DNA from: an uncultured Trueperaceae bacterium
GTDB lineage: Bacteria; Deinococcota; Deinococci; Deinococcales; Trueperaceae
Assembly: GCA_963799485.1 (NCBI GenBank)
Contig: CAWCXJ010000001.1
Span: forward strand, 212,573 to 276,572
Direction of reading: 5' to 3'
Length of the DNA: 64,000 nt
The notes under the pieces were generated by a model. That model was not told the DNA's origin. It did no database searches and worked only from the letters and a program-made list of their open reading frames with translations. Below are positions 1-64,000 of this stretch, in pieces. The position numbers were made by a program, and so were the translations under genes. How positions within the stretch are numbered: position 1 is the first letter of the stretch; each line of letters starts with the position of its first letter.

Positions 1-198
1 GTGCGTGAAGACGACTGCGTGGGGTGTAACCTCTGCTCGCTGGTGTGTCCGGTAGACGGCTGCATTTCGATGATTGAGATGCCTTCGGGTAGAGATTCCG
101 TGACCTGGGGCGAGATCACGGCGGAGCAGCCGGAAGTGACCAGTCAGTGGGACGAGATGGAACGTTACCGGGCGGCAAAAGGTATCGAAATTCACTAG
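1..198 (+). CDS. preA: C-terminal end of dihydropyrimidine dehydrogenase subunit PreA (4Fe-4S), partial at the window edge
   Basis: Ferredoxin motif CVGCNLCSLVCP; lies upstream of the dihydropyrimidinase, as in preTA-hydA operons. Confidence 0.8.
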   Translation: MREDDCVGCNLCSLVCPVDGCISMIEMPSGRDSVTWGEITAEQPEVTSQWDEMERYRAAKGIEIH

Positions 199-234
199 CC
201 TCGAGCAAAGATTTTCTGAGAGTATGATTCTGCC

Positions 235-501
235 ATGACCAAAACGCTCCTCAAAACCGCCCCCGACGGCAGCGTCACCATCCCCAAGGAGCTTTTGGGC
301 GACGCCCCACCCGGTACGGCATTTCGCTTAGAGCGTGAGGGAAAGGTGCTGCGGCTCGAGCCCGCCCCCCGTAAACTCCACGAGATTAAAGACCCGGAGG
401 AGCGCGCAAGAGCCGTCGATGACTTCATGAACCGTATCGCTCACAAAACCGGTGTGGACTGGCCCGAAAATTATAACTTCAGAGATGATATCTACGACTA
501 G
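235..501 (+). CDS. AbrB/MazE-like antitoxin (VapB type)
   Basis: 88 aa; N-terminal GSVTIPKE swapped-hairpin pattern; stop overlaps the start of the PIN gene. Confidence 0.65.
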   Translation: MTKTLLKTAPDGSVTIPKELLGDAPPGTAFRLEREGKVLRLEPAPRKLHEIKDPEERARAVDDFMNRIAHKTGVDWPENYNFRDDIYD

Positions 502-941
502 TGCGTTATCTCCTCGATACGAATATCGTGCTGAGAACCGTTAATCCAGACAATGGGCTCTATCCGATGGTGTCTCGAGCCGTCCAGAATCTCTCTATTC
601 AAGGCCACGAACTTGTTATCGTGCCCCAAGTTATCTATGAGTTTTGGTCGGTAGCAAGTAGGCCCGCGACCGTCAATGGTTTCGGTTGGCCATTAACAAC
701 TGTCCGCACGGTCATCAATGACTTAATGCAGGAATGGACACTTTTAGATGATACCCCGGAAGTTTTTGACCTTTGGCTCGAGCTTGTCACCACCCACCAG
801 GTTTCAGGTAAACAGATTCACGACGCCCGGTTAGCTGCGTCGCTAAAAGCGCACGACGTTGAAGCTCTGCTGACCCTTAACGGCGACGACTTCAGTCGCT
901 TCGACGTCCGCGTCGTCCATCCCCAAGAAGTGGCAGAATAA
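501..941 (+). CDS. vapC: PIN-domain toxin (VapC family)
   Basis: YLLDTN, E-F-W, IHDARLAA and LLTLNGDDF motifs of PIN ribonucleases. Confidence 0.9.
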   Translation: MRYLLDTNIVLRTVNPDNGLYPMVSRAVQNLSIQGHELVIVPQVIYEFWSVASRPATVNGFGWPLTTVRTVINDLMQEWTLLDDTPEVFDLWLELVTTHQVSGKQIHDARLAASLKAHDVEALLTLNGDDFSRFDVRVVHPQEVAE

Positions 942-968
942 ACGAGCAACAGCAGCAAGGAGGATTGT

Positions 969-2348
969 ATGGCGCTACTTATCCAAAACGGCGAAATCAT
1001 CACCGCCGACAAGCGTACCAAAGCCGACATCTACATCGAAGACGAAACGATCACTGAAATCGGTGAAAACTTAGAGGTTCCCGAAGGCACCGAGGTCATA
1101 GACGCTTCAGGAAAATATGTATTCCCCGGTTTTATCGACCCGCACGTGCATATCTATCTGCCGTTTATGGGCACCTATAGCAAAGACACGCACGCTAGCG
1201 GCTCGCAGGCGGCGCTTTTTGGCGGCACCACGACCTTTATCGAGATGTGCGCCCCGGCAGGGAGTGAAGATACGCTCGCGGGTTACCAGCACTGGAAATC
1301 TCTGGCGGAGGGCAACGCCGCGTGTGACTACGCCTTTCACATGGGCGTCACCCGCTTCGATGAGCAAACCGAAATGCAGCTCCGCGAGATTGTCGCGGAC
1401 GGTACGGCGTCGTTCAAGGTCTTTTTGGCCTATAAAGGTGCTTTTAGCTTGGGCGATGAGGAGCTTTACAAAACGTTGACGCTCGCTAAAGAACTCGGCG
1501 TCATCACCACGGCGCACACCGAAAACGCCGAGCTGGTCGCGCAGCTGCAGCAAAAACTTTTGCGTGAGGGCAAAACCGGCCCCGAATGGCACGAACCGAG
1601 CCGCCCGGAATACGTCGAGGCGGACGGCGTGCATCACTTTACGACGTTTCTAGAAGCAACCGGCGCAAGGGGGTATATCGTTCACCTGTCGTGTGAACCG
1701 GCTTTGGACGCAGCTTTGGAAGCGAAGGCAAGGGGCGTCAACGTCTCCATCGAAGCGGTTATTCCCCACCTGTTACTTGACAAAACCTACGCTGAACGCC
1801 CCGACTTCGAGGGCGCAAAACACGTCATGAGCCCGCCCTTACGTGACAAACGCAATCAGGCCGTACTCTGGGAGGCGTTAGAACGCGGCGACATCAGCAC
1901 CGTCGGTACCGACCACGCGCCGTTTGATACGACTCAGAAGGCGATGGGCAAGGGCGACTTTACAAGGATTCCCAACGGCATCCCGGCGATTGAAGACCGG
2001 GTGAACCTGCTCTATACCTACGGGGTCTCGAGGGGCGGCCTAAACATCCACCGGTTTGTAGACGCCGCCAGCACGCAAGCTGCCAAGCTGTTCGGCCTCT
2101 ATCCCCGTAAAGGCACTGTAGAAGTCGGCAGTGACGCCGATTTGGTGATTTACGACCCCGAGTATCGCGGCACATTATCCGTTAAAACGCAGCATATGAA
2201 CGTCGACTACAGCGGCTTTGAAGGCGTTGAAATAGACGGCAAACCCGAAGTCGTGACGGTGCGGGGCGTGGTTCAGGTTAGAGACGGGCAGTTCGTCGGG
2301 GACAAGGCGAGAGGCAAGTTTTTACGGCGTGAGACGCTAGGCGGTTAG
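969..2348 (+). CDS. hydA: Dihydropyrimidinase (D-hydantoinase)
   Basis: PGFIDPHVH metal motif, SFKVFLAYKG carbamylated Lys, SPPLR and GTDHAPF motifs; AGGAGG RBS. Confidence 0.93.
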   Translation: MALLIQNGEIITADKRTKADIYIEDETITEIGENLEVPEGTEVIDASGKYVFPGFIDPHVHIYLPFMGTYSKDTHASGSQAALFGGTTTFIEMCAPAGSEDTLAGYQHWKSLAEGNAACDYAFHMGVTRFDEQTEMQLREIVADGTASFKVFLAYKGAFSLGDEELYKTLTLAKELGVITTAHTENAELVAQLQQKLLREGKTGPEWHEPSRPEYVEADGVHHFTTFLEATGARGYIVHLSCEPALDAALEAKARGVNVSIEAVIPHLLLDKTYAERPDFEGAKHVMSPPLRDKRNQAVLWEALERGDISTVGTDHAPFDTTQKAMGKGDFTRIPNGIPAIEDRVNLLYTYGVSRGGLNIHRFVDAASTQAAKLFGLYPRKGTVEVGSDADLVIYDPEYRGTLSVKTQHMNVDYSGFEGVEIDGKPEVVTVRGVVQVRDGQFVGDKARGKFLRRETLGG

Positions 2349-2349
2349 C

Positions 2350-3162
2350 TTGACGGTGCAAACGCAGTCGCAAAGCCAGAGCCGGCGCTCAGAAAGTTCT
2401 CCGGTTATCTCAATCCGTGACTTGTCGATGGTCTATAAAGCCAGGGCAGGGGAGACAGTAGCGCTGCAAAACGCTAATTTGACGGTTCAGGGGGGCGAAT
2501 TTATCAGCCTCATCGGGCCTTCGGGGTGCGGCAAAACGACGCTTTTACGGCTGATTGCCGACCTCATCGAACCGACCTCCGGTGAACTGCGCGTTGCGGG
2601 CAAAACGCCCCGGGAGGCGAGGGGGGCGCGCGAGTACGGTTACGTCTTTCAGGCTCCGGTGTTATACGAGTGGCGCACCGTGATTAAAAACGTGATGTTG
2701 CCTCTAGAGATCATGCGGTTTCCCAAAGCCGAGCAGCGGGAGCGGGCTTCACGTTTACTCAAACTCGTCGGTCTGCAAGATTTTCACAACCAATACCCGT
2801 TTCAACTCTCCGGCGGGATGCAGCAGCGCGTTTCGATTGCCAGAGCTCTGGCCTTCGACCCCAAGCTGCTCTTGATGGACGAACCTTTTGGTGCGCTCGA
2901 TGAAATCACCCGCGAGAGCATGAACGACGAGCTCCTGCGTATCTGGCAAGAGACGCATAAAACGGTGGTATTTGTGACCCACTCAATCCCTGAAGCAGTT
3001 TTTTTATCGTCGCGTATCGTGGTGATGACGCCGCGTCCCGGCAAGATTGAACGCGTTATCGAGGTGGATTTGCCCTATCCGAGAGACGAAAGCGTGCGCG
3101 AGTCGCGGCGCTTTTTCGAGCTGACGACCGAGGTGCGCGAAGCGCTTAAAGGAATGCACTAG
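2350..3162 (+). CDS. NitT/TauT-family ABC transporter ATP-binding protein
   Basis: Walker A GPSGCGKT, signature LSGGMQQR, Walker B LLMDEPFGALD. Confidence 0.95.
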   Translation: MTVQTQSQSQSRRSESSPVISIRDLSMVYKARAGETVALQNANLTVQGGEFISLIGPSGCGKTTLLRLIADLIEPTSGELRVAGKTPREARGAREYGYVFQAPVLYEWRTVIKNVMLPLEIMRFPKAEQRERASRLLKLVGLQDFHNQYPFQLSGGMQQRVSIARALAFDPKLLLMDEPFGALDEITRESMNDELLRIWQETHKTVVFVTHSIPEAVFLSSRIVVMTPRPGKIERVIEVDLPYPRDESVRESRRFFELTTEVREALKGMH

Positions 3163-3163
3163 G

Positions 3164-5005
3164 GTGCGAAAGAGGGTTTCTGCCTTTTTCCCTGTTTTGT
3201 TAGTCCTTATCGGCCTAATTTTGCTCGGCTATCCACTGGCGCTGCTATTTGGTTTACCTTTGGCTCTAAGAGACATGCGCGATTTGCGAAAGTGGGACAA
3301 AGCGACGGTGACGGCGAGACCGCCACAGCAACTCGAGGGTAGAACGACCTTAACTTTTACCAACGCGGCAGAAAAAGGTGTCCTTGTTCGGGACGGCGCG
3401 CCGCTGCGGATGCTCTATGCTCAGTCGGGTGCAGACGTAACGCTGGACGCAGAACCTACCGCGCCGCTCGTAACCTGGGGTGAAACGTTGACCCCGGTAT
3501 CGGCGACGCTTTACCGGTACCCCGGCGAGTTACCCGACCCTTTGATGCTCTATGTCGGCAATAAGCTCTTGGTAGAGGGCGCGACCCCGGCTGCCGAAAC
3601 GCCCGATGATGTGCGCACGACGTTTACCTTCGGCGACGCGTCCGGCCCTGTGTTGCTGGACGACGAAGTTTTGGCTGAAGGTCAATACACCGTTCAGGGC
3701 GACGCGCTGACTTTTACCAAAGCGCCAAGTTTTGGGAGCGTTTTACGGCGCGTTACGGATGATTACGCGGTTTTAGACGAGGGTAAAAGCACCGTCGTTT
3801 TTACGGCACCGCCGCAGGGAGCGGTGCGCGCCGTAAAGAGTGTCGTCCGGCTTGCCGAGCGCCTTTCGGGAGACGCAGACGGGACGAACCGCACGTTTAC
3901 CTTTGCCCAAACACCCGTCGCCGAGACCGAACCCTACGACGTTTATGTGGACGGTACGCTTTTGTCAAGCGACGATGAGCGCCCGAACGAGCGGGTAGAC
4001 GGTGAGCAGAAAACGTTTACCTTTGAAAGTAGCGAAGGAATCGTTACGGTAGACGGTGCGCCGCAAACCGAGGGCGAAGCCTATACGCGGGACGGTTTTA
4101 CGGTGACGTTTGCCCAAGCGCCCGCCCGTAACGCGCAGCTCCGGCAGTATCCGGGTGCGTTTTTGAGCAATTTTGAAACAGGTGAAGTGCTGCTGGCCCG
4201 GACGCCTCCGGTGGGTGCAACGGTCTGGACGGACGCTTACACGATCTACGCGCAACCGGGCTGCGGGGCAAACGTCATAGCGTGTTTTCTGGCCCTGCCG
4301 CAACATCCGGTGCCCTTTCCGCACTGGATTGCTGCGCGCGTCGTCCCGTTTTTCGATAAGTTTCCGCTCGCTGATGAGCGCAACATCGTTCGGGCGGTGC
4401 TCTATACGGCTGCCGGAACGCTTTCGGCGCTGGCGCTCGGGGCGGCGGTCGGAACGCTGCTGGCGGTGCTGTTTGTGCTGGTGAGGCCCGTGGAGCGCGC
4501 CCTCTTGCCGTGGCTCGTCGCGTCGCAAACGGTGCCGATTATCGCGCTCGTACCGGTGTTGCTGCTGATTTTGGGTAACGCGGGTATCACCATTCAAACA
4601 TCGCTATTACCGACGGCGCTCATCGGCGCGTATATTGCGTTTTTTCCAGTCGTTGTCGGTACCGTAAAAGGTTTGCGCTCGGTTGACCCGCTGTCACTCG
4701 ATTTGATGAAATCCTACGCGGCGACGCCCGTGCAGCTTTTTCTAAAGGTGCGGTTTCCGGCGGCGGTGCCGTTTTTGTTTACCTCGCTCAAACTGGCGGC
4801 GGCGGCGGCGCTCGTCGGGGCGCTCGTCGCTGAAACCGAATCGAACAACCGGCGTGGTTTAGGCTTTCAGATTTTGGGTCAGGTGCAGTCCGGCAACGTG
4901 GCGGACGTGTGGATTTTGCTGCTGATTTCGGCGCTCTTGGGGATTGGGCTCGTCGGGCTCGTCGGTTTGTTGCAACGCTTTATCGCACCGTGGGAGCGTT
5001 CGTGA
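3164..5005 (+). CDS. NitT/TauT-family ABC permease with a ~350-aa extracytoplasmic beta-repeat insertion
   Basis: N-terminal TM helix; long soluble region with DGxxxTFTF / VxVDG / TFxxAP repeats; C-terminal BPD_transp_1 region (SQTVPIIAL, EAA-like loop). Confidence 0.85.
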   Translation: MRKRVSAFFPVLLVLIGLILLGYPLALLFGLPLALRDMRDLRKWDKATVTARPPQQLEGRTTLTFTNAAEKGVLVRDGAPLRMLYAQSGADVTLDAEPTAPLVTWGETLTPVSATLYRYPGELPDPLMLYVGNKLLVEGATPAAETPDDVRTTFTFGDASGPVLLDDEVLAEGQYTVQGDALTFTKAPSFGSVLRRVTDDYAVLDEGKSTVVFTAPPQGAVRAVKSVVRLAERLSGDADGTNRTFTFAQTPVAETEPYDVYVDGTLLSSDDERPNERVDGEQKTFTFESSEGIVTVDGAPQTEGEAYTRDGFTVTFAQAPARNAQLRQYPGAFLSNFETGEVLLARTPPVGATVWTDAYTIYAQPGCGANVIACFLALPQHPVPFPHWIAARVVPFFDKFPLADERNIVRAVLYTAAGTLSALALGAAVGTLLAVLFVLVRPVERALLPWLVASQTVPIIALVPVLLLILGNAGITIQTSLLPTALIGAYIAFFPVVVGTVKGLRSVDPLSLDLMKSYAATPVQLFLKVRFPAAVPFLFTSLKLAAAAALVGALVAETESNNRRGLGFQILGQVQSGNVADVWILLLISALLGIGLVGLVGLLQRFIAPWERS

Positions 5006-5916
5006 GGGCGCTCGCGGCTACCACCGTCACGCTGCTGGGTTTTGCCGGAGCGTTCTGGACGGTTACGGGCGACGTTACGCCAACGTACTGGCTTCGGTTC
5101 TGGGGCTTTTTGCTGCTCGCGTGTGCCGCGGCGGGGCAGGGGGGGCGTTCACGTTTGGGACAGCTCTTGCTCCCGGCAGCGGTGCCGTTCGTCTTACTGC
5201 TTTTGTGGCAAGGTCTGGTCGTCGGTTTCGGCGTCCCCAAAGGCATTTTTCCAAGTGTGACCGACGTCTGGTCGTCGCTTTCGGCAACATTTCCGGTGCT
5301 TGTCAGAGACGCTTATGTGACGTTCGTCAAAGAGATTTTGCTCGGATTTGCGATTGGGTTTACGGCGGGTGTCTTGGCGGGCATCGGGGTTGCCGGAAGT
5401 GTTTTTTTGCAACGCGGGTTTCTGCCGCTGGCGGCGGCGTTCGGGGCGGTGCCGATTGTCGGGCTGGCTCCGGTCTTGGGCCGCGCGTTCGGCGTCGGGT
5501 GGGAGTCGAAGGCGGCGGTGGTCGTCATCGTCACGTTTTTTCCGGTGTTGCTCAACACGGTGCAGGGGCTGTTGTCGGTTGATGTACTCAAGCTCGAGCT
5601 CCTCCGCGCCTACGCCGCCAAACCGTGGGAAGTCTTTGTCAAGTTGCGTTTACCCAACGCTGCGCCGTATCTGTTCAACGCACTTCGGCTCGCGGTTGTC
5701 TTGTCGATTGTCAGCGTGATCGTCGCCGAGTTTTTGATTCCGGGGCCGCCCGAGGGCTTGGGTCAGCGCATCTCGCTCTCGGCGCGGCGGGGGGCGTATG
5801 ATGTGGTGTTCGCCGCCATTTTCGTCTCGAGCCTCGTCTCTATCGTTCTCTACAACGTCGTCGCCTGGGCAGAGCGGCGCACGACCCGCTGGCACGCGTC
5901 GTTTAGGGAAGACTGA
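5002..5916 (+). CDS. NitT/TauT-family ABC permease
   Basis: GTG overlaps the upstream TGA; multi-TM; VPIVGLAP, FFPVLLNT and KLRLPNAAP motifs. Confidence 0.88.
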   Translation: MRALAATTVTLLGFAGAFWTVTGDVTPTYWLRFWGFLLLACAAAGQGGRSRLGQLLLPAAVPFVLLLLWQGLVVGFGVPKGIFPSVTDVWSSLSATFPVLVRDAYVTFVKEILLGFAIGFTAGVLAGIGVAGSVFLQRGFLPLAAAFGAVPIVGLAPVLGRAFGVGWESKAAVVVIVTFFPVLLNTVQGLLSVDVLKLELLRAYAAKPWEVFVKLRLPNAAPYLFNALRLAVVLSIVSVIVAEFLIPGPPEGLGQRISLSARRGAYDVVFAAIFVSSLVSIVLYNVVAWAERRTTRWHASFRED

Positions 5917-6088
5917 AGTCGCCTCTAATACTATGTTTTACGTGGGGTAGCGCGAGCGCCTCCCCCTGCCTGACACCTCTCAGTTTCAGCCGTAAAAACA
6001 AGCCTGACAAACCTCGCTCGTTGCAACATGTACACTCCGCCCGATACACTGTAATGACGTTTACAGAACGTTCATCCAAGGAGGCAAT

Positions 6089-7135
6089 ATGAAGCGAATT
6101 TTAGTCGGTTTGGGAATACTGCTCCTTTCGGGTTTAGTGTCGGCCCAAGACCTCATCGACGTGACCTTCCAGTCCAAGTGGTTTCCCCAAGCGCAGTTCG
6201 CGGGCTACTTTGTGGCGCAGGCCAAAGGCTTTTACGAAGAAGAAGGGCTGAACGTCACGGTGTTAGACGGCGGTAACGTCAACCCGACCGTACAGGTCGC
6301 TTCGGGCAACGCCGACTTCGGCACCGACTGGATCGCCAACATGCTGGTGCAACGTGAACAGGGCCTAAACGTCGTGCAGATCGCGCAGATTTACCAGGCT
6401 TCGGGCTACCGGATGGTCGCTCTCAACGATTCGGGTATCGAAAGTTTTGCCGACCTTGCGGGCCGCACCGTCGGTGTTTGGGGTTTTGGCAACGAGTTCG
6501 TCGCCCAGGCGGTTTTCGCGGCTGAAGACATCACCTCCGACCTCGACCCGACCGTCACCGACCCGGACGTAAACGCCGTCGTCTACGCGTTCGACCCGTC
6601 TTTGGTGTTTCCCAACGAGGTTGACGTCGCCTCGGCGATGACCTACAACGAACTCGATCAGATCGTCGGGCTCGGCTATGGGCTGGACACGCTGACCCTG
6701 CTCGACCCCGCCGACATCGACGCGGCTTTGCTCGAGGATTTGATCTTCACCACCCCCGAACTCTTACAAAATCCCGACTTTAAGGGCTCCGGCGTTTCGG
6801 GCCGTGAGGTTGCCGAGCGCTTTTTACGCGCGACGATCAAGGGCTGGGAATACGCGGTTGCCAATCAAGAAGAGGCGGTCAGCATTGTTTTAGAGTCGTG
6901 CGGTGACACCTGTGCCGGGTCGGGCAGCACGCAGAGCCCGCAGATTCACCAGACCTGGCAGATGGCCCGCGTCGCCGAACTCGTCGCGCCGGAAGACGAC
7001 ACCCGCGTAGGTGCGCTGAACGAAGAGGCGTTCAACCGCTCCGTTGAACTGCTGAACCAAGTCGGCCTGCTCTCCGAGCCGGTTGCGTATAGTGACGTAG
7101 TAGACGAAAGTGTATACGACGCTGTAGCACAGTAG
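6089..7135 (+). CDS. ABC substrate-binding protein (NMT1/THI5-like), likely binds a pyrimidine or nucleoside
   Basis: Signal peptide; KWFPQAQFAGYFVAQAKGFYEEEGL motif; AAGGAGG RBS; operon context. Confidence 0.9.
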   Translation: MKRILVGLGILLLSGLVSAQDLIDVTFQSKWFPQAQFAGYFVAQAKGFYEEEGLNVTVLDGGNVNPTVQVASGNADFGTDWIANMLVQREQGLNVVQIAQIYQASGYRMVALNDSGIESFADLAGRTVGVWGFGNEFVAQAVFAAEDITSDLDPTVTDPDVNAVVYAFDPSLVFPNEVDVASAMTYNELDQIVGLGYGLDTLTLLDPADIDAALLEDLIFTTPELLQNPDFKGSGVSGREVAERFLRATIKGWEYAVANQEEAVSIVLESCGDTCAGSGSTQSPQIHQTWQMARVAELVAPEDDTRVGALNEEAFNRSVELLNQVGLLSEPVAYSDVVDESVYDAVAQ

Positions 7136-7219
7136 CAGTGGCTATGGCTGCGCTTGCTGCAGGGCTCGAGGAAGTCGAACAACTTTTGTGTGGGACTTGT
7201 TTCGGCGCACCGCAAACAC

Positions 7220-7269
7220 AAAAAACACCCCGCACCGCCGTAAGGGTGATGCGGGGTGTACGCTTTTTT
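7220..7269. terminator. Intrinsic, probably bidirectional, terminator
   Basis: Stem ACACCCCGCA/TGCGGGGTGT with an A-run before and a T-run after. Confidence 0.75.
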
Positions 7270-7304
7270 ACCGTACTTTCCGGCACCGAACGCTACCGAA
7301 CGCT

Positions 7305-7605
7305 TTAGCTGCGTTCGGACACAAAGCTCAGTTTGAACAGCGGTTCATTGTAAGGCTCATCTTTGTAACGCAAAATAAGTGCAATCATCAGCGCGACCGC
7401 ATAGTGAAATTGGGGCAACCCGAGACAAAAAGCCGTGATAAGTAGGGCGAGGATGACGAAAAACCAGACGGTATTGTGACGCATCAGCTCCCCAGTACAG
7501 GCCGAAGCCCCAGATAAGATAAGCTGAGTTTAGCACGATGTGAAAAATCTCATAGCACTTTGGGTCTAGTCCTTCTGGCGAATTCGGCGGACGTACCAGT
7601 ATCAC
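7305..7605 (-). pseudogene. Small membrane protein split by a 1-nt frameshift at ~7490 (or a 59-aa ORF at 7305-7484)
   Basis: Hydrophobic frame IFHIVLNSAYLIWGFGLYW continues in another frame as ELMRHNTVWFFVILALLITAFCLGL...; the break lies in a G4 run. Confidence 0.45.
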
Positions 7606-7806
7606 AGCCGCCGTCTGTAGGAGCAGATTGAGTCATGACTTTCGCCAGCGGAAGGCTTGCTATCCTCAAAATGTGATCGGCAGAATTCGACCAGCTTAGG
7701 AGCCTCGGTAACAAGACGGCACCTTGCAAACTGACCGACACACTACAGGCACCCAAACGGCAAACTGACCCGATGTACAGGGGCAGTCCTTGCGTCTGTC
7801 ACGTAG

Positions 7807-7883
7807 TGGTGGGCCCTGTTGGACTTGAACCAACGACCAATCGATTATGAGTCGACTGCTCTAACCAACTGAGCTAAGGGCCC
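7807..7883 (-). tRNA. tRNA-Ile2 (CAT anticodon, lysidine type)
   Basis: GGGCCCTTAGCTCAGTTGGTTAGAGCAGTCGACT-CAT-AATCGATTGGTCGTTGGTTCAAGTCCAACAGGGCCCA-CCA; forms a cloverleaf and closely resembles ileX-type tRNAs rather than tRNA-Met or fMet. Confidence 0.92.
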
Positions 7884-7940
7884 CAAGACCTTACACGACT
7901 TTATCATGGGCCTCGAGGGTGCGCCAAGTAAACTGGAGGT

Positions 7941-9725
7941 GTGCATCGTGCTGTGCGCTTTTTCCTGCTTTTTCTGCTCGTCCTGAGTACCGGGTATCTT
8001 GCGTGGCTACTCTTTTACCCACGCCCACTGCCGCTGCCTTTGGTCACCGTCGGCTTCGAAAACCCCTATCAAAAACCTTTGCTTGCCGACTACGAACGCC
8101 TTTTTAAGGCGGAGTTGCGCGGAGATACCGGCACGCTCGAGCAGTTTGTCAAAGCCGCCCCGAACAGCTATTTGCGCTACCGCACCCTCTTAAACCTCGC
8201 GCGTACCCCGCAGCTTCCGGCCAAGGTGCGGCTCGCATATCTGGAGCAGGTGCTGGCGTTTGACCTCATCTCACCGCTTGCTCGCGACGACGTAAAAAGG
8301 GCGCAGCTTGCGCTGGGCCGGCTCGCCGAAGAAGCCGGAGCTACCGCCCGCGCCGCTACCGCTTACGGGGAGGCGCTCCCGCAAGAGGCTGCGTTTCGGG
8401 GACTCCTGCGGCTGAACCTCGAGCCCCGCACGCTGGCCCGGATTTTTCTGGACGCCCGCGACCCCGAACGGGCGCTCACAGCGCTCAAGGGTATTGCGGC
8501 ACCGGAACTGCGCGCACCCGCCCTCGCCGCCGTAGGCGACCCTGCGCGGGCGCTCAAGGTGTATAACCGCCTACTCACGCAGCAACCAAACGACGTGGCG
8601 GCGCGCCGGGGAAAGTTCGGCGTGCTTTTGTCGCTGGGGCGCTTTCGTCAAGCGGAGGCGGTCTTGAAAACGTTGCCCGGTTCACTCGCGGCCCAAGTTC
8701 AGCTCGCCGAAGCCGAGGACGATCCCGACGCGCGCCTCGCGGCGTATCTGGAACTCGGCGACGCCCGCAGCTTGTGGCTGGCAGCGGGGATTATCGAGGC
8801 GCAGGGCGACGCCGCGGCTGCCTTGCCGCTTTACTTAGAGCTTGCTCGAGACGCCCCGAGTGACGCCAACGACTACCGCGACGACGCGGCCTTTCGCGCT
8901 TACACCCTCGCCACCCGCGCCGGTGATGCGGAGACTGCTGGCGCGGCGGACGCCCTTATTCCGGCGGACAGCTTTTTCAGCCTGCTCCGGGGACGGTCGC
9001 TGCCCGCTTTTAACCAACCCCTACGGCGCGTGACGCCGCCTGTGCTCGAGCTGTCCCGAGTCCTCCGCCAAGCCGGGGATACCGAAGCGGCTTTGGGCGA
9101 ACTGCTCGTTGCGCTCTCCCGAAGCCGTGACGAAGCCACTACTGTGGCTCTAGCCGAAGCGTTACAGGAGCTGGGTGAATTCGGCTCGAGTTCACTTGCG
9201 GCGAGCACCTATGTTCAGCGTGGCAGCCGCGCCCGCCGTACCTACCGGGCCGCGTATCCCCAGGCTTACAAACCGACCGTCCGGGCTCAGGCGCGTGCTT
9301 ACGGTCTGCCCCCGGCGCTCCTCTGGGCGGTGATGCGCCAAGAATCGCATTTTTACCCCCGCGCCGTGTCCCGCTCCGGCGCGCAAGGCTTGCTGCAACT
9401 CGTACCGAGCACCTGGGATTACGTCGCCGAGCTGCTGGGTGAACCGCCCGCCGACCCTTTTAACCCCGCCGCCAACGTCCGTTACGGCGCATTTTATTTG
9501 TCAAGATTGTTGGGGCAGTTTGACGGCAAGCTGCCCGAAAGTATCGCCGCGTATAACGGTGGCCCCGGTTATATCAGCAGGTTGCTGGACGAACCGGCGC
9601 TGACGGTTACAACCGACCCTTACCCCGACTTTCTCCGCGCCATCACCCGCGACGAAACCCGCGAATACGTCGCCCGGGTGATGATGAACTATGCGGTTTA
9701 CGGCGAGCTTTACGGGCTGAAGTAG
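7941..9725 (+). CDS. Membrane-anchored Slt-like lytic transglycosylase with TPR-like helical repeats
   Basis: AVMRQESHF catalytic Glu, GAQGLLQL, AAYNGGPG and ETREYV motifs; N-terminal TM. Confidence 0.9.
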   Translation: MHRAVRFFLLFLLVLSTGYLAWLLFYPRPLPLPLVTVGFENPYQKPLLADYERLFKAELRGDTGTLEQFVKAAPNSYLRYRTLLNLARTPQLPAKVRLAYLEQVLAFDLISPLARDDVKRAQLALGRLAEEAGATARAATAYGEALPQEAAFRGLLRLNLEPRTLARIFLDARDPERALTALKGIAAPELRAPALAAVGDPARALKVYNRLLTQQPNDVAARRGKFGVLLSLGRFRQAEAVLKTLPGSLAAQVQLAEAEDDPDARLAAYLELGDARSLWLAAGIIEAQGDAAAALPLYLELARDAPSDANDYRDDAAFRAYTLATRAGDAETAGAADALIPADSFFSLLRGRSLPAFNQPLRRVTPPVLELSRVLRQAGDTEAALGELLVALSRSRDEATTVALAEALQELGEFGSSSLAASTYVQRGSRARRTYRAAYPQAYKPTVRAQARAYGLPPALLWAVMRQESHFYPRAVSRSGAQGLLQLVPSTWDYVAELLGEPPADPFNPAANVRYGAFYLSRLLGQFDGKLPESIAAYNGGPGYISRLLDEPALTVTTDPYPDFLRAITRDETREYVARVMMNYAVYGELYGLK

Positions 9726-9991
9726 CCAAAGAGGAGGTACGGGTTCTACCTTTGTCTACTTTGACTGTTAGAAAACTCGGCTTATCGACGTTACGGTAAA
9801 CTCGCTCAGCGTGCGTTAGACCCAAGTTGTGGGCAAACTTTTGACCTATACCTAACCTAAAGGGGGAGAACTGCACCAGGGCAAAGCAGCACTTGAGAAC
9901 ACGTCATCCGTAAAAACATCTAGAACGCAACAAAGCTCGCGCAAACGGTGTTTTGTGCCTCGAGCCCACACCTCGCTCAAAGGGAGTAAAG

Positions 9992-11200
9992 ATGAAAGCA
10001 GTCGTATTTCACGCTATCGGTGACATCCGTTTAGACGACGTTCCCGAGCCGACCCTTCAAGACCCCAACGACGCTATCGTGCGGCTGACCGCGAGCGCGA
10101 TTTGCGGCACCGACCTGCACATGATTCGCGGGACGTTTACCGGGATGGAAGAGGGACGTATTTTGGGTCACGAGGGTGTCGGTATCGTCGAAGCGGTCGG
10201 CGACGACGTACGAAACCTCGGTGTGGGCGACCGCGTGGTGATTCCTTCGACTGTCGGTTGCGGGTACTGTTCGTACTGCCGCGCCGGGTACTACGCGCAG
10301 TGCGACAATGCCAACCCGAACGGTAAACGCGCCGGGACGACCTTTTTCGGCGGGCCGGAAGCGGCGGGCGGGCTCGACGGGATGCAAGCGGAAAAGGTGC
10401 GCGTCCCCTTTGCCAACGTCGGTTTGGTCAAGTTGCCGGACAACGTCACCGACGACCAGGCGATTATGATTTCAGACATCTTTCCGACCGGGTATTTTGG
10501 CGCTGACTTGGCTGAAATCGAAGCCGGGGACACAGTGGCAGTCTTTGGCTGTGGCCCGGTCGGGCAGTTTGCCATCCTGAGCGCCAAGCTTATGGGCGCG
10601 GGCCGGGTAATCGCCGTCGACCGGCATCCCAGCAGGTTGGCAGCCGCCAAAGCGCAAGGGGCCGAGGTTGTGAACTTCGACGAGGAAGACCCGGTAGAAA
10701 CGATTGTGCGGCTTACCGGTGGTATCGGCGTCGATAGGGTTATCGACGCGGTCGGGGTGGACGCGCAGCACGCCGACCACGGCCCCGCCGCCCCGGAAGC
10801 GCAGGCGGAAAAGCAGTTCGACGCCCAGGTCGAGCAGCTTGCTCCGAAACAAAATCCCGACGGTGACAACTGGATTCCCGGTGACGCGCCTTCACAAGCG
10901 CTCGAGTGGGCGGTAGCGTCCGTTGCCAAGGCCGGAACGGTGTCGATTATCGGGGTTTACCCGCCGACGATGCAAACGTTTCCCATCGGACAGGCGATGA
11001 ACAAAAACTTGACGCTCAAGATGGGCAACTGCAACCACCGCAAGTACATCCCCAAGCTCATCGATCTGGTCGCTTCGGGGGTTGTCGATCCGGCCAAGGT
11101 GTTGACCGAAACCGAAAAGGTGCAAGACGCTATCTCGGCGTATAAAGCGTTCGACGAGCGGCAACCGGGTTGGCTCAAGGTCGAACTCGAGCCCGCGTAG
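9992..11200 (+). CDS. Zinc-dependent alcohol/formaldehyde dehydrogenase-like protein (MDR family)
   Basis: CGTDLH, GHEGVG, CGYCSYC..C structural Zn site, GCGPVG Rossmann motif; AGGGAG RBS. Confidence 0.9.
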   Translation: MKAVVFHAIGDIRLDDVPEPTLQDPNDAIVRLTASAICGTDLHMIRGTFTGMEEGRILGHEGVGIVEAVGDDVRNLGVGDRVVIPSTVGCGYCSYCRAGYYAQCDNANPNGKRAGTTFFGGPEAAGGLDGMQAEKVRVPFANVGLVKLPDNVTDDQAIMISDIFPTGYFGADLAEIEAGDTVAVFGCGPVGQFAILSAKLMGAGRVIAVDRHPSRLAAAKAQGAEVVNFDEEDPVETIVRLTGGIGVDRVIDAVGVDAQHADHGPAAPEAQAEKQFDAQVEQLAPKQNPDGDNWIPGDAPSQALEWAVASVAKAGTVSIIGVYPPTMQTFPIGQAMNKNLTLKMGNCNHRKYIPKLIDLVASGVVDPAKVLTETEKVQDAISAYKAFDERQPGWLKVELEPA

Positions 11201-11510
11201 CCTGCTCGGCAACGCGCACAGCTAAAACCCAAGCGCGTATCAACCTGCAGCGATTTGACCCTTAGGGTCTGCCGGGCCAAGTGTGCTGTGCTTAATACCC
11301 GCGCTCACTATACGCAGCTATGTGAAGCCTAAAACTTTAGGGTGATAAAAGCCGATTGTCAACAGCTATACCGCACTAAAGGAGCACTGTGAACACCGTA
11401 AAAACCGCTGCACGCTTGGATTTGGCCGGGCTTGGCAAAAGTGCTCCGGCAGAAGTTGAATGTGCGAAGAGGCGTCGGGCACTTACCGCGATCGGCGCGC
11501 GGCTGCTATA

Positions 11511-11840
11511 TCAGGACGCGACAGGCGCTAAAAACTGCCGTCCCCAACGGTCTACGGCGCTGATAACGCCCTCGAGCGCCAACCCCGCTTCGGTCAGGGT
11601 GTAGCGGGTACGCGGCGGTATCGTCGACTCGACGCGCTTCTCGACGATGCCGGCCGCCTCGAGCCGCTCGAGGCGCTGCGTCAGGGTCGTCGGGTTGCAA
11701 CCGCCGATATCCCGGCCCAACGCGTTAAAGCCTTTCGGCCCGGCGAGCAGCGAACGCACGATATGCAGTGTCCACTTCTCCTGCAACAGGTTAATCGACT
11801 CGTAAATCGGACAAAAATCGTGGTTCACGCCTACCTCCAC
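11511..11840 (-). CDS. HxlR/DUF24 winged-helix regulator (YodB/HypR-like, with an N-terminal Cys)
   Basis: CPIYESINLLQEKW, LTQRLERLE and PPRTRYTLTEAG motifs; divergent from wrbA. Confidence 0.88.
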   Translation of the reverse strand: MEVGVNHDFCPIYESINLLQEKWTLHIVRSLLAGPKGFNALGRDIGGCNPTTLTQRLERLEAAGIVEKRVESTIPPRTRYTLTEAGLALEGVISAVDRWGRQFLAPVAS

Positions 11841-11919
11841 CTCTCAGACAGTTTTCGTAGTACTTGTTTCGTAGCCCCTGTTTCGTGATAGCCGAGCGTA
11901 ACTCTGTAATACAGATCAC

Positions 11920-11948
11920 TTGACAAAATATAGCATTGCCCATACGCT
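11920..11948 (+). promoter_or_regulatory. Sigma70-like promoter of wrbA
   Basis: TTGACA-17 bp-TACGCT. Confidence 0.55.
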
Positions 11949-12015
11949 TGAACACGTTGTCAGGTGACGCAAGTTAGTTACGAGATGTGTCCAAACGTAA
12001 AACCAAGGAGACCTC

Positions 12016-12651
12016 ATGCCTACGAATATCCTAATCCCTTTTTACAGCGCCTACGGTCATCTTCATAAAATGGCGCACGCCGTCGCGGAAGGTGCGGCGA
12101 GTGTTCCCGATACTGAGGTCAAGGTCAGGCGCATCCCTGAACTCGAGTCCGCGCGGCAGGCGATGTCCAGCCAAGACGCCTACGTTCAGGCGCAAAAAGA
12201 GATCGCCGAACACGGCGAAGTGACGCACGACGACCTCCGCTGGGCCGACGGCATCATCTGGGGCACGCCGACGCGTTACGGCAACATGACCGCGCAGATG
12301 AAGCAGTTTATCGATACGACCGGCAGCCTCTGGGCCAACGGTGAGCTGACGGACAAGGCGACGGGTATCTTCGTCGGCTCGGCGACGACCGGCGGCGGTC
12401 AGGAAACGACGGTGCTGACCAGCATGATTCCGATGCTGCACCAGGGGATGATTTTGGTCGGCTCGCCCTACAGCCAGAACGAAGAGCTGTTTACAACCGA
12501 GGGGCGTGGCGGCTCGCCCTACGGCCCCGGTACACTCGCAGGCGGGGACGGCTCGCGGCAACCCGCCGAAAACGAACTCAGCATGGCGCGCAAGCTCGGC
12601 GTCCGCGTCGCCAAAGTCGCGGCGGGCGTTAAAGGAATGCGCGCGTCCTAA
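12016..12651 (+). CDS. wrbA: NAD(P)H:quinone oxidoreductase WrbA
   Basis: FYSAYGH, GTPTRYGNM, GGGQETT and GGSPYG flavodoxin motifs. Confidence 0.92.
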   Translation: MPTNILIPFYSAYGHLHKMAHAVAEGAASVPDTEVKVRRIPELESARQAMSSQDAYVQAQKEIAEHGEVTHDDLRWADGIIWGTPTRYGNMTAQMKQFIDTTGSLWANGELTDKATGIFVGSATTGGGQETTVLTSMIPMLHQGMILVGSPYSQNEELFTTEGRGGSPYGPGTLAGGDGSRQPAENELSMARKLGVRVAKVAAGVKGMRAS

Positions 12652-12860
12652 AACGCCCGGTAACGCTGAACCAGGCGCGGCGCAACTCACCGCGCTTTAT
12701 CTTTGCCCGCAGGCACCGTAAACTAGGACGTTGAGCTGTAGTGCTGGCGCGGTGTCGGCAAAGCCGCGCCGTCACAGCCATAGTCGCAGTCAAAGTTGTA
12801 GTCAAAACCGTAGTTTTGGAGCCCCCGTGCTCCGTTATCTTTAGCTTTAAGGGAGCTGCT

Positions 12861-13259
12861 GTGGTTCAAACCAAACGTGTCCGTGCACCTGAAATTCCTT
12901 TCACCCGCTTTTTGATCTTGCTTTTTACGCTTTTGGTCGCAGCAGCATTTTACTACGCGTTCGGCGGGCCGGTTCCCTACACTATCTATTTCGATGGACC
13001 TACCGGTGCAGCTTTCGAAGGGCAGTACGCAGCCGTTGCCGATACGACCCGGGAGCTACCGGAAAACGCCGCAACGTTTCGCGCGACCTACCCGAACACC
13101 GTAACGCTCTGGGAACCACGCTGGCGTGGCGTCGTGGCAACCTCGAGTAACGGCGGTGCCAACGCGCTGTATACGATCTCGGTGCGCCGCGCCTGGGTGA
13201 TCTGCAGCAAGGCGTACCGCTGGGGTACCGATCTAACTGTGGTTTGCGACCCCAAATAA
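12861..13259 (+). CDS. Hypothetical single-pass membrane protein
   Basis: AAGGGAG RBS before GTG; one TM helix followed by a beta-rich domain with two Cys. Confidence 0.55.
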   Translation: MVQTKRVRAPEIPFTRFLILLFTLLVAAAFYYAFGGPVPYTIYFDGPTGAAFEGQYAAVADTTRELPENAATFRATYPNTVTLWEPRWRGVVATSSNGGANALYTISVRRAWVICSKAYRWGTDLTVVCDPK

Positions 13260-13271
13260 CTATAGGTTACG

Positions 13272-14468
13272 TCAGGTTACGCGGCCCGCATGGGCCACGG
13301 TTTTGTAGTCGCCTACAGCCAAAAGCTCACGCAGTACCCGCACGGTTTCGTCGAGCTCGGCCTCGGTGTTGTAGAGCGCGACAGGGGCGAGCCGCAGCAG
13401 GTTGGGCGCGCGGTAATCGGGAGTGATGCGGCGTTCCCGCAGGGCGAGGCTCAAGTTTTGCGCGTGCGGGTGTTCCAAAACGATATGCCCCCCTCGTTTC
13501 GACGGGTCTCTCGGCGTTCGCAGCGTAAATTCGGGCAGTTGCGCGTCAACGAGACCGACGAGATAGTCGGTCAGTTCTAGAGACCGCGCCCGCACCGCCT
13601 CGATACTTACCTCTTCAAATACGCCTAAAGCACCCTCGAGCCCTGCGAGCGCAATTACACTCGGCGTCCCGATCTGATACGCGCCTGCGCCACATGCCTT
13701 GCGAAACCCCGGTGACATTTCAAACTGCGTGGCTTTATCGTGCCCCCACCACCCCGGCAGCCCCGGCGTGCGGTCAAAGTGCCGTTCGTGAACGAACAAC
13801 CCACCCGGCGCGCCCGGCCCGGCGTTTAGATACTTGTACGAACACCACACCGCGAAATCTACCTGTGCGTCGTGAAACGTATGCGGCAACGCCCCGATAG
13901 AATGCGCCGCGTCCCAACCGATAAGTGTGCCCGCTGCGTGCGCCTGCGCCGTAATGCTCTTAACGCCTAAAAGTTGCCCGCTTCGGTAGAGCACCGTCGG
14001 CAGAACGGCGAGCGCGATGTCCGGCGTCAAGGCGTCCCGAACGTCGTCGTCGTGGAGCGTGTGCCCGTCTCTCGAGGGGATGAGTTTGAGCTCGCCGCCC
14101 TGCCGCTCGGCCCACGCCGAGAGCGCGTAGAGGTCGCTGGGAAAGTCGAGGCTGGTCGCCAGCAGGTTGCGGCGTTCGCCTTCAGGCGCATAAAACGTCG
14201 CGAGAAGCGCGTGCAGATTGCTCGTAATGCTGCCCGTGGCGATGACCTCTGCGGGTTTGGCCCCGACGAGCCGGGCGAGCGCCGGGGCGAGGCGCTCAGC
14301 GAGTTCAAACCATTCGTCCCAACCGTTGACCGCCAGATGTTGCCACTGCTTGAGGCGGCGCTCAGTCGCGGCCTGCGCCCCGTAAGAGAGCGGCCCGAGC
14401 GAGTTGCCGTCGAGATAGATGCCGCGCGGCAGTAAAAAGGCGTCCCGTAAAAACACGTCTCGTTTCAC
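13272..14468 (-). CDS. kynU: Kynureninase
   Basis: IYLDGNSLG, DFPSDLY, WDAAHSIGA, WCSYKYLNAGPG (PLP Lys) and GWWGH motifs. Confidence 0.95.
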   Translation of the reverse strand: MKRDVFLRDAFLLPRGIYLDGNSLGPLSYGAQAATERRLKQWQHLAVNGWDEWFELAERLAPALARLVGAKPAEVIATGSITSNLHALLATFYAPEGERRNLLATSLDFPSDLYALSAWAERQGGELKLIPSRDGHTLHDDDVRDALTPDIALAVLPTVLYRSGQLLGVKSITAQAHAAGTLIGWDAAHSIGALPHTFHDAQVDFAVWCSYKYLNAGPGAPGGLFVHERHFDRTPGLPGWWGHDKATQFEMSPGFRKACGAGAYQIGTPSVIALAGLEGALGVFEEVSIEAVRARSLELTDYLVGLVDAQLPEFTLRTPRDPSKRGGHIVLEHPHAQNLSLALRERRITPDYRAPNLLRLAPVALYNTEAELDETVRVLRELLAVGDYKTVAHAGRVT

Positions 14469-15064
14469 CGGAGAATCGCCCTTACGGGAGAGGCGTCGGC
14501 GTCGGGGAGGTTGAGCGGCAAGCAGATGAGTTCATACGTGCCCTCCGGAACATTGTGTAAGTTGAGACCCTCGAGGATCAGCACGCCCCGTTCCAGACAA
14601 GCCATGTGTGCGGGTAGGTCTTTACTTGTCAGGGCGTCGACGCTCGGCGCGTCGGTTCCGACAAGCTTTACACCCCGGTCGGCGAGGGCGTGGATGAGGT
14701 CGGGTGTAAGCGGGGTAAAGGCTTCGGGAAAAACGTCCCAGTGGGCGCGCTCGCCGGTATACAAAAGCACGCGTTCGGGCAGGCTCGAGAACGGGCCGAT
14801 AAGCTCTTTTGAAACGCCGCGACGCGCGCCTATGACCTGCGCGGGGCCGATCAGGGTTTCTAGCGCGACGCTCCCCAACTTTCCTCCGTCCCGGCTGTAG
14901 TGGAACGGCGCGTCGAGGTGGGTACCGCAGTGCGTCGAGGTCGTTATCTTCATGACGTTTACCGCAGAACCCTCTTGTATGTCGGCAGTTAGCTTTACGG
15001 TCAGGGGGGTATCACCGGGCCAGTTGGGATGTCCTGGGGTAAGGGCTCGAGTAATATCAAACAT
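14465..15064 (-). CDS. kynB: Kynurenine formamidase (cyclase family)
   Basis: HCGTHLDAPFH, GTDAPSVD, ILEGL and DASPVRA motifs; overlaps kynU. Confidence 0.88.
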   Translation of the reverse strand: MFDITRALTPGHPNWPGDTPLTVKLTADIQEGSAVNVMKITTSTHCGTHLDAPFHYSRDGGKLGSVALETLIGPAQVIGARRGVSKELIGPFSSLPERVLLYTGERAHWDVFPEAFTPLTPDLIHALADRGVKLVGTDAPSVDALTSKDLPAHMACLERGVLILEGLNLHNVPEGTYELICLPLNLPDADASPVRAILR

Positions 15065-15199
15065 GGACTACTTTACCTGACGCTACAGGTCATTAGGTAC
15101 CGGCGCAGAAACAAGCTAAAGTGTCGAGATCAGTACCCTGGACAGCTTTAAGGACTAGAGTCGTTCCCCAATAGTCTGCGAAGCTGCCAGACTGAGAAG

Positions 15200-15406
15200 A
15201 TGCTGGCGAAGATACGAGATGAACGGCTCAGCGCGCTGACAGGACTTACACAGGAGAAGTTCACTGCGCTAACGGAGGGGTTTGCTGAGACGTACGAAAC
15301 CGAGAAGGCGCAAGTGCACGAGCCGGGAGGCAAACAGCGAAGACCAGGCGCAGGACGGAAAGGGAAGCTGCCGAGTGCTGAGGCGAAGCTACTATTTTTG
15401 CTTTAC
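15200..15406 (+). pseudogene. N-terminal HTH fragment of an IS5/ISL2-like DDE transposase, truncated by IS200
   Basis: LSALTGLTQEKF...RRPGAGRKGKL...KLLFLLYY pattern; ends at the IS200 left end and does not resume afterwards. Confidence 0.7.
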
Positions 15407-15974
15407 TATTCCAAGCGTAAGGTTCAAGCCACCGCCTTTAGGCGGTCAGATTTCATCTGCCAGCCTTAGGGGATGGAGTATCGCTGTGGGAGTCACACGG
15501 TTTTCAACATCGAGTACCATTTTGTCTGGGTGACGAAGTACCGCTACAAGGTACTCAAGGGTGACGCTGCCGAGCGAGTGCGAGAACTGGTACGGCAAAC
15601 CTGCGAGGCGTTCGAGATACGGATACTGAGTGGGGTAGTCAGTAGCGAGCATGTACACATCTTGGTAAGCGCTCCGCCGACGCTGGCCCCAAGCGAGATC
15701 ATGCGGCGAATCGAGGGACGAAGTGCGAGCAAGCTGTTCGAGGAGTTTCCAAAGCTGAAAGGGCGATATTGGGGCAGACACTTCCGGGCGAGGGGATACT
15801 TTTATGCGACCGTCGGGCAGGTAACGGAGGAGATGATCAAGAGCTACTTGGAACACCACTTGGAACCGACTCGGGACGACAACTTCAAGACGGAGGACTA
15901 ACGGGTCTACGACCCGTATCCCGACTTTCAGGCGTCGTCTCAAACCCTCCGACTTTAGTCGGTGTGTTGTTTAG
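15407..15974 (+). mobile_element. IS200/IS605-family element, tnpA only (copy 1)
   Basis: 568 bp, near-identical to 61545-62112; both copies follow CTTTAC; subterminal hairpins ACCGCCTTTAGGCGGT and CCGACTTTAGTCGG; no TIR or TSD. Confidence 0.9.
15473..15901 (+). CDS. tnpA: Y1 HUH transposase TnpA
   Basis: YHFVWVTKYR, HVHIL (HUH), catalytic Tyr in IKSYL. Confidence 0.95.
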   Translation: MEYRCGSHTVFNIEYHFVWVTKYRYKVLKGDAAERVRELVRQTCEAFEIRILSGVVSSEHVHILVSAPPTLAPSEIMRRIEGRSASKLFEEFPKLKGRYWGRHFRARGYFYATVGQVTEEMIKSYLEHHLEPTRDDNFKTED

Positions 15975-16053
15975 CGACATTGCCGGACTGCAAGCTGCTC
16001 CCGGCGTAAAAAAATCGCTTTGGGTGGTCTGATTCGGGGCTTTTTAGAAGACG

Positions 16054-16740
16054 TCAGCTGCTCAAAAAGTCTCGGTGGTCAAACCCCAACAGCTCAGCTA
16101 GACGCGTAACCGTTACGTCGGCTGCCGGATACGGCTCGGTCTCTTCGAGGTCGAAAGCGTAATGACCCTGACGTACAAAAACGGTCGTAAGGCGTTCGCC
16201 CCATACATTTTTTACGGCGCTTAACAGCCGGAGTTTGTCGTCGACCATGACGTAATGTGTAGCAGGATAGAGGCGTTCGACCTCGGCAAGTTCTTTTTCT
16301 TTGTGGATATAAATCAGTACCTCGCCGTTTACGGCGTCGTAAAGCCCCGAACGCCTGATTTTATGCGGTTGAAAGACTACATCACCATCCGACAAGATGA
16401 CCGCTCGGCCCAATGCTTGCAAGTGCGTGACGACCTCGAGCGCCCCCGGATAGAGCCGTTCACGAAACGGGTAATCGATTAAAAACTCGGAGACGCTCAT
16501 GAGGCACTGAGTATGCGAATGCTCGAGCCGGTAGCGTTGCAGCGTCTCCAAATAGTCGGCGTAGCCGAGTTCTCGGCGCAGGTCTGCAAACAGCTCGAAG
16601 TAGCGCTCGCGGGCGGCGGGGCCGAGTTCAGCCTCCAAGTTGGCCCGGAGGTCGGCGGTTACCCGGTCGTTCTCGAGCAGTGTATTATCTACATCGAGCA
16701 AAAAGACGGTGCTTTCGGGTCGGGTGTTTATAGCAGTCAT
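16054..16740 (-). CDS. HAD-family hydrolase
   Basis: DVDNTL motif I, LSDGD and MVDDK motifs. Confidence 0.88.
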   Translation of the reverse strand: MTAINTRPESTVFLLDVDNTLLENDRVTADLRANLEAELGPAARERYFELFADLRRELGYADYLETLQRYRLEHSHTQCLMSVSEFLIDYPFRERLYPGALEVVTHLQALGRAVILSDGDVVFQPHKIRRSGLYDAVNGEVLIYIHKEKELAEVERLYPATHYVMVDDKLRLLSAVKNVWGERLTTVFVRQGHYAFDLEETEPYPAADVTVTRLAELLGFDHRDFLSS

Positions 16741-16809
16741 CCTAAACGCAGTTTAAGGTATTTCGGTGCAGCCTCGCTCGTAGCTGCGCCGTAAAACAAC
16801 CAGAGGCCA

Positions 16810-16860
16810 ACGAACCACAGACTGACGAACCACAGACCAACGAACCACAGACCGACGAAC
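16810..16860 (+). repeat. 15-bp tandem repeat, ~3.4 copies
   Basis: ACGAACCACAGACTG / ACGAACCACAGACCA / ACGAACCACAGACCG / ACGAAC. Confidence 0.85.
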
Positions 16861-16939
16861 AAAGCGAGCACTACAAGCTTCAAACCCACGTCTGGAATCT
16901 TACCTTTTGCCTGCTGACAGACCCGTTTCCAGGCAAGTT

Positions 16940-16981
16940 CCGTTCACACCCCGTTCACATTCTCTCCCCCCGTCCTTCACA
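16940..16981 (+). promoter_or_regulatory. Putative OmpR-family response-regulator binding site
   Basis: TTCACA at 16943, 16954 and 16976 (11-bp phasing), upstream of the SHOCT gene next to a two-component system. Confidence 0.6.
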
Positions 16982-17045
16982 GGGGCCGCCCTAAGCTTTA
17001 TCTAGCACTGAACAGGGTCAACCTGACAGGCAGAAGGGGAGAAAA

Positions 17046-17534
17046 ATGGAACACATGGGTATGGGTTTCGGACTCGGGTTTTTGAACCTGATCGGTACGG
17101 TTCTCTTTTGGGTCGTGCTCATCTGGACGATTCGGTTTTTCGTCCGGGGTGGGTTTAGAGGGGGGCGTTTTGACCGGAGCCGTTTTGACAGGTGGCGGGG
17201 CGATATGAAGCGCTCTGATTGCGGACGCAGGGGGGGCCGGGGAACCTCAGACGAAGCCGACAAGCTGATCCGCGAACGGCTCGCCAAAGGTGAAATTGGT
17301 GAAGACGAGTATACGCGGCTCAAGGCGAAGCTCGGCGACGCTAACAGTTCCGGGGAGAACGGTTCCTCGCGCACCGCAGAAGATGGCCCACGCAGAAATG
17401 GCGGTCGTCCCGAAGGTGGCCCGCTGAGCTGGCTAAGGGGTGACAACGCCCTCGAGACCGCCCGTCTCCGCCTCGCTAAAGGTGAGATCACCCCGGATGA
17501 GTTCGAGACGATTCGCCGGGTGCTGACCAGCTAA
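17046..17534 (+). CDS. Membrane protein with two SHOCT domains
   Basis: N-terminal TM; IRERLAKGEIGEDEY and ARLRLAKGEITPDEF repeats. Confidence 0.85.
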   Translation: MEHMGMGFGLGFLNLIGTVLFWVVLIWTIRFFVRGGFRGGRFDRSRFDRWRGDMKRSDCGRRGGRGTSDEADKLIRERLAKGEIGEDEYTRLKAKLGDANSSGENGSSRTAEDGPRRNGGRPEGGPLSWLRGDNALETARLRLAKGEITPDEFETIRRVLTS

Positions 17535-17547
17535 AATGGTCTCGTAC

Positions 17548-17578
17548 AAAAAAGAGGCAGCTAGACTGCCTCTTTTTT
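17548..17578. terminator. Bidirectional intrinsic terminator
   Basis: AAAAAAGAGGCAG-ctaga-CTGCCTCTTTTTT. Confidence 0.8.
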
Positions 17579-17603
17579 GTATCGTAAGGGCAAGTTGGAG
17601 GGT

Positions 17604-18266
17604 ATGAAAACAATTCTGATTGTCGAAGACGAAACGCGGCTCGCCGAGATTTTAGGCGAGTACCTAAAGCGTGAAGGGTTTCGTACCGAACGGGCCAAAG
17701 ACGGGCAGCGGGCGTTGGAGCTGTGGCGGGCCGCGCGCCCCGACCTGATTTTGCTCGATCTGATGCTGCCGCTGCTAGACGGGCTCGAGGTCGCGCGGCG
17801 TGTCCGGGCCGAATCGGAGGTACCGATTATCATGCTTACTGCCCGTGATGAAGAGGTCGATAAACTCGTCGGCCTGGGCCTCGGCGCAGACGATTACGTC
17901 GTTAAGCCCTACAGCCCGCGCGAGGTCGTCGCCCGCGTCAAGGCTGTTTTACGGCGTGCAAACGGTTTAACGCAAACGGGGCCGGTCACAGTAGGGGCTT
18001 TGGAGGTCGACCTCAGCACCTACCTGACCCGCTGCCACGGGGAAGAGATTACGCTGACGCCGAGCGAAGTACGGCTTTTAGCCCACCTCGCCAAAGAACC
18101 GGGGGTTGTCCGGAGTCGCACCGAACTTTTGGGCGTCACCGGTGACGACGCTTTTGCCGACCTCCGCAGTGTAGACGCGCACGTAAAAAATATCCGGCGT
18201 AAACTCGGTGCTTGTGGAGAGCAGCTCGAGACCGTGCGCGGCGTCGGCTACAGGTTGCGTTCCTAA
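17604..18266 (+). CDS. OmpR/BaeR-family response regulator
   Basis: VEDE, LLDLMLP, GADDYVVKP and wHTH ETVRGVGYR motifs. Confidence 0.95.
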   Translation: MKTILIVEDETRLAEILGEYLKREGFRTERAKDGQRALELWRAARPDLILLDLMLPLLDGLEVARRVRAESEVPIIMLTARDEEVDKLVGLGLGADDYVVKPYSPREVVARVKAVLRRANGLTQTGPVTVGALEVDLSTYLTRCHGEEITLTPSEVRLLAHLAKEPGVVRSRTELLGVTGDDAFADLRSVDAHVKNIRRKLGACGEQLETVRGVGYRLRS

Positions 18267-19520
18267 ATGTCCAAGTGGCGGCGTGGACGGCACTACGGGC
18301 CACCGCCGTGGGTACACCGGGTACCTGGCCCGCCGCCGGACGGTTGGCAACGCCACCGCAAAGGTCATCACAGGCGCTGGGGGCTCCGCCGCCGCCTGAC
18401 CTTTGCGTTTGCTTTCGTCGCGCTGATGGCGGTCAGTCTGACGACCTTTTTAACATTGGGCGCAGTGTTCGGCGCGCAACGCGAACTGTTCGCCGGGAGC
18501 GCTCCCGGCGACGCTGCACCGACGGGGGGCTGGCACACCTGGGGTGATTGGGGCGGTGATTTCGCGCCGGCGCGGGCGGCATTTATGCAGATTACCCGGA
18601 CGGCGTTTTTTGCCGGACTCTTGTCGTTTCTCCTGGCCTCGGCGACGGCGGCGCTCCTGACCCGCGCCCTGACGCGGCCCCTGTCGGCGCTGACCGACGG
18701 GGCGCGGCGGCTCGGCGCAGGGGAGCGTGGTTTACAGCTCCGCGTGCCCCGTTCGCGTGACGAACTTCGGACGCTGACCGAAGCCTTTAATAACCTCGTG
18801 ACCGGGTTGGAGCGCCAAGAGGCGTGGCGGCGCAACCTCGTTGCCGATATCGCGCACGACCTGCGCACGCCACTGTCGATTTTGCGGAGCGAGTTGGAGG
18901 GGTTGCAAGACGGCGTGATTACGCTTGACGACGCGGCCTTGGACCGCCTCCACGCCGAGGTGTTGACGCTTTCGACCTTGGTGAGCGGCCTGCGCGAACT
19001 CTCACTTGCCGAAGGGGGCGGCTTACCGCTCAAACGCGAGAAGATTTTGCTGGGGACCTTTCTGGAGGATTTCACGGAAAGCTTTCAGACGCGAGCTGCT
19101 GAAGTGGGTGTGACACTCACGTTAGCACGCCTTTCGCCCAAGCTGACGGCGACCTTCGACCCCGACCAGCTCGAGCGTGTCCTCGGCAATCTGCTGAGCA
19201 ACGCGCTAAACTATGCGTCGCCGGGTGCGGTCGTCCTCGGGGCAACGCGGACGGCTACCGGGGTGCGGCTCTCTGTTCGTGACCACGGGCCGGGGGTACC
19301 GGACGACCCGGAAAGGCTCTTTGAACGTTTTTATCGGGGGGACAGCTCGAGAACCCGCACGGCAGGCGGTGAAAAAGGGTCAGGGCTGGGGTTATCGATT
19401 GCCAGGGCGATTGTGCAGGCGCACGGCGGCACCCTGAGCGCGGCAAACCATCCGGGTGGCGGCGCGGTCTTTACCCTCGTGTTGCCCGACAAAGGGCTTT
19501 CGACAGCTGACGAAGAATAA
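18267..19520 (+). CDS. HAMP sensor histidine kinase (BaeS-like)
   Basis: Two TM helices, HAMP, AHDLRTP, NLLSNA, DHGPG, FERFYR and GSGLGL motifs. Confidence 0.95.
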   Translation: MSKWRRGRHYGPPPWVHRVPGPPPDGWQRHRKGHHRRWGLRRRLTFAFAFVALMAVSLTTFLTLGAVFGAQRELFAGSAPGDAAPTGGWHTWGDWGGDFAPARAAFMQITRTAFFAGLLSFLLASATAALLTRALTRPLSALTDGARRLGAGERGLQLRVPRSRDELRTLTEAFNNLVTGLERQEAWRRNLVADIAHDLRTPLSILRSELEGLQDGVITLDDAALDRLHAEVLTLSTLVSGLRELSLAEGGGLPLKREKILLGTFLEDFTESFQTRAAEVGVTLTLARLSPKLTATFDPDQLERVLGNLLSNALNYASPGAVVLGATRTATGVRLSVRDHGPGVPDDPERLFERFYRGDSSRTRTAGGEKGSGLGLSIARAIVQAHGGTLSAANHPGGGAVFTLVLPDKGLSTADEE

Positions 19521-19754
19521 AGCTTTGTGTTTTGCCGTGTCCCGACGCGAACGGGACGCTGCTCCCATGATAATTTGATACCCGGCAACCGGGTTATCTT
19601 CTCGGTCTCTGCGGGAGACATGGCCGACGGCGCGCAGCAATCCTTCGGGCGCGCCGGGCAGGGTTCGGTCAAGCTGCCGAAGAGAACCTCTAGACTTTGC
19701 GCCAGCTTGCTATTTCGCTCCCCGCCTCGAGCTACCCTCACGTGAGGTGAAATT

Positions 19755-19967
19755 ATGGCTATCGTCAAGGTGATTGAAGTGTTGGCGCAGTCTGACAAGA
19801 GTTTCGATGACGCCGTAAAAGTCGCTTGCGCCGAAGTAACCAAAACAACGCGTGGGGTACAGAGTATTTATGTCAAAGAGATGCAGGCGGTGGTCGAAAA
19901 CGATCAGATAGTCAAGTACCGCGTCAACGCCAAAGTCTCGTTCGTCGTCGAGGAAGAGTCTCGGTAA
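19755..19967 (+). CDS. Dodecin-family flavin-binding protein
   Basis: KVIEVLAQS..SFDDAV...YRVNAKVSF; 70 aa. Confidence 0.9.
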   Translation: MAIVKVIEVLAQSDKSFDDAVKVACAEVTKTTRGVQSIYVKEMQAVVENDQIVKYRVNAKVSFVVEEESR

Positions 19968-20248
19968 GCTTTTTGAAACTACGTTTACACGGTCGATTTT
20001 AGGGCGTAGTTCTCAGGTGGATTCCGCTGATTTCGCGAGTCCCGCGCCGTAAAATCTCTGCCGCACGCGAATTGCCGGTGCTTGCAAAACTGTAAAACGT
20101 CGACGCCTGCTCCGTTTCTCGTGAGGCCGAACATACCTGCTCAACCGCAAAGGTCGGGACGGCTCGAGCCCCGCCAAAGTGCGTGTGCGCTGCTGCACCC
20201 GTGCCGACGTAGCTGCGCCGAAAGCGCAGCCGTGTGCTACAAAAGGGT

Positions 20249-21739
20249 ATGAAACTCCTCCTCGGAATCGACGTTGGTACCTATTCGTCCAAAGGCGTCC
20301 TCGCTACCTCAGCGGGCGAGGTCGTAAAGCAACACGTCGTCCCGCACAAGCCGGATATCCCGCATCCCGGTTGGGCCGAGCAAGACGCCGACGGGGTGTG
20401 GTGGGCCGACGTTGTAGCGATCTGCAAGGTTCTATTGGACGGGTCGCCGTATTCCGGTGACGACGTAGCGGGCGTCGCGGTGAGCGCCATCGGGCCGTGT
20501 TTGTTGCCGCTAGACAAAGATGGTCGCCCACTCCGTAAAGGCATCTTGTACGGCGTCGATACCAGGGCGGGTGCAGAGATTGACGTCCTTAACGCGCAGC
20601 TCGGTGAAGCGGCGATTTTCGAGTTTTCCGGGATGGCCTTGACCTCGCAAGCTGTCGGCCCCAAAATCTTGTGGTTGCGGCGGCACGAACCCGAGGTGTG
20701 GGCGAAAACCGCGCACCTGACGACAGCGAGCAGCTACCTTGTCTACCGTTTGACGCACGAAAAAGTGATGGACAAACACACGGCGAGTCACTATATGCCG
20801 CTGATCGATATAGGGACGCTCGAGTGGTCGTCCCGTTTCGAGGGCGCCGTAGCCCCTCTGGAACTGCTGCCCCGGTTGGCTCCCAGCGACGAAGTGGCCG
20901 GTGCGGTGAGCGCCGAAGCCGCACGGCAAACCGGACTCAAAGCCGGGACGCTTGTTGCAGTCGGCGCAGTCGACGCCCTCAGCGAAGCGTTGAGCGTCGG
21001 CGTGACCCAACCCGGCGACCTGATGGTGATGTACGGCAGCACCACCTTTTTTATCCTCGTTTTAGAAAAACCTGCGCCCGACCCCCGCACCTGGACGACG
21101 GCGGGCGCGTTCGCCGGACAGTACGCCCTTGCCGCCGGAATGTCCACGACAGGCTCTTTGACAAGGTGGTTGCGGGACAACTTCGCACAGGAATATCCCG
21201 AGTCCGAGGCTTACGGCAGACTTTTCGAGGGTGCAAAACATGTCGCGCCGGGGTCGGACGGGCTTTTGCTTTTGCCGTATTTCAGCGGTGAGCGCACGCC
21301 CATCAACGACCCGAAAGCCAAGGGCGTGATCGCCGGGTTGACGCTCTCGCACACTCGAGCCCACCTTTTCCGGGCGACTTTGGAGGGCGTCGGGTTCGGT
21401 ATCCGGCAAAACCTCGAGGCGTTCCGTGAACTCGGCGCACCTCTCAAACGAGTCGTCGCCGTCGGCGGCGGTACGCAAGGCGACACCTGGGTGCAGATCG
21501 TTTCGGACATCACCAAAACACCGCAAATCGTCCCCCGACAAACCATCGGCGCAAGCTACGGCGACGCGTTCTTGGCAGGTCTGGCGACTGGGCTGGTCAA
21601 ACGCGACGACCTCGAGACCTGGGTAGGGGCGACGCGCACCGTTGAGCCCAATACGGCGCACGCACCGCGTTACGACGAACTGTTCGAGCAGTACAAAGCC
21701 CTCTACGAGGCGACCAAAAGCGTCGTCCACAAGTTGTAG
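20249..21739 (+). CDS. FGGY-family carbohydrate kinase (xylulokinase-like)
   Basis: GIDVGT, PGWAEQD, PYFSGERTP and VGGG motifs. Confidence 0.9.
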   Translation: MKLLLGIDVGTYSSKGVLATSAGEVVKQHVVPHKPDIPHPGWAEQDADGVWWADVVAICKVLLDGSPYSGDDVAGVAVSAIGPCLLPLDKDGRPLRKGILYGVDTRAGAEIDVLNAQLGEAAIFEFSGMALTSQAVGPKILWLRRHEPEVWAKTAHLTTASSYLVYRLTHEKVMDKHTASHYMPLIDIGTLEWSSRFEGAVAPLELLPRLAPSDEVAGAVSAEAARQTGLKAGTLVAVGAVDALSEALSVGVTQPGDLMVMYGSTTFFILVLEKPAPDPRTWTTAGAFAGQYALAAGMSTTGSLTRWLRDNFAQEYPESEAYGRLFEGAKHVAPGSDGLLLLPYFSGERTPINDPKAKGVIAGLTLSHTRAHLFRATLEGVGFGIRQNLEAFRELGAPLKRVVAVGGGTQGDTWVQIVSDITKTPQIVPRQTIGASYGDAFLAGLATGLVKRDDLETWVGATRTVEPNTAHAPRYDELFEQYKALYEATKSVVHKL

Positions 21740-21744
21740 GTTGA

Positions 21745-21963
21745 TCAGGCTTGATGCTCGAGCTCTTCAACCTCTTCTAGCAGCTCATCGGCGGTGTGGC
21801 GCAGTTCGTCGGCTTTTTCACTGAGCCCGTCGGCCTGTCCGTCGGGTAGGTCGTGAGCCGCCTGTTGCAAGGCCTCGGCTTGTTTACGAATCACGTCGAT
21901 GAGTTTATGGATACGTTCAATTTCGCGGGTGTGTTCCTCCGGGGTAGCGCGTTCGGCAGACAT
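21745..21963 (-). CDS. Small coiled-coil hypothetical protein
   Basis: 72-aa ORF with an AAGG RBS and an acidic heptad pattern. Confidence 0.55.
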   Translation of the reverse strand: MSAERATPEEHTREIERIHKLIDVIRKQAEALQQAAHDLPDGQADGLSEKADELRHTADELLEEVEELEHQA

Positions 21964-22028
21964 GCCCTTAAGTTTTCACCCTTTTGAACTTGCAAACTAA
22001 GACGCACATCACGTTTTTGGAGACAAAC

Positions 22029-22811
22029 TCATTCGTGGCCTTCCCGATGACTTTTTTCTACCTGCTCGGGACAACGTTCTGAAGGCGACACCGTTCCAAC
22101 CCCGGAAATGTCTGTGAAAACCTCCGGTTCGCCCCGGTAACGCACATCGCTCGCACCGGATACGGACGCGTCTAAGGTGTCGGTTGCCTGAACAAAGGCG
22201 TCACCCGCGCCCGAAACATCAACCCCGGTGTTTTCGCTCAGAAGTGCACACGCCTCATAGCTGCCTGTGCCCGAGACCGTAACCTTTTGCTCGGTCACGG
22301 CTCCTGAAAGCTGCATGTCTCCTGCGCCGGACAGGTCTGCCTCGAGCTCGTCTGCCTGCACGTCTTCGGCGTAAAGACTTCCCGCACCGCTCGACGAGAG
22401 CGTCACGTCGTCCCCGGCGACCTTCTCCGCTCGGACGTCGCCCGCGCCGGAAACCGTTAGCCGCTCCAGATTCGGCGTGACGACGCGGTAACCGACGCTG
22501 CTCCGTCTCGGCAACCGCAGGGTGCGTTTGACGCTGACTTTCAGGGTGTCGTCCTCAACTTCGGTCTCCAAAACGTTGAGCATATTCTCCGGCGCACGTA
22601 TCTCGAGGCTCGGTTTGTCGCCTAAAGAGACCGTCATGTCACCGACTCCCGACAAGCTGACGCCGCTAAACGACCCGACCTCCCGGGTTTCAGAAACCAC
22701 GTCGCCGGACTCCGTAATCATGCGCCCTTAGCCGCCGCCTCGCCGCGAACTGATAAAGCTCACGACGAGCGCCGCCCCCAAAGCGATGCCGAAAACCGTT
22801 GACCCCCGCAT
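22029..22811 (-). pseudogene. DUF2807/GIN beta-helix protein with an in-frame TAA after its signal peptide
   Basis: SGAGD/SGxG repeats; GGAGG plus ATG at 22811 encodes a hydrophobic leader in the same frame, interrupted by TAA at 22728-22730. Confidence 0.75.
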
Positions 22812-22862
22812 CTGTACACCTCCAGGTTCTTTCAGCGTACACCGACCCGGCCCTCTAAAGGC

Positions 22863-22915
22863 TTGACAAGCCAGCTACCTAGTTTTACTATATAATCACC
22901 TAGCGACGCTATGTA
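22863..22915 (+). promoter_or_regulatory. Promoter and putative PadR operator
   Basis: TTGACA-17 bp-TACTAT; two ACCTAG-N5/6-CTAT imperfect palindromes. Confidence 0.55.
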
Positions 22916-22942
22916 AAGCTCTAGAACTATCCGGAGGTGCGT

Positions 22943-23269
22943 ATGAGTAAAGGCTTGCTGAGAGACAACTTCGACCTCATCTTGCTCGCGATTTTGGAGG
23001 ACGGCCCCAAGTACGGCCTAGAGATTATCGCCGAGGCGCGGGGCCGTACGGACGGTTACTTCGACTTTAAGGAAGGGAGCCTCTACCCGGCTTTGCACCG
23101 GCTCGAGAAAGCCCGCCTTGTCGAGGCCGAGTTTGCGCCCTCAGACACGGGTGGGCCGCGCCGCCGCTACTACCGCCTGACGGACGCGGGTAAGGGGCAA
23201 CTCGCCGTAAAACGTGAAGCCTGGGAGCGCTTTAACGGCGCAGTCGGGGCGCTCTGGGAGGCGAAATGA
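22943..23269 (+). CDS. PadR-family transcriptional regulator
   Basis: YGLEI, EGSLYPALHRLE and RRRYYRLT motifs. Confidence 0.93.
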   Translation: MSKGLLRDNFDLILLAILEDGPKYGLEIIAEARGRTDGYFDFKEGSLYPALHRLEKARLVEAEFAPSDTGGPRRRYYRLTDAGKGQLAVKREAWERFNGAVGALWEAK

Positions 23270-24486
23270 AACCCGAACCGGTAGAAACGTGTGTTGAAAC
23301 CTACCTACGGCGGGCGACGCGGGGGCTTTGGGGCAAGAAGCGGCTCGAGGTCAGGGAAGAGTTGGCGGCGCACCTTGAGGAGCGGGTGATGGCCTACCGC
23401 ATCGGCGGGTTAGGGGAGACGGACGCCGTAAAAAAAGCGCTGGCTGAGCTTGGTAAACCGCAGGAGGTGAGTTTCGGGATGGCACGGCTTTATACCTTTC
23501 CAACTTTGTTAGGTTCGGGCGCAGTGTTAGCGGCAGCATTTGTGCTAGTGGTGGCGCTTTTACCGAAAGGTGCTGCACAGTCGCCGGTTATAGGTTCGTT
23601 TTTCTGGCCTTCACCGAAATGTACGGCAGCTCTCAGAACTGATTCGGTGCTCGCGGCTTTCAACTCATGCCAGAGGTTGGACAACAATCTTTGGCTCGAC
23701 ACAAAAGCGTTGACAAAAACGTTAGAAGCGCAGGGCGTAACGGTTCGCCAAGAAGATAAAATGCTGACGCTTACGTTTCCCAGCCTGCCTCCAGTTGAAG
23801 TTCCTTTGGATTCTTCGTCACTGCTCGTTAATGATTCGGGTGAGGTAGTATGGTTACTCGATTCAGGTGACATAATTAAAGGTACTGAAATCTCCGCTGT
23901 TCCCAGTGCTCTTTCACTTTGGGATTTGTTGGAAGCCGTAGGTAAGCAGTCTAAACTACCAATCCGTCTTGAAGGGGATAAGAATCCTACCGTACATCTT
24001 GGTGAGGTTTCCTTTCAGGTCGGAACTAAACTGAGGTCGGTGAACAGTGATGACTTCTACGATAACTATCTCGAGAACGTTTTCTTCAGAGATTTGGTTG
24101 ATCCAATCGAGATGAAGCAAGGTTTTTTTGCTATAAATTCGCGTGTTGATACGGACACGCCATTAGAAGAGGCAGAACTCGGCCTGAAGGCAGCAGAATC
24201 CGGTGTTTACGGTATCATCACAATCCTTGCACCTGATACGCTGGATAGATATTTGTCGCGTATCATAGACCCGTTCGCTGCGGACTTCTATGCCTCATTT
24301 GAAGTCGTTCGGGTAGAAGATGGCAACATGTTTTCTGCTAAACTTCCCGAAAAACCGGTTCGTTTCGTCAAGGCATTTAGCGCAGATAAGAATATTGGTT
24401 CTGCGGTCATAGTTCGGCTCGCCGGCAGTTCTGAAACAGGCGGTTGGTATGAGGTCGTTTCACCCGACCGCATCACCGTTCAGTAG
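23266..24486 (+). CDS. Permease-prefix-1/HAAS domain membrane protein with a divergent extracellular C-terminus
   Basis: YLRRATRGLWG..REELAAHLEE..ALAELGKP N-terminus, one TM; coupled to padR. Confidence 0.8.
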   Translation: MKPEPVETCVETYLRRATRGLWGKKRLEVREELAAHLEERVMAYRIGGLGETDAVKKALAELGKPQEVSFGMARLYTFPTLLGSGAVLAAAFVLVVALLPKGAAQSPVIGSFFWPSPKCTAALRTDSVLAAFNSCQRLDNNLWLDTKALTKTLEAQGVTVRQEDKMLTLTFPSLPPVEVPLDSSSLLVNDSGEVVWLLDSGDIIKGTEISAVPSALSLWDLLEAVGKQSKLPIRLEGDKNPTVHLGEVSFQVGTKLRSVNSDDFYDNYLENVFFRDLVDPIEMKQGFFAINSRVDTDTPLEEAELGLKAAESGVYGIITILAPDTLDRYLSRIIDPFAADFYASFEVVRVEDGNMFSAKLPEKPVRFVKAFSADKNIGSAVIVRLAGSSETGGWYEVVSPDRITVQ

Positions 24487-24558
24487 TCACGCCCTAACTT
24501 CACCCTGCCTTACAGTTTTACCCCCACCTCCTGCCCACAATAACCGCAGGAGGAAAAT

Positions 24559-24681
24559 ATGACCCAGGCCCTGTTTGGTTTGCCCGTGCAGGCTCGAGAC
24601 GACGATGAAGCCGAACCGTTAGAAGACGACCAGTACCCCGACGATGACGACTACGAAGAGATACCGGCGGACGAACAGTGA
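24559..24681 (+). CDS. 40-aa highly acidic small protein
   Basis: AGGAGG RBS; MTQALFGLPVQARDDDEAEPLEDDQYPDDDDYEEIPADEQ; below the ORF-track length cutoff. Confidence 0.45.
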   Translation: MTQALFGLPVQARDDDEAEPLEDDQYPDDDDYEEIPADEQ

Positions 24682-24890
24682 CCGATACACCGAACCCACC
24701 GCCCGACGATGAGCTGCTACCAGGTGACGACTTCGGCGCACAAAAAGAGCAGGTAGATCAGTGGCTGGAAGAAGAAAAAGAAGAGCGTGAGGAAAGGGAA
24801 AAGCGGCAGAGCGACCCCTGAACCCCCGCACCAGTAGACACCTGTACGAAAATGTGCCCAACGCTATTTTAGCTGTCGGGCACGTTTTTA

Positions 24891-24925
24891 TCATTGCTCA
24901 TTGCTCATTGCTCATTGCTCATTGC
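24891..24925. repeat. Heptamer tandem repeat (TCATTGC)x5
   Basis: Five perfect copies abutting the epimerase stop codon. Confidence 0.9.
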
Positions 24926-25774
24926 TCAGGCCAAACCGTGCTTTTTCGCCCCTTCTTTCAAAAAGGCCAAACCTTGCGTCGCTAAAACCTCCGGCGGCTG
25001 GTTCGTCGGACGCCACAAACAGGTTGCGGCGGCAATCGTCGGGTTGATGGCGGCGAACGATTCCAAAACTAGATTCCCGGAAAAGTTCGCGTCTTTAAGA
25101 CCGCGAAAGGCCTCGTCCCAGTTTACGGTGCCGGTGCCGACGAGCCCACGGTGGCTTTCGCTCATGTGGACGTGGCCCAAAACGTCCTGCGTTTCGACAA
25201 AAGGCGTGTAGAACCCCTCTTCTTCGATATTCATGTGATAGGTGTCGGCGTGAAGCTGCATATTGTCGGTGCCGATGGCGAGCACCGCCTCACGGGTGTC
25301 GTGCAGCGAGTTGTAGAGATGCGTTTCGTAGCGGTTACACGCCTCGAGCGCCAACGTAATACCGCGCGTTTTGGCGTCTTCGGCAACTTCGCGCAAACCG
25401 TCCACGATAATCCGGCGCTCCTCCGCCGTCGGCGGTTTGCCGGTCAAAGCCCCCAGCGAGTAGCCGAGGCAGCCTGCCAGATAGGTGCTGCCGAGTTCTT
25501 CCATGTGCCCCAACACGCGGCGTAAAAAGCGTTTGGCTCCTTCGGGGTTGTCGGGCATGTGAAACTCGCGGGGCAGCGCGAGCGAGATAGTAGCCTCGAG
25601 TCCCGTTTCATCTAAAACCCTTTTGTGACTTTTGGCGTCGAAGTTTTCAGGGTCTAAAAGCGGAATTTCCAACAGGTCGAAACCCGTTTCCGCCGCCTTG
25701 CGAATGGTGTCGTTGCCCGCGTCGGTGCTCCAGTCGCCAAGCCAGACAAAGCCGTGTGCGCCGTATTTGACCAT
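24926..25774 (-). CDS. D-psicose/D-tagatose 3-epimerase-family sugar epimerase
   Basis: LEACNRYE, DTYHMNIEE, HVHMSESHRG and LESF metal-binding motifs. Confidence 0.88.
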   Translation of the reverse strand: MVKYGAHGFVWLGDWSTDAGNDTIRKAAETGFDLLEIPLLDPENFDAKSHKRVLDETGLEATISLALPREFHMPDNPEGAKRFLRRVLGHMEELGSTYLAGCLGYSLGALTGKPPTAEERRIIVDGLREVAEDAKTRGITLALEACNRYETHLYNSLHDTREAVLAIGTDNMQLHADTYHMNIEEEGFYTPFVETQDVLGHVHMSESHRGLVGTGTVNWDEAFRGLKDANFSGNLVLESFAAINPTIAAATCLWRPTNQPPEVLATQGLAFLKEGAKKHGLA

Positions 25775-25919
25775 GATTTTCCCCTTTCACGTTACTTCGC
25801 TCTAATCTATACCAAACCGGGTGATGCGGGCTCGAGGTGGGGGTGGTAAGGTCGTCTGCAGGGGTGCTCGAGCGCTTGGTTTACGCTGAGCTGCCGAGGC
25901 TGGGGAGTGACGCTACCGT

Positions 25920-27113
25920 ATGACGTTTCGAAAGTTTGCACTGCGTACCTTGTTTGTGCTGGTTATCCTCGTGCTTTTGCTGACGTTGTGGCGTTTTCGC
26001 ACGACTTTTATGCTGGGATTTCTGGCTATCGTGCTGGCGGTTTTGGTCAGCATCCCGGTAAGCTACCTGGAGCGCTTTATGCCGAGGGCGCTGGCGGTTA
26101 TCTTGTCGGTGCTCGCTACCGTGGTCATCGCACTCGGCTTGGGGATTTGGCTCGTCCCGGTAATCGGGGCCGACCTTTATGAGATCGCCCTGCGTCTCCC
26201 GGCCTTTACGACCCAGTTAAGCCAGGCTTACACCGAGCTGAGTAATCAGGAGACGCTGTTGGGGCGCTTGTTGCCACCGCTCACGGGTAATCTGAACAGC
26301 GCTTCGCTGACGCCCCTGCGTCTCCAGCAACTTCTCAGCGACGCGCTGAGTGCCGGATTACCCGTACTGATCAGCGGCGGTAACTTCGTTTTTACACTTC
26401 TAGCCAACCTGTTTTTGGTCGTGATGCTGGCGATTTTTTTTATCGCTGAGCCCAAAGCGTATGTGCGGGCCACTCTTTACCTGGTTCCGGCGCACCGGCA
26501 ACTCGAGCTGCTGGGGCTCTGGAGCGTCCTTTACCACACGCTCAGGACGTGGCTTTCGACGCTCCTGATTTCGATCTCGATTACCGTTACGCTGGTTGCG
26601 CTGATTTTGGGCGCGCTGGGGATGCCCAACGTGATGGTCGTCGCGGTTTTTGCCGGACTCGCCACCTTTATCCCGAACATCGGTGCGATTTTGCCGGTTA
26701 TTCCTATCGTGGTGTTTTTGCTCATCTCAAATCCCAGTCAGATTCCGCTGATGGTCGGGGCGTATTTAGGGATTCAGCTGCTCGAGAGCAACGTCTTGAC
26801 CCCCTCGGTCGTCCGGCGTCAGCTCAGTATTCCGCCCGCCGCCACACTCCTCACCCAGATTTTAGCCGGGTATATCTTCGGTGTGGTGGGTGTGCTGCTC
26901 GCCGTGCCGCTACTCGCCGTAATGATCGCTCTGGTGCGTGAACTGTACAGCTACGGGTTGCTGGGGCTGCGCGGGAGCACGGTATCAGCCAAGCTTCCTG
27001 CCCCGACCCCGCACGCCCGCGATACCCGTTTGCTCCAGCGGATGCGGGCACTTCAGGAACGCCGCAAACGCCGCCACGTCCGGGTCATTCCTGAAGAGAA
27101 TGAACCCGATTAA
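25920..27113 (+). CDS. AI-2E (PerM) family transporter
   Basis: Multi-[18 protein letters not shown] and LLAVPL motifs. Confidence 0.88.
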
Positions 27114-27177
27114 TGCGCCCGGGCGGGGCAACTGCAAACTCGAGCAGTGCGACCGGAAGATGATAAGCTGGGATTAC

Positions 27178-28125
27178 ATGAGTGAACAGGGACCACACAC
27201 GGCGTTTGCCGAGCGTTTTAAGGCGCTCTCCGGGGCCGTCGAAGGTGCAATTCTGGGACAGCGCGCGGTCGTCGAAGACCTGCTGGTCGTCGTTTTAGCG
27301 GGGGGGCACGCGCTTCTGGAGGGTGCGCCCGGTCTCGGCAAAACCCGTCTGGTGCGCGCGCTCGCGGACGCTACCGACCTTACCTTCGGGCGCGTACAGT
27401 TCACCCCCGACCTGATGCCCGCCGACGTTACCGGGACGACGCTTTTGTCCGAAGAACACGGGCGCGCCCACTTTACCTTTCAACCGGGGCCGGTCTTTCA
27501 TCAGGTTTTGTTAGCCGACGAGATCAACCGGGCGACGCCGAAAACGCAGTCGGCGCTCTTAGAGGCGATGCAAGAACGCGCCGTCACGGTTTCCGGTGAA
27601 GAGCATCCGTTACCGAAACCGTTTACGGTGCTGGCGACGCAGAACCCGCTCGAGATGGAAGGCACCTACCCGCTTCCCGAAGCGCAGCTCGACCGGTTTT
27701 TGTTCAAGATTCTGGTTCCGCGCCCCGACGCCGCCACGCTCACCCGGATTCTCTCCGCGACGACCGGCTCGCACGAAGCAGAAGTCGCACAGGTTATCAG
27801 CCACAGCGAGCTTTCCGAACTCCAAACGACGCTCCGGGCGGTGCCGGTAGCAAGCCGCGCTTTAGAGTACGTCGTCGGCTTTGTCGAGGCGAGTCACGCA
27901 CACCCGCTGGTGCGGCTCGGCTCTTCGCCGCGCGGCGCACAGGCGATGGTCTTGGCGGCAAAAGGTTACGCGCTTGCGGCAGCGCGCCCGAACGTCGAAC
28001 TCAGCGACCTCAAGCGGGCAGCCCCGGCAGCGCTCCGGCACCGGCTGCTCTTAAACTTCGAGGCGGAGGTTTCCGGGACGACGCCCGACGAAGTTATCGC
28101 CGAGTTGCTCAAGACCGTCAAATAG
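27178..28125 (+). CDS. MoxR-family AAA+ ATPase
   Basis: [36 protein letters not shown] and [13 protein letters not shown] motifs. Confidence 0.95.
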
Positions 28126-28133
28126 CCCCGCCT

Positions 28134-29006
28134 GTGACTCAAACCTCGCTAACCCTGAGTGCCCCCACAAGGGCACTGCTGTCGCGCTACGTGCCCGCGC
28201 CCCGCGTCCTGAACGCGATGTCCGGCGAGCGGCTGGTGCGCGAGGCGGGGAGCAGCTTGGAGTTCTTCGACGTGCGCCCCTACGGTGCCGGGGATGAGCT
28301 GCGTTACGTCGACTGGAAAGCCTACGCCCGCACCGGCAAGCTCTTCACCCGGCTTTTTCAGGCCGAGCGTACCTCGGCGCTGCAGGTCTTGCTCGACACC
28401 TCGCCGAGTATGAACGTGGGCGGCAAGTTCGCAGCGGCGCAGCGGCTCGCGGCGATGCTGGTGACGACCTCACTCGGCATGCGGACGCAAGTCGGGCGCT
28501 TCGGCGGCGCGCTGAGTCCGCGCGGCGGCGCACGCACGCAGCTCCCCGAGCTGTGGCGTTTTATCGGTGAGACGCCTGAGCCTGCCCCTGAAGCGCCCGT
28601 GGCGGCGCTCTCGGCGTTTGCGGCAAGCACGTCCTACGCCGCCGGGATGGTCGTCGTGTTGTCCGACCTCTTTGATGAGGCGTCGTTGCAACCTGCTTTA
28701 ATCGCACTTAGGGCGCGGCGGCTCGACGTGTGTTTCGTGCAAATCATGAGCGCGGCTGACCTGAGGCCCGAGGGTAGCCGCCTCGAGGTTCGTGACAGCG
28801 AAACGGGGGAGACGCTCGAGGTCGGCCCCGACGAGGTGCGGCTTTATAAGGAGGCAGTGCACCGTTTCCTTGGACAGACACGCGCGGCGGTCTTGCAGGC
28901 CGGGTTTCGCTACTGCCTGGTGCGGGTCGAGGAAGAGCCCCTCGAGGCGCAAGAAGCTGATTTTCTGGCGGCGCTCTACCGGGCGGGTATCTTGGTCAGA
29001 AAATAG
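28134..29006 (+). CDS. DUF58 domain protein
   Basis: EFFDVRPYGAGDELRYVDWKAYAR and DTSPSM motifs; follows moxR. Confidence 0.9.
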   Translation: MTQTSLTLSAPTRALLSRYVPAPRVLNAMSGERLVREAGSSLEFFDVRPYGAGDELRYVDWKAYARTGKLFTRLFQAERTSALQVLLDTSPSMNVGGKFAAAQRLAAMLVTTSLGMRTQVGRFGGALSPRGGARTQLPELWRFIGETPEPAPEAPVAALSAFAASTSYAAGMVVVLSDLFDEASLQPALIALRARRLDVCFVQIMSAADLRPEGSRLEVRDSETGETLEVGPDEVRLYKEAVHRFLGQTRAAVLQAGFRYCLVRVEEEPLEAQEADFLAALYRAGILVRK

Positions 29007-29172
29007 TGCGTCATGCGGCTTTTGCTTGAAAACTTTGTAACCTCTTACAGCTGGACTTATGTTTGCTTGTCTAAGTATTTGCAACCGGGCTTTTTGCTGT
29101 CCTAGCTACCCGTAGCGTTAGTTTGCAGCTGTTCTCAGTTGAAGAGGTTTGCTCGAGCCTCATCCGAGCGTC

Positions 29173-30336
29173 CTAAACGTCGTCAACCCGGACCCACCGC
29201 TCCTCGTCGGCAGAAGTCAGCGCCGCCGCGATGACCTGATTGACCTTCACCCCGTCCCTAAAGTCCGGCTGAATAGGCGTGTCGTTGGCGATACCGTAAA
29301 GCAGCTCGTAAATCTCGATGACCTTCATGTCGCCAAACCCCAGACCGCACCCGGCGACAGGCCAAAAACTGCTGTAGTAAGGGTGTCGCGGGCCGGTATG
29401 GACGGTTCTAAACCCCTGTGTGCCTTCGGGGTCGTTCGAAAAATAGACGCTCAGCTCGTTCATCCGTTCGTGTTCGAACCGTAACGAGCCCTTGCTGCCG
29501 TTGATTTCATACGCCAGGTAGACCTTGCGGCCTTGGGCGACGCGGCTCGACTCGAGCGTCCCTGTCGCACCGTTTTTGAACTTGACGAGCATCTGTACGG
29601 CGTCGTCGTTTTCGACGCTGCGTTTAGGGGCGTCCGCGTCGGCTTTGCCGTCATACCCGTAAGCGCCCGTCGCAACGGGGCGTTCTTTGATAAACGTTTC
29701 GGTGAGTGCCGACACCTTATCGATGTCCCCGACGAGCGACAGGGCGACCGCGATGATATGCGCGCCCAAATCGCCCAGCGCACCCGAACCCGCAATCTCT
29801 CGTTCAAAACGCCACGAGAACGGCAGTCTGGGGTCAGCCAAAACGTCCTGATTGAAGTAACCCTTGAAGTGCCACACATTCCCGAGTTTGCCCGCTTCGA
29901 TGAGCTGTTTGGCTGCCAAGGTCGCCGGACTTTTAAGGTAGTTAAAGCCTACCATCGTCCGCACACCGGCCTTTTCAGCAGCGTCTAACATCGCCCGCGC
30001 GTCCCCCAGCGTCACCGCCAGGGGTTTTTCGCAGTAGATGTGTTTGCCTGCCTTAGCCGCCGCAACCGCAATGTCTTTATGAACGTGGTTGGGCGCGGTG
30101 ATGTCGATGATGTCCACTTCCGGGTGGTTGACGACCGCCTCCCACCCCACCGCGTAGTCTTCGAAGCCGAAATCGTGCGCGGCCCGTTTTGCCAATTCCT
30201 CCGAAACGTCGCCGAGCAGCCGTAAACGGGGGTAGGCGGGGAGCGGACTGAAGACTTTAGGCACGAGGTTGTAGGCCATGCTGTGACCTTTGCCCATAAA
30301 GCCGCTGCCGATAAGACCGATGTTGAGGGTTTTCAC
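29173..30336 (-). CDS. Gfo/Idh/MocA oxidoreductase, levoglucosan-dehydrogenase-like subfamily
   Basis: GSGFMGKGHS, CEKPLA, GSGALGDLGAH and GFRTVHTGPRHPY motifs; GGAG RBS before GTG. Confidence 0.85.
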   Translation of the reverse strand: MKTLNIGLIGSGFMGKGHSMAYNLVPKVFSPLPAYPRLRLLGDVSEELAKRAAHDFGFEDYAVGWEAVVNHPEVDIIDITAPNHVHKDIAVAAAKAGKHIYCEKPLAVTLGDARAMLDAAEKAGVRTMVGFNYLKSPATLAAKQLIEAGKLGNVWHFKGYFNQDVLADPRLPFSWRFEREIAGSGALGDLGAHIIAVALSLVGDIDKVSALTETFIKERPVATGAYGYDGKADADAPKRSVENDDAVQMLVKFKNGATGTLESSRVAQGRKVYLAYEINGSKGSLRFEHERMNELSVYFSNDPEGTQGFRTVHTGPRHPYYSSFWPVAGCGLGFGDMKVIEIYELLYGIANDTPIQPDFRDGVKVNQVIAAALTSADEERWVRVDDV

Positions 30337-30465
30337 GTTATCTCCAAGATAGTTATAAATACAGTCATGAGTTCTGAGCAATGAGTAAAGAGCTTTGATT
30401 TCCGCTCATTGCTCGCTAGGTGAAGCACACCGTGCTTTGAGCTTTACGCCGACCTGTACGTTTAG

Positions 30466-31449
30466 CTAAACGAGCCCGGTTCGCCGCCGTCCGAGACGGC
30501 CTGCGGCGTTGGCGATTAGACGGTTGGCGAGCGTTGCCGCGACCACGAGCAAACCGAGCAGCAAGATGTACCACTGCGAGTCGATACCTGCGACGATGAG
30601 GTAGCTCTGGATGCTCGTCAGGACGAACGCGCCCAGCACCGTTCCCCAAATAGAGGCGCGTCCGCCGCCCAGCACGCAGCCGCCCAAGACCGCCGCGGCA
30701 ATGGCCTCGAGTTCCATCAGCCGCCCGAAACTCCCCTCCGCCACCCCGATATTCGAGGCTTCCAAAAGACCGGCGAAGCCCGCCAAAACCGCGCTGGCGA
30801 CAAACGCGCCCAGCTTGATACGCCGGACGCCGACGCCGCGCGAGTGGGCGCTCGCTGCGTCGCCACCGACCGCCAGAAGACGGTTGCCGCCGGGCGTAAA
30901 GAGCAAGTAGAGATGAACGACCGTCGCCACGATGACGAGCCAGAGGACGGCGGTGCTGAGGCCGAATATACGCCCGCCGCCTAACAGCCCGTAAACAAAC
31001 GAGCTTCGCATGTCGCTGCCGGCGCTAAAAAAATAGCCGGATTCGGTGACAGCCAGCGCCACCCCGCGAAAGGTAAAGAGCGTGCCCAGCGTGACGACCA
31101 GCGAGGGAATGCGGAGGTAGCCGACCAGGTAGCCGTTAAGCGCGCCGATAGCGGCGGCGACCAGGAGCGCGAGCAGGGCGGCGACAGGTGTTCCTATCCG
31201 TTCGGCTGCGCCCAGGTAGGTAAAAGCCGCCATCGCAAAAACCGACCCCAGCGAGATGTCGATTTCGCCGACGGTAATGACCAGCGCGGCCCCGATGCCC
31301 ATAATCGCCAGGACGGACATAACCTGCAACACGGACTTGAGGTTGGCGACTGCCAGCCAGCCGCCGCCTGTGGTCGCGGCAAACAAGACCACGAGCAGCA
31401 CGGCGACGCTGAGGATGCCGACCTCGGGAAACCGCAGCAGCGCCCTCAC
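30466..31449 (-). CDS. Sugar ABC permease (RbsC type)
   Basis: GEIDISLGS and ELEAIAAAVLGG motifs. Confidence 0.92.
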   Translation of the reverse strand: MRALLRFPEVGILSVAVLLVVLFAATTGGGWLAVANLKSVLQVMSVLAIMGIGAALVITVGEIDISLGSVFAMAAFTYLGAAERIGTPVAALLALLVAAAIGALNGYLVGYLRIPSLVVTLGTLFTFRGVALAVTESGYFFSAGSDMRSSFVYGLLGGGRIFGLSTAVLWLVIVATVVHLYLLFTPGGNRLLAVGGDAASAHSRGVGVRRIKLGAFVASAVLAGFAGLLEASNIGVAEGSFGRLMELEAIAAAVLGGCVLGGGRASIWGTVLGAFVLTSIQSYLIVAGIDSQWYILLLGLLVVAATLANRLIANAAGRLGRRRTGLV

Positions 31450-32276
31450 GCCGCCTCGACCACGCGACCGCCGTCGCGGATGACGCGCTCGAGTTCTTCT
31501 GCCGACATCTCGCCCTTAGGCACGTCGATGACCTTTTGCCCGTTTTCCATAATCACGATGCGGTCGGCCAGCCGGTGAATCTGAAAGATGTCGTGGGTGA
31601 TGTAGATAACCAAAAGCCCCTGCTCTTTAAGCTGAAGCGCCAAATCGTTGACGTGCTGCCGCTCGCGTACCGAGAGGTGGTTGGTCGGCTCGTCTAAAAT
31701 CATGATGCGGTTACGAAAATCCACCGCCCGCCCAATCTTAAATGATTGCCGCTCACCGCCTGAAAGCATGGCGATTTCATCGTCTACGTCTACATGGTCG
31801 CGCAGCCCGAAGCTGCGGATGACCTTGCGGCTCGAGTCCCGCATCTTCCCAAAGTCCAAAAAGGGGATGCCCAGTATCTTCTTGGTCGGTTCACGCCCCA
31901 AAAAGTAGTTCCGCGCGACCGAGAGGTTGCCGCACACGCCTACGGACTGCTGGATGGTCTCGATGCCTAGGTCGATAGCTTGCCTGGGGTGAAAGTTTCT
32001 CAGGCGTTTGCCGTCTACGATGACCTCGCCCTGCGTGGGGCTGTGGATACCGCAGAGGATGTTGATCAGGCTCGTTTTGCCCGCGCCGTTGTCCCCGACC
32101 AAACCGACCAGCTCGCCGGGGTAAAAGTCCACGCTGACATCTCTTAGCACGTCGAACTGACCGAAGCGGAGGTGGATGTTTTTCATCTGAATAAGGGGCT
32201 GGGCGCCGGTTTGCTTGCTGGCTGGGGTTCTAGGTGTGCCCGGTTGGGTACCAGGTATGTCTGCCACGCCGTTCAC
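31446..32276 (-). CDS. Sugar ABC ATP-binding protein (single NBD)
   Basis: GDNGAGKT, LSGGERQ and ILDEPT motifs. Confidence 0.93.
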   Translation of the reverse strand: MNGVADIPGTQPGTPRTPASKQTGAQPLIQMKNIHLRFGQFDVLRDVSVDFYPGELVGLVGDNGAGKTSLINILCGIHSPTQGEVIVDGKRLRNFHPRQAIDLGIETIQQSVGVCGNLSVARNYFLGREPTKKILGIPFLDFGKMRDSSRKVIRSFGLRDHVDVDDEIAMLSGGERQSFKIGRAVDFRNRIMILDEPTNHLSVRERQHVNDLALQLKEQGLLVIYITHDIFQIHRLADRIVIMENGQKVIDVPKGEMSAEELERVIRDGGRVVEAA

Positions 32277-32329
32277 CTTCTTTCTATCGAGTTTTTTCTG
32301 TTCGGGTCTTTTTGCTTAGTGCTTAGCTG

Positions 32330-33292
32330 TTATGTACTCAGGCCCGTGACGCGCCGGGTGATGGTGATGTTTAAGACCACGCCGACGACGAGGACTACGC
32401 CGACGAAACTCAGATACCACGAGGGCGGGATGCCGAGCGCGATAATCTCGTAGCGGACGCTCGTCAAAAAGAACGCACCTAAAACCGCGCCGACGACCGT
32501 TCCGCGTCCACCCGTGAGGGCGACCCCGCCGATGACGGCGGCGGCGATAGCCTCGAGTTCCAGGTCGCTGCCCAGCGTGACGTGCGTGCGCGGCGAGTCC
32601 GCCAGCGTCAGGATTGAGGCAAAACCCGCCAGCGTGGAGGTTGCCACAAAAGCGAGCGTTTTAACGCGGGCTACGTCGATGCCCCTCGAGCGGGCGCTCG
32701 CTTCGTCGCCGCCGACCGCCAAGAGATGATTGCCGAAACGCGTCCGCGTCAGCAAGAGCGAAAAGACGACTAGAATGATAATGAGCCAGATTACGGCGTT
32801 TTCGACCGACAACCAGTTCGCGCCCAAGAGCTGCGTAAACCAGTGACTCCGTGCTTCACGGTCAAAGTTGGGCGCGTTGCCCCCGGTGGTGATGTAGATA
32901 AGCCCCCGGTAAAAAAAGAGTGCGCCGAGCGTGACGATTACCGAGCTGAGGCGTCCTTTAATGACCAAAAGCGCGTTGAGCAGGCCGATAGCGGCGGCGA
33001 TAGTCATCGCCAGAACAAACGAGCCGACCACGCCCAAAACCGGCTCGAGGCCGATAAAGACGATACCGACCACCCCGTACACCGAACCCACCGACAGGTC
33101 GATCTCCTTGCAGATAATCAGCAGTGCTTCGCCGATGGCGATAAACCCTAAGATGGCGGTAAACTGCAAAACATTGTTGAGCGTTCGCGCCTTTAGCCAG
33201 CTTCCCGGGTCGATAACAGAAAAGAGAACGAACAGGGCGATAACCCCGAGCAAAATAGGCGTTTCGCTCCGCTTAAACAAGTTGCGTAACAC
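32330..33292 (-). CDS. Sugar ABC permease (RbsC type)
   Basis: EIDLSVGS and ELEAIAAAVIGG motifs. Confidence 0.92.
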   Translation of the reverse strand: MLRNLFKRSETPILLGVIALFVLFSVIDPGSWLKARTLNNVLQFTAILGFIAIGEALLIICKEIDLSVGSVYGVVGIVFIGLEPVLGVVGSFVLAMTIAAAIGLLNALLVIKGRLSSVIVTLGALFFYRGLIYITTGGNAPNFDREARSHWFTQLLGANWLSVENAVIWLIIILVVFSLLLTRTRFGNHLLAVGGDEASARSRGIDVARVKTLAFVATSTLAGFASILTLADSPRTHVTLGSDLELEAIAAAVIGGVALTGGRGTVVGAVLGAFFLTSVRYEIIALGIPPSWYLSFVGVVLVVGVVLNITITRRVTGLST

Positions 33293-33431
33293 GCTGACCT
33301 CCTGAGCCTAACCTCACGTTTTAGGGGATGCGTCAATTGAGCCCGGTTCGGTTAAGGTCTGACTAAAGGTTTCTTAAACCCTCGAGCAACTAAAAGGTTT
33401 CGGGTGCAGCTTGAGAGCTGCACCTCTTGAT

Positions 33432-34451
33432 TTACCAGATGCTCTGGCTGTCGTATTCGCTGTCGCCGAAGAGCTTCCGCACGACCGCTTCAAAGGTCTG
33501 AGCGTTACTCTTGTCGATGATAACGGGGCCGGTGAGGATATCAGACTGCGGCACGTAACCGAATTCCTTGTTCCAGTAGAGCCACTCCATTGGGCTGTAG
33601 CCCTGAAGCCAAAAACCCTGGCTGTGGGTCGTCAAGAGGTAGCCCTGCTTGACCCCTTCAATCGATAAGGGGCTGTCGTCGACGCCCTGCAAGGTGAGGC
33701 CTTCCATATCTACGTCGGGGCTCAGGTCTAGGTCTGTCGCGACCTCGTAAACCCACGGGGTCGAGAAGGTGGTGACGTTGTAGATATAGTTGATATCGGT
33801 GTTGTTCGAGAGGTAAGCCTCGAGCAGGTTGCGGGCTCGAGCGGGTTCCGCCGTGACGTTAAACATCTCGCCTTCGACGCCCGCCTCCGACATCGCGTCG
33901 AGGTAGCCCGTGCAGCGGGCGTTGAGCCCCGCGTGTCCGGTATCGGGGTTCGCACACATCACGCGGGTCGGCGTCGGCACTTCGCCTGCTTTTGCGGCTG
34001 CGAGCGCATACTGAGCCGCCTGGTAGCCGTCTTGATAGAGGTCGCCGCCGACGTAGGTGAGGTACGGGATGCGCTCATCTTTAGGGCGCGTGTCGGCCCC
34101 GTTAAAGGCCACCACAGGGATACCGCTGTCGATAGCCTGGCGCAAGATGGGGTCTTCCGCTTCAGCGTTCAGAATCGGCACGGCGAGGCCGTCGGGGTTG
34201 GTGGCGATGGCCTGCTGGATGAGCTGGTAAAACTCTTGCAGGCTGTATTCGCCGCTCGGCGAGATGTACTCCACCTTGACATCCGGGTATTTCGCTTCAA
34301 AGTCCTTGATGGCGTTGGTCAACCAGAGCATGTTGGGGTCGCTCGGGCCGATGTGTGAGACCATCACGAAGCGGTACTTGGGTTCTTGAGCGAACGTTAC
34401 GCTCAGTAGCGCGGCTAATACGAGGGCAAGTAAAACGGTGAGCTTTTTCAT
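33432..34451 (-). CDS. Sugar/cyclitol ABC substrate-binding protein
   Basis: Signal peptide; periplasmic binding type I motifs (AIATNPDGL, GIPVVAFN). Confidence 0.9.
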   Translation of the reverse strand: MKKLTVLLALVLAALLSVTFAQEPKYRFVMVSHIGPSDPNMLWLTNAIKDFEAKYPDVKVEYISPSGEYSLQEFYQLIQQAIATNPDGLAVPILNAEAEDPILRQAIDSGIPVVAFNGADTRPKDERIPYLTYVGGDLYQDGYQAAQYALAAAKAGEVPTPTRVMCANPDTGHAGLNARCTGYLDAMSEAGVEGEMFNVTAEPARARNLLEAYLSNNTDINYIYNVTTFSTPWVYEVATDLDLSPDVDMEGLTLQGVDDSPLSIEGVKQGYLLTTHSQGFWLQGYSPMEWLYWNKEFGYVPQSDILTGPVIIDKSNAQTFEAVVRKLFGDSEYDSQSIW

Positions 34452-34510
34452 GATTCCTCCAGGGGGGTAGATAGATGTTTGCGGTTACGGGCCGAGTTGC
34501 TGTGTTCTAT

Positions 34511-35473
34511 TTAATGGGCCACCTCCTTTACGGCGTCACCGGCTAAATCACGGGCCAGGATGCGCCGCAACAGTCCTGCTGCTTCGCGGACGCCCGCTTC
34601 GGGTGTCAGGCTCAAATCTTCGTGTTCGATGCTCAGCACGTCGTCGTAACCCGCTTCGGTGAGCAAACGCACGAAGTCGCGCCAGAACGCGTCGGGTTGC
34701 CCGCGCCCGAGGGTGACGTAGTTCCACGAACGCGTCGCCACCTGCGCGTTAGGTTTGGTCTCGAGGAGCGTGTTGGGTCGGCGGTTATCTTCAAGCCGCG
34801 TGTCCTTGGCGTGGACGTGATAAATCGCCTCGGCGAGCGGGCGGATGGCTGTGAGCGGGTCGCCGCCCATCCACAGCATGTGGCTCGGGTCGAAGTTCAC
34901 CCCGACGCTCTCGCCTGCCGCGTCACGCAGCTTGAGCATCGTTTCGGTGTTGTAGACGAGCTGCTGCCCGTGCGGTTCGACGCATAGCCGCACCTCCAAG
35001 CCCGCTGCGTAGCGCGCCAGGTCTCGCCAGTAGGGGATAGCGACCTCTTCCCACTGATAGGTGAGAATTTCAGCGGTTTCGGGTGGCCACGCCACCGTGA
35101 CCCAGTTGGGGTAACGGTCGCCGGGCGCGGCGGGCAGCCCGGACATGAGGACGACGCGCCCTACCCCCAAAAGGTTGGCGAGCTTGATGGTCTTTCTGAC
35201 CGTCTCGTCGTGACGGCGGCCCGCTTCGCCGGAGGCGAGCTGGTTGCCCGAGCAGTTGAGGGCGCTGATGCTCAAGCTGTGGTCTGCTAGCTTGCTCGAG
35301 AACTCCCGCCGCGCCGCCGCGCGTTCCAAAAGGTCGTCCAAGCTGAGGTGCGGAGCCTGCGCCCAGTTGCCGGTGCCGAACTCGAGCCGCTCAATTCCCA
35401 ACTCGCCGACCGTTTCCAGTAGTTCATCAAAACTCAGCTGTGCCAGGCTTTCGGTAATCAGTCCGATGTTCAC
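34511..35473 (-). CDS. Sugar-phosphate isomerase/epimerase (xylose-isomerase-like TIM barrel)
   Basis: VEPH, NFDPSH, HVHAKD and SIEHED metal motifs. Confidence 0.88.
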   Translation of the reverse strand: MNIGLITESLAQLSFDELLETVGELGIERLEFGTGNWAQAPHLSLDDLLERAAARREFSSKLADHSLSISALNCSGNQLASGEAGRRHDETVRKTIKLANLLGVGRVVLMSGLPAAPGDRYPNWVTVAWPPETAEILTYQWEEVAIPYWRDLARYAAGLEVRLCVEPHGQQLVYNTETMLKLRDAAGESVGVNFDPSHMLWMGGDPLTAIRPLAEAIYHVHAKDTRLEDNRRPNTLLETKPNAQVATRSWNYVTLGRGQPDAFWRDFVRLLTEAGYDDVLSIEHEDLSLTPEAGVREAAGLLRRILARDLAGDAVKEVAH

Positions 35474-35498
35474 GCTTTACTCTCCTTTCCGTCGCCCC

Positions 35499-36518
35499 TC
35501 ACGCGCACGGCTCCCACTGTTCGACCGGGACGACTTGCTGCGTGTGCAACGACGTTACGGCGGCTTCGGCGATGAGCTGCGCTTTTAAGCCGTCGTCAAG
35601 CGAGGGTGAGGGTTTTACGCCCCCCTGCAACGCCGTAACGAAGGCGTCGATTTCGGTGTAAAAACTTCCCTCCATACGCTCGAACCAGCCCGCATACGTG
35701 CCCTGCTGAACGGCCTTGTCGCCGCCGTAACGTGTGACGTTAGCGGTGGGTTTGCGTTCGGAAATCACCAGTCCGTCGGAACCGAAGACCTCCAAGCGTT
35801 CGTCGTAGCCGTAGGCGGCGCGGCGGCTGCTGTCGATTGTGCAGATTGCGCCGCCTCTAAAGTTCAGCACTACCACCGACGTATCGATATCGCCCGCTGC
35901 GCCGATGGCCGGGTCGATGAGGCACGCGCCCTTGGCGTAAACCGAGTCAACTTCGTCGGCGGCCAACCAGCGGGCAAGGTCGAAGAAGTGAATGGTCTGG
36001 TCGCGAAGCTGTCCACCCGAAACCTTGACGTAGGCGATAGGCGGCGGGGTAGGGCCGCGCGTGGTGAGGTGCATCAGCTCGACCTTGCCGACCTCGCCAC
36101 ACTGCACCGCGTCGTGCAAAAGTTTGTGGTTCGTGTCAAAACGGCGGCTGAACCCGATGCTGATGGGAATGCCTGCTCGTGTCACTTTACTCACGACCGC
36201 TTTGACACGCGCTAAATCCAGGTCGATGGGTTTTTCGCAGAGGACCGCCTTGCCCGCGTCTGCGGCTTGGGCGAGCAAATCGGCGTGGGTGTTCGTCGAA
36301 GAGGCGATAAGTACGGCGTCTACGTCCGAGTTCCAGATTTCATCCGGAGCGGCGGCTACTCTACAACCGAACGTGCTTGCCGCCTTCGCCGCCGTTTCCG
36401 CGTGCGCGTCGTACACGTAAACGAGTTCGGCATCCGGGTGCTTGGTGAGGTTGCCTGCGTGGACGGTGCCGATAAAGCCTGCGCCGAAAAGTCCGAACTT
36501 AATGCTGGGATTAGTCAT
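35499..36518 (-). CDS. Inositol 2-dehydrogenase-like Gfo/Idh/MocA oxidoreductase
   Basis: [30 protein letters not shown] and YGYDERLE motifs, as in IolG-like enzymes. Confidence 0.85.
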
Positions 36519-37719
36519 GTGCTGCCCTTTCAAACGAGATGCTCGAGTCCGTCCACGCGCCGCCCCGTTCGTGCGACGCCACCGCCGCCTCGACAAATTT
36601 CACGCCCCGCACGCCGTCTTCGACGGTGGGAAAGTCGAGCGCCAGCGGGTCGGCGGGAATCCCGTAACGCCGCGCGACAACCGTGTCGGCGATGTCCGTG
36701 TAGAGGTTGGCGAACGCCTCGAAAAAGCCCTCCGCGTGACCGGGGCCGGTGCGGGTGGCGCGCTTTGCTGCCGCCGAGAGGTAGCTCGAGCCGCGTCCGA
36801 GGCGTTGCGGCGGGCCGCCCTGTGGCCTCAGCGTCAGGTAGTTGGGGTCTTCGTGCTGCCACTCGAGACTCGCCTCACTGCCGTAAACGCGGATTCTGAG
36901 CCCGTGTTCGTGTCCGGTCGCCGCCATGCTGACCCACATAAAGCCTTTGACCCCGCCTTCAAAATGCAGCTTGAGATGCGCGTTGTCGTCCGCCTGCCGC
37001 CCCGGTACAAGCGTCATCAGCTCCGCTGAGACCTCGAGCAGCTCGAGCCCGCCGACAAACCGCGCGAGCTGATGGGCGTGCGTGCCCAAATCACCGACCA
37101 CGCTCGACTTCCCGGCATAAACCGGGTCGGTCCGCCACGACGCCTGCTTGTGTCCGTCCGCCTCCAACAGCGTCGCCGCCCAACCCGAGGCGTGTTCGAC
37201 CTGGATAAGGCGGAGAGAACCCAACGCGCCGTTTTTGACCATAGCCCGTGCGTGACGCACCATCGGGTAGCCGCTGTAGTTGTGCGTCACCCCGAAGACG
37301 AGGCCGCGCGCCTGAGCGACTTCCCGAAGTTTTAACGCCTCTTTAAGCGAGTTCGTCAGCGGTTTGTCGCAAATCACGTCGAAACCGTACTCGAGTGCGC
37401 CCAGCGCCATCTCGTAGTGAAGGTGGTTCGGCGTGAGGATGCTCACGACCTCCGCGCCGCCCTCGCGTTCACGCTCAGCCGCAAGCATCGTCCGCCAGTC
37501 GTGATAGGCCCGTTCCGGTGCGACGCCGAACCGCTGCGCGGCCCGTTGGCTGCGTTCTGATTGCGACGAAAACACACCCGCAACGAGTTCGAAACGGTTA
37601 TCAAACCGCGCGGCATATCTGTGCGTTTCGCCGATGTTGGAGTCTAAACCGCCACCAATCATGGCAAGCCTGAGCTTTGGCGGCACATGTGTACCGACAT
37701 GTGTGTCTAAAAGCTGCAC
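36511..37719 (-). CDS. Gfo/Idh/MocA oxidoreductase
   Basis: MIGGG..IG..H, TPNHLH, CDKPL, GDLGTH and [14 protein letters not shown] motifs. Confidence 0.9.
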
Positions 37720-37855
37720 GAAACCCTCTTTCCAAACGTGTTTACACGGGCAATATTGTGTTTTTCGTCCCGTTTAGTATAGCCAGCCGGACGCTTGAAA
37801 GAAATGACTGAAAGTGTCAAAATGTGTCTCAAATTATCTTTAGAAGGATGGTCTT

Positions 37856-38704
37856 ATGGCTTTTAGCCCGTCAGCCGTGATCGATCTGGGGTCGATATGG
37901 TTCGAGGAGAGCAGTGTCGGCTCGACCCTTTACCCGCCTGGTAGCACGCTCGGGCCGAGGATTCAGGCGTATGTTCAGCTCGTGTTTTTGCACTTCGGGA
38001 CGCTTACCGTAAATGTGGACGGTACCAAGCAGGCGCTCAAGGCCGATACGGTGGGGCTCCTCTTGCCGGGACACGAAGAATATTTCGAGTTCGCCAGAAC
38101 CACCGAGACGCTTCACAGCTACGTGCATATTCGCCCGGACACGCTGGCTCCCGAGGTGCAGCGGCGGCTTACGACCCTGCCCCGGGTGCTGCCGCTCTCG
38201 AGGGCGTTAGAAAACCTTATCCATCAGGCGACGACCGCGCCCCTCAGTGTGCTGCCGACCCGCAACAAGATTTTCGAGGCGCTGGCCTTGCAGATGCTCT
38301 GGCACTATATCGGCGAAGCGGAAGCGCTCGGCGCGCACGAGGCCGACGACACCTACCGGCGTGTCCCCAAAGCGCAACTCTTCATTCACGATCACCTCGC
38401 CGAAGCGCTCGATTTGGAACGTATTGCCCGGGCGGTGCGGCTCAGCAAACCGCAATTAACGAGGATATTTAAGCGGGAGCTGGGCGTGACGCCGATGGTG
38501 TATGTGTGGCAGCGCCGGACGGCGGCGGCGACCGAACTCTTAAAACACAGCGGCCTCAGTATCGACGCGATTAGCGAACGCTGCGGGTTTGCCAGCCGTT
38601 ATCACCTCTCGAGGCGCGTCAAAGAAGCTGCCGGGATGTCGCCGGGGGTCTTGCGGCGCAGCTACTGGCGGGCGCAGCACACACCGTTTGCGCTCGAGCG
38701 GTAA
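37856..38704 (+). CDS. AraC-family regulator, divergent from the sugar cluster
   Basis: Cupin N-terminus; double HTH (LTRIFKRELGVTP, CGFAS). Confidence 0.9.
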   Translation: MAFSPSAVIDLGSIWFEESSVGSTLYPPGSTLGPRIQAYVQLVFLHFGTLTVNVDGTKQALKADTVGLLLPGHEEYFEFARTTETLHSYVHIRPDTLAPEVQRRLTTLPRVLPLSRALENLIHQATTAPLSVLPTRNKIFEALALQMLWHYIGEAEALGAHEADDTYRRVPKAQLFIHDHLAEALDLERIARAVRLSKPQLTRIFKRELGVTPMVYVWQRRTAAATELLKHSGLSIDAISERCGFASRYHLSRRVKEAAGMSPGVLRRSYWRAQHTPFALER

Positions 38705-38712
38705 AAACACTC

Positions 38713-39101
38713 GGTAGTGGCCCATTAACGAATGCTCGAAGCCCGCTCTAAGTTGTAGCGGTGCAAGAAGAGGTGTAAGCAAATGAGGTGCATTTCATCG
38801 GACTTGGAGAAAGACAGGGTTTTTCTAACGAAGCGACTAAGCCGTTGCCTAAGAGTACAGTTGAAACGCTCAAGGTGGTTGGTCAAACCCGTGCCTTTGC
38901 CAACGGCCTGATGGCGCTCTTTGGGGAGAACAAGTTGGTAGGCTTTGCAAAAATCGCTGTAGCAGCTGCCCTGCTGGTAAGATTTAGGTACCGAACGCCA
39001 TAACTGTTTGCACGTTGCCTCACCGCGTCCACCCACAACGCACGCGACAACTTGCCGTGTCCGTTTGCAAAGAGCGAACCAGACCCAGCGTTTGTTGCGT
39101 T
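38713..39101 (-). mobile_element. IS1-family remnant (C-terminal InsB and one end)
   Basis: WVWFAL, YSDF..AY and TNHLERFNCTLRQRLSRFVRKTLSFSK motifs; GGTAGTG end at 38713; cut by IS1595. Confidence 0.85.
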
Positions 39102-40120
39102 GGCTCTTAACGGATTCCAAGGAGGTAATGTAAAGCCGTTGCAACACGGGCAGAATCACCGTTAGACTCGACGAATGCTGAACATCCAGGTCTTGGTGGA
39201 TGACGCCAAGTGTTTCGAGGAAGTGCGCAAGCTACGTTGGCCTGGTGGGGTGAAGTGCCCAAGCTGCGGGTCAGAGAGGATCATCAAGCGAGGCTTTCAC
39301 AGCACCCAGCCGCATCGCCAACGCTACGTTTGTCAGGGAAGGTGCTGTGCTCGGTTCGACGATCTTACCGATACCGTCTTTGAAGGCCATCATCAGCCGC
39401 TGAAGGTATGGGTGCTGTGCCTGTATTTCATGGGTCTGAATCTCTCCAATCGGCAGATTGCCAAAGAGCTAGATTTGAACGAGGATGATGTGCAGCAGAT
39501 GACCAGCCAGCTTCGTGAGGGCGTGGTGGCGAAAAAAAGCCTGTCGAGCTATTAGGAACCGTAGAGTGCGATGAGGTGTATATCGTTGCGGGTCACAAGG
39601 GACAAGCTCAGGCGGTCAAGAACAAGGAGCGTCAGGGACGAAGGCGCAGACTCAAAGGAAGCCGCGGAAGAGGCACGCTCGAGAAGGAGAAGCCTCCTGT
39701 GCTAGGGATGCTGCAACGCAACGGTGAGGTAGTGATCAAGATGCTTGCCAACGTAAAGCAGAAGACTATCGCGCCATTCATCAAAAGCTTCATTTCCAGG
39801 GGCAGCCTTATCTACACTGACGAGTACTGCATCTATGACCGCTTGGAGCAGTGGGGATACGAGCACCAAGCCGTCAACCACTCTGCCGGTGAGTATGCCC
39901 GCAAGATGGCGATGGCTTTCATGAGGTGCATGTCAACAGCATTGAGGGCTTCTGGTCGCTACTGCGCTCTTGGCTTCGCCCCCATCGCGGCATCTCGCAA
40001 GAAAAGTTGCCACTCTATTTGGGCTTCTTCGAGTTCGTCCACAACGTTAGGAGCCGGGGTAGGGCACTATTACCGTCCCTCATTGAGGTTCTGGTAGCTC
40101 CTTGAAACGCAGGAAGAGCC
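39102..40120 (+). mobile_element. IS1595-family element with a broken transposase
   Basis: Imperfect 23-bp TIRs GGCTCTT...AAGGAG; zinc ribbon plus HTH; A7G -1 slip site at ~39532 joins to VECDEVY; a further frameshift at ~39903 precedes HVNSIEGFWS; no TSD. Confidence 0.85.
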
Positions 40121-40200
40121 TACGGAATATTGCCGCTGGAGAAGAGGCGGCGGGGAACATCAGCATCTTAGAAGACAAGCGTGTGGTGGCGAAGTTGATG
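40121..40200 (+). pseudogene. Probable 3' fragment of an acetyl-CoA synthetase gene
   Basis: Reads RNIAAGEEAAGNISILEDKRVVAKL, which resembles the Acs C-terminal tail. Confidence 0.35.
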
Positions 40201-40280
40201 CAGCCGGGGGCGGGTAAACAGTTACTTCCTGAAACAAGTATCTACGGCGCACATCTGCGCGCCGTAGTAACATTTTAAGA

Positions 40281-40877
40281 ATGTCTAAGAAAAAGAAGAA
40301 ACCACTAGCGTACGAAATTCAAACGAAATTAGGAATAGAGGCGTTCAGGCTATCGCTTTTGGATGAATCTGATAGAGGACTTGTTCTAGTTGGTGCTGCG
40401 TTTATAGAGGAACAGTTGGAAGCACTGCTACGAGCGCACTTCTTATTCGAAGAAAGCTTGCAAAACTCTACGAGTGAAGAAACTGGGAAATTTGGGAAGA
40501 TAGTCAATAAGCTCTTCGGTTATGGACCATTGGGCTCTTTTTACGCTAAAGCTGATATGGCGTATTCTCTTGGGCTTATCCCAGAGTGGGAACACTGGCG
40601 CATAGACTTATTGAGAGACGTCCGTAACAGCTTTGCTCATAACATCGAAAGCAGTAGTTTTGAAAGTCAAGACGTTGTTAAACTACTTGAGCGGTTTGTT
40701 AGTCCAGAGAATGTAAGACGTGATTCTATAGAAAAAATGGTAATACAGCTAGCAGCTTTAATCTTCACTAGAGTGTCATTCATGAGCAATAGCGGCCTTA
40801 GCCCCGACGCGAAAAGATCTTATCTAGCTGCTCTACGAAGCGAAGACGTTTACAACCTCAAGCAACGTGCTCAGTGA
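40281..40877 (+). CDS. MtlR-like / HEPN-fold protein, low GC
   Basis: ESDRGLVLVGAAFIE, GPLGSF..K..AYSLGLI and RNSFAH (RxxxxH); AT-rich codon use. Confidence 0.75.
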   Translation: MSKKKKKPLAYEIQTKLGIEAFRLSLLDESDRGLVLVGAAFIEEQLEALLRAHFLFEESLQNSTSEETGKFGKIVNKLFGYGPLGSFYAKADMAYSLGLIPEWEHWRIDLLRDVRNSFAHNIESSSFESQDVVKLLERFVSPENVRRDSIEKMVIQLAALIFTRVSFMSNSGLSPDAKRSYLAALRSEDVYNLKQRAQ

Positions 40878-41737
40878 GGTGTAGGCGGCGCACCCTCGAG
40901 CCCCCCCTTCTTTACCCTAAGTTCACTCAGCAGCATCGCCACCCCGACCAGCCCGGCCCCGACCCAGCCCCACACCTCGAGCCGTTCACCGAGCAGCAGG
41001 TAGGCGAACACTGCGGCGAAGACGGGCTCGAGCACAAAAATGAGCGCCGCCATATGTGCGCTCACGACGCGCTGCGCCCGCACCTGCAACACGGACACCA
41101 GCGCTGTCGCCACCGCGCCCAGATAAACAAGCGACCAGACCGATCCGGCGCTTGGGCTGTTTAGCTGTCCAAGCTGCGGAACAGCCCAAATCCATGCGAG
41201 CAGCGCCATCAGCCAGAACTGCACGGCGGAGAGCTCGAGCGCCCCGTATTTCGGTGCCACTTCGCCCAGGTAGAGGATATAAAACGCGTAAAAGACGGCG
41301 GTTCCCAAAATCCATAAATCGCCTGCCGTAACTCCCTGCACGCCTGTCAAACTCATCAGTCCGAGACCGACCAGGGCGACCGCCGCTGCCAGATACGCCC
41401 GTGCTGGAATACTATGACGAAACCACAGGGCACTAAAAAGGGGCGTCAGAATCACGCTTAAGCCGGTGATAAAGGCGGCTTTCGAGGCGGTGGTGCTGAC
41501 CAAACCGATGGTTTGAGTGGCAAAGCCCAGAAACGACAACACGCCCAAAATCAGGCCCGGTACAAGAGCTTTTCGGCTCGGTCTGACCCAGGCAAAAAGC
41601 AGCGCCGCGACCGAAAAGCGCAGGGCCAGCAAGGGCGCAGGAGAGACGGTGGCGACGGTTTCCTTGACGATGACGAAGGTCGTCCCCCAGATGAAGGTAA
41701 TCAGGACGAGGGTAGAGATACCGAGTGGACGGGGCAT
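40871..41737 (-). CDS. EamA/DMT-family transporter
   Basis: IWGTTF, about 10 TM helices, LEPVFA motif. Confidence 0.92.
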   Translation of the reverse strand: MPRPLGISTLVLITFIWGTTFVIVKETVATVSPAPLLALRFSVAALLFAWVRPSRKALVPGLILGVLSFLGFATQTIGLVSTTASKAAFITGLSVILTPLFSALWFRHSIPARAYLAAAVALVGLGLMSLTGVQGVTAGDLWILGTAVFYAFYILYLGEVAPKYGALELSAVQFWLMALLAWIWAVPQLGQLNSPSAGSVWSLVYLGAVATALVSVLQVRAQRVVSAHMAALIFVLEPVFAAVFAYLLLGERLEVWGWVGAGLVGVAMLLSELRVKKGGLEGAPPTPH

Positions 41738-41789
41738 AGAGCTGATTGTATAAGGCTGATTGTGTCACGGCGAGGCTCTACAATAGGTC

Positions 41790-42269
41790 ATGAGCGTTTT
41801 GGACGGGTTACGGATCGGTTTCGGTGAAGACGCGCACGCGCTGATAGCCGACAGACGGCTGGTACTCGGCGGCGTCGAGGTGCCGAGTTTGCGCGGGGCG
41901 GCGGCGCACTCGGACGGGGACGCACTGCTGCACGCGCTCGCCGACGCACTCCTGTCGAGCCTCGCGCTAGGCGACATCGGCGTCTATTACCCACCCTCCG
42001 ACCCGGCTTTTAGGAACATGGACAGCCGCGAAATCGTCTCACGCTGCTTGGGGACGCTGCACTCGAGAGAAGCCGAACTCGTCAACGTCGCGCTCGTCGT
42101 GACGCTCGACACACCCAAGCTCGGCCCCTACCGCGCCGATATTGCGGGCAGCGTGGCAGCGCTGCTCAAGCTGTCCCCCGAACGCGTCGGCCTCGGTTTC
42201 AAAACGAGCGAAGGGCTTGCGCCGGGTCACGTGCAGGCGCGGGCGACGGTGCTCGTCAGGGTGCGCTGA
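41790..42269 (+). CDS. ispF: 2-C-methyl-D-erythritol 2,4-cyclodiphosphate synthase
   Basis: [27 protein letters not shown] and KTSEGL motifs. Confidence 0.93.
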
Positions 42270-45200
42270 CGCTTGCTTCGGTCAAGTCTTGCAGGGCGTG
42301 AACGGTTAAAGGCTGCTTCTGAAGGGCGCTTAGGGCTTTGACAAACCAGCGGGCGGCGTCGGCGGTGGTGACGTAAGGAACGCCGGACTCGAGCCCCCTT
42401 CTCAGCTCCTGGGTATGGTCGGTGTCAATGAGCAAATCGTACTCGGGTTCCGCAGAGGTTGACTCGGTGATGAGAGTAAAACCGAGGGTCTCGAGCTCAG
42501 CTTTTACGGCGTCTAAACCGTCACCTAAAACGAGCGCGGTACCCGCCTTCGGCAGCTTGACGTTCGCGCCCAGTAGCGCTTTGGCGTACGCCATATACGG
42601 GTCGGGGTCGGTGCCCATACTTTCACCCGTCGAGCGCATCTCCGGCCCCAACACCGGTAAGATATTCTTAAACTTGAGAAACGGCAAGACGACCTCTTTG
42701 GCGCTGTAAAACGTCGGTTTCGGCGTTTCGGTAAAGCCCAGCTCCTCGAGCGTCTTTCCGGCGGCGATGAGCGCAGCGTACTTGGCTAAAGGGTGCCCGA
42801 TGGCTTTGGACAGGTACGGCACGGTGCGGCTGGCTCTCGGGTTCGCCTCAATCACGAGGACTTGTCCGTCTTTAATCACGTACTGAATGTTGATGAGGCC
42901 GCGCACGCCAATCGCCTCAGCAAGTTTGACGCTGTAGTCGAGCAGGGTCTGGACAACTTCCGCGCTCAAGTTTACGGGCGGCGTGATGCACGCCGAATCG
43001 CCCGAATGGACGCCCGCGCCCTCGATATGCTCCATCACACCTGCGACGACGACCCGTTCGCCGTCGGCGAGGGCGTCCACGTCCACCTCTTGCGCCCCGG
43101 CGATAAAGTCGTCAACTAAAATGGACGGATTTCCCGGCAGTTCGGCGTAAATCTCGGCTAAATAGCGCTCGAGCTCCGCCTCGCTGTAAACCACCTGCAT
43201 CGCCCGCCCACCCAGCACAAAAGACGGCCTGACCATCACCGGGTAGCCGATGCCTTCGGCAAGTTTTACGGCGTCTTCGGGTTTTACGGCGACGCCCCCG
43301 GCGGGTTGCGGAATGTCTAGGCGTTCGCAAAGCCGGTGAAACGAGTTGCGGTCTTCAGCTTCAAAAATCGCCTGCGCGGGTGTTCCCCAAATCGGCACGC
43401 CCGCGTCGGTCAAGGGCTGCGCGAGTCTTAACGGCGTTTGCCCGCCGAGTTGGACAATCACGCCCACCGGGTTCTCGCGGTCAACGATGTTGAGGACATC
43501 CTCGAGCGTCAGCGGTTCAAAATAGAGCCGGTCGGCGGTGTCGTAATCCGTCGAGACCGTTTCCGGGTTCGAGTTGACCATGATGGTCTCGAAGCCCGCC
43601 TCTTTAAGTGCCCAGACCGCGTGAACGGTCGCGTAGTCGAACTCGACGCCCTGCCCGATGCGGTTGGGGCCGGAGCCTAAAATCACCACTTTGGGCCGGT
43701 CGGAGGTCTCCACCTCGTCTTCCCACTCATACGTCGAGTAGTGGTACGGCGTGTACGCCTCGAACTCGGCGGCGCAGGTGTCTACGGTTTTGTAGACCGG
43801 GGCGCTGTGATGCGCCAACCGCCACTTTCTCATGTTTTTAACGTCGGCACCCGTCAGCGCCGCCAAATCCGCGTCGGAAAAACCGAAGCGTTTGACCTCG
43901 CGCCACGTCTCCCAGTTCCAGCTTTCCGGGTTGCCGAGCGCCGTAATCTCGTGTTCTACGTCGGTAATCTCCTTGAGTTGCGACAAAAACCACGGGTCGA
44001 TGGCGGTTTTGTCGTGCAGAAACCGGACACTTTTGCCGCGCCGTAAAAGTTCTAACACCGCCGGGAGCCGTTTAGGGGTCGCGGTGAGGCGGGCCTCGAG
44101 CCCCCCCAAACTCAAATCCTTCGTTTCTGTCCTCACGTCGGACTCCAAAGACCGGAGCGCCTTTTGCAGCGACTCCTTGAAGGTGCGCCCAATCGCCATG
44201 ACCTCACCGACCGAGCGCATCTGCGTACCTAACAAGTCCGTCGTGCCGGGAAACTTCTCAAAGGCAAACCGGGGAATCTTCGTCACCACGTAATCAATCG
44301 AGGGCTCAAAGGCCGCTTTGGTCTCCTGCGTGATGTCGTTCGGCAGCTCATCCAGGTGATAGCCGACTGCCAAGAGCGCCGCAATTTTGGCTATCGGATA
44401 GCCTGTCGCTTTCGAGGCCAGCGCCGACGACCTCGAGACCCGTGGGTTCATCTCAATCACAATCGTGTCACCGTTTTTGGGGTTCACGGCAAACTGAATG
44501 TTCGAGCCGCCCGTATCCACCCCGATTTCGCGGATAATCGCAATCGAATAGTCGCGCAGCCGCTGATACTCCTTGTCGGACAAGGTTTGCGCCGGGGCCA
44601 CCGTAACCGAATCGCCGGTATGCACGCCCATCGGGTCTAAGTTTTCTATCGAGCAGATGATGACCACCGTATCGTTATGGTCTCTCATGACCTCGAGCTC
44701 GTACTCTTTCCAACCCAACACCGACTGCTCAATCAGGGCCGAATGCACCGGCGAATTATGGAGCGCCCCCCGCACGATGTCCCGAAACTCGGCCTCGTCG
44801 TAGGCAATCCCGCCGCCCGTCCCGCCGAGCGTAAACGAAGGCCGGATGATGGCCGGATACCCAATCGTTTCGGCAAAAGCCAGCGCTTCACCCAAAGACG
44901 TAATCATCTTCCCGGCAGGTGTTTTGATGCCGATTTTTTCCATCGCTGCCTGAAACAGTTGCCGGTCTTCGCCCTTGTTGATGGCGGCGTAGTTTGCGCC
45001 GATGAGTTCGACGCCGTAACGGTCTAAAATGCCGTCTTCAAACAGGGTTTTGGCTAAATTGAGCGCGGTTTGACCGCCTAGAGTCGGCAACAACGCGTCG
45101 GGTCGTTCGGCGGCAATCACTTTTTCCGCAACTTCGGGGGTGAGGGGTTCTAGGTAAGTCCTGTCCGCTACCTCCGGGTCGGTCATAATCGTTGCGGGGT

Positions 45201-45348
45201 TCGAGTTGATGAGCGTCACCGTAAAACCCGCGGCGCGGAGCGCTTTACACGCCTGCGTGCCGGAATAGTCGAACTCGGCGGCTTGTCCGATGACGATGGG
45301 GCCGCTGCCGAGAATCAGGATTTTTTGGAGGTCGTCGCGTTTGGGCAT
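42256..45348 (-). CDS. carB: Carbamoyl-phosphate synthase large subunit (short MGS domain)
   Basis: MPKRDD.., [17 protein letters not shown], two ATP-grasp halves, GPEMRSTGE. Confidence 0.98.
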
Positions 45349-45461
45349 ACCAAGAAGCGACCATAACACGCATAAAGATGCAGGGTGGTACCTGCCTCTA
45401 AAAGGGCGACGCTACCGTAAACGGGCGTTTTACGGCGATTTTCGAGTATCATGCTTTTACG

Positions 45462-46013
45462 ATGACGGTAGAAAAACGCAAGCTCACCGTAAAAGATTTT
45501 GTGCTGATGGGGGAGCTGGGCGTCTTTGCGCCTGATGAGCACCTCGAGCTGCTAGACGGGGAGATCTATACTGTGTCGCCACCGAGCCCGGAACATGCAA
45601 GCCTTGTCAAACGTCTGGCGAAGCTGCTCGAGCAAAGCTACGGCGACCGCTGCATCGTCAGCGTCCAAGACCCGCTGATACTCGACGACTTTCGGTTGAC
45701 CGAACCCGATATTGCGCTCTTAAAACCCGACCCGCTCTTTTACTCCGAAGCGCACCCGACTGCTCAAGCTACGCTATTGGTTGTTGAAGTGAGCCGCTCG
45801 AGCCTGAATTACGACAAAACGGACAAGCTTCCGCGCTACGCGCAAGCCGGTGTCCCTGAAGTCTGGATTGTTGACGTCAAGTCAAACATCTTAGAGGTTC
45901 ACCGCGAACCTTTCAAGCTTGGTTACAGACAGCGCACACTTCTCTTTCCGAACGAGACAGTTCAACCGCTGGCCTTCGCGGAAGACACCGGTATCGTTGC
46001 TCTGACCAGCTAA
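45462..46013 (+). CDS. Uma2-family putative endonuclease
   Basis: ELLDGEI, EPDIAL, LVVEVS, K..RYAQAGVPEVWIVD motifs. Confidence 0.92.
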   Translation: MTVEKRKLTVKDFVLMGELGVFAPDEHLELLDGEIYTVSPPSPEHASLVKRLAKLLEQSYGDRCIVSVQDPLILDDFRLTEPDIALLKPDPLFYSEAHPTAQATLLVVEVSRSSLNYDKTDKLPRYAQAGVPEVWIVDVKSNILEVHREPFKLGYRQRTLLFPNETVQPLAFAEDTGIVALTS

Positions 46014-46264
46014 AGGTCTTCTGAGTCGCCCAACTCTTCTTCCCCGTCAAGCTCCAAGACAAACTCTTCCTCCCCGACCCGCACCACGTCGCCCTCGCGC
46101 AGCTTGCGTTTACGGCGCGTTTCGACCTCACCGTTGACCGAAACCTGTCCCGACTGGATTAAAAGCTTGGCCTGTCCGCCGGTTCCGGCTAAACCGGAGA
46201 GTTTGAGCACGTCGTTTAAGGTAATGGCTTCTTGTAAAAATGTGTCTTGCGTGTCTTCGGTCAT
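46010..46264 (-). CDS. S4-like RNA-binding protein (YaaA/YbcJ family)
   Basis: LKLSGLAGTGGQAK..I..G.VSVNGEVETRRKRKL. Confidence 0.9.
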   Translation of the reverse strand: MTEDTQDTFLQEAITLNDVLKLSGLAGTGGQAKLLIQSGQVSVNGEVETRRKRKLREGDVVRVGEEEFVLELDGEEELGDSEDL

Positions 46265-46298
46265 CTTGTCCTTAATCTAACTGTCCTAAGCCGGTTGT

Positions 46299-47213
46299 TT
46301 AGGTCTGGCGAGAAAGTTCTGCAATGGTCGGCGCTGCCGGATACGACCCTAAAAACTTGACGAACGCGGCGCGGCGCATCAGGCCGGTCATCGCCTCGCG
46401 TACATTATCGTCTTCGATGTGGCCTTCGATATCTATGTAAAACAGGTAGCTCCACGGTTTGTCGCGGCGCGGGCGCGACTCGAGCTTCGTCATGTTGATG
46501 CCGTTTTGCGGGAACAGCTCCAGGCAGCGCACCAGATCGCCGGGGCGGTGGCGGGTGGCGATGACCAGACTCGACTTGTGCGGCCCGCCGTGCGTGTTGG
46601 CTTCACGGTGCACCTCGTCCGGCCCCAGGACAAAAAAGCGCGTGTAGTTGAAGTCCGTGTCTTCGATGTTTTCCGCCAAAACAGTAAGCCCGTAAATCTC
46701 GGCGCTCCGCTTGGAGGCAATCGCCGCGTGACCCTCAGCCGTCCCCGCCGCCACCCGTTCGCTCAGGAGTTTTGCGGCCCCGGCAGTGTCGAAGTCGGTC
46801 ACGGCTTCAAAGCCGTGCTTGGCCAGGTAGCCGCGGCACTGCTCCAAAGCCTGCGTGTGCGAGTAGACGCGCTTTACGTCCCTCAAAGCTGTTCCGGGTG
46901 GCGCTAACAAGGTGTGTTCGACGCGCACCACCTGTTCACCGATGACGTGTAAAACCGAATCGGTCAACAGGTCGTAGGTTTGATTGATGGAACCTGCCAA
47001 GGAGTTTTCGACCGGCAAACACGCATAATCACATTCGCCCAGTACCGCCGCCTGAAAGCCGTCGAAAAAGGTGGGAAAGCCGACGGTGGCGGCGCCCGGC
47101 AAAAATTGCAGCGCGGCCTGCTGGCTAAACGCGCCGGCGACACCCTGAAAGGCGACTCGAGCGGGGTTTGCGGCGGGTTTGTCTTGAGGAGGTGGGGCAG
47201 TGCGCGACGCCAT
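46299..47213 (-). CDS. pheA: Prephenate dehydratase
   Basis: PVENSLAGSI, TRF motif, ACT domain with ESRP. Confidence 0.93.
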   Translation of the reverse strand: MASRTAPPPQDKPAANPARVAFQGVAGAFSQQAALQFLPGAATVGFPTFFDGFQAAVLGECDYACLPVENSLAGSINQTYDLLTDSVLHVIGEQVVRVEHTLLAPPGTALRDVKRVYSHTQALEQCRGYLAKHGFEAVTDFDTAGAAKLLSERVAAGTAEGHAAIASKRSAEIYGLTVLAENIEDTDFNYTRFFVLGPDEVHREANTHGGPHKSSLVIATRHRPGDLVRCLELFPQNGINMTKLESRPRRDKPWSYLFYIDIEGHIEDDNVREAMTGLMRRAAFVKFLGSYPAAPTIAELSRQT

Positions 47214-47420
47214 AACGGCAAACTCTACCACCCACAAGCGCCTCGGTTCGTCGGGTACAGTTCGGTTAGACCCTCGGGGCGGTGACGTGAAGCGAATAGC
47301 GAAGGCGGCGGGGCGAATACAAAAGACCCCAGGTTGTTTTTGACATTTTCCTGCCTGTCGGCTAGCTGGTCTTGGCTACGCCCCCCGCTGCATGCTCCCG
47401 GCTGGATTGCACTGTTTCTG

Positions 47421-48314
47421 CTAGTCCGCGCTCGAGGCCGGTACGCCCTCCGCGTCTTCAGGGCGCTTGAGGGTAATGAGCGTAAGTTCCGGCGGACAGT
47501 TCAGACGGACCGGCGCGACGCTGCACCCGATACCGCGCGTGATGTAGAGCCGGTTTCCGGCCTTGCCGTAACGCTGCGCCCAGTCCGCGTTGTAGTTTTG
47601 CTTGTCGCGGAGCCAGGTCAAGAGCGTACGTCCGGAGGCGAACGGCAGCCGCACCTGCCCGCCGTGCGTGTGTCCGGCAAACGCCAGCGGCGCTTTTTGC
47701 GGCGCAATGTCGGCGTAGCTGTCGGGGTGATGCATCATCACCAGGCGCGGCGCAGCGTCCGGCACCTCGGCAAACGCCTTTTTTACGTCGTCGTCGTCCG
47801 GGACGTGTGAGCCGATACCGACCAGATAGAGCGTCTCCCCGGTTTTTTCCAGCTTGATGCTCTGGTTGTGCAGCACCCGGATGCCCAGGCTTTCGAGGGC
47901 GCGCTCGAGCCCCTCTGCCAGCTCCCGGTTCTCTGGATAGTTCGCTGTCGGCATCGCGTAGTCGTGATTGCCCAAGACCGCAAACGTCGGAATCCCGGCC
48001 TTGATAAGCGGCTCTAAAAGCTCCGTGACCGGCCCAATCCCGCGTTTGGTGTCGTGGATAAAGTCTCCGGCGAGCAAAACCACCGCGGGCCGCAGCGCCA
48101 GCGTCCGGGCCACCGCCCGCCGCACCGTCGAACGGTTGTCCATAAAAAGCCCCACCTGAAAGTCTGCCAACAGTACGACGCGCGCCCCCTGCCAGCTTTT
48201 GGGCAAGCCCGGCACCGGCCCGTCGATGGTGTCGGTCACCAGCCGGTACGGTTCAAAAATCCCTTGAACAAGCAGCACAACGAAAACCAATGCGAGAAAA
48301 AGTTCGATACTCAT
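47421..48314 (-). CDS. Metallophosphoesterase (YkuE-like)
   Basis: ADFQ, GDF, LGNHD and GHTHGGQ motifs; N-terminal TM. Confidence 0.88.
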   Translation of the reverse strand: MSIELFLALVFVVLLVQGIFEPYRLVTDTIDGPVPGLPKSWQGARVVLLADFQVGLFMDNRSTVRRAVARTLALRPAVVLLAGDFIHDTKRGIGPVTELLEPLIKAGIPTFAVLGNHDYAMPTANYPENRELAEGLERALESLGIRVLHNQSIKLEKTGETLYLVGIGSHVPDDDDVKKAFAEVPDAAPRLVMMHHPDSYADIAPQKAPLAFAGHTHGGQVRLPFASGRTLLTWLRDKQNYNADWAQRYGKAGNRLYITRGIGCSVAPVRLNCPPELTLITLKRPEDAEGVPASSAD

Positions 48315-48523
48315 GCAACCTCACTCTACGCCGCCCGTGCCAACCCGCTGTCAACCTCACGTCACGGCAGACGGGCCGCGCCGAGCGCCGTAAACTACTT
48401 CACAAAAAATTAAGCCCTTGTTAAGCCTCTTTGTGTTATATGATGGTGCAGCACCGCAAGGGTCTGAACGGCAACCTTTTACGCAAGCCGTAACCGGTTG
48501 ACCCCAACCAATCTGGAGGAAAG

Positions 48524-50742
48524 ATGCACGCAACGCACAGGCTATCTAGGTTCGCGCCGCTCCTGCTCCTGTCAACGCTGACAGTCCTGTTGACAGCCTG
48601 CCCCGGTATTTCTGGCGGCGGCGGCAGCGGCACGCCGCAAATCACGAGTTTTACGGCAAACCCGTCCACCATCGCAGCGGGTACGGGGTCGCTCCTTAGC
48701 TGGACGGTAACAGGCAGCCCGACGAGCCTGGATATCAGCGGCGTCGGCACGGTTACCGGCACCAGCGTTACTGTCAACCCAACCGTGACGACAAGCTACA
48801 CCCTGACCGCGAGCAACAGCAGCGGCAGCGACCAGGAGACCGTAACCGTGACCGTCGGCGGCACCACCGGCGAAGACGGCCTCCCGCCCAGCGGCACCTT
48901 CGGCGTAAGCGCAACCCAGACCGGCACCTTCCAGAACGACGCGGGCAGCAACATCACCAGCGCCAGCGACCCGCGCGTCGTCACCGTCGCCGCAGGCGGC
49001 ACCTTTTACGCCCAGGCGTCTTACAGCGACCCCGGCGGCATTTCCAACATCTCCATCGAGCTGAGAAACAGCAACCCCCCCGGACTCGCCGCGCCCCTCG
49101 TACAAGGCCAGTCGGTCAGCGGCTTTACCCTGGGCGCTGAACTCAACGGTTGTGTGCTCGACGGCACCCAGACCGCCGTCACCTGCGTCTACCCGATTAC
49201 GGTTGATGCCGGCACCCCGAACATCAGCGCGTTGCCAAACTCCGGCAGCGAATTCGCCTACGTCTTCCGCACGGTGGTCACGGACGCGGCGGGGAACTTC
49301 GTCGATCAGCCGCCACGTGGTTATGTGGCAGTCGGCGGCTCCAGCGGTGGCGGCGGTGGCGGCGGTGGCGGCGGTGGCGGCGGTGGCGGGGGCGGCGGTG
49401 GCGGCGGTGGCGGCGGCGGTGGCGGCGGTGGCGGCGGTGGCGGCGGTGGCGGCGGTGGCGGCAAACTGCGCCAACCATCAATTCGTTTACGGCAAGTCCG
49501 ACAACGATTAGCAGTGGTCAGAGCAGCACGCTTTCATGGAGCGTTTCCGGCACCGTAACTTCGCTCAGCATCAGCGGCGTTGGCACTGTGACGGGTACGT
49601 CAACGACAGTGAGACCAACGACGACGACGACCTACACGCTCACGGCAAGCAACGGCTCAGCGTCAACGACGAAAACGGCAACAGTGACGGTTAATAGTGG
49701 TGGCGGAGGCCCGGTAGCCCCGAAAATCACGAACTTCAAAGCTACACCGACGAGCATCGCAGCAGGTGGAAGCTCGACGCTTTCGTGGACAACGACGGGC
49801 ACGGTTACTTCTTTATCCATCGATAATGGTGTCGGAGCCGTCACTGGTACATCTAAAGTCGTAATGCCATCAGATACCACGACTTATACGCTTACGGCAA
49901 GAAATGGTTCAGCATCAACGACGGCTAAAGTAAAAGTTACTGTGAAAGACGACAATAGTGGTGGTACAGGTGCAACGAAGATTACTTCTTTTAACGCTAC
50001 CCCTTCGAAGGTCACATATGGCGGAAGTATCAACTTCACTTGGTCACTGAGTGGTTCTCAACCATCAGAGGTGGAAATCTTCCAAGAGGGTAATCCTACA
50101 CCTGTTTTGACCAATCTTCTTGGGAAAACTTCGGATTCTAGTTTCAAGCCTACAGCCACCGCAAACTACTTCCTTCAGGTAACGACAAGCGATAATGATG
50201 TACTTCGCAGCAGCCCCGTGAAGAAAGTGAGCGTTGCACCTGCCGTCAATCTTGAAGCTGACCCCGACAATGTTGCTACTGGCGCTACAACCAGGCTTTC
50301 TTGGAGTATAAGTGGGCCATTCACGGCAGCGACGATTACCGGCACTGGGGTTAACCAAGCAATAACGACGCCAACTGGTAGTTTGACTAGCCCTGCTGTT
50401 ACCAGCAATACGACATACACGCTTACAGCAAGCAATGGTGCTGGGATTAGCAACACCGATACAGCTGATGTTGTAGTTGGTCCTGATGTATCAAACTTTC
50501 GCGCAACACCAAATCCGGCTGATGTGGGGCAAGGGGTTACATTCCAGTGGAACGTAACTAATCTCAGCTCTGGAAGCATAGTAATCACCGGCCCCAACTC
50601 TTTTAGGAGAGCCTTGTCTGCCAGTCAAAGAAGCACCGTTCTAGGGAATGTACAACTTGTAAACGAAGGCTTGTACACGATAACGGTCACAAATGCTTCG
50701 GGAGACGATGACACAGCCCAAGTCACGCTAGATGTGAACTAG
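48524..50742 (+). pseudogene. Surface lipoprotein with Ig/PKD-like repeats and a poly-Gly linker, split by a 1-nt frameshift at ~49461
   Basis: Lipobox LTAC; repeats I.SF.A.P..I..G....LSW....YTLTA on both sides of the break; the shifted frame reads QTAPTINSFTASPTT straight after the Gly run and runs into ORF 49588-50742. Confidence 0.8.
49346..49462 (+). repeat. (GGTGGCGGC)n tract encoding 39 glycines
   Basis: 117 nt of GGN codons in 9-nt units. Confidence 0.95.
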
Positions 50743-50768
50743 TCTTTATGCCTTTCTAGTTACTTATC

Positions 50769-50805
50769 CTCGAGCCCTCCCACACCGGGGGCTCGAGCCT
50801 TTTTT
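50769..50805 (+). terminator. Intrinsic terminator of the lipoprotein gene; overlaps repeat R1
   Basis: CTCGAGCCC...GGGCTCGAG stem followed by T6. Confidence 0.7.
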
Positions 50806-50838
50806 ACGGCGACTTTAGGGGCTCGAGGGGTTTTTACA
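50791..50838 (+). repeat. Cassette-bounding direct repeat R1
   Basis: GCTCGAGCCTTTTTTACGGCGACTTTAGGGGCTCGAGGGGTTTTTACA. Confidence 0.9.
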
Positions 50839-50839
50839 G

Positions 50840-51187
50840 TTACCGTCTGATTCGCAACTTGCCGTTCTGATAGACCGCAAACCGACCGGTTATCTCGCCC
50901 GCATAGTTTTTGGTAATGGCCTTGACAACCTCTACTTTTTCGTCACCCGTGGCAGCCTCCAGACGCAGCAGCAGCACCCCGGCGTGGGTACGCCTCGGGC
51001 GGTAGACCAGTTCACCAAAATCTTTGTCCATCGTCACGACAAGGCGCGCTTCAGAAACGGCAATATCAAGAATGTCGCTGTCGGGCAACCTCGGGTCTAG
51101 GTCACGCACGGCTTTGACGTCGTGTCCTTGCGCTGCTAAAAATTGTTCTGCTTTTCGTCCAACACCAACGTCGAACAAGAACTTCAC
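50840..51187 (-). CDS. DUF5615 PIN-like toxin (VapC45-like)
   Basis: MKFLFD, GHDV, D.DIL..A..E.R..VT.DKDFGEL motifs. Confidence 0.88.
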   Translation of the reverse strand: MKFLFDVGVGRKAEQFLAAQGHDVKAVRDLDPRLPDSDILDIAVSEARLVVTMDKDFGELVYRPRRTHAGVLLLRLEAATGDEKVEVVKAITKNYAGEITGRFAVYQNGKLRIRR

Positions 51188-51435
51188 GCCGCGTCGGTAA
51201 TAGGAATAACGCGGTCTTCGGCGACAAGCTGACCGGCGTAGAGTAGAGCGGCGGCAATATCGTCTCGGCTCAGCTCGGGATAATCGGCTAGCAGCTCTGC
51301 TTCACTGACTCCGTGGGCAAGTGCCAGCAAAAGCTGTTCTACGGTAATTCTCAACCCCCTTAAGGTTGGTTTACCGCCCATAAGTCCCGGAATCAGGGTG
51401 ATGCGCTCGAGCAGCGCGGCGTCGTGCGTGGTCAT
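51184..51435 (-). CDS. DUF433 antitoxin
   Basis: RIT..PG.MGGKP.LRG.RITV..L...ELLADYPEL...DI.AAL.YA. Confidence 0.92.
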   Translation of the reverse strand: MTTHDAALLERITLIPGLMGGKPTLRGLRITVEQLLLALAHGVSEAELLADYPELSRDDIAAALLYAGQLVAEDRVIPITDAA

Positions 51436-51453
51436 GGCGTCAGTATAGCCGAC

Positions 51454-51500
51454 GCTCGAGCCTTTTTTACGGCGGCTTCAGGGGCTCGAGGGGTTTTACA
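51454..51500 (+). repeat. Cassette-bounding direct repeat R2
   Basis: GCTCGAGCCTTTTTTACGGCGGCTTCAGGGGCTCGAGGGGTTTTACA. Confidence 0.9.
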
Positions 51501-51573
51501 AAGCTCAGACTATCGTGGTTTAGGTCGGGCTCAAGTTGAGATACATGTGTGTGAGCAAATGGTTAAATGCCAG

Positions 51574-51898
51574 GTGGCCCTTGTTGACGAAATCCGGGCA
51601 AAAATCGCCCTAGGTCAGTATGAATTCTCGCGGCACGCTGTTGACCAAACGATTTTGCGCCGAATTACACTTACAGAAATACGCGAAGTTACATCGAACG
51701 CTGAACTGCTCGAGTACTACCCAAACGATAAATACGGCCCAAGTTGTTTAATTCTGGGTTTTACCGAAATCTCGAAGACCGCTTCACGTTCAGTGTAGCT
51801 ATCCATCACGCACACTCATTAAAATCATCACACTTTACGAACCCGACCCGGCATTATGGTTTAACTTTAGAGTGAGGAGGCAAAAAGGTGATGCCTGA
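51574..51898 (+). pseudogene. DUF4258 toxin-like gene with a +1 frameshift at ~51768
   Basis: FSRHA..., EYYPNDKYGPSCLILGFT, then in a shifted frame RPLHVQCS..IITLYEPDP..W. Confidence 0.8.
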
Positions 51899-52103
51899 AG
51901 AATTTGTAGAACGCACCGTTACTTATACGCTCGAGGTGCAAGGTAAACTCGTTGTGGTCGAGAATGTGCCTGCTCGGGTCAGCCTCCAAACAGGCGAGCA
52001 GCTTTTTGCTCCGGAGACAGTTGAAAAACTTCAGCGTATGGCGTGGGGGCAGAGAGAACCGAAACGGACTTTGCAGACGCCGGTATACGACTTCTTGGCG
52101 TAA
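51891..52103 (+). CDS. YgiT-type (MqsA-N-like) antitoxin partner lacking the Zn-binding cysteines
   Basis: VVVENVPARV...GEQLF motif; GAGGAGG RBS; canonical partner of DUF4258. Confidence 0.8.
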   Translation: MPEEFVERTVTYTLEVQGKLVVVENVPARVSLQTGEQLFAPETVEKLQRMAWGQREPKRTLQTPVYDFLA

Positions 52104-52140
52104 AAAACTTGCGTATTGGCTTGGGGCTTCTCGAAGCGGG

Positions 52141-52186
52141 GCTCGAGCCTTTTTACGGCGGCTTTGAGGCGTCTCGAGGGGTTTAC
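52141..52186 (+). repeat. Cassette-bounding direct repeat R3 (more diverged)
   Basis: GCTCGAGCCTTTTTACGGCGGCTTTGAGGCGTCTCGAGGGGTTTAC. Confidence 0.85.
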
Positions 52187-52299
52187 GCACACCGGTCATT
52201 AGCACGGTTTGGCTCGAGGCTCAAAAACACCAATTTGGTATGTTACCCGCTTCTATGCTTAAAATAGACACGTTCTGCCCTTTTTATTTCGTCACGACC

Positions 52300-52617
52300 T
52301 TCGCCGTAAGGGTAGCTATGGACGGCAACAAAAACGTGCTTGCAACCTTTAGTCCGGCCTCGGCCACCTACAGACTTACGGTGAGGCAACCGGGCAACGG
52401 GAAAGGTAACGTGCGCGCTTCACCGCCTGGTACAAAGTGTGGCACGGCCTGCACCCTCTATCCGGTTGATACGAAAGTGACGCTGAGCGCCAAGCCGACT
52501 ACACCCTCGAGCTTTACGGGCTGGGGCGGCGCGTGTAGCCCGGCGGGTACGGCGATAAAATGTCAGCTGACGATGAGCGGTAACAAGGCGGTCGTTGCAA
52601 ACTTCGCTACCCCCTGA
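52300..52617 (+). pseudogene. Orphan C-terminal fragment with a divergent InlB B-repeat domain
   Basis: MDGNKNVLATF..G.G.V..SP.G..CG..C......VTL.A.P...S.FTGWGGAC...C.LTM..NK.V.A.F; no signal peptide. Confidence 0.65.
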
Positions 52618-52822
52618 GCCGGACTGATTATCGCCGGTTTGCGCTCGAGCCCGGCTGTTCAAGCGGGTGGCTCTTCAGCCCAACAGGCCGCGCGTAAAAC
52701 GTTGCAGCCCTCATAGACGCGTCTCAGCCGGTAAGAAAAGGCGATTTCCGGCACCTGTCTACTTCTTTTCATGTCACCGGGTTGTAGCGTCGGGAAGTCC
52801 TTGGCGACCGATGAAGGAGTTT

Positions 52823-53416
52823 ATGGTGATTCAAGCTTTACGTGTATCCGGGTTTTTGTTCTTTGTGGCGTCGCTGTCGGCAGCGGTGTTGGCGGGGTGC
52901 AGTACGACGTCTGCTGTACCGACCGACCCTGCTCCGGGTACTCCGGCGTGCACCTATGAGGGTGGAAGCTTGCCGAGTCTCGAGGTGGCGGCGGGCGAGA
53001 CCTGTGTGCTAAACGGTACGACGGTTCAGGGTGATATCACTCTGGCTTCCGGTGCCAGCCTAGACGCGTCCTTGGGGGTCGCGGTGGGGGGGGATATTCA
53101 GGGACAGGGTGCAGCGAACGTCTTGCTGGACGGCACAACTGTTGCTGGCAAGCTTCAGCTGGGGGGCGGCGGCGCGGTCGCTGTCACCGACTCGAGCGTC
53201 GAGGGTCGGCTTCAGCTTGCCGGTAACCGCGGGGTTGTAAGCGTTTCCGACACCTTTATCGGTGGCGACCTGCTGCTTTTACAAAATACCGGCGGTGTTT
53301 TCGTCGATTACAACGTCGTCACCGGCGACGTGCAGTGTGAACAAAACGACCCCGCACCGCTGGGTGCAGACAACGAGGTCTCAGGTAGCAAAGGAGGTCA
53401 GTGCCGCGCGCTCTAG
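52823..53416 (+). CDS. Lipoprotein with a right-handed beta-helix-like Gly/Val repeat region
   Basis: AAGGAG RBS; lipobox LAGC; V.G.(I/L) repeats. Confidence 0.75.
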   Translation: MVIQALRVSGFLFFVASLSAAVLAGCSTTSAVPTDPAPGTPACTYEGGSLPSLEVAAGETCVLNGTTVQGDITLASGASLDASLGVAVGGDIQGQGAANVLLDGTTVAGKLQLGGGGAVAVTDSSVEGRLQLAGNRGVVSVSDTFIGGDLLLLQNTGGVFVDYNVVTGDVQCEQNDPAPLGADNEVSGSKGGQCRAL

Positions 53417-53451
53417 CGGTTTGAGGTGCGCGTTTCAGGCGTCGGTCACGG

Positions 53452-53735
53452 GTGGACGGTATTAGTCACGGTATTGATCCCGTTATCTTGGGGTACCGGC
53501 ACCATCTGCCCGTTGACACCGTAAAAATCGACCGCTCGTTTATCCGGGCGATGGGCGGCGGCCCGCGAAACCCGGAGGTCGTCCGAACCGTTATCTCGGT
53601 GGCGCAAAACCCGGGCCTCGTCGTCTCCGAAGGGGTCGAGTCAGCCGCGCAGGTCAACCCCTTGCGGACTTTAGACGGCCTTTACGCACGGGGATTATTC
53701 TGCTCCAAACCCGTAGAGCTTGCCCGCGCGCGCAG
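53452..53735 (+). pseudogene. Degenerate EAL (c-di-GMP phosphodiesterase) domain fragment
   Basis: LPVDTVKIDRSFI, VSEGVE and G.....KP remnants; lacks the N-terminal part of the EAL domain. Confidence 0.7.
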
Positions 53736-55025
53736 CTACGCAGCAGGTGACGAGGTGGTAGGTGTAAATACGACCTCGCCGCGTATGAAGCTCAGGAGGG
53801 GCCAGCCGGTGAAGCTTTGACCCGCCCACGGGCTGAATTTGGCCTTGCTCTTAAAGGTTTCGGGTTCGACCGCACGTTTGGCCTCGAGGTCGAGCACGAC
53901 CAAATCGGCCCTCTGACCGGGCTCGAGCGTTGGGGGTGTCCAACCCATGACGTCGGCAGGGCCGCCTTGCAGAAGCTCTAGAAGTGCCGCCAAGGCTAGT
54001 CCGTCCCGTTTTACAAGCTCGGTATAGAGCAGCGGAAACGTCACCTCGATATTGCCGATGCCGAAGGGTGCGGCCTCCATGTCACGCTCTTTTTCGGCCC
54101 ATGTGTGCGGCGCGTGGTCGGTGCCGATACTGTCCACGACGCCGCGTTTTACGGCGTCACGCAAGTAAGCGACGTCTTCGGCGGTGCGGAGCGGTGGGGC
54201 GACCTTAAAGGTGGGGTCGAAGGTCTCGAGCGCTGCGTCGGTCAGCGTCAGGTGATGCGGCGTGACTTCGCAGGTAACGGGCGCGCCCTGCGCCTTGAAA
54301 AACTCCACGACCTGCATTCCCCGTTTCGACGAGACGTGCGCGATATGAACCCGCGCCCCGGTCATGGTAGCGATTTCGCAGTCGCGGTAGATCATCGCGG
54401 CTTCGGCGGCAACAGGATTGCCCGGTAAGCCGAGCCGCTGCGAGACCATACCCTCGTTCATCACGCCGTTTTGCCGTAAACCGGGGTCTTCGGAGTGCGT
54501 TTGAATGACCAAACCGAGTTCGGCGGCGTATTCGCACGCGTGGCGCATCAGGTGCCCGTCTTGTACCGGAATACCGTCGTCGGTAATCATCACCGCGCCT
54601 GCGTCTTTAAGTGCGGCGAAGTCGGTGAGTTCTTTTCCCTCAAGGCCGCGGCTCAAGGTGGCAGCGGGGCGCAACCGGGCGAAACCCAAACGTTCGGCTT
54701 TATGAATCAGCGACGCCACCATCCCGGGGTCGTCTACGGGTGGAGTGGTGTTCGCCATCGAAACGACCATCCCGAAACCGCCGGCGGCGGCGGCGGCAAG
54801 TCCTGAAGCTAAATCCTCTTTTTGTTCCTGCCCCGGTTCGCGCAGGTGGGCGTGAAGGTCGATAAAGGCGGGTGTGACGAGCTTGCCCGCCGCGTCAAAG
54901 GTTTTATCGACCTCGCCGCCCAGGTTGACGCCTTCGATGAGCCCGTCTTTAAGGTAGAGGTCGTGGGCGCCGTGGTTCCCCCTTGCGTCTTGCAGGTGGG
55001 CATTTTTTAGCCGGATGCGGGTCAC
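53736..55025 (-). CDS. pyrC: Dihydroorotase (type I)
   Basis: [27 protein letters not shown] and GTDHAPH motifs; GTG overlaps the ridA stop. Confidence 0.95.
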
Positions 55026-55413
55026 ATTTTCCCCCGGATAAACGCGTCGGCTTCGATTTCGACGAGCATTTCGGGGGCAATCAGGGCGCGCACCGCGACC
55101 ATCGCCGTGGCGGGCCGAACGTTGCCGAAGACTTCGCCGTGCGCCCGTCCGACGGCCTCCCAATTTTTGATGTCGGTGACGAAGATGCGAGTACGCACTA
55201 CATCTTCCAGCCCTGCGCCTGTTTCTTCCAAAGCGGCCCCGATATTTTTTAGAATCTGCACCGTTTGTGCGTAAGCATCGCCGCTGACGAGGTTTCCCGC
55301 TTCGTCCGTTGCCGTCGTGCCTGAAACCCACACGTGCGGGCCGATATGGACGGCTCGCGAGTACCCCACCCACGCTTCCCACATTGTTCCTGTTGAAATA
55401 TTTTGACGTTCCA

Positions 55414-55414
<1 letters not shown>
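55022..55414 (-). CDS. RidA/YjgF-family protein
   Basis: GYSRAV, VSGTT, DVVRTR, RPATAM and VEIEA motifs. Confidence 0.92.
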
Positions 55415-57030
<1,616 letters not shown>

Positions 57031-57239
57031 GTTTACAGTCTAAGACCCGTGTGCTGCTAACGCAATACCTACACCGATAAGCAGGCGTAGCGGTTGCTGT
57101 CATTGAGGCTGTGGCTGCTGTTAAGGCTGTAGCTGTAGTTAAGGCTATACCTGTAGTTTGGGTGGCGATTACGGTAACGCTTTGCTTAACATGTGAGCCT
57201 GCCGTTGTGAAACCTGCCCACGCCGCTTAGACTAACAGC

Positions 57240-57821
57240 GTGATCGCTACCAGAGAAGCGTACCTGGCCTACCTCGAGGCCGACCGGCTTAGTTTGGGCT
57301 GCGCTAGGAGTGCGGCAAACTACTTGTTTCACGATATCTGGCGCTATCAGCGGCTCTTGAGACGGCTCGAGTACCAAAAGAACTGCAAAAAGGGCCGGGT
57401 TGCCCGGCTCGTCGAACTGTACTTGCGGCTCAGATTCAAACGTCTCGGCACCCGTCTCGGTTTTTCAATCGCCCCCAACACGTTCGGGCCGGGGCTGGCG
57501 CTAGTCCACCAGGGAACGGTCGTCGTCAATCGTCACGCACGTATCGGCGCCAACTGCCGCGTTCACGTTGACGTCAATATCGGCGCTTCGGGAGGTACGA
57601 ACGACGCTCCGCATCTCGGTCACAACGTCTATATCGCACCGGGTGCCAAAATCTTCGGGGGCATCTATATCGCTGACGGCGTGGCCATCGGGGCCAACGC
57701 CGTCGTCAACCGTTCGTTCGATGAATCCGACATCACCATCGGCGGCGTCCCGGCCAAAAAGATTTCCGACAAAGGCGCGGTGGCTGCAGGTTGGCAGTCC
57801 AGGAACACGTATCTCGGGTAG
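57240..57821 (+). CDS. Serine-acetyltransferase-like hexapeptide acyltransferase
   Basis: Left-handed beta-helix hexapeptides (IGANC, LGHNVYIAPGAKIFG, IGANAVV) and GVPAK. Confidence 0.85.
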   Translation: MIATREAYLAYLEADRLSLGCARSAANYLFHDIWRYQRLLRRLEYQKNCKKGRVARLVELYLRLRFKRLGTRLGFSIAPNTFGPGLALVHQGTVVVNRHARIGANCRVHVDVNIGASGGTNDAPHLGHNVYIAPGAKIFGGIYIADGVAIGANAVVNRSFDESDITIGGVPAKKISDKGAVAAGWQSRNTYLG

Positions 57822-57872
57822 CTGTATAAACCTCTGCATAACGTGATAACATCGCGTGAATGTGGAGGACTT

Positions 57873-59471
57873 ATGGCACAAATAGACGCCCAAAATACAC
57901 AGCAGCGCGTTAAAACGTTCGGGAATCTTATCGGCAATCAAGAGGTTGAGAGCGGTAGGACGTTCGCGTCCCGCAACTCGTCGGAGCTCTCGGACGTTCT
58001 CGGACTCTTTCCCGAAGCCACCAAGGAGCAGGTCAGAGCAGCTTGTGAGCTGGCCCAAAAAGCTTTCAAGAGCTGGTCGAAGACGCCTGCGCCGGTTCGC
58101 GGTGAACTCATCGGTACCATCGGCAAAGCTTTAGAACGTGAAAAAGAGTCGCTGAGCCGCCTCGCTACCCGCGAGATGGGTAAAACGCTGAAAGAAGCGC
58201 GCGGCGACGTACAAGAAGCTATCGATACCTGCCACTTCTTTCAGTCCGAAGGCCGCCGCCTGTACGGTCAGACAGTGCCGTCCGAGATGCCCAACAAAGA
58301 GCTCCTGACCTACCGCCGTCCGCTCGGGGTCGTGGGTATTGTGACCGCCGGCAATTTTCCGGTCGCGGTTCCGGCGTGGAAGCTGATTCCGGCGCTCCTG
58401 ACCGGCAACACGGTCGTCTGGAAACCGTCTGAGGACGCGCCCGCGTGCGCCTACGCGCTCGTCAAGCTGATGCACGGAGCGGGCCTCCCGGCAGGTGTCT
58501 TAAACCTCGTGTTTGGCGGTGGTAAAGGTGCGGCGGGCGAATACCTCATCGAGATGATGGACGAAGGGTTACTAGGCAAGTTCGCCTTTACCGGCTCGAC
58601 GACGGTAGGACGCGAAATCGGGGCGATTGCCGGCCGAAACTTGCTGCATCCGACCCTCGAGCTGGGCGGTAAAAACCCGCTGGTGGTCATGCGTGACGCG
58701 GATTTGAAAAACGCCGTGCAGGGTGCGCTCTGGGCGTCGTTCGGGACCGGCGGACAACGCTGCACTTCTGCGGGAAACCTCATCATCGACGCGCCCGTCT
58801 ATGATGAATTTAGGACGCGGTTTTTAGAAGCTGCCAAAAACGTCAAAATCGGCGACCCGAACAAGGTGGACGACGTACTTTACGGGCCGTTTATCAATGA
58901 ACGGTTCTTTAACCGCTGGTTGGAGCATTACGACTGGGGCCAAGCCGACGGCGCGACGCTGCTTTACGGCAAAGGGCGCATCACGCCGGAAAACAAACCC
59001 GGCGGTTTCCTCGGCAACCCCGAAGCGAGCTTTTACGGCTGGCCGACCATCTGGGAAGGCGTTACCAAGGACATGCGGCAGTTCAAAACCGAAGTGTTCG
59101 GCCCGACTATCAACCTGGTCGAAGTAGACGGTATCGATGAAGCTATCGAAACGGCGAACGCGGTTGCTTACGGCCTCTCGTCGGCGATCTATACGAACAA
59201 CCGGTTGTGGGCGCACCGTTTCAAAGAGGAGATTCAGGCCGGGATGACGAGTATCAACAACTCGACGACCGGGGCCGAGGCGCACATGCCTTTCGGCGGC
59301 GTCAAGGGTTCAGGCAACGGCACCCGTGAGTCGGGTATCTGGGTGATTGACAACTACACCTACTGGCAGGGCGTCAACGACGACGTATCGGGAACCTTGC
59401 AGCTCGCGCAGATGGACACGGCGTATCTCGAGCCGCAAGACGAGGTGAGCGTCGAAGGTCTCTTTGAGTAA
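57873..59471 (+). CDS. Aldehyde dehydrogenase
   Basis: GNFP, FTGST, LELGGKNP, GQRCTS, EVFGP and PFGG.K.SG motifs; GGAGG RBS. Confidence 0.95.
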   Translation: MAQIDAQNTQQRVKTFGNLIGNQEVESGRTFASRNSSELSDVLGLFPEATKEQVRAACELAQKAFKSWSKTPAPVRGELIGTIGKALEREKESLSRLATREMGKTLKEARGDVQEAIDTCHFFQSEGRRLYGQTVPSEMPNKELLTYRRPLGVVGIVTAGNFPVAVPAWKLIPALLTGNTVVWKPSEDAPACAYALVKLMHGAGLPAGVLNLVFGGGKGAAGEYLIEMMDEGLLGKFAFTGSTTVGREIGAIAGRNLLHPTLELGGKNPLVVMRDADLKNAVQGALWASFGTGGQRCTSAGNLIIDAPVYDEFRTRFLEAAKNVKIGDPNKVDDVLYGPFINERFFNRWLEHYDWGQADGATLLYGKGRITPENKPGGFLGNPEASFYGWPTIWEGVTKDMRQFKTEVFGPTINLVEVDGIDEAIETANAVAYGLSSAIYTNNRLWAHRFKEEIQAGMTSINNSTTGAEAHMPFGGVKGSGNGTRESGIWVIDNYTYWQGVNDDVSGTLQLAQMDTAYLEPQDEVSVEGLFE

Positions 59472-59538
59472 ATGTTTCAGATTACCGGCAGGGGAGGGCA
59501 ACCTCTCCTTTTTGCTTGCGAATTCTCTATAGTAGGGC

Positions 59539-60084
59539 ATGAAGCTACCCTTGCAGCTTGATGAAATTCGGGCACAGCTCGAGCACGCGAAGCTGGAAGC
59601 TGAACGCGTCACCGCCGGCCTCAGTGAAGCGCAGTTGTGGCAACCGCCGCCGGACGGAGGCTGGTCGGTCGGCGAGTGTCTGGCGCACCTCAATATCTTC
59701 GGTGAAGGGTACGCGCTTAAGTTAAAACCCGCGCTGCAAAAAGCTCGGAGTCGGAAGGGCCAAGGGCCGTTTCGCTTGGGCCTGATTGGAGGCTTTGCCG
59801 TTCGCGCCGTAGCGCCTGATACGAAGGCAAAACTAAAAGCGCCACAATCTTTCCAACCTGAGCCGCAAGCAGGTGTTTTAGAGCGTTTTCTGGCCCTGCA
59901 AGACGAACTGTTAGGAATTGTCCGGCAGGCGGAGGGCCTCGCGCTAACTCGCATCATCATCTCGTCGCCGGCCTCGAGGTTTTTACGGCTGAGTTCGTTT
60001 GAAGCGCTTAACGCCGTAACCGTGCATCAACTTCGGCATCTGGCGCAAGCGGCGCGGGTACAAGAGGCGCTCGAGACGGCCTAG
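59539..60084 (+). CDS. DinB-family protein
   Basis: WSVGECLAHL and H..RH..Q motifs. Confidence 0.85.
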   Translation: MKLPLQLDEIRAQLEHAKLEAERVTAGLSEAQLWQPPPDGGWSVGECLAHLNIFGEGYALKLKPALQKARSRKGQGPFRLGLIGGFAVRAVAPDTKAKLKAPQSFQPEPQAGVLERFLALQDELLGIVRQAEGLALTRIIISSPASRFLRLSSFEALNAVTVHQLRHLAQAARVQEALETA

Positions 60085-60164
60085 CTAAGCGTCTGCTGAG
60101 GTGTTTCTCAGCGTTTCTTTAACGTTTGACCGTAAGCTGGGGGCGAACGAGGAAAGGAAGCTTG

Positions 60165-60872
60165 ATGAAGCAAATTAGAATGAACCGAACCAAGTTACTC
60201 GTGTGTTTCGCCTTGTTATTGCCTTTTGCTATGGCCCAGAGTGCGCCCAAAAGTATCACCGTGAGCGCGACCGGAACCGTTTACGGCGAACCCGACGAGG
60301 CGAGTTTCGACGCGGGAGTCAGCGTCCTCGACGCCGATGTGCAAGCAGCGACGACGGAGGTCGGTCAAAAATCTCAGCGGCTGCTCGCGGCTCTGCGCGC
60401 CGCTGGTGTCGGGGGCAACGACGTCCGCACAAATAATTTTACGGTTTACCCGGAACAAAACTACGACAACAACGGGCAACCGACGCGCCTTCGCTACCGC
60501 GTCACCAACACCGTTCACGTAACCGTTAGAGATACAGCGCAGCTTGGAGCGCTGCTAGGTCGCAGCGTTGAAGCCGGGGCCAACGAAGTTTCAAACATCG
60601 TGTACGCGTTTTCCAATCAGGCTGCTCTGGAGCGACAAGCCAGGGAAGAGGCGATGACGCGCGCCCGCACGAAAGCGACGCAACTCGCGCAGTTCGGCGG
60701 GGCAAAACTCGGGGCGGTGAGGCAGATTACCGAGGGCTTACAGTCCGGGGGTGGGCCTCTACCTAGTTTTCGACTGGAGAGCATGGCCGCAGACGCAAGC
60801 GCCGAGGTGCCGGTCGTAAGCGGTCAACTCGCCGTAACCGTCTCTGTTCGAGTTACCTTCGGTCTAAAGTAA
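60165..60872 (+). CDS. SIMPL (DUF541) periplasmic protein
   Basis: Signal peptide; ITVSATG....PD.A, GAN and A...AR.KA..LA motifs. Confidence 0.9.
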   Translation: MKQIRMNRTKLLVCFALLLPFAMAQSAPKSITVSATGTVYGEPDEASFDAGVSVLDADVQAATTEVGQKSQRLLAALRAAGVGGNDVRTNNFTVYPEQNYDNNGQPTRLRYRVTNTVHVTVRDTAQLGALLGRSVEAGANEVSNIVYAFSNQAALERQAREEAMTRARTKATQLAQFGGAKLGAVRQITEGLQSGGGPLPSFRLESMAADASAEVPVVSGQLAVTVSVRVTFGLK

Positions 60873-61062
60873 GGCATGCAGTAAAGCCACCTAACGTACT
60901 ACCTTGTCAGCATTGTATTGACACATCAGGAAGCGATTGTCTAAGCTAAGCCGGTGAAAAAGTGCTGTGAAGTCGCGCTAAGCGACAAGTAAAGAGGAAA
61001 CCTCGAGCAGTTGACGAAAGTGCGAGTGCGCCGGGTACGGGTGTATAAACGGGCGCGGACAT

Positions 61063-61435
61063 TGTGTGTCTACAACTTTAGACAACCGGATCGTACGCTA
61101 AGCTGCCAGCCCGACGGAGGTAGCTGCACGTTGTTTGGTGACTTCAAAACGTTCCGGGGTTTCAAAACCCAGTGAGCCGTGCAGCCGTTCGCGGTTATAG
61201 TAAATCTCGGTGAACTCAAAGATGGCAGTGCGAACCTCGTTTCGGGTAGTAAAGCGCTCTCGGAGATAGACCAGTTCCCTTTTGAGTGTCGCCTAGAACG
61301 GCAACCTTCGGCCGACGACCGTTGCTGCGCAGCACTCGTCACTCGTGACAGGGAGTGCCTCCGCGCACCTGGTGGGCCTGGTTCTCCAAAAGCTTTCGGT
61401 GACGGCATTGTCGAAACAAGCACCCTTGCTGGTAA
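61063..61435 (-). mobile_element. IS3-family remnant (integrase-core C-terminus and right end) with a 93-bp insertion
   Basis: Minus strand reads CFDNAVTESFWR|TLKRELVY..IFEFTEIYYNRERLHGSLGFETP once 61290-61382 is removed; the end begins TG at 61063. Confidence 0.8.
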
Positions 61436-61544
61436 ACCTAGCGCACATTGCTTGATCGGCGAGTTCTCTTTGATGTGGGTCTCGAGACGCGTTCAGGCAG
61501 TTTGGAAATGAGCCTGGAACTCGAGTTCAGAGTGTCGTCTTTAC

Positions 61545-62112
61545 TATTCCAAGCGTAAGGTTCAAGCCACCGCCTTTAGGCGGTCAGATTTCATCTGCCA
61601 GCCTTAGGGGATGGAGTATCGCTGTGGGAGTCACACGGTTTTCAACATCGAGTACCATTTTGTCTGGGTGACGAAGTACCGCTACAAGGTACTCAAGGGT
61701 GACGCTGCCGAGCGAGTGCGAGAACTGGTACGGCAAACCTGCGAGGCGTTCGAGATACGGATACTGAGTGGGGTAGTCAGTAGCGAGCATGTACACATCT
61801 TGGTAAGCGCTCCGCCGACGCTGGCCCCAAGCGAGATCATGCGGCGAATCGAGGGACGAAGTGCGAGCAAGCTGTTCGAGGAGTTTCCAAAGCTGAAAGG
61901 GCGATATTGGGGCAGACACTTCCGGGCGAGGGGATACTTTTATGCGACAGTCGGGCAGGTAACGGAGGAGATGATCAAGAGCTACTTGGAACACCACTTG
62001 GAACCGACTCGGGACGACAACTTCAAGACGGAGGACTAACGGGTCTACGACCCGTATCCCGACTTTCAGGCGTCGTCTCAAACCCTCCGACTTTAGTCGG
62101 TGTGTTGTTTAG
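61545..62112 (+). mobile_element. IS200/IS605-family element, tnpA only (copy 2)
   Basis: Matches 15407-15974; only one synonymous difference seen (ACC/ACA). Confidence 0.9.
61611..62039 (+). CDS. tnpA: Y1 HUH transposase TnpA
   Basis: Protein identical to that of 15473-15901. Confidence 0.95.
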   Translation: MEYRCGSHTVFNIEYHFVWVTKYRYKVLKGDAAERVRELVRQTCEAFEIRILSGVVSSEHVHILVSAPPTLAPSEIMRRIEGRSASKLFEEFPKLKGRYWGRHFRARGYFYATVGQVTEEMIKSYLEHHLEPTRDDNFKTED

Positions 62113-62342
62113 TCCTTTCCGGCAGTGGAGAGAAGCCGAATCCGCCATCTTTCAGCCGCCGGTTCTTTGGCGTACACTCCAAAACCGCTCTGCTTCGGCG
62201 GGAGGCTAACGGCAGTTGTGCTGACAAGGAAAGCTACAAAAAATGCGCCCTTTCAGGCGCTTATAAAAGCCAGTCTACACCCGTATACGGTATTCGTCAA
62301 GAGTATGCGCTGAAACCCGGACAAAAGTCTGTATAGTCTCAG

Positions 62343-62692
62343 ATGGAACAGAAAAGAGCGGTTTCAGCGTCAGCCCTAGCAGAGTTTACGCGCCCTTATA
62401 AAACACTTCTGCAAGATCGCCGTCTCGGGCTAGGGTTTGACGCGTGCGTGTGGGGGATCATTGGTAGCGGAGGTTGCAAGGTGGCGCAGATGGCGGCGTG
62501 CAATCCACTTACGGCCGGGGTCAAACATAGTGAACGGCGGCTTAGACGCCTGGTGCATGGTGAGAACAAGCGGGCTGAGGTGAATGCTCAAGCCATAGGC
62601 AAGGTGCTCTGTTCAGAAGGCGCGAAACAGCTCAAAGGTGAACACGAAGTGCTCTTGATCATGGATGAATCGGACCTCAGAAAACCTTTTGC
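62343..62692 (+). pseudogene. N-terminal fragment of an IS4/IS701-like transposase, cut by IS5
   Basis: DRR..., LIMDESDLRKPFA first catalytic-Asp motif; ends at the IS5 target. Confidence 0.65.
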
Positions 62693-62694
62693 TA

Positions 62695-63513
62695 GGCTCT
62701 GTTGACAATCTCATGTGCTGAGTTGCTAGAAAAAGGCATGACGCAGGTAAAACTCAAGGCTAGAGAGTGGCATAAAATCAGAGCATTTTTAGATGAGCGC
62801 CCAGAGGTGTACATAGGCCAGGAGAAGCGGTGCCGAAGGTTTATCGAAGGGGTGTTGTGGATAGTGCGTTCGGGGTCTCAGTGGCGACTTTTGCCTAAGC
62901 GGTACGGTCACTGGAACAGCGTCTACAAGCGCTTTGACAGGTGGAGCGAACGAGGGATATGGCAGGAGATGTTTGAGCACTTTGCTGACGATCCTGATAT
63001 AGAAAATGTGATGCTGGACAGTAGCGTGATTCGGGCTCATGCGTGTTCGGCGGGTGCGACACGTAAAAGGGGGGGCAAAAGGCGCAAGCACTCGGCTATA
63101 GCCGGGGCGGGTTTGGTACCAAAGTCCACGTCACCGTCGATGCGCTAGGCAATCCGCTACGGCTGCTTTTAACTGCGGGTCAAGTCCATGAAGCACCTTA
63201 TGCTAAAGCGTTACTCGAAGGTTATGAAGCCGAGTTTGTGCTGGGCGACAAAGCCTATGACGCCCAGCATAGCCGCGACACCATCACCGCGCTGAGTGCA
63301 GAAGCGGTTATCCCACCCAAGCAAAACCGCAAAGAGCAACCTGAGTACGACCAAGAGCTGTACAAAGAGCGGCACCTCACCGAGTGCTTTATCGGCAAGC
63401 TCAAATACTATAGGCGTTGCTTCTCTCGCTTCGATAAGCTTGCTCGCAACTACCTTGGCTTCTTACACTTCGCTTCGGCACTCATCTGGCTGCGGTGAAA
63501 TGTCAACAGAACC
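62695..63513 (+). mobile_element. IS5-family (IS427-group-like) element, apparently intact
   Basis: TIRs GGCTCTGTTGACA / TGTCAACAGAACC; TA on each side within CTAG; orfA and orfB joined at A4G7. Confidence 0.9.
62738..63498 (+). CDS. IS5 transposase expressed by a -1 frameshift at AAAAGGGGGGG (63065-63075)
   Basis: WRLLP..YG.W.SVYKRF.RW, DSS..RAH, then GYSRGGFGTKVH, GDKAYD and ERHL.EC...LK motifs. Confidence 0.88.
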
Positions 63514-63515
63514 TA

Positions 63516-63649
63516 GGCGAAAACGGTAAAAACAAAAAGGCGGCGCTCATTGCCTGTATGGGCATGCTCCTCAGAATTGTTCATGCTGTGCTGGTTCATT
63601 ACCGTCCATTCGATCCTGCTTGCAATCCTTGACTTTTAACACAGCATCT
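63516..63649 (+). mobile_element. IS110-family remnant (transposase C-terminus and right end)
   Basis: GKNKKAALIACMGMLLRIVHAVL...PFDP, then TTGACTTTTAACACAGCATCT, typical of IS110 right ends. Confidence 0.75.
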
Positions 63650-64000
63650 CTAGTGAAGACCTACGGGGAGCGTTGTCGCTGAAGCATTGTCTCTACGCGC
63701 AGTCGGTTTTCGGGAGCCTTGACTTTTGCGAGCATCGTAGTTTGAGGTAGTAAGTGCTGTTTGATATTCGCTTTTTGAGGTAAAACTCGCTAAGCTCTCA
63801 TACAGCTAACGACAGAAACCGCCTTGCAAGTGATTTTTAGCATGCGTGACCACCGTATAAGAGTTTTGCGTGTAAGAGTTTTGTAAGTGTAGCCAGACTA
63901 TCTTGGGGGTTATGACTACCATGCTAAGCAAACCGTCATCAAGTATTGCTACGCTCGCCGGGTTCGCCGAACCGCGCGCTCAGCTTGTTGTCGAGCTGAC

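What the first reader, a model, noticed from the sequence alone, without database searches (positions are those of the whole stretch)
2320..54156. Strongly over-represented non-palindromic 10-mer TTTTACGGCG: candidate DNA-uptake or Chi/KOPS-type signal
Seen: at least 18 exact copies by manual count. TTTTACGGCG is at 2320, 3741, 16210, 17947, 42502, 43264, 43282, 45428, 50802, 51465, 52151 and 54147. CGCCGTAAAA is at 16787, 19811, 20045, 23203, 23424 and 44039. There are also many 9/10 matches (e.g. near 2544, 5359, 9697, 11394, 34527, 48387). A zero-order estimate at 60% GC gives about 0.1 copies for both strands. The motif sits in coding DNA in different frames (TTA CGG CG = LRR; GCC GTA AAA = AVK), using the AT-rich codons TTA and GTA. 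It also occurs in intergenic DNA and in all three TA-bounding repeats, and I found none in the IS elements. Known: Neisseria GCCGTCTGAA and Pasteurellaceae AAGTGCGGT uptake sequences behave this way, whereas Chi and KOPS are strand-skewed. Inference: a sequence-level signal that I do not know to be described for this lineage.
Basis: partly seen in the sequence, partly recalled or inferred. Interest (0 to 1): 0.75.

Follow-up and report, generated by a model that had tools for sequence, protein, structure and literature searches.

The report
Clade-specific abundant DNA word CCGTAAA
A short DNA word (core CCGTAAA) is scattered about once per kilobase through this Truepera-like bacterium and two sister species, in a pattern best known from the DNA-uptake tags of Neisseria and Haemophilus, so it may mark 'self' DNA for gene exchange.

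Summary
All 18 exact copies are where stated. The word is the commonest 10-mer of the whole 3.66-Mb genome, with 540 copies. It is 10.7-fold above a synonymous-codon-shuffle null. It has a strict 7-bp core, CCGTAAA, and soft flanks.

It lies in all five stop-free frames, and in intergenic DNA in proportion to its share of the genome. It shows no replication polarity, including across dnaA. It has no link to terminators, promoters or hairpins.

Among 121 genomes of the family, only three sister species carry it in hundreds of copies. Sites are derived, nested on the tree and still changing in each lineage, some through rare codons. Integrative and phage-like islands lack it.

Chi/KOPS, codon artefact, repeat family, VSP repair and shared restriction-modification specificity are rejected.

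The best reading is a DNA-uptake-sequence-like self tag that accumulates by molecular drive (about 0.45). It is unproven. No conserved pilin receptor tracks it, enrichment is weaker than in the classical cases, and uptake was not tested. No uptake sequence for Deinococcota turned up in my searches.

The parts
2320..2329 (+). exact TTTTACGGCG copy, inside amidohydrolase gene 969-2348
3741..3750 (+). exact copy, inside ABC permease gene 3164-5005
16210..16219 (+). exact copy, antisense in ORF 16054-16740
16787..16796 (-). exact copy (CGCCGTAAAA on + strand), intergenic
17947..17956 (+). exact copy in ORF 17577-18266
19811..19820 (-). exact copy (CGCCGTAAAA on + strand), in a short called ORF
20045..20054 (-). 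exact copy, intergenic
23203..23212 (-). exact copy, in a short called ORF
23424..23433 (-). exact copy in ORF 23266-24486
42502..42511 (+). exact copy in carB (gene on - strand, read there as GCC GTA AAA). Shared with G005; absent in G001, G003 and G002 (G004 is not aligned at this position)
43264..43273 (+). exact copy in carB, present in G000 only (Ala to Val relative to G005, G001, G003 and G004)
43282..43291 (+). exact copy in carB, shared with G005 only; made by amino-acid changes
44039..44048 (-). exact copy in carB, shared by G000, G005 and G001. The Leu-Leu codons CTT TTA replace TTG CTG, CTG CTC or CTT CTG of the three congeners without the word, a synonymous change
45428..45437 (+). 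exact copy, intergenic, just upstream of carB
50802..50811 (+). exact copy in the loop of 44-nt hairpin repeat 50791-50834 (CTCGAG-containing stems, then a T-run)
51465..51474 (+). exact copy in the loop of hairpin repeat 51454-51497
52151..52160 (+). exact copy in the degenerate third repeat copy 52141-52184
54147..54156 (+). exact copy, antisense within amidohydrolase ORF 53736-55493

Best explanation
CCGTAAA (best form [C/T][not T]CCGTAAA[A/C]) is a self-DNA tag of the uptake-sequence type. Some step of natural transformation in this three-species Truepera-like clade favours DNA that carries the word. That step could be binding at the cell surface or in the periplasm, or a later processing step. 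Conspecific fragments with the word are taken up and recombined more often, so mutations that create or improve the word spread by molecular drive. They accumulate over all long-resident chromosomal DNA, coding or not, on both strands.

Shown here: the enrichment, its DNA-level nature, the lack of polarity, the clade restriction, the derived and still-changing sites, and the presence of competence genes.

Inferred only: that transformation is the biased step, and that a sequence-specific receptor exists.
For: 1. Abundance. 540 copies of the 10-mer, 1113 of the 9-mer and 3274 of the 7-mer core in 3.66 Mb. It is the top 10-mer of the genome. Against a synonymous-codon shuffle it is 10.7x, 7.8x and 3.7x enriched.
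2. Sharp recognition-like profile. Any change in core positions 3-9 drops the count to background; the flanks are soft. Sequence beyond the word is random.
3. Even spread. It is found in all five stop-free frames. Its intergenic share of 15.6-18.9% compares with an intergenic fraction of 16.4%. Density is flat across divergent, convergent and tandem spacers, at 0.89-1.14 per kb.
4. Both strands equally: 263 and 277. No polarity.
5. Clade-restricted. G000 has 540, G005 435 and G001 196. Every other one of the 121 family genomes searched has 60 or fewer. The same word tops the de novo lists in G005, and is 2.4x (7-mer) to about 8x (10-mer) enriched in G001.
6. Sites are derived and maintained. 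In the same orthologous coding DNA, G000 has 209 and G002 has 18. 50% of G000 sites are identical in G005, against 30 +/- 10% for control 7-mers. Each lineage has its own sites.
7. Some sites were made by synonymous switches to rare codons or by amino-acid changes. Codon pairs are distorted: TTA-CGG 3.9x and CTT-TTA 5.2x.
8. There are 29 motif-free gaps of 7 kb or more against 6.2 expected. Of the 10 I annotated, 4 carry integrase, transposase or conjugation genes and 2-3 are metal-resistance islands, two of them of higher GC. The phage-like contig C2 sits at background density. Findlay and Redfield report the same for USS/DUS (abstract).
9. ComEA-ComEC, DprA, a PilQ-type secretin and a type IV pilin cluster are present.
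Against: 1. No uptake or transformation data exist for this organism, so the central step is inference.
2. Enrichment is roughly 8-40x by the nulls used. As I recall, the classical 9-10-mers are enriched at least 100-fold.
3. No conserved receptor candidate. The minor pilins of G000 and G005 are only 52-56% identical, about as far apart as G000 and the motif-free G002 (49-57%). G001 gives only weak matches.
4. Unlike DUS/USS, the word is not concentrated in terminators or inverted pairs. Close pairs are 26 direct and 14 inverted. 5.1% of sites are flanked by inverted repeats, against 4.4% of random positions. About half of DUES lie in terminators (abstract).
5. Spacing is clustered (CV 1.24), not even.
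6. Competence genes do not discriminate: the control searches for these families also hit Thermus thermophilus and Deinococcus radiodurans.
7. Mobile elements that move among family members would lack a young clade-specific word under any hypothesis.
8. Motif density shows no monotonic relation to codon-usage typicality.
Confidence: 0.45

Rival explanations
1. The word is the target of some other sequence-specific DNA-binding or DNA-processing protein that arose in this clade. Examples would be an abundant nucleoid-associated protein, a self-marker read by a defence nuclease, or a sequence-directed mismatch or gene-conversion activity. It is kept or spread by selection or biased repair inside the cell, without any role for DNA uptake.
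For: - The sharp 7-bp profile implies protein recognition.
- Sites are conserved above control words.
- Density is uniform over coding and non-coding DNA.
- No pilin tracks the word.
- There is no terminator association, unlike DUS/USS.
Against: - No candidate protein was identified.
- I know of no precedent (recalled) for an unpolarised non-palindromic word at about 1 per kb maintained for protein binding.
- Integrated elements and a phage-like contig lack the word although they carry the family-wide CTCGAG signature. This argues weakly against a purely intracellular process acting on all resident DNA.
- No Vsr gene and no depletion of deamination neighbours.
Confidence: 0.3
2. It is a context-dependent mutational bias, for example of a polymerase or repair pathway peculiar to this lower-GC clade. 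The bias creates the word without any recognition function.
For: - The three genomes with the word have lower GC (57-59%) than the congeners I sampled without it: G002 at 68% in 400 kb, and 62-63% in the single loci of G003 and G004.
- The word is spread evenly whatever the function of the DNA.
- Gains are frequent at synonymous positions.
Against: - A seven-position context, with every single core change at background, is far sharper than known mutational contexts.
- Some sites required three or four clustered changes, for example the G005-only carB site.
- Sites are conserved above controls.
- Resident mobile DNA is not affected.
Confidence: 0.12
3. The word is the recognition site of a restriction-modification or other methylation system (type III, type IIG or type I) shared by the clade.
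For: - The word is short and asymmetric, like type III sites.
- A PF01555 Mod gene next to a Res gene is found in G000, G005 and G001 and was not found in G002-G004.
Against: - The three Mod proteins belong to three different subfamilies (PDLC03646, PDLC03632, PDLC03636). They are only 24-26% identical over parts of the methyltransferase region, and sit in different contexts, with a transposase-type integrase next to the G005 operon and a phage-associated P63C gene near the G001 operon.
- The type I specificity subunits are not conserved, matching only partially at 41% or less.
- Restriction targets are normally avoided, not enriched, and this genome strongly avoids many palindromic hexamers.
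Confidence: 0.06
4. It is a Chi-like recombination hotspot, or a KOPS-like or other architecture-imparting polar signal.
For: Copy number and density resemble Chi in E. coli (recalled). The word is over-represented in resident DNA and missing from acquired islands.
Against: - Orientation is unpolarised. The estimated p is 0.50-0.58 in 20-, 50- and 100-kb bins.
- Reading from origin to terminus on either side of dnaA, the 8-mer counts are 134 and 149.
- By GC-skew sign the split is 56:44.
- No RecC was found in a genome that is 99.99% complete.
Confidence: 0.02
5. It is an artefact of codon or dipeptide usage, or of a dispersed repeat family.
For: 69% of sites of the other abundant word, CTCGAG, are in the CTC-GAG frame, so codon effects do exist in this genome. 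Three window copies sit in one 44-nt repeat.
Against: - 10.7x above the synonymous shuffle.
- All five open frames, plus intergenic DNA at the same density.
- Flanks are random beyond the word.
- 15 of the 18 window copies are outside any repeat.
Confidence: 0.01

Closest known systems
DNA uptake sequences: DUS of Neisseriaceae and USS of Pasteurellaceae
   Same: - A short non-palindromic word in hundreds to thousands of copies. The paper's table headings give 1,471, 765 and 1,892 copies in three genomes; here the 9-mer has 1113 copies.
- Both strands are used.
- It lies in coding DNA in several frames and in intergenic DNA.
- It is restricted to a lineage.
- It is lacking from genes without homologues in relatives, or from acquired islands.
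- It is located at less conserved residues: 68% against 74% identity.
- A graded core and flank structure.
- The host has type IV pilus and ComEA/ComEC machinery.
   Different: - A different phylum (Deinococcota) and an unrelated word.
- Weaker enrichment.
- No excess in terminators or inverted pairs, whereas about half of DUES lie in terminators (abstract).
- The coding share equals the coding fraction of the genome, whereas the paper's table headings give 65%, 49% and 34.5% of copies in ORFs.
- No conserved ComP-like minor pilin.
- No dialect was found in the one congener without the word that I sampled (G002).
- Uptake bias has not been tested.
HIP1 (GCGATCGC) of cyanobacteria
   Same: A hyper-abundant word of unknown primary function that is conserved beyond expectation (start of abstract of PMC5861425). 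A preprint reports that it improves natural transformation in a homology- and methylation-dependent way (title and start of abstract of 10.1101/2024.09.10.611283).
   Different: HIP1 is palindromic and linked to orphan methyltransferases (start of abstract of PMC4390886). CCGTAAA is asymmetric, and no shared methyltransferase was found. The better HIP1 analogue in this genome is CTCGAG (see Noticed in passing).
Chi and KOPS/AIMS polar words
   Same: Over-represented 7-8-mers of resident chromosomal DNA.
   Different: Those words are strongly co-oriented with replication. This word is not.

Membership tests
DNA uptake sequence (DUS/USS type) | One specific short word in hundreds to thousands of copies, far above compositional and codon-aware expectation | tested here: met
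   540, 1113 and 3274 copies of the 10-, 9- and 7-mer. 10.7x, 7.8x and 3.7x above the synonymous shuffle. Weaker than the classical cases as I recall them.
DNA uptake sequence (DUS/USS type) | Both orientations roughly equal, with no replication polarity | tested here: met
   263 and 277; estimated p 0.50-0.58; no switch at dnaA
DNA uptake sequence (DUS/USS type) | Restricted to a lineage and missing from recently acquired DNA | tested here: met
   Only 3 of the 121 family genomes searched hold hundreds of copies. 29 motif-free gaps against 6.2 expected; 4 of the 10 annotated carry mobile-element genes. Phage-like contig C2 is at background density.
DNA uptake sequence (DUS/USS type) | The host has DNA-uptake machinery | tested here: met
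   ComEC, ComEA, DprA, a secretin and pilins are present. This does not discriminate within the phylum.
DNA uptake sequence (DUS/USS type) | Competent cells preferentially take up DNA carrying the word | not testable with these tools
   Needs uptake or transformation competition assays
DNA uptake sequence (DUS/USS type) | A cognate sequence-specific receptor (ComP-type minor pilin) conserved among species sharing the word | tested here: not met
   The minor pilins and the DUF4900 protein are 52-56% identical between G000 and G005, and 43-57% between G000 and G002. In G001 they are weak or not found. Other receptor types were not tested.
DNA uptake sequence (DUS/USS type) | Frequent inverted pairs forming terminators (typical of the family, not strictly defining) | tested here: not met
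   Close pairs are 26 direct and 14 inverted. Flanking inverted repeats occur at 5.1% of sites against 4.4% of random positions; density in convergent spacers is 0.92 per kb.
Chi / KOPS polar signals | Strong co-orientation with replication, switching at the origin | tested here: not met
Chi / KOPS polar signals | A RecBCD-type reader is present | tested here: not met
   No RecC (PF04257) found in a 99.99% complete genome. AddAB was not searched.
Restriction-modification target | The same specificity determinant in all genomes that share the word | tested here: not met
   The type III Mod proteins fall in three subfamilies and are 24-26% identical. HsdS is not conserved.
VSP-repair-driven word | A Vsr endonuclease and depletion of deamination neighbours | tested here: not met
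   No Vsr found. Transition neighbours are at 0.9-1.8x of expectation.
REP / MITE dispersed repeat | Conserved sequence extending beyond the word, mostly intergenic | tested here: not met
   Flanks are at background composition. About 84% of copies are in coding DNA.

The most novel reading that the evidence does not exclude
This is a third, independently evolved DNA uptake sequence. It would be the first outside the Proteobacteria. It is young enough, being confined to three sister species with graded enrichment (4.9x, 4.0x and 2.4x for the core), to show how uptake specificity and its genomic footprint originate. Its receptor is not a conserved ComP-like pilin.
Probability: 0.4. Interest if true: 0.85.

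Novelty: new variant of a known kind. Interest (0 to 1): 0.68.

Why it matters
The papers I saw treat uptake sequences as a feature of two proteobacterial families only. Their origin and purpose (molecular drive or selection for self-recognition) are still debated, and the USS receptor is still unidentified.

A recent, clade-restricted case would be useful in a phylum whose model species are highly transformable. [quoted passage not shown] Sister species with and without the word would give a natural experiment. One could compare them, swap candidate receptor genes between them, and watch sites arise.

If the word is not an uptake signal, it is an unexplained sequence-specific process that writes about 3,000 copies of a 7-mer into a genome. 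That would also be worth knowing.

Tried and rejected
- **Replichore assignment by GC skew.** The skew is weak in this genome, so the test alone was underpowered. I replaced it with a variance-based polarity estimate and the dnaA locus.
- **Four-genome orthologue sets from the 400-kb samples.** Only 5 genes were shared by all three partner samples. I used pairwise sets and 42 triplets instead.
- **Dialect search.** The 400-kb sample of G002 shows no alternative over-represented word. G003 and G004 were not sampled de novo.
- **Viral scan for motif pairs.** It returned 39 contigs. None combines the GC content of this clade (57-60%) with many CTCGAG sites, so the hits look like chance pairs or tandem repeats. 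The scan is uninformative.
- **Pilin or DUF4900 protein as a co-distributed receptor.** No such pattern was found.
- **Type III Mod, which seemed to track the clade.** The three proteins are unrelated subfamilies.
- **Type I HsdS.** Not shared.
- **VSP-type footprint.** None.
- **Hairpin-loop placement, suggested by the three window repeats.** It does not hold genome-wide. The hairpin itself is not unusually stable (z = -0.96).
- **Codon-usage typicality against motif density.** No monotonic trend.
- **Earlier scan notes.** Nothing held.
- **A first Pfam call that included two mis-set coordinates** returned an error. I repeated it without them.

Full report
**Observation.** 100 dinucleotide-preserving shuffles give 0.41 +/- 0.64. 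Within one mismatch there are 52 sites against 8.59 expected.

The window is G000:C1:212573-276572 of a 3,655,195-base, 15-contig assembly of 59% GC. Genome-wide the word occurs 540 times (263 and 277 by strand). It is the most frequent 10-mer of the genome. So the effect is not local.

**What the unit is.** Sequence context shows no conservation beyond the word, so it is not part of a longer repeat. Counting every single-base variant shows a strict core, CCGTAAA. Any core substitution falls to about the Markov expectation. The positions before the core prefer C over T and then anything but T. The position after it prefers A or C. Counts are 3274 for CCGTAAA, 1752 for GCCGTAAA and 1113 for CGCCGTAAA. 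Low-order Markov expectations for the 10-mer are 6-55. The maximal-order model explains it, which shows that enrichment builds up over the whole word.

**Not a coding artefact.** I made a crude self-trained gene call (3275 genes, 83.8% coding). The word lies in all five frames that do not create a stop codon. Its intergenic share is 15.6-18.9%, against an intergenic fraction of 16.4%. Twenty shuffles of synonymous codons within each gene give 40.6 +/- 6.4 copies of the 10-mer in coding DNA, against 436 observed. For the 9-mer the figures are 119 and 930, and for the core 716 and 2660. Codon pairs that spell the word are distorted: TTA-CGG 3.9x, CTT-TTA 5.2x, CGT-AAA 2.9x and GTA-AAA 2.5x. About 5% of all TTA and GTA codons lie inside the core.

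**Not polar.** GC skew is weak here. By the sign of the skew the 8-mer splits 394 to 312. An estimate that needs no replichore map (excess variance of forward minus reverse counts per bin) gives p = 0.50-0.58 for 20-, 50- and 100-kb bins. One motif-free island proved to be the parA-gidB-gidA / dnaA-dnaN region on contig C7. Reading outward from dnaA, the two orientations of the 8-mer count 134 and 149, and the two sides do not differ (Fisher p = 0.11-0.40). No RecC was found. The Chi/KOPS reading is rejected.

**Not tied to gene ends or structure.**
- Core density is 1.14 per kb in divergent spacers, 0.92 in convergent ones, and 0.89 and 0.97 in tandem ones. Both orientations occur in each class.
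- Only 5.1% of 9-mer sites are flanked by an inverted repeat of 7 bp or more, against 4.4% of random positions.
- Pairs within 60 bp are 26 direct and 14 inverted.
- The three window copies at 50802, 51465 and 52151 sit in the loop of a 44-nt repeat. Its stems contain CTCGAG and it ends in a T-run. It flanks a DUF433/DUF5615 pair. Its fold is not unusually stable (z = -0.96), and the arrangement is rare genome-wide, with 8 cases.
- Spacing is clustered: CV 1.24, 62 gaps under 100 bp against 35 expected, and 25 gaps over 15 kb against 8 expected.

**Who has it.** CarB of the window is 93% identical to a record titled 'MAG: Truepera sp.', 76% to a Trueperaceae MAG and 74% to a Deinococcota MAG. 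So the host is a Truepera-like member of the Deinococcota. The 23-kb locus of the first record has 16 core sites. The next four loci have 0-3, although their GC differs.

Among 21 relatives, and then 121 genomes of the family (36 genera, a sample), only G000 (540), G005 (435) and G001 (196) carry the 10-mer in hundreds of copies. All three are in the same genus. The other three genomes of the genus have 16-25, close to the reversed-word control. The next best anywhere has 60 against a control of 20. One of the 121 genomes, G045, is unpublished; nothing rests on it.

De novo k-mer ranking of 400-kb samples:

| Genome | GC | CCGTAAA observed / order-2 expected |
|---|---|---|
| G000 | 59% | 403 / 82 |
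| G005 | 57% | 318 / 79 |
| G001 | 57% | 197 / 83 |
| G002 | 68% | 41 / 33 |

G002 shows no alternative 'dialect' word.

**How sites evolve.** In carB the sites are nested.
- One is shared by G000, G005 and G001. In the three congeners without the word the same Leu-Leu is spelt TTG CTG, CTG CTC or CTT CTG. In the three with it, it is CTT TTA, a synonymous change that uses a rare codon.
- Three are shared by G000 and G005 only, and were made with amino-acid changes.
- One is in G000 only (Ala to Val).
- One is in G005 only. It was made by four synonymous changes within seven bases of an otherwise conserved stretch.

Over about 200 orthologue pairs per partner:

| Partner | Core sites in G000 | Core sites in partner | Shared | Control 7-mers |
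|---|---|---|---|---|
| G002 | 209 | 18 | 9 (4%) | 16% |
| G005 | 199 | 194 | 100 (50%) | 30 +/- 10%; 2.6% of controls reach 50% |
| G001 | 199 | 116 | 55 (28%) | 25% |

In 42 triplet alignments the presence patterns for (G000, G005, G001) are 111:7, 110:8, 101:3, 011:2, 100:14, 010:8 and 001:6. So 42% of core positions are shared, against 24% for eight control words of similar composition, and each lineage has private sites.

Amino-acid identity at codons under the word is a little lower than elsewhere: 0.676 against 0.742 for G002, and 0.757 against 0.835 for G001. Findlay and Redfield describe the same for USS and DUS (abstract).

**Where it is missing.** There are 29 core-free gaps of 7 kb or more against 6.2 expected. 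Contigs C2 and C3 have 0.25-0.27 core sites per kb, against 0.90 for the genome. Most of these regions keep a CTCGAG density near the genome's.

I annotated 10 of the 29 gaps:
- 4 hold integrases, transposases or conjugation genes. One has an integrase with a Mutator-family transposase, one a phage-type integrase, and two are near-identical TraG/SNF2/transposase segments.
- 2 are metal-resistance islands of 64-66% GC. A third, at 60.5% GC, holds a multicopper oxidase among housekeeping genes.
- 2 are conserved housekeeping regions: the origin region and lpxC-mreB.
- 1 holds polysaccharide genes.

The first 20 kb of C2 encode a serine recombinase, an S24 repressor, a recombination directionality factor, a RepB primase and RusA. 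The IS-like block duplicated in the window has no core site. Motif density has no monotonic relation to codon-usage typicality; by quintile it is 0.81, 0.96, 1.03, 0.88 and 0.71 per kb.

**Machinery.** The genome encodes the following:
- ComEC and ComEA side by side.
- DprA.
- A PilQ-type secretin.
- A pilin cluster next to lepA: one short pilin signal, a 722-aa DUF4900 protein and three minor pilins.

The control searches for these families also hit Thermus thermophilus and Deinococcus radiodurans, so their presence does not discriminate. The cluster is hypervariable. Identity between G000 and G005 is 52-56%, although the median protein is 86% identical. Identity between G000 and G002 is 43-57%. 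G001 gives only weak matches or none. So there is no ComP-style conserved receptor among these proteins.

**Rivals tested.**
- No Vsr gene, and no depletion of transition neighbours.
- A PF01555 methyltransferase appeared only in the three genomes with the word and is part of Mod-Res operons. But the three Mods fall in different PADLOC type III subfamilies, are 24-26% identical, and lie in different contexts, two of them next to mobile-element or phage-associated genes.
- The two type I specificity subunits of G000 have no close counterpart in G005 or G001.
- A scan of viral contigs for motif pairs found nothing resembling a phage of this clade.

**Interpretation.** The word is short and asymmetric with a sharp recognition profile. 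It occurs on both strands and in every kind of long-resident DNA at about one per kb. It is absent from acquired DNA and restricted to a young clade, and it is still being written into genes at some cost in codon choice. As far as I know, only uptake sequences show this combination.

A 2025 preprint and a 2025 review describe uptake sequences only for Neisseriaceae and Pasteurellaceae (abstract; passages). The listed results of my searches that included Truepera or Deinococcus named no such sequence.

I therefore put an uptake-sequence-like self tag first, at about 0.45. The points against it are that the enrichment is weaker than in the classical cases, that there is no bias towards terminators or intergenic DNA, that no conserved pilin tracks it, and above all that there is no functional test. 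Another sequence-specific protein or repair drive (about 0.30) or a mutational bias (about 0.12) could leave much the same footprint. The absence of the word from mobile DNA does not separate these readings, because elements that circulate in the family would lack a young clade-specific word under any of them.

**Novelty and score.** The feature is real, strong and undescribed in the papers I could search. If it is an uptake sequence, it is an independent origin in a new phylum, with sister species that lack the word as natural controls. If not, it is an unexplained genome-wide sequence-writing process. Interest is 0.68.

Noticed in passing
whole genome; in the window e.g. 50792-50797 and 50826-50831: The palindrome CTCGAG is hyper-abundant: 7252 sites, about 2 per kb. 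It is 5.9x the order-1 expectation and 3.5x the synonymous-shuffle null. 69% of sites are in the CTC-GAG frame, but intergenic DNA also holds about 1.8 per kb. Unlike CCGTAAA it is shared widely: about 5x enriched in G001 and G005, about 2x in G002, abundant in the other Trueperaceae-like loci, and near-normal in most motif-free islands and the phage-like contig. It is an analogue of cyanobacterial HIP1 that the HIP paper I searched does not mention.
   Followed up: partly
whole genome: Many palindromic hexamers are very strongly avoided. Observed over expected: TTTAAA 0.03, GGCGCC 0.07, GTTAAC 0.08, CGGCCG 0.08, GGATCC 0.09, GCATGC 0.09, CGATCG 0.13, CCGCGG 0.15. This suggests a long history of many restriction systems.
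   Followed up: no
window 50791-52184: Three copies of a 44-nt hairpin repeat (CTCGAG-containing stems, the motif in the loop, then a T-run) are spaced 663 and 687 bases apart. They flank a DUF433 + DUF5615 (PIN-like) gene pair and small neighbouring ORFs, one of them DUF4258. This looks like an array of toxin-antitoxin-like cassettes.
   Followed up: partly
window 15401-15810 and 61539-61948: A 410-base identical block, IS-like, with 4 copies of a 60-base probe in the genome. It holds no CCGTAAA and no CTCGAG. I did not delimit the full element.
   Followed up: partly
G000:C5:83763-88792 (locus L086 5763-10795): The type IV pilin cluster next to lepA is hypervariable. Its minor pilins and the 722-aa DUF4900 protein are only 52-56% identical to G005, where the median protein is 86% identical.
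   Followed up: partly
G000:C4:96001-114000 (locus L229): A defence island: a type III Mod (1084 aa) and Res (1076 aa), a DrmD-like SNF2 helicase (966 aa) and a WYL regulator, next to a bacterial topoisomerase IB. G005 and G001 carry unrelated type III systems.
   Followed up: partly
G000:C9:9001-22000 and 27001-39000 (L171, L172): Two near-identical segments that look like parts of a conjugative element. Each holds an SLFN/AlbA_2 protein, a 1170-aa SNF2 helicase with a NOV_C domain, a TraG-type coupling protein and transposases. Both are free of CCGTAAA.
   Followed up: no
G000:C2 and C3 (88 and 53 kb): These small contigs have background CCGTAAA density and carry the genome's three C5-cytosine methyltransferase matches. 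C2 starts with a temperate-phage or integrative module. They may be extrachromosomal or prophage DNA, or mis-binned DNA; the assembly is rated 4.63% contaminated.
   Followed up: partly
G000:C7:174791-184914: The probable replication origin region (parA, gidB and gidA divergent from dnaA, dnaN, eno and pyk) has no CCGTAAA for 10 kb.
   Followed up: no
whole genome: Codon usage is unusual for 59% GC: TTT makes up 60% of Phe codons and AAA 61% of Lys codons, while most other amino acids prefer codons ending in G or C.
   Followed up: no
window 49306-49485: A run of 9-base GGC/GGT repeats (a glycine-rich tract if translated) lies inside overlapping ORFs at 48524-49558.
   Followed up: no
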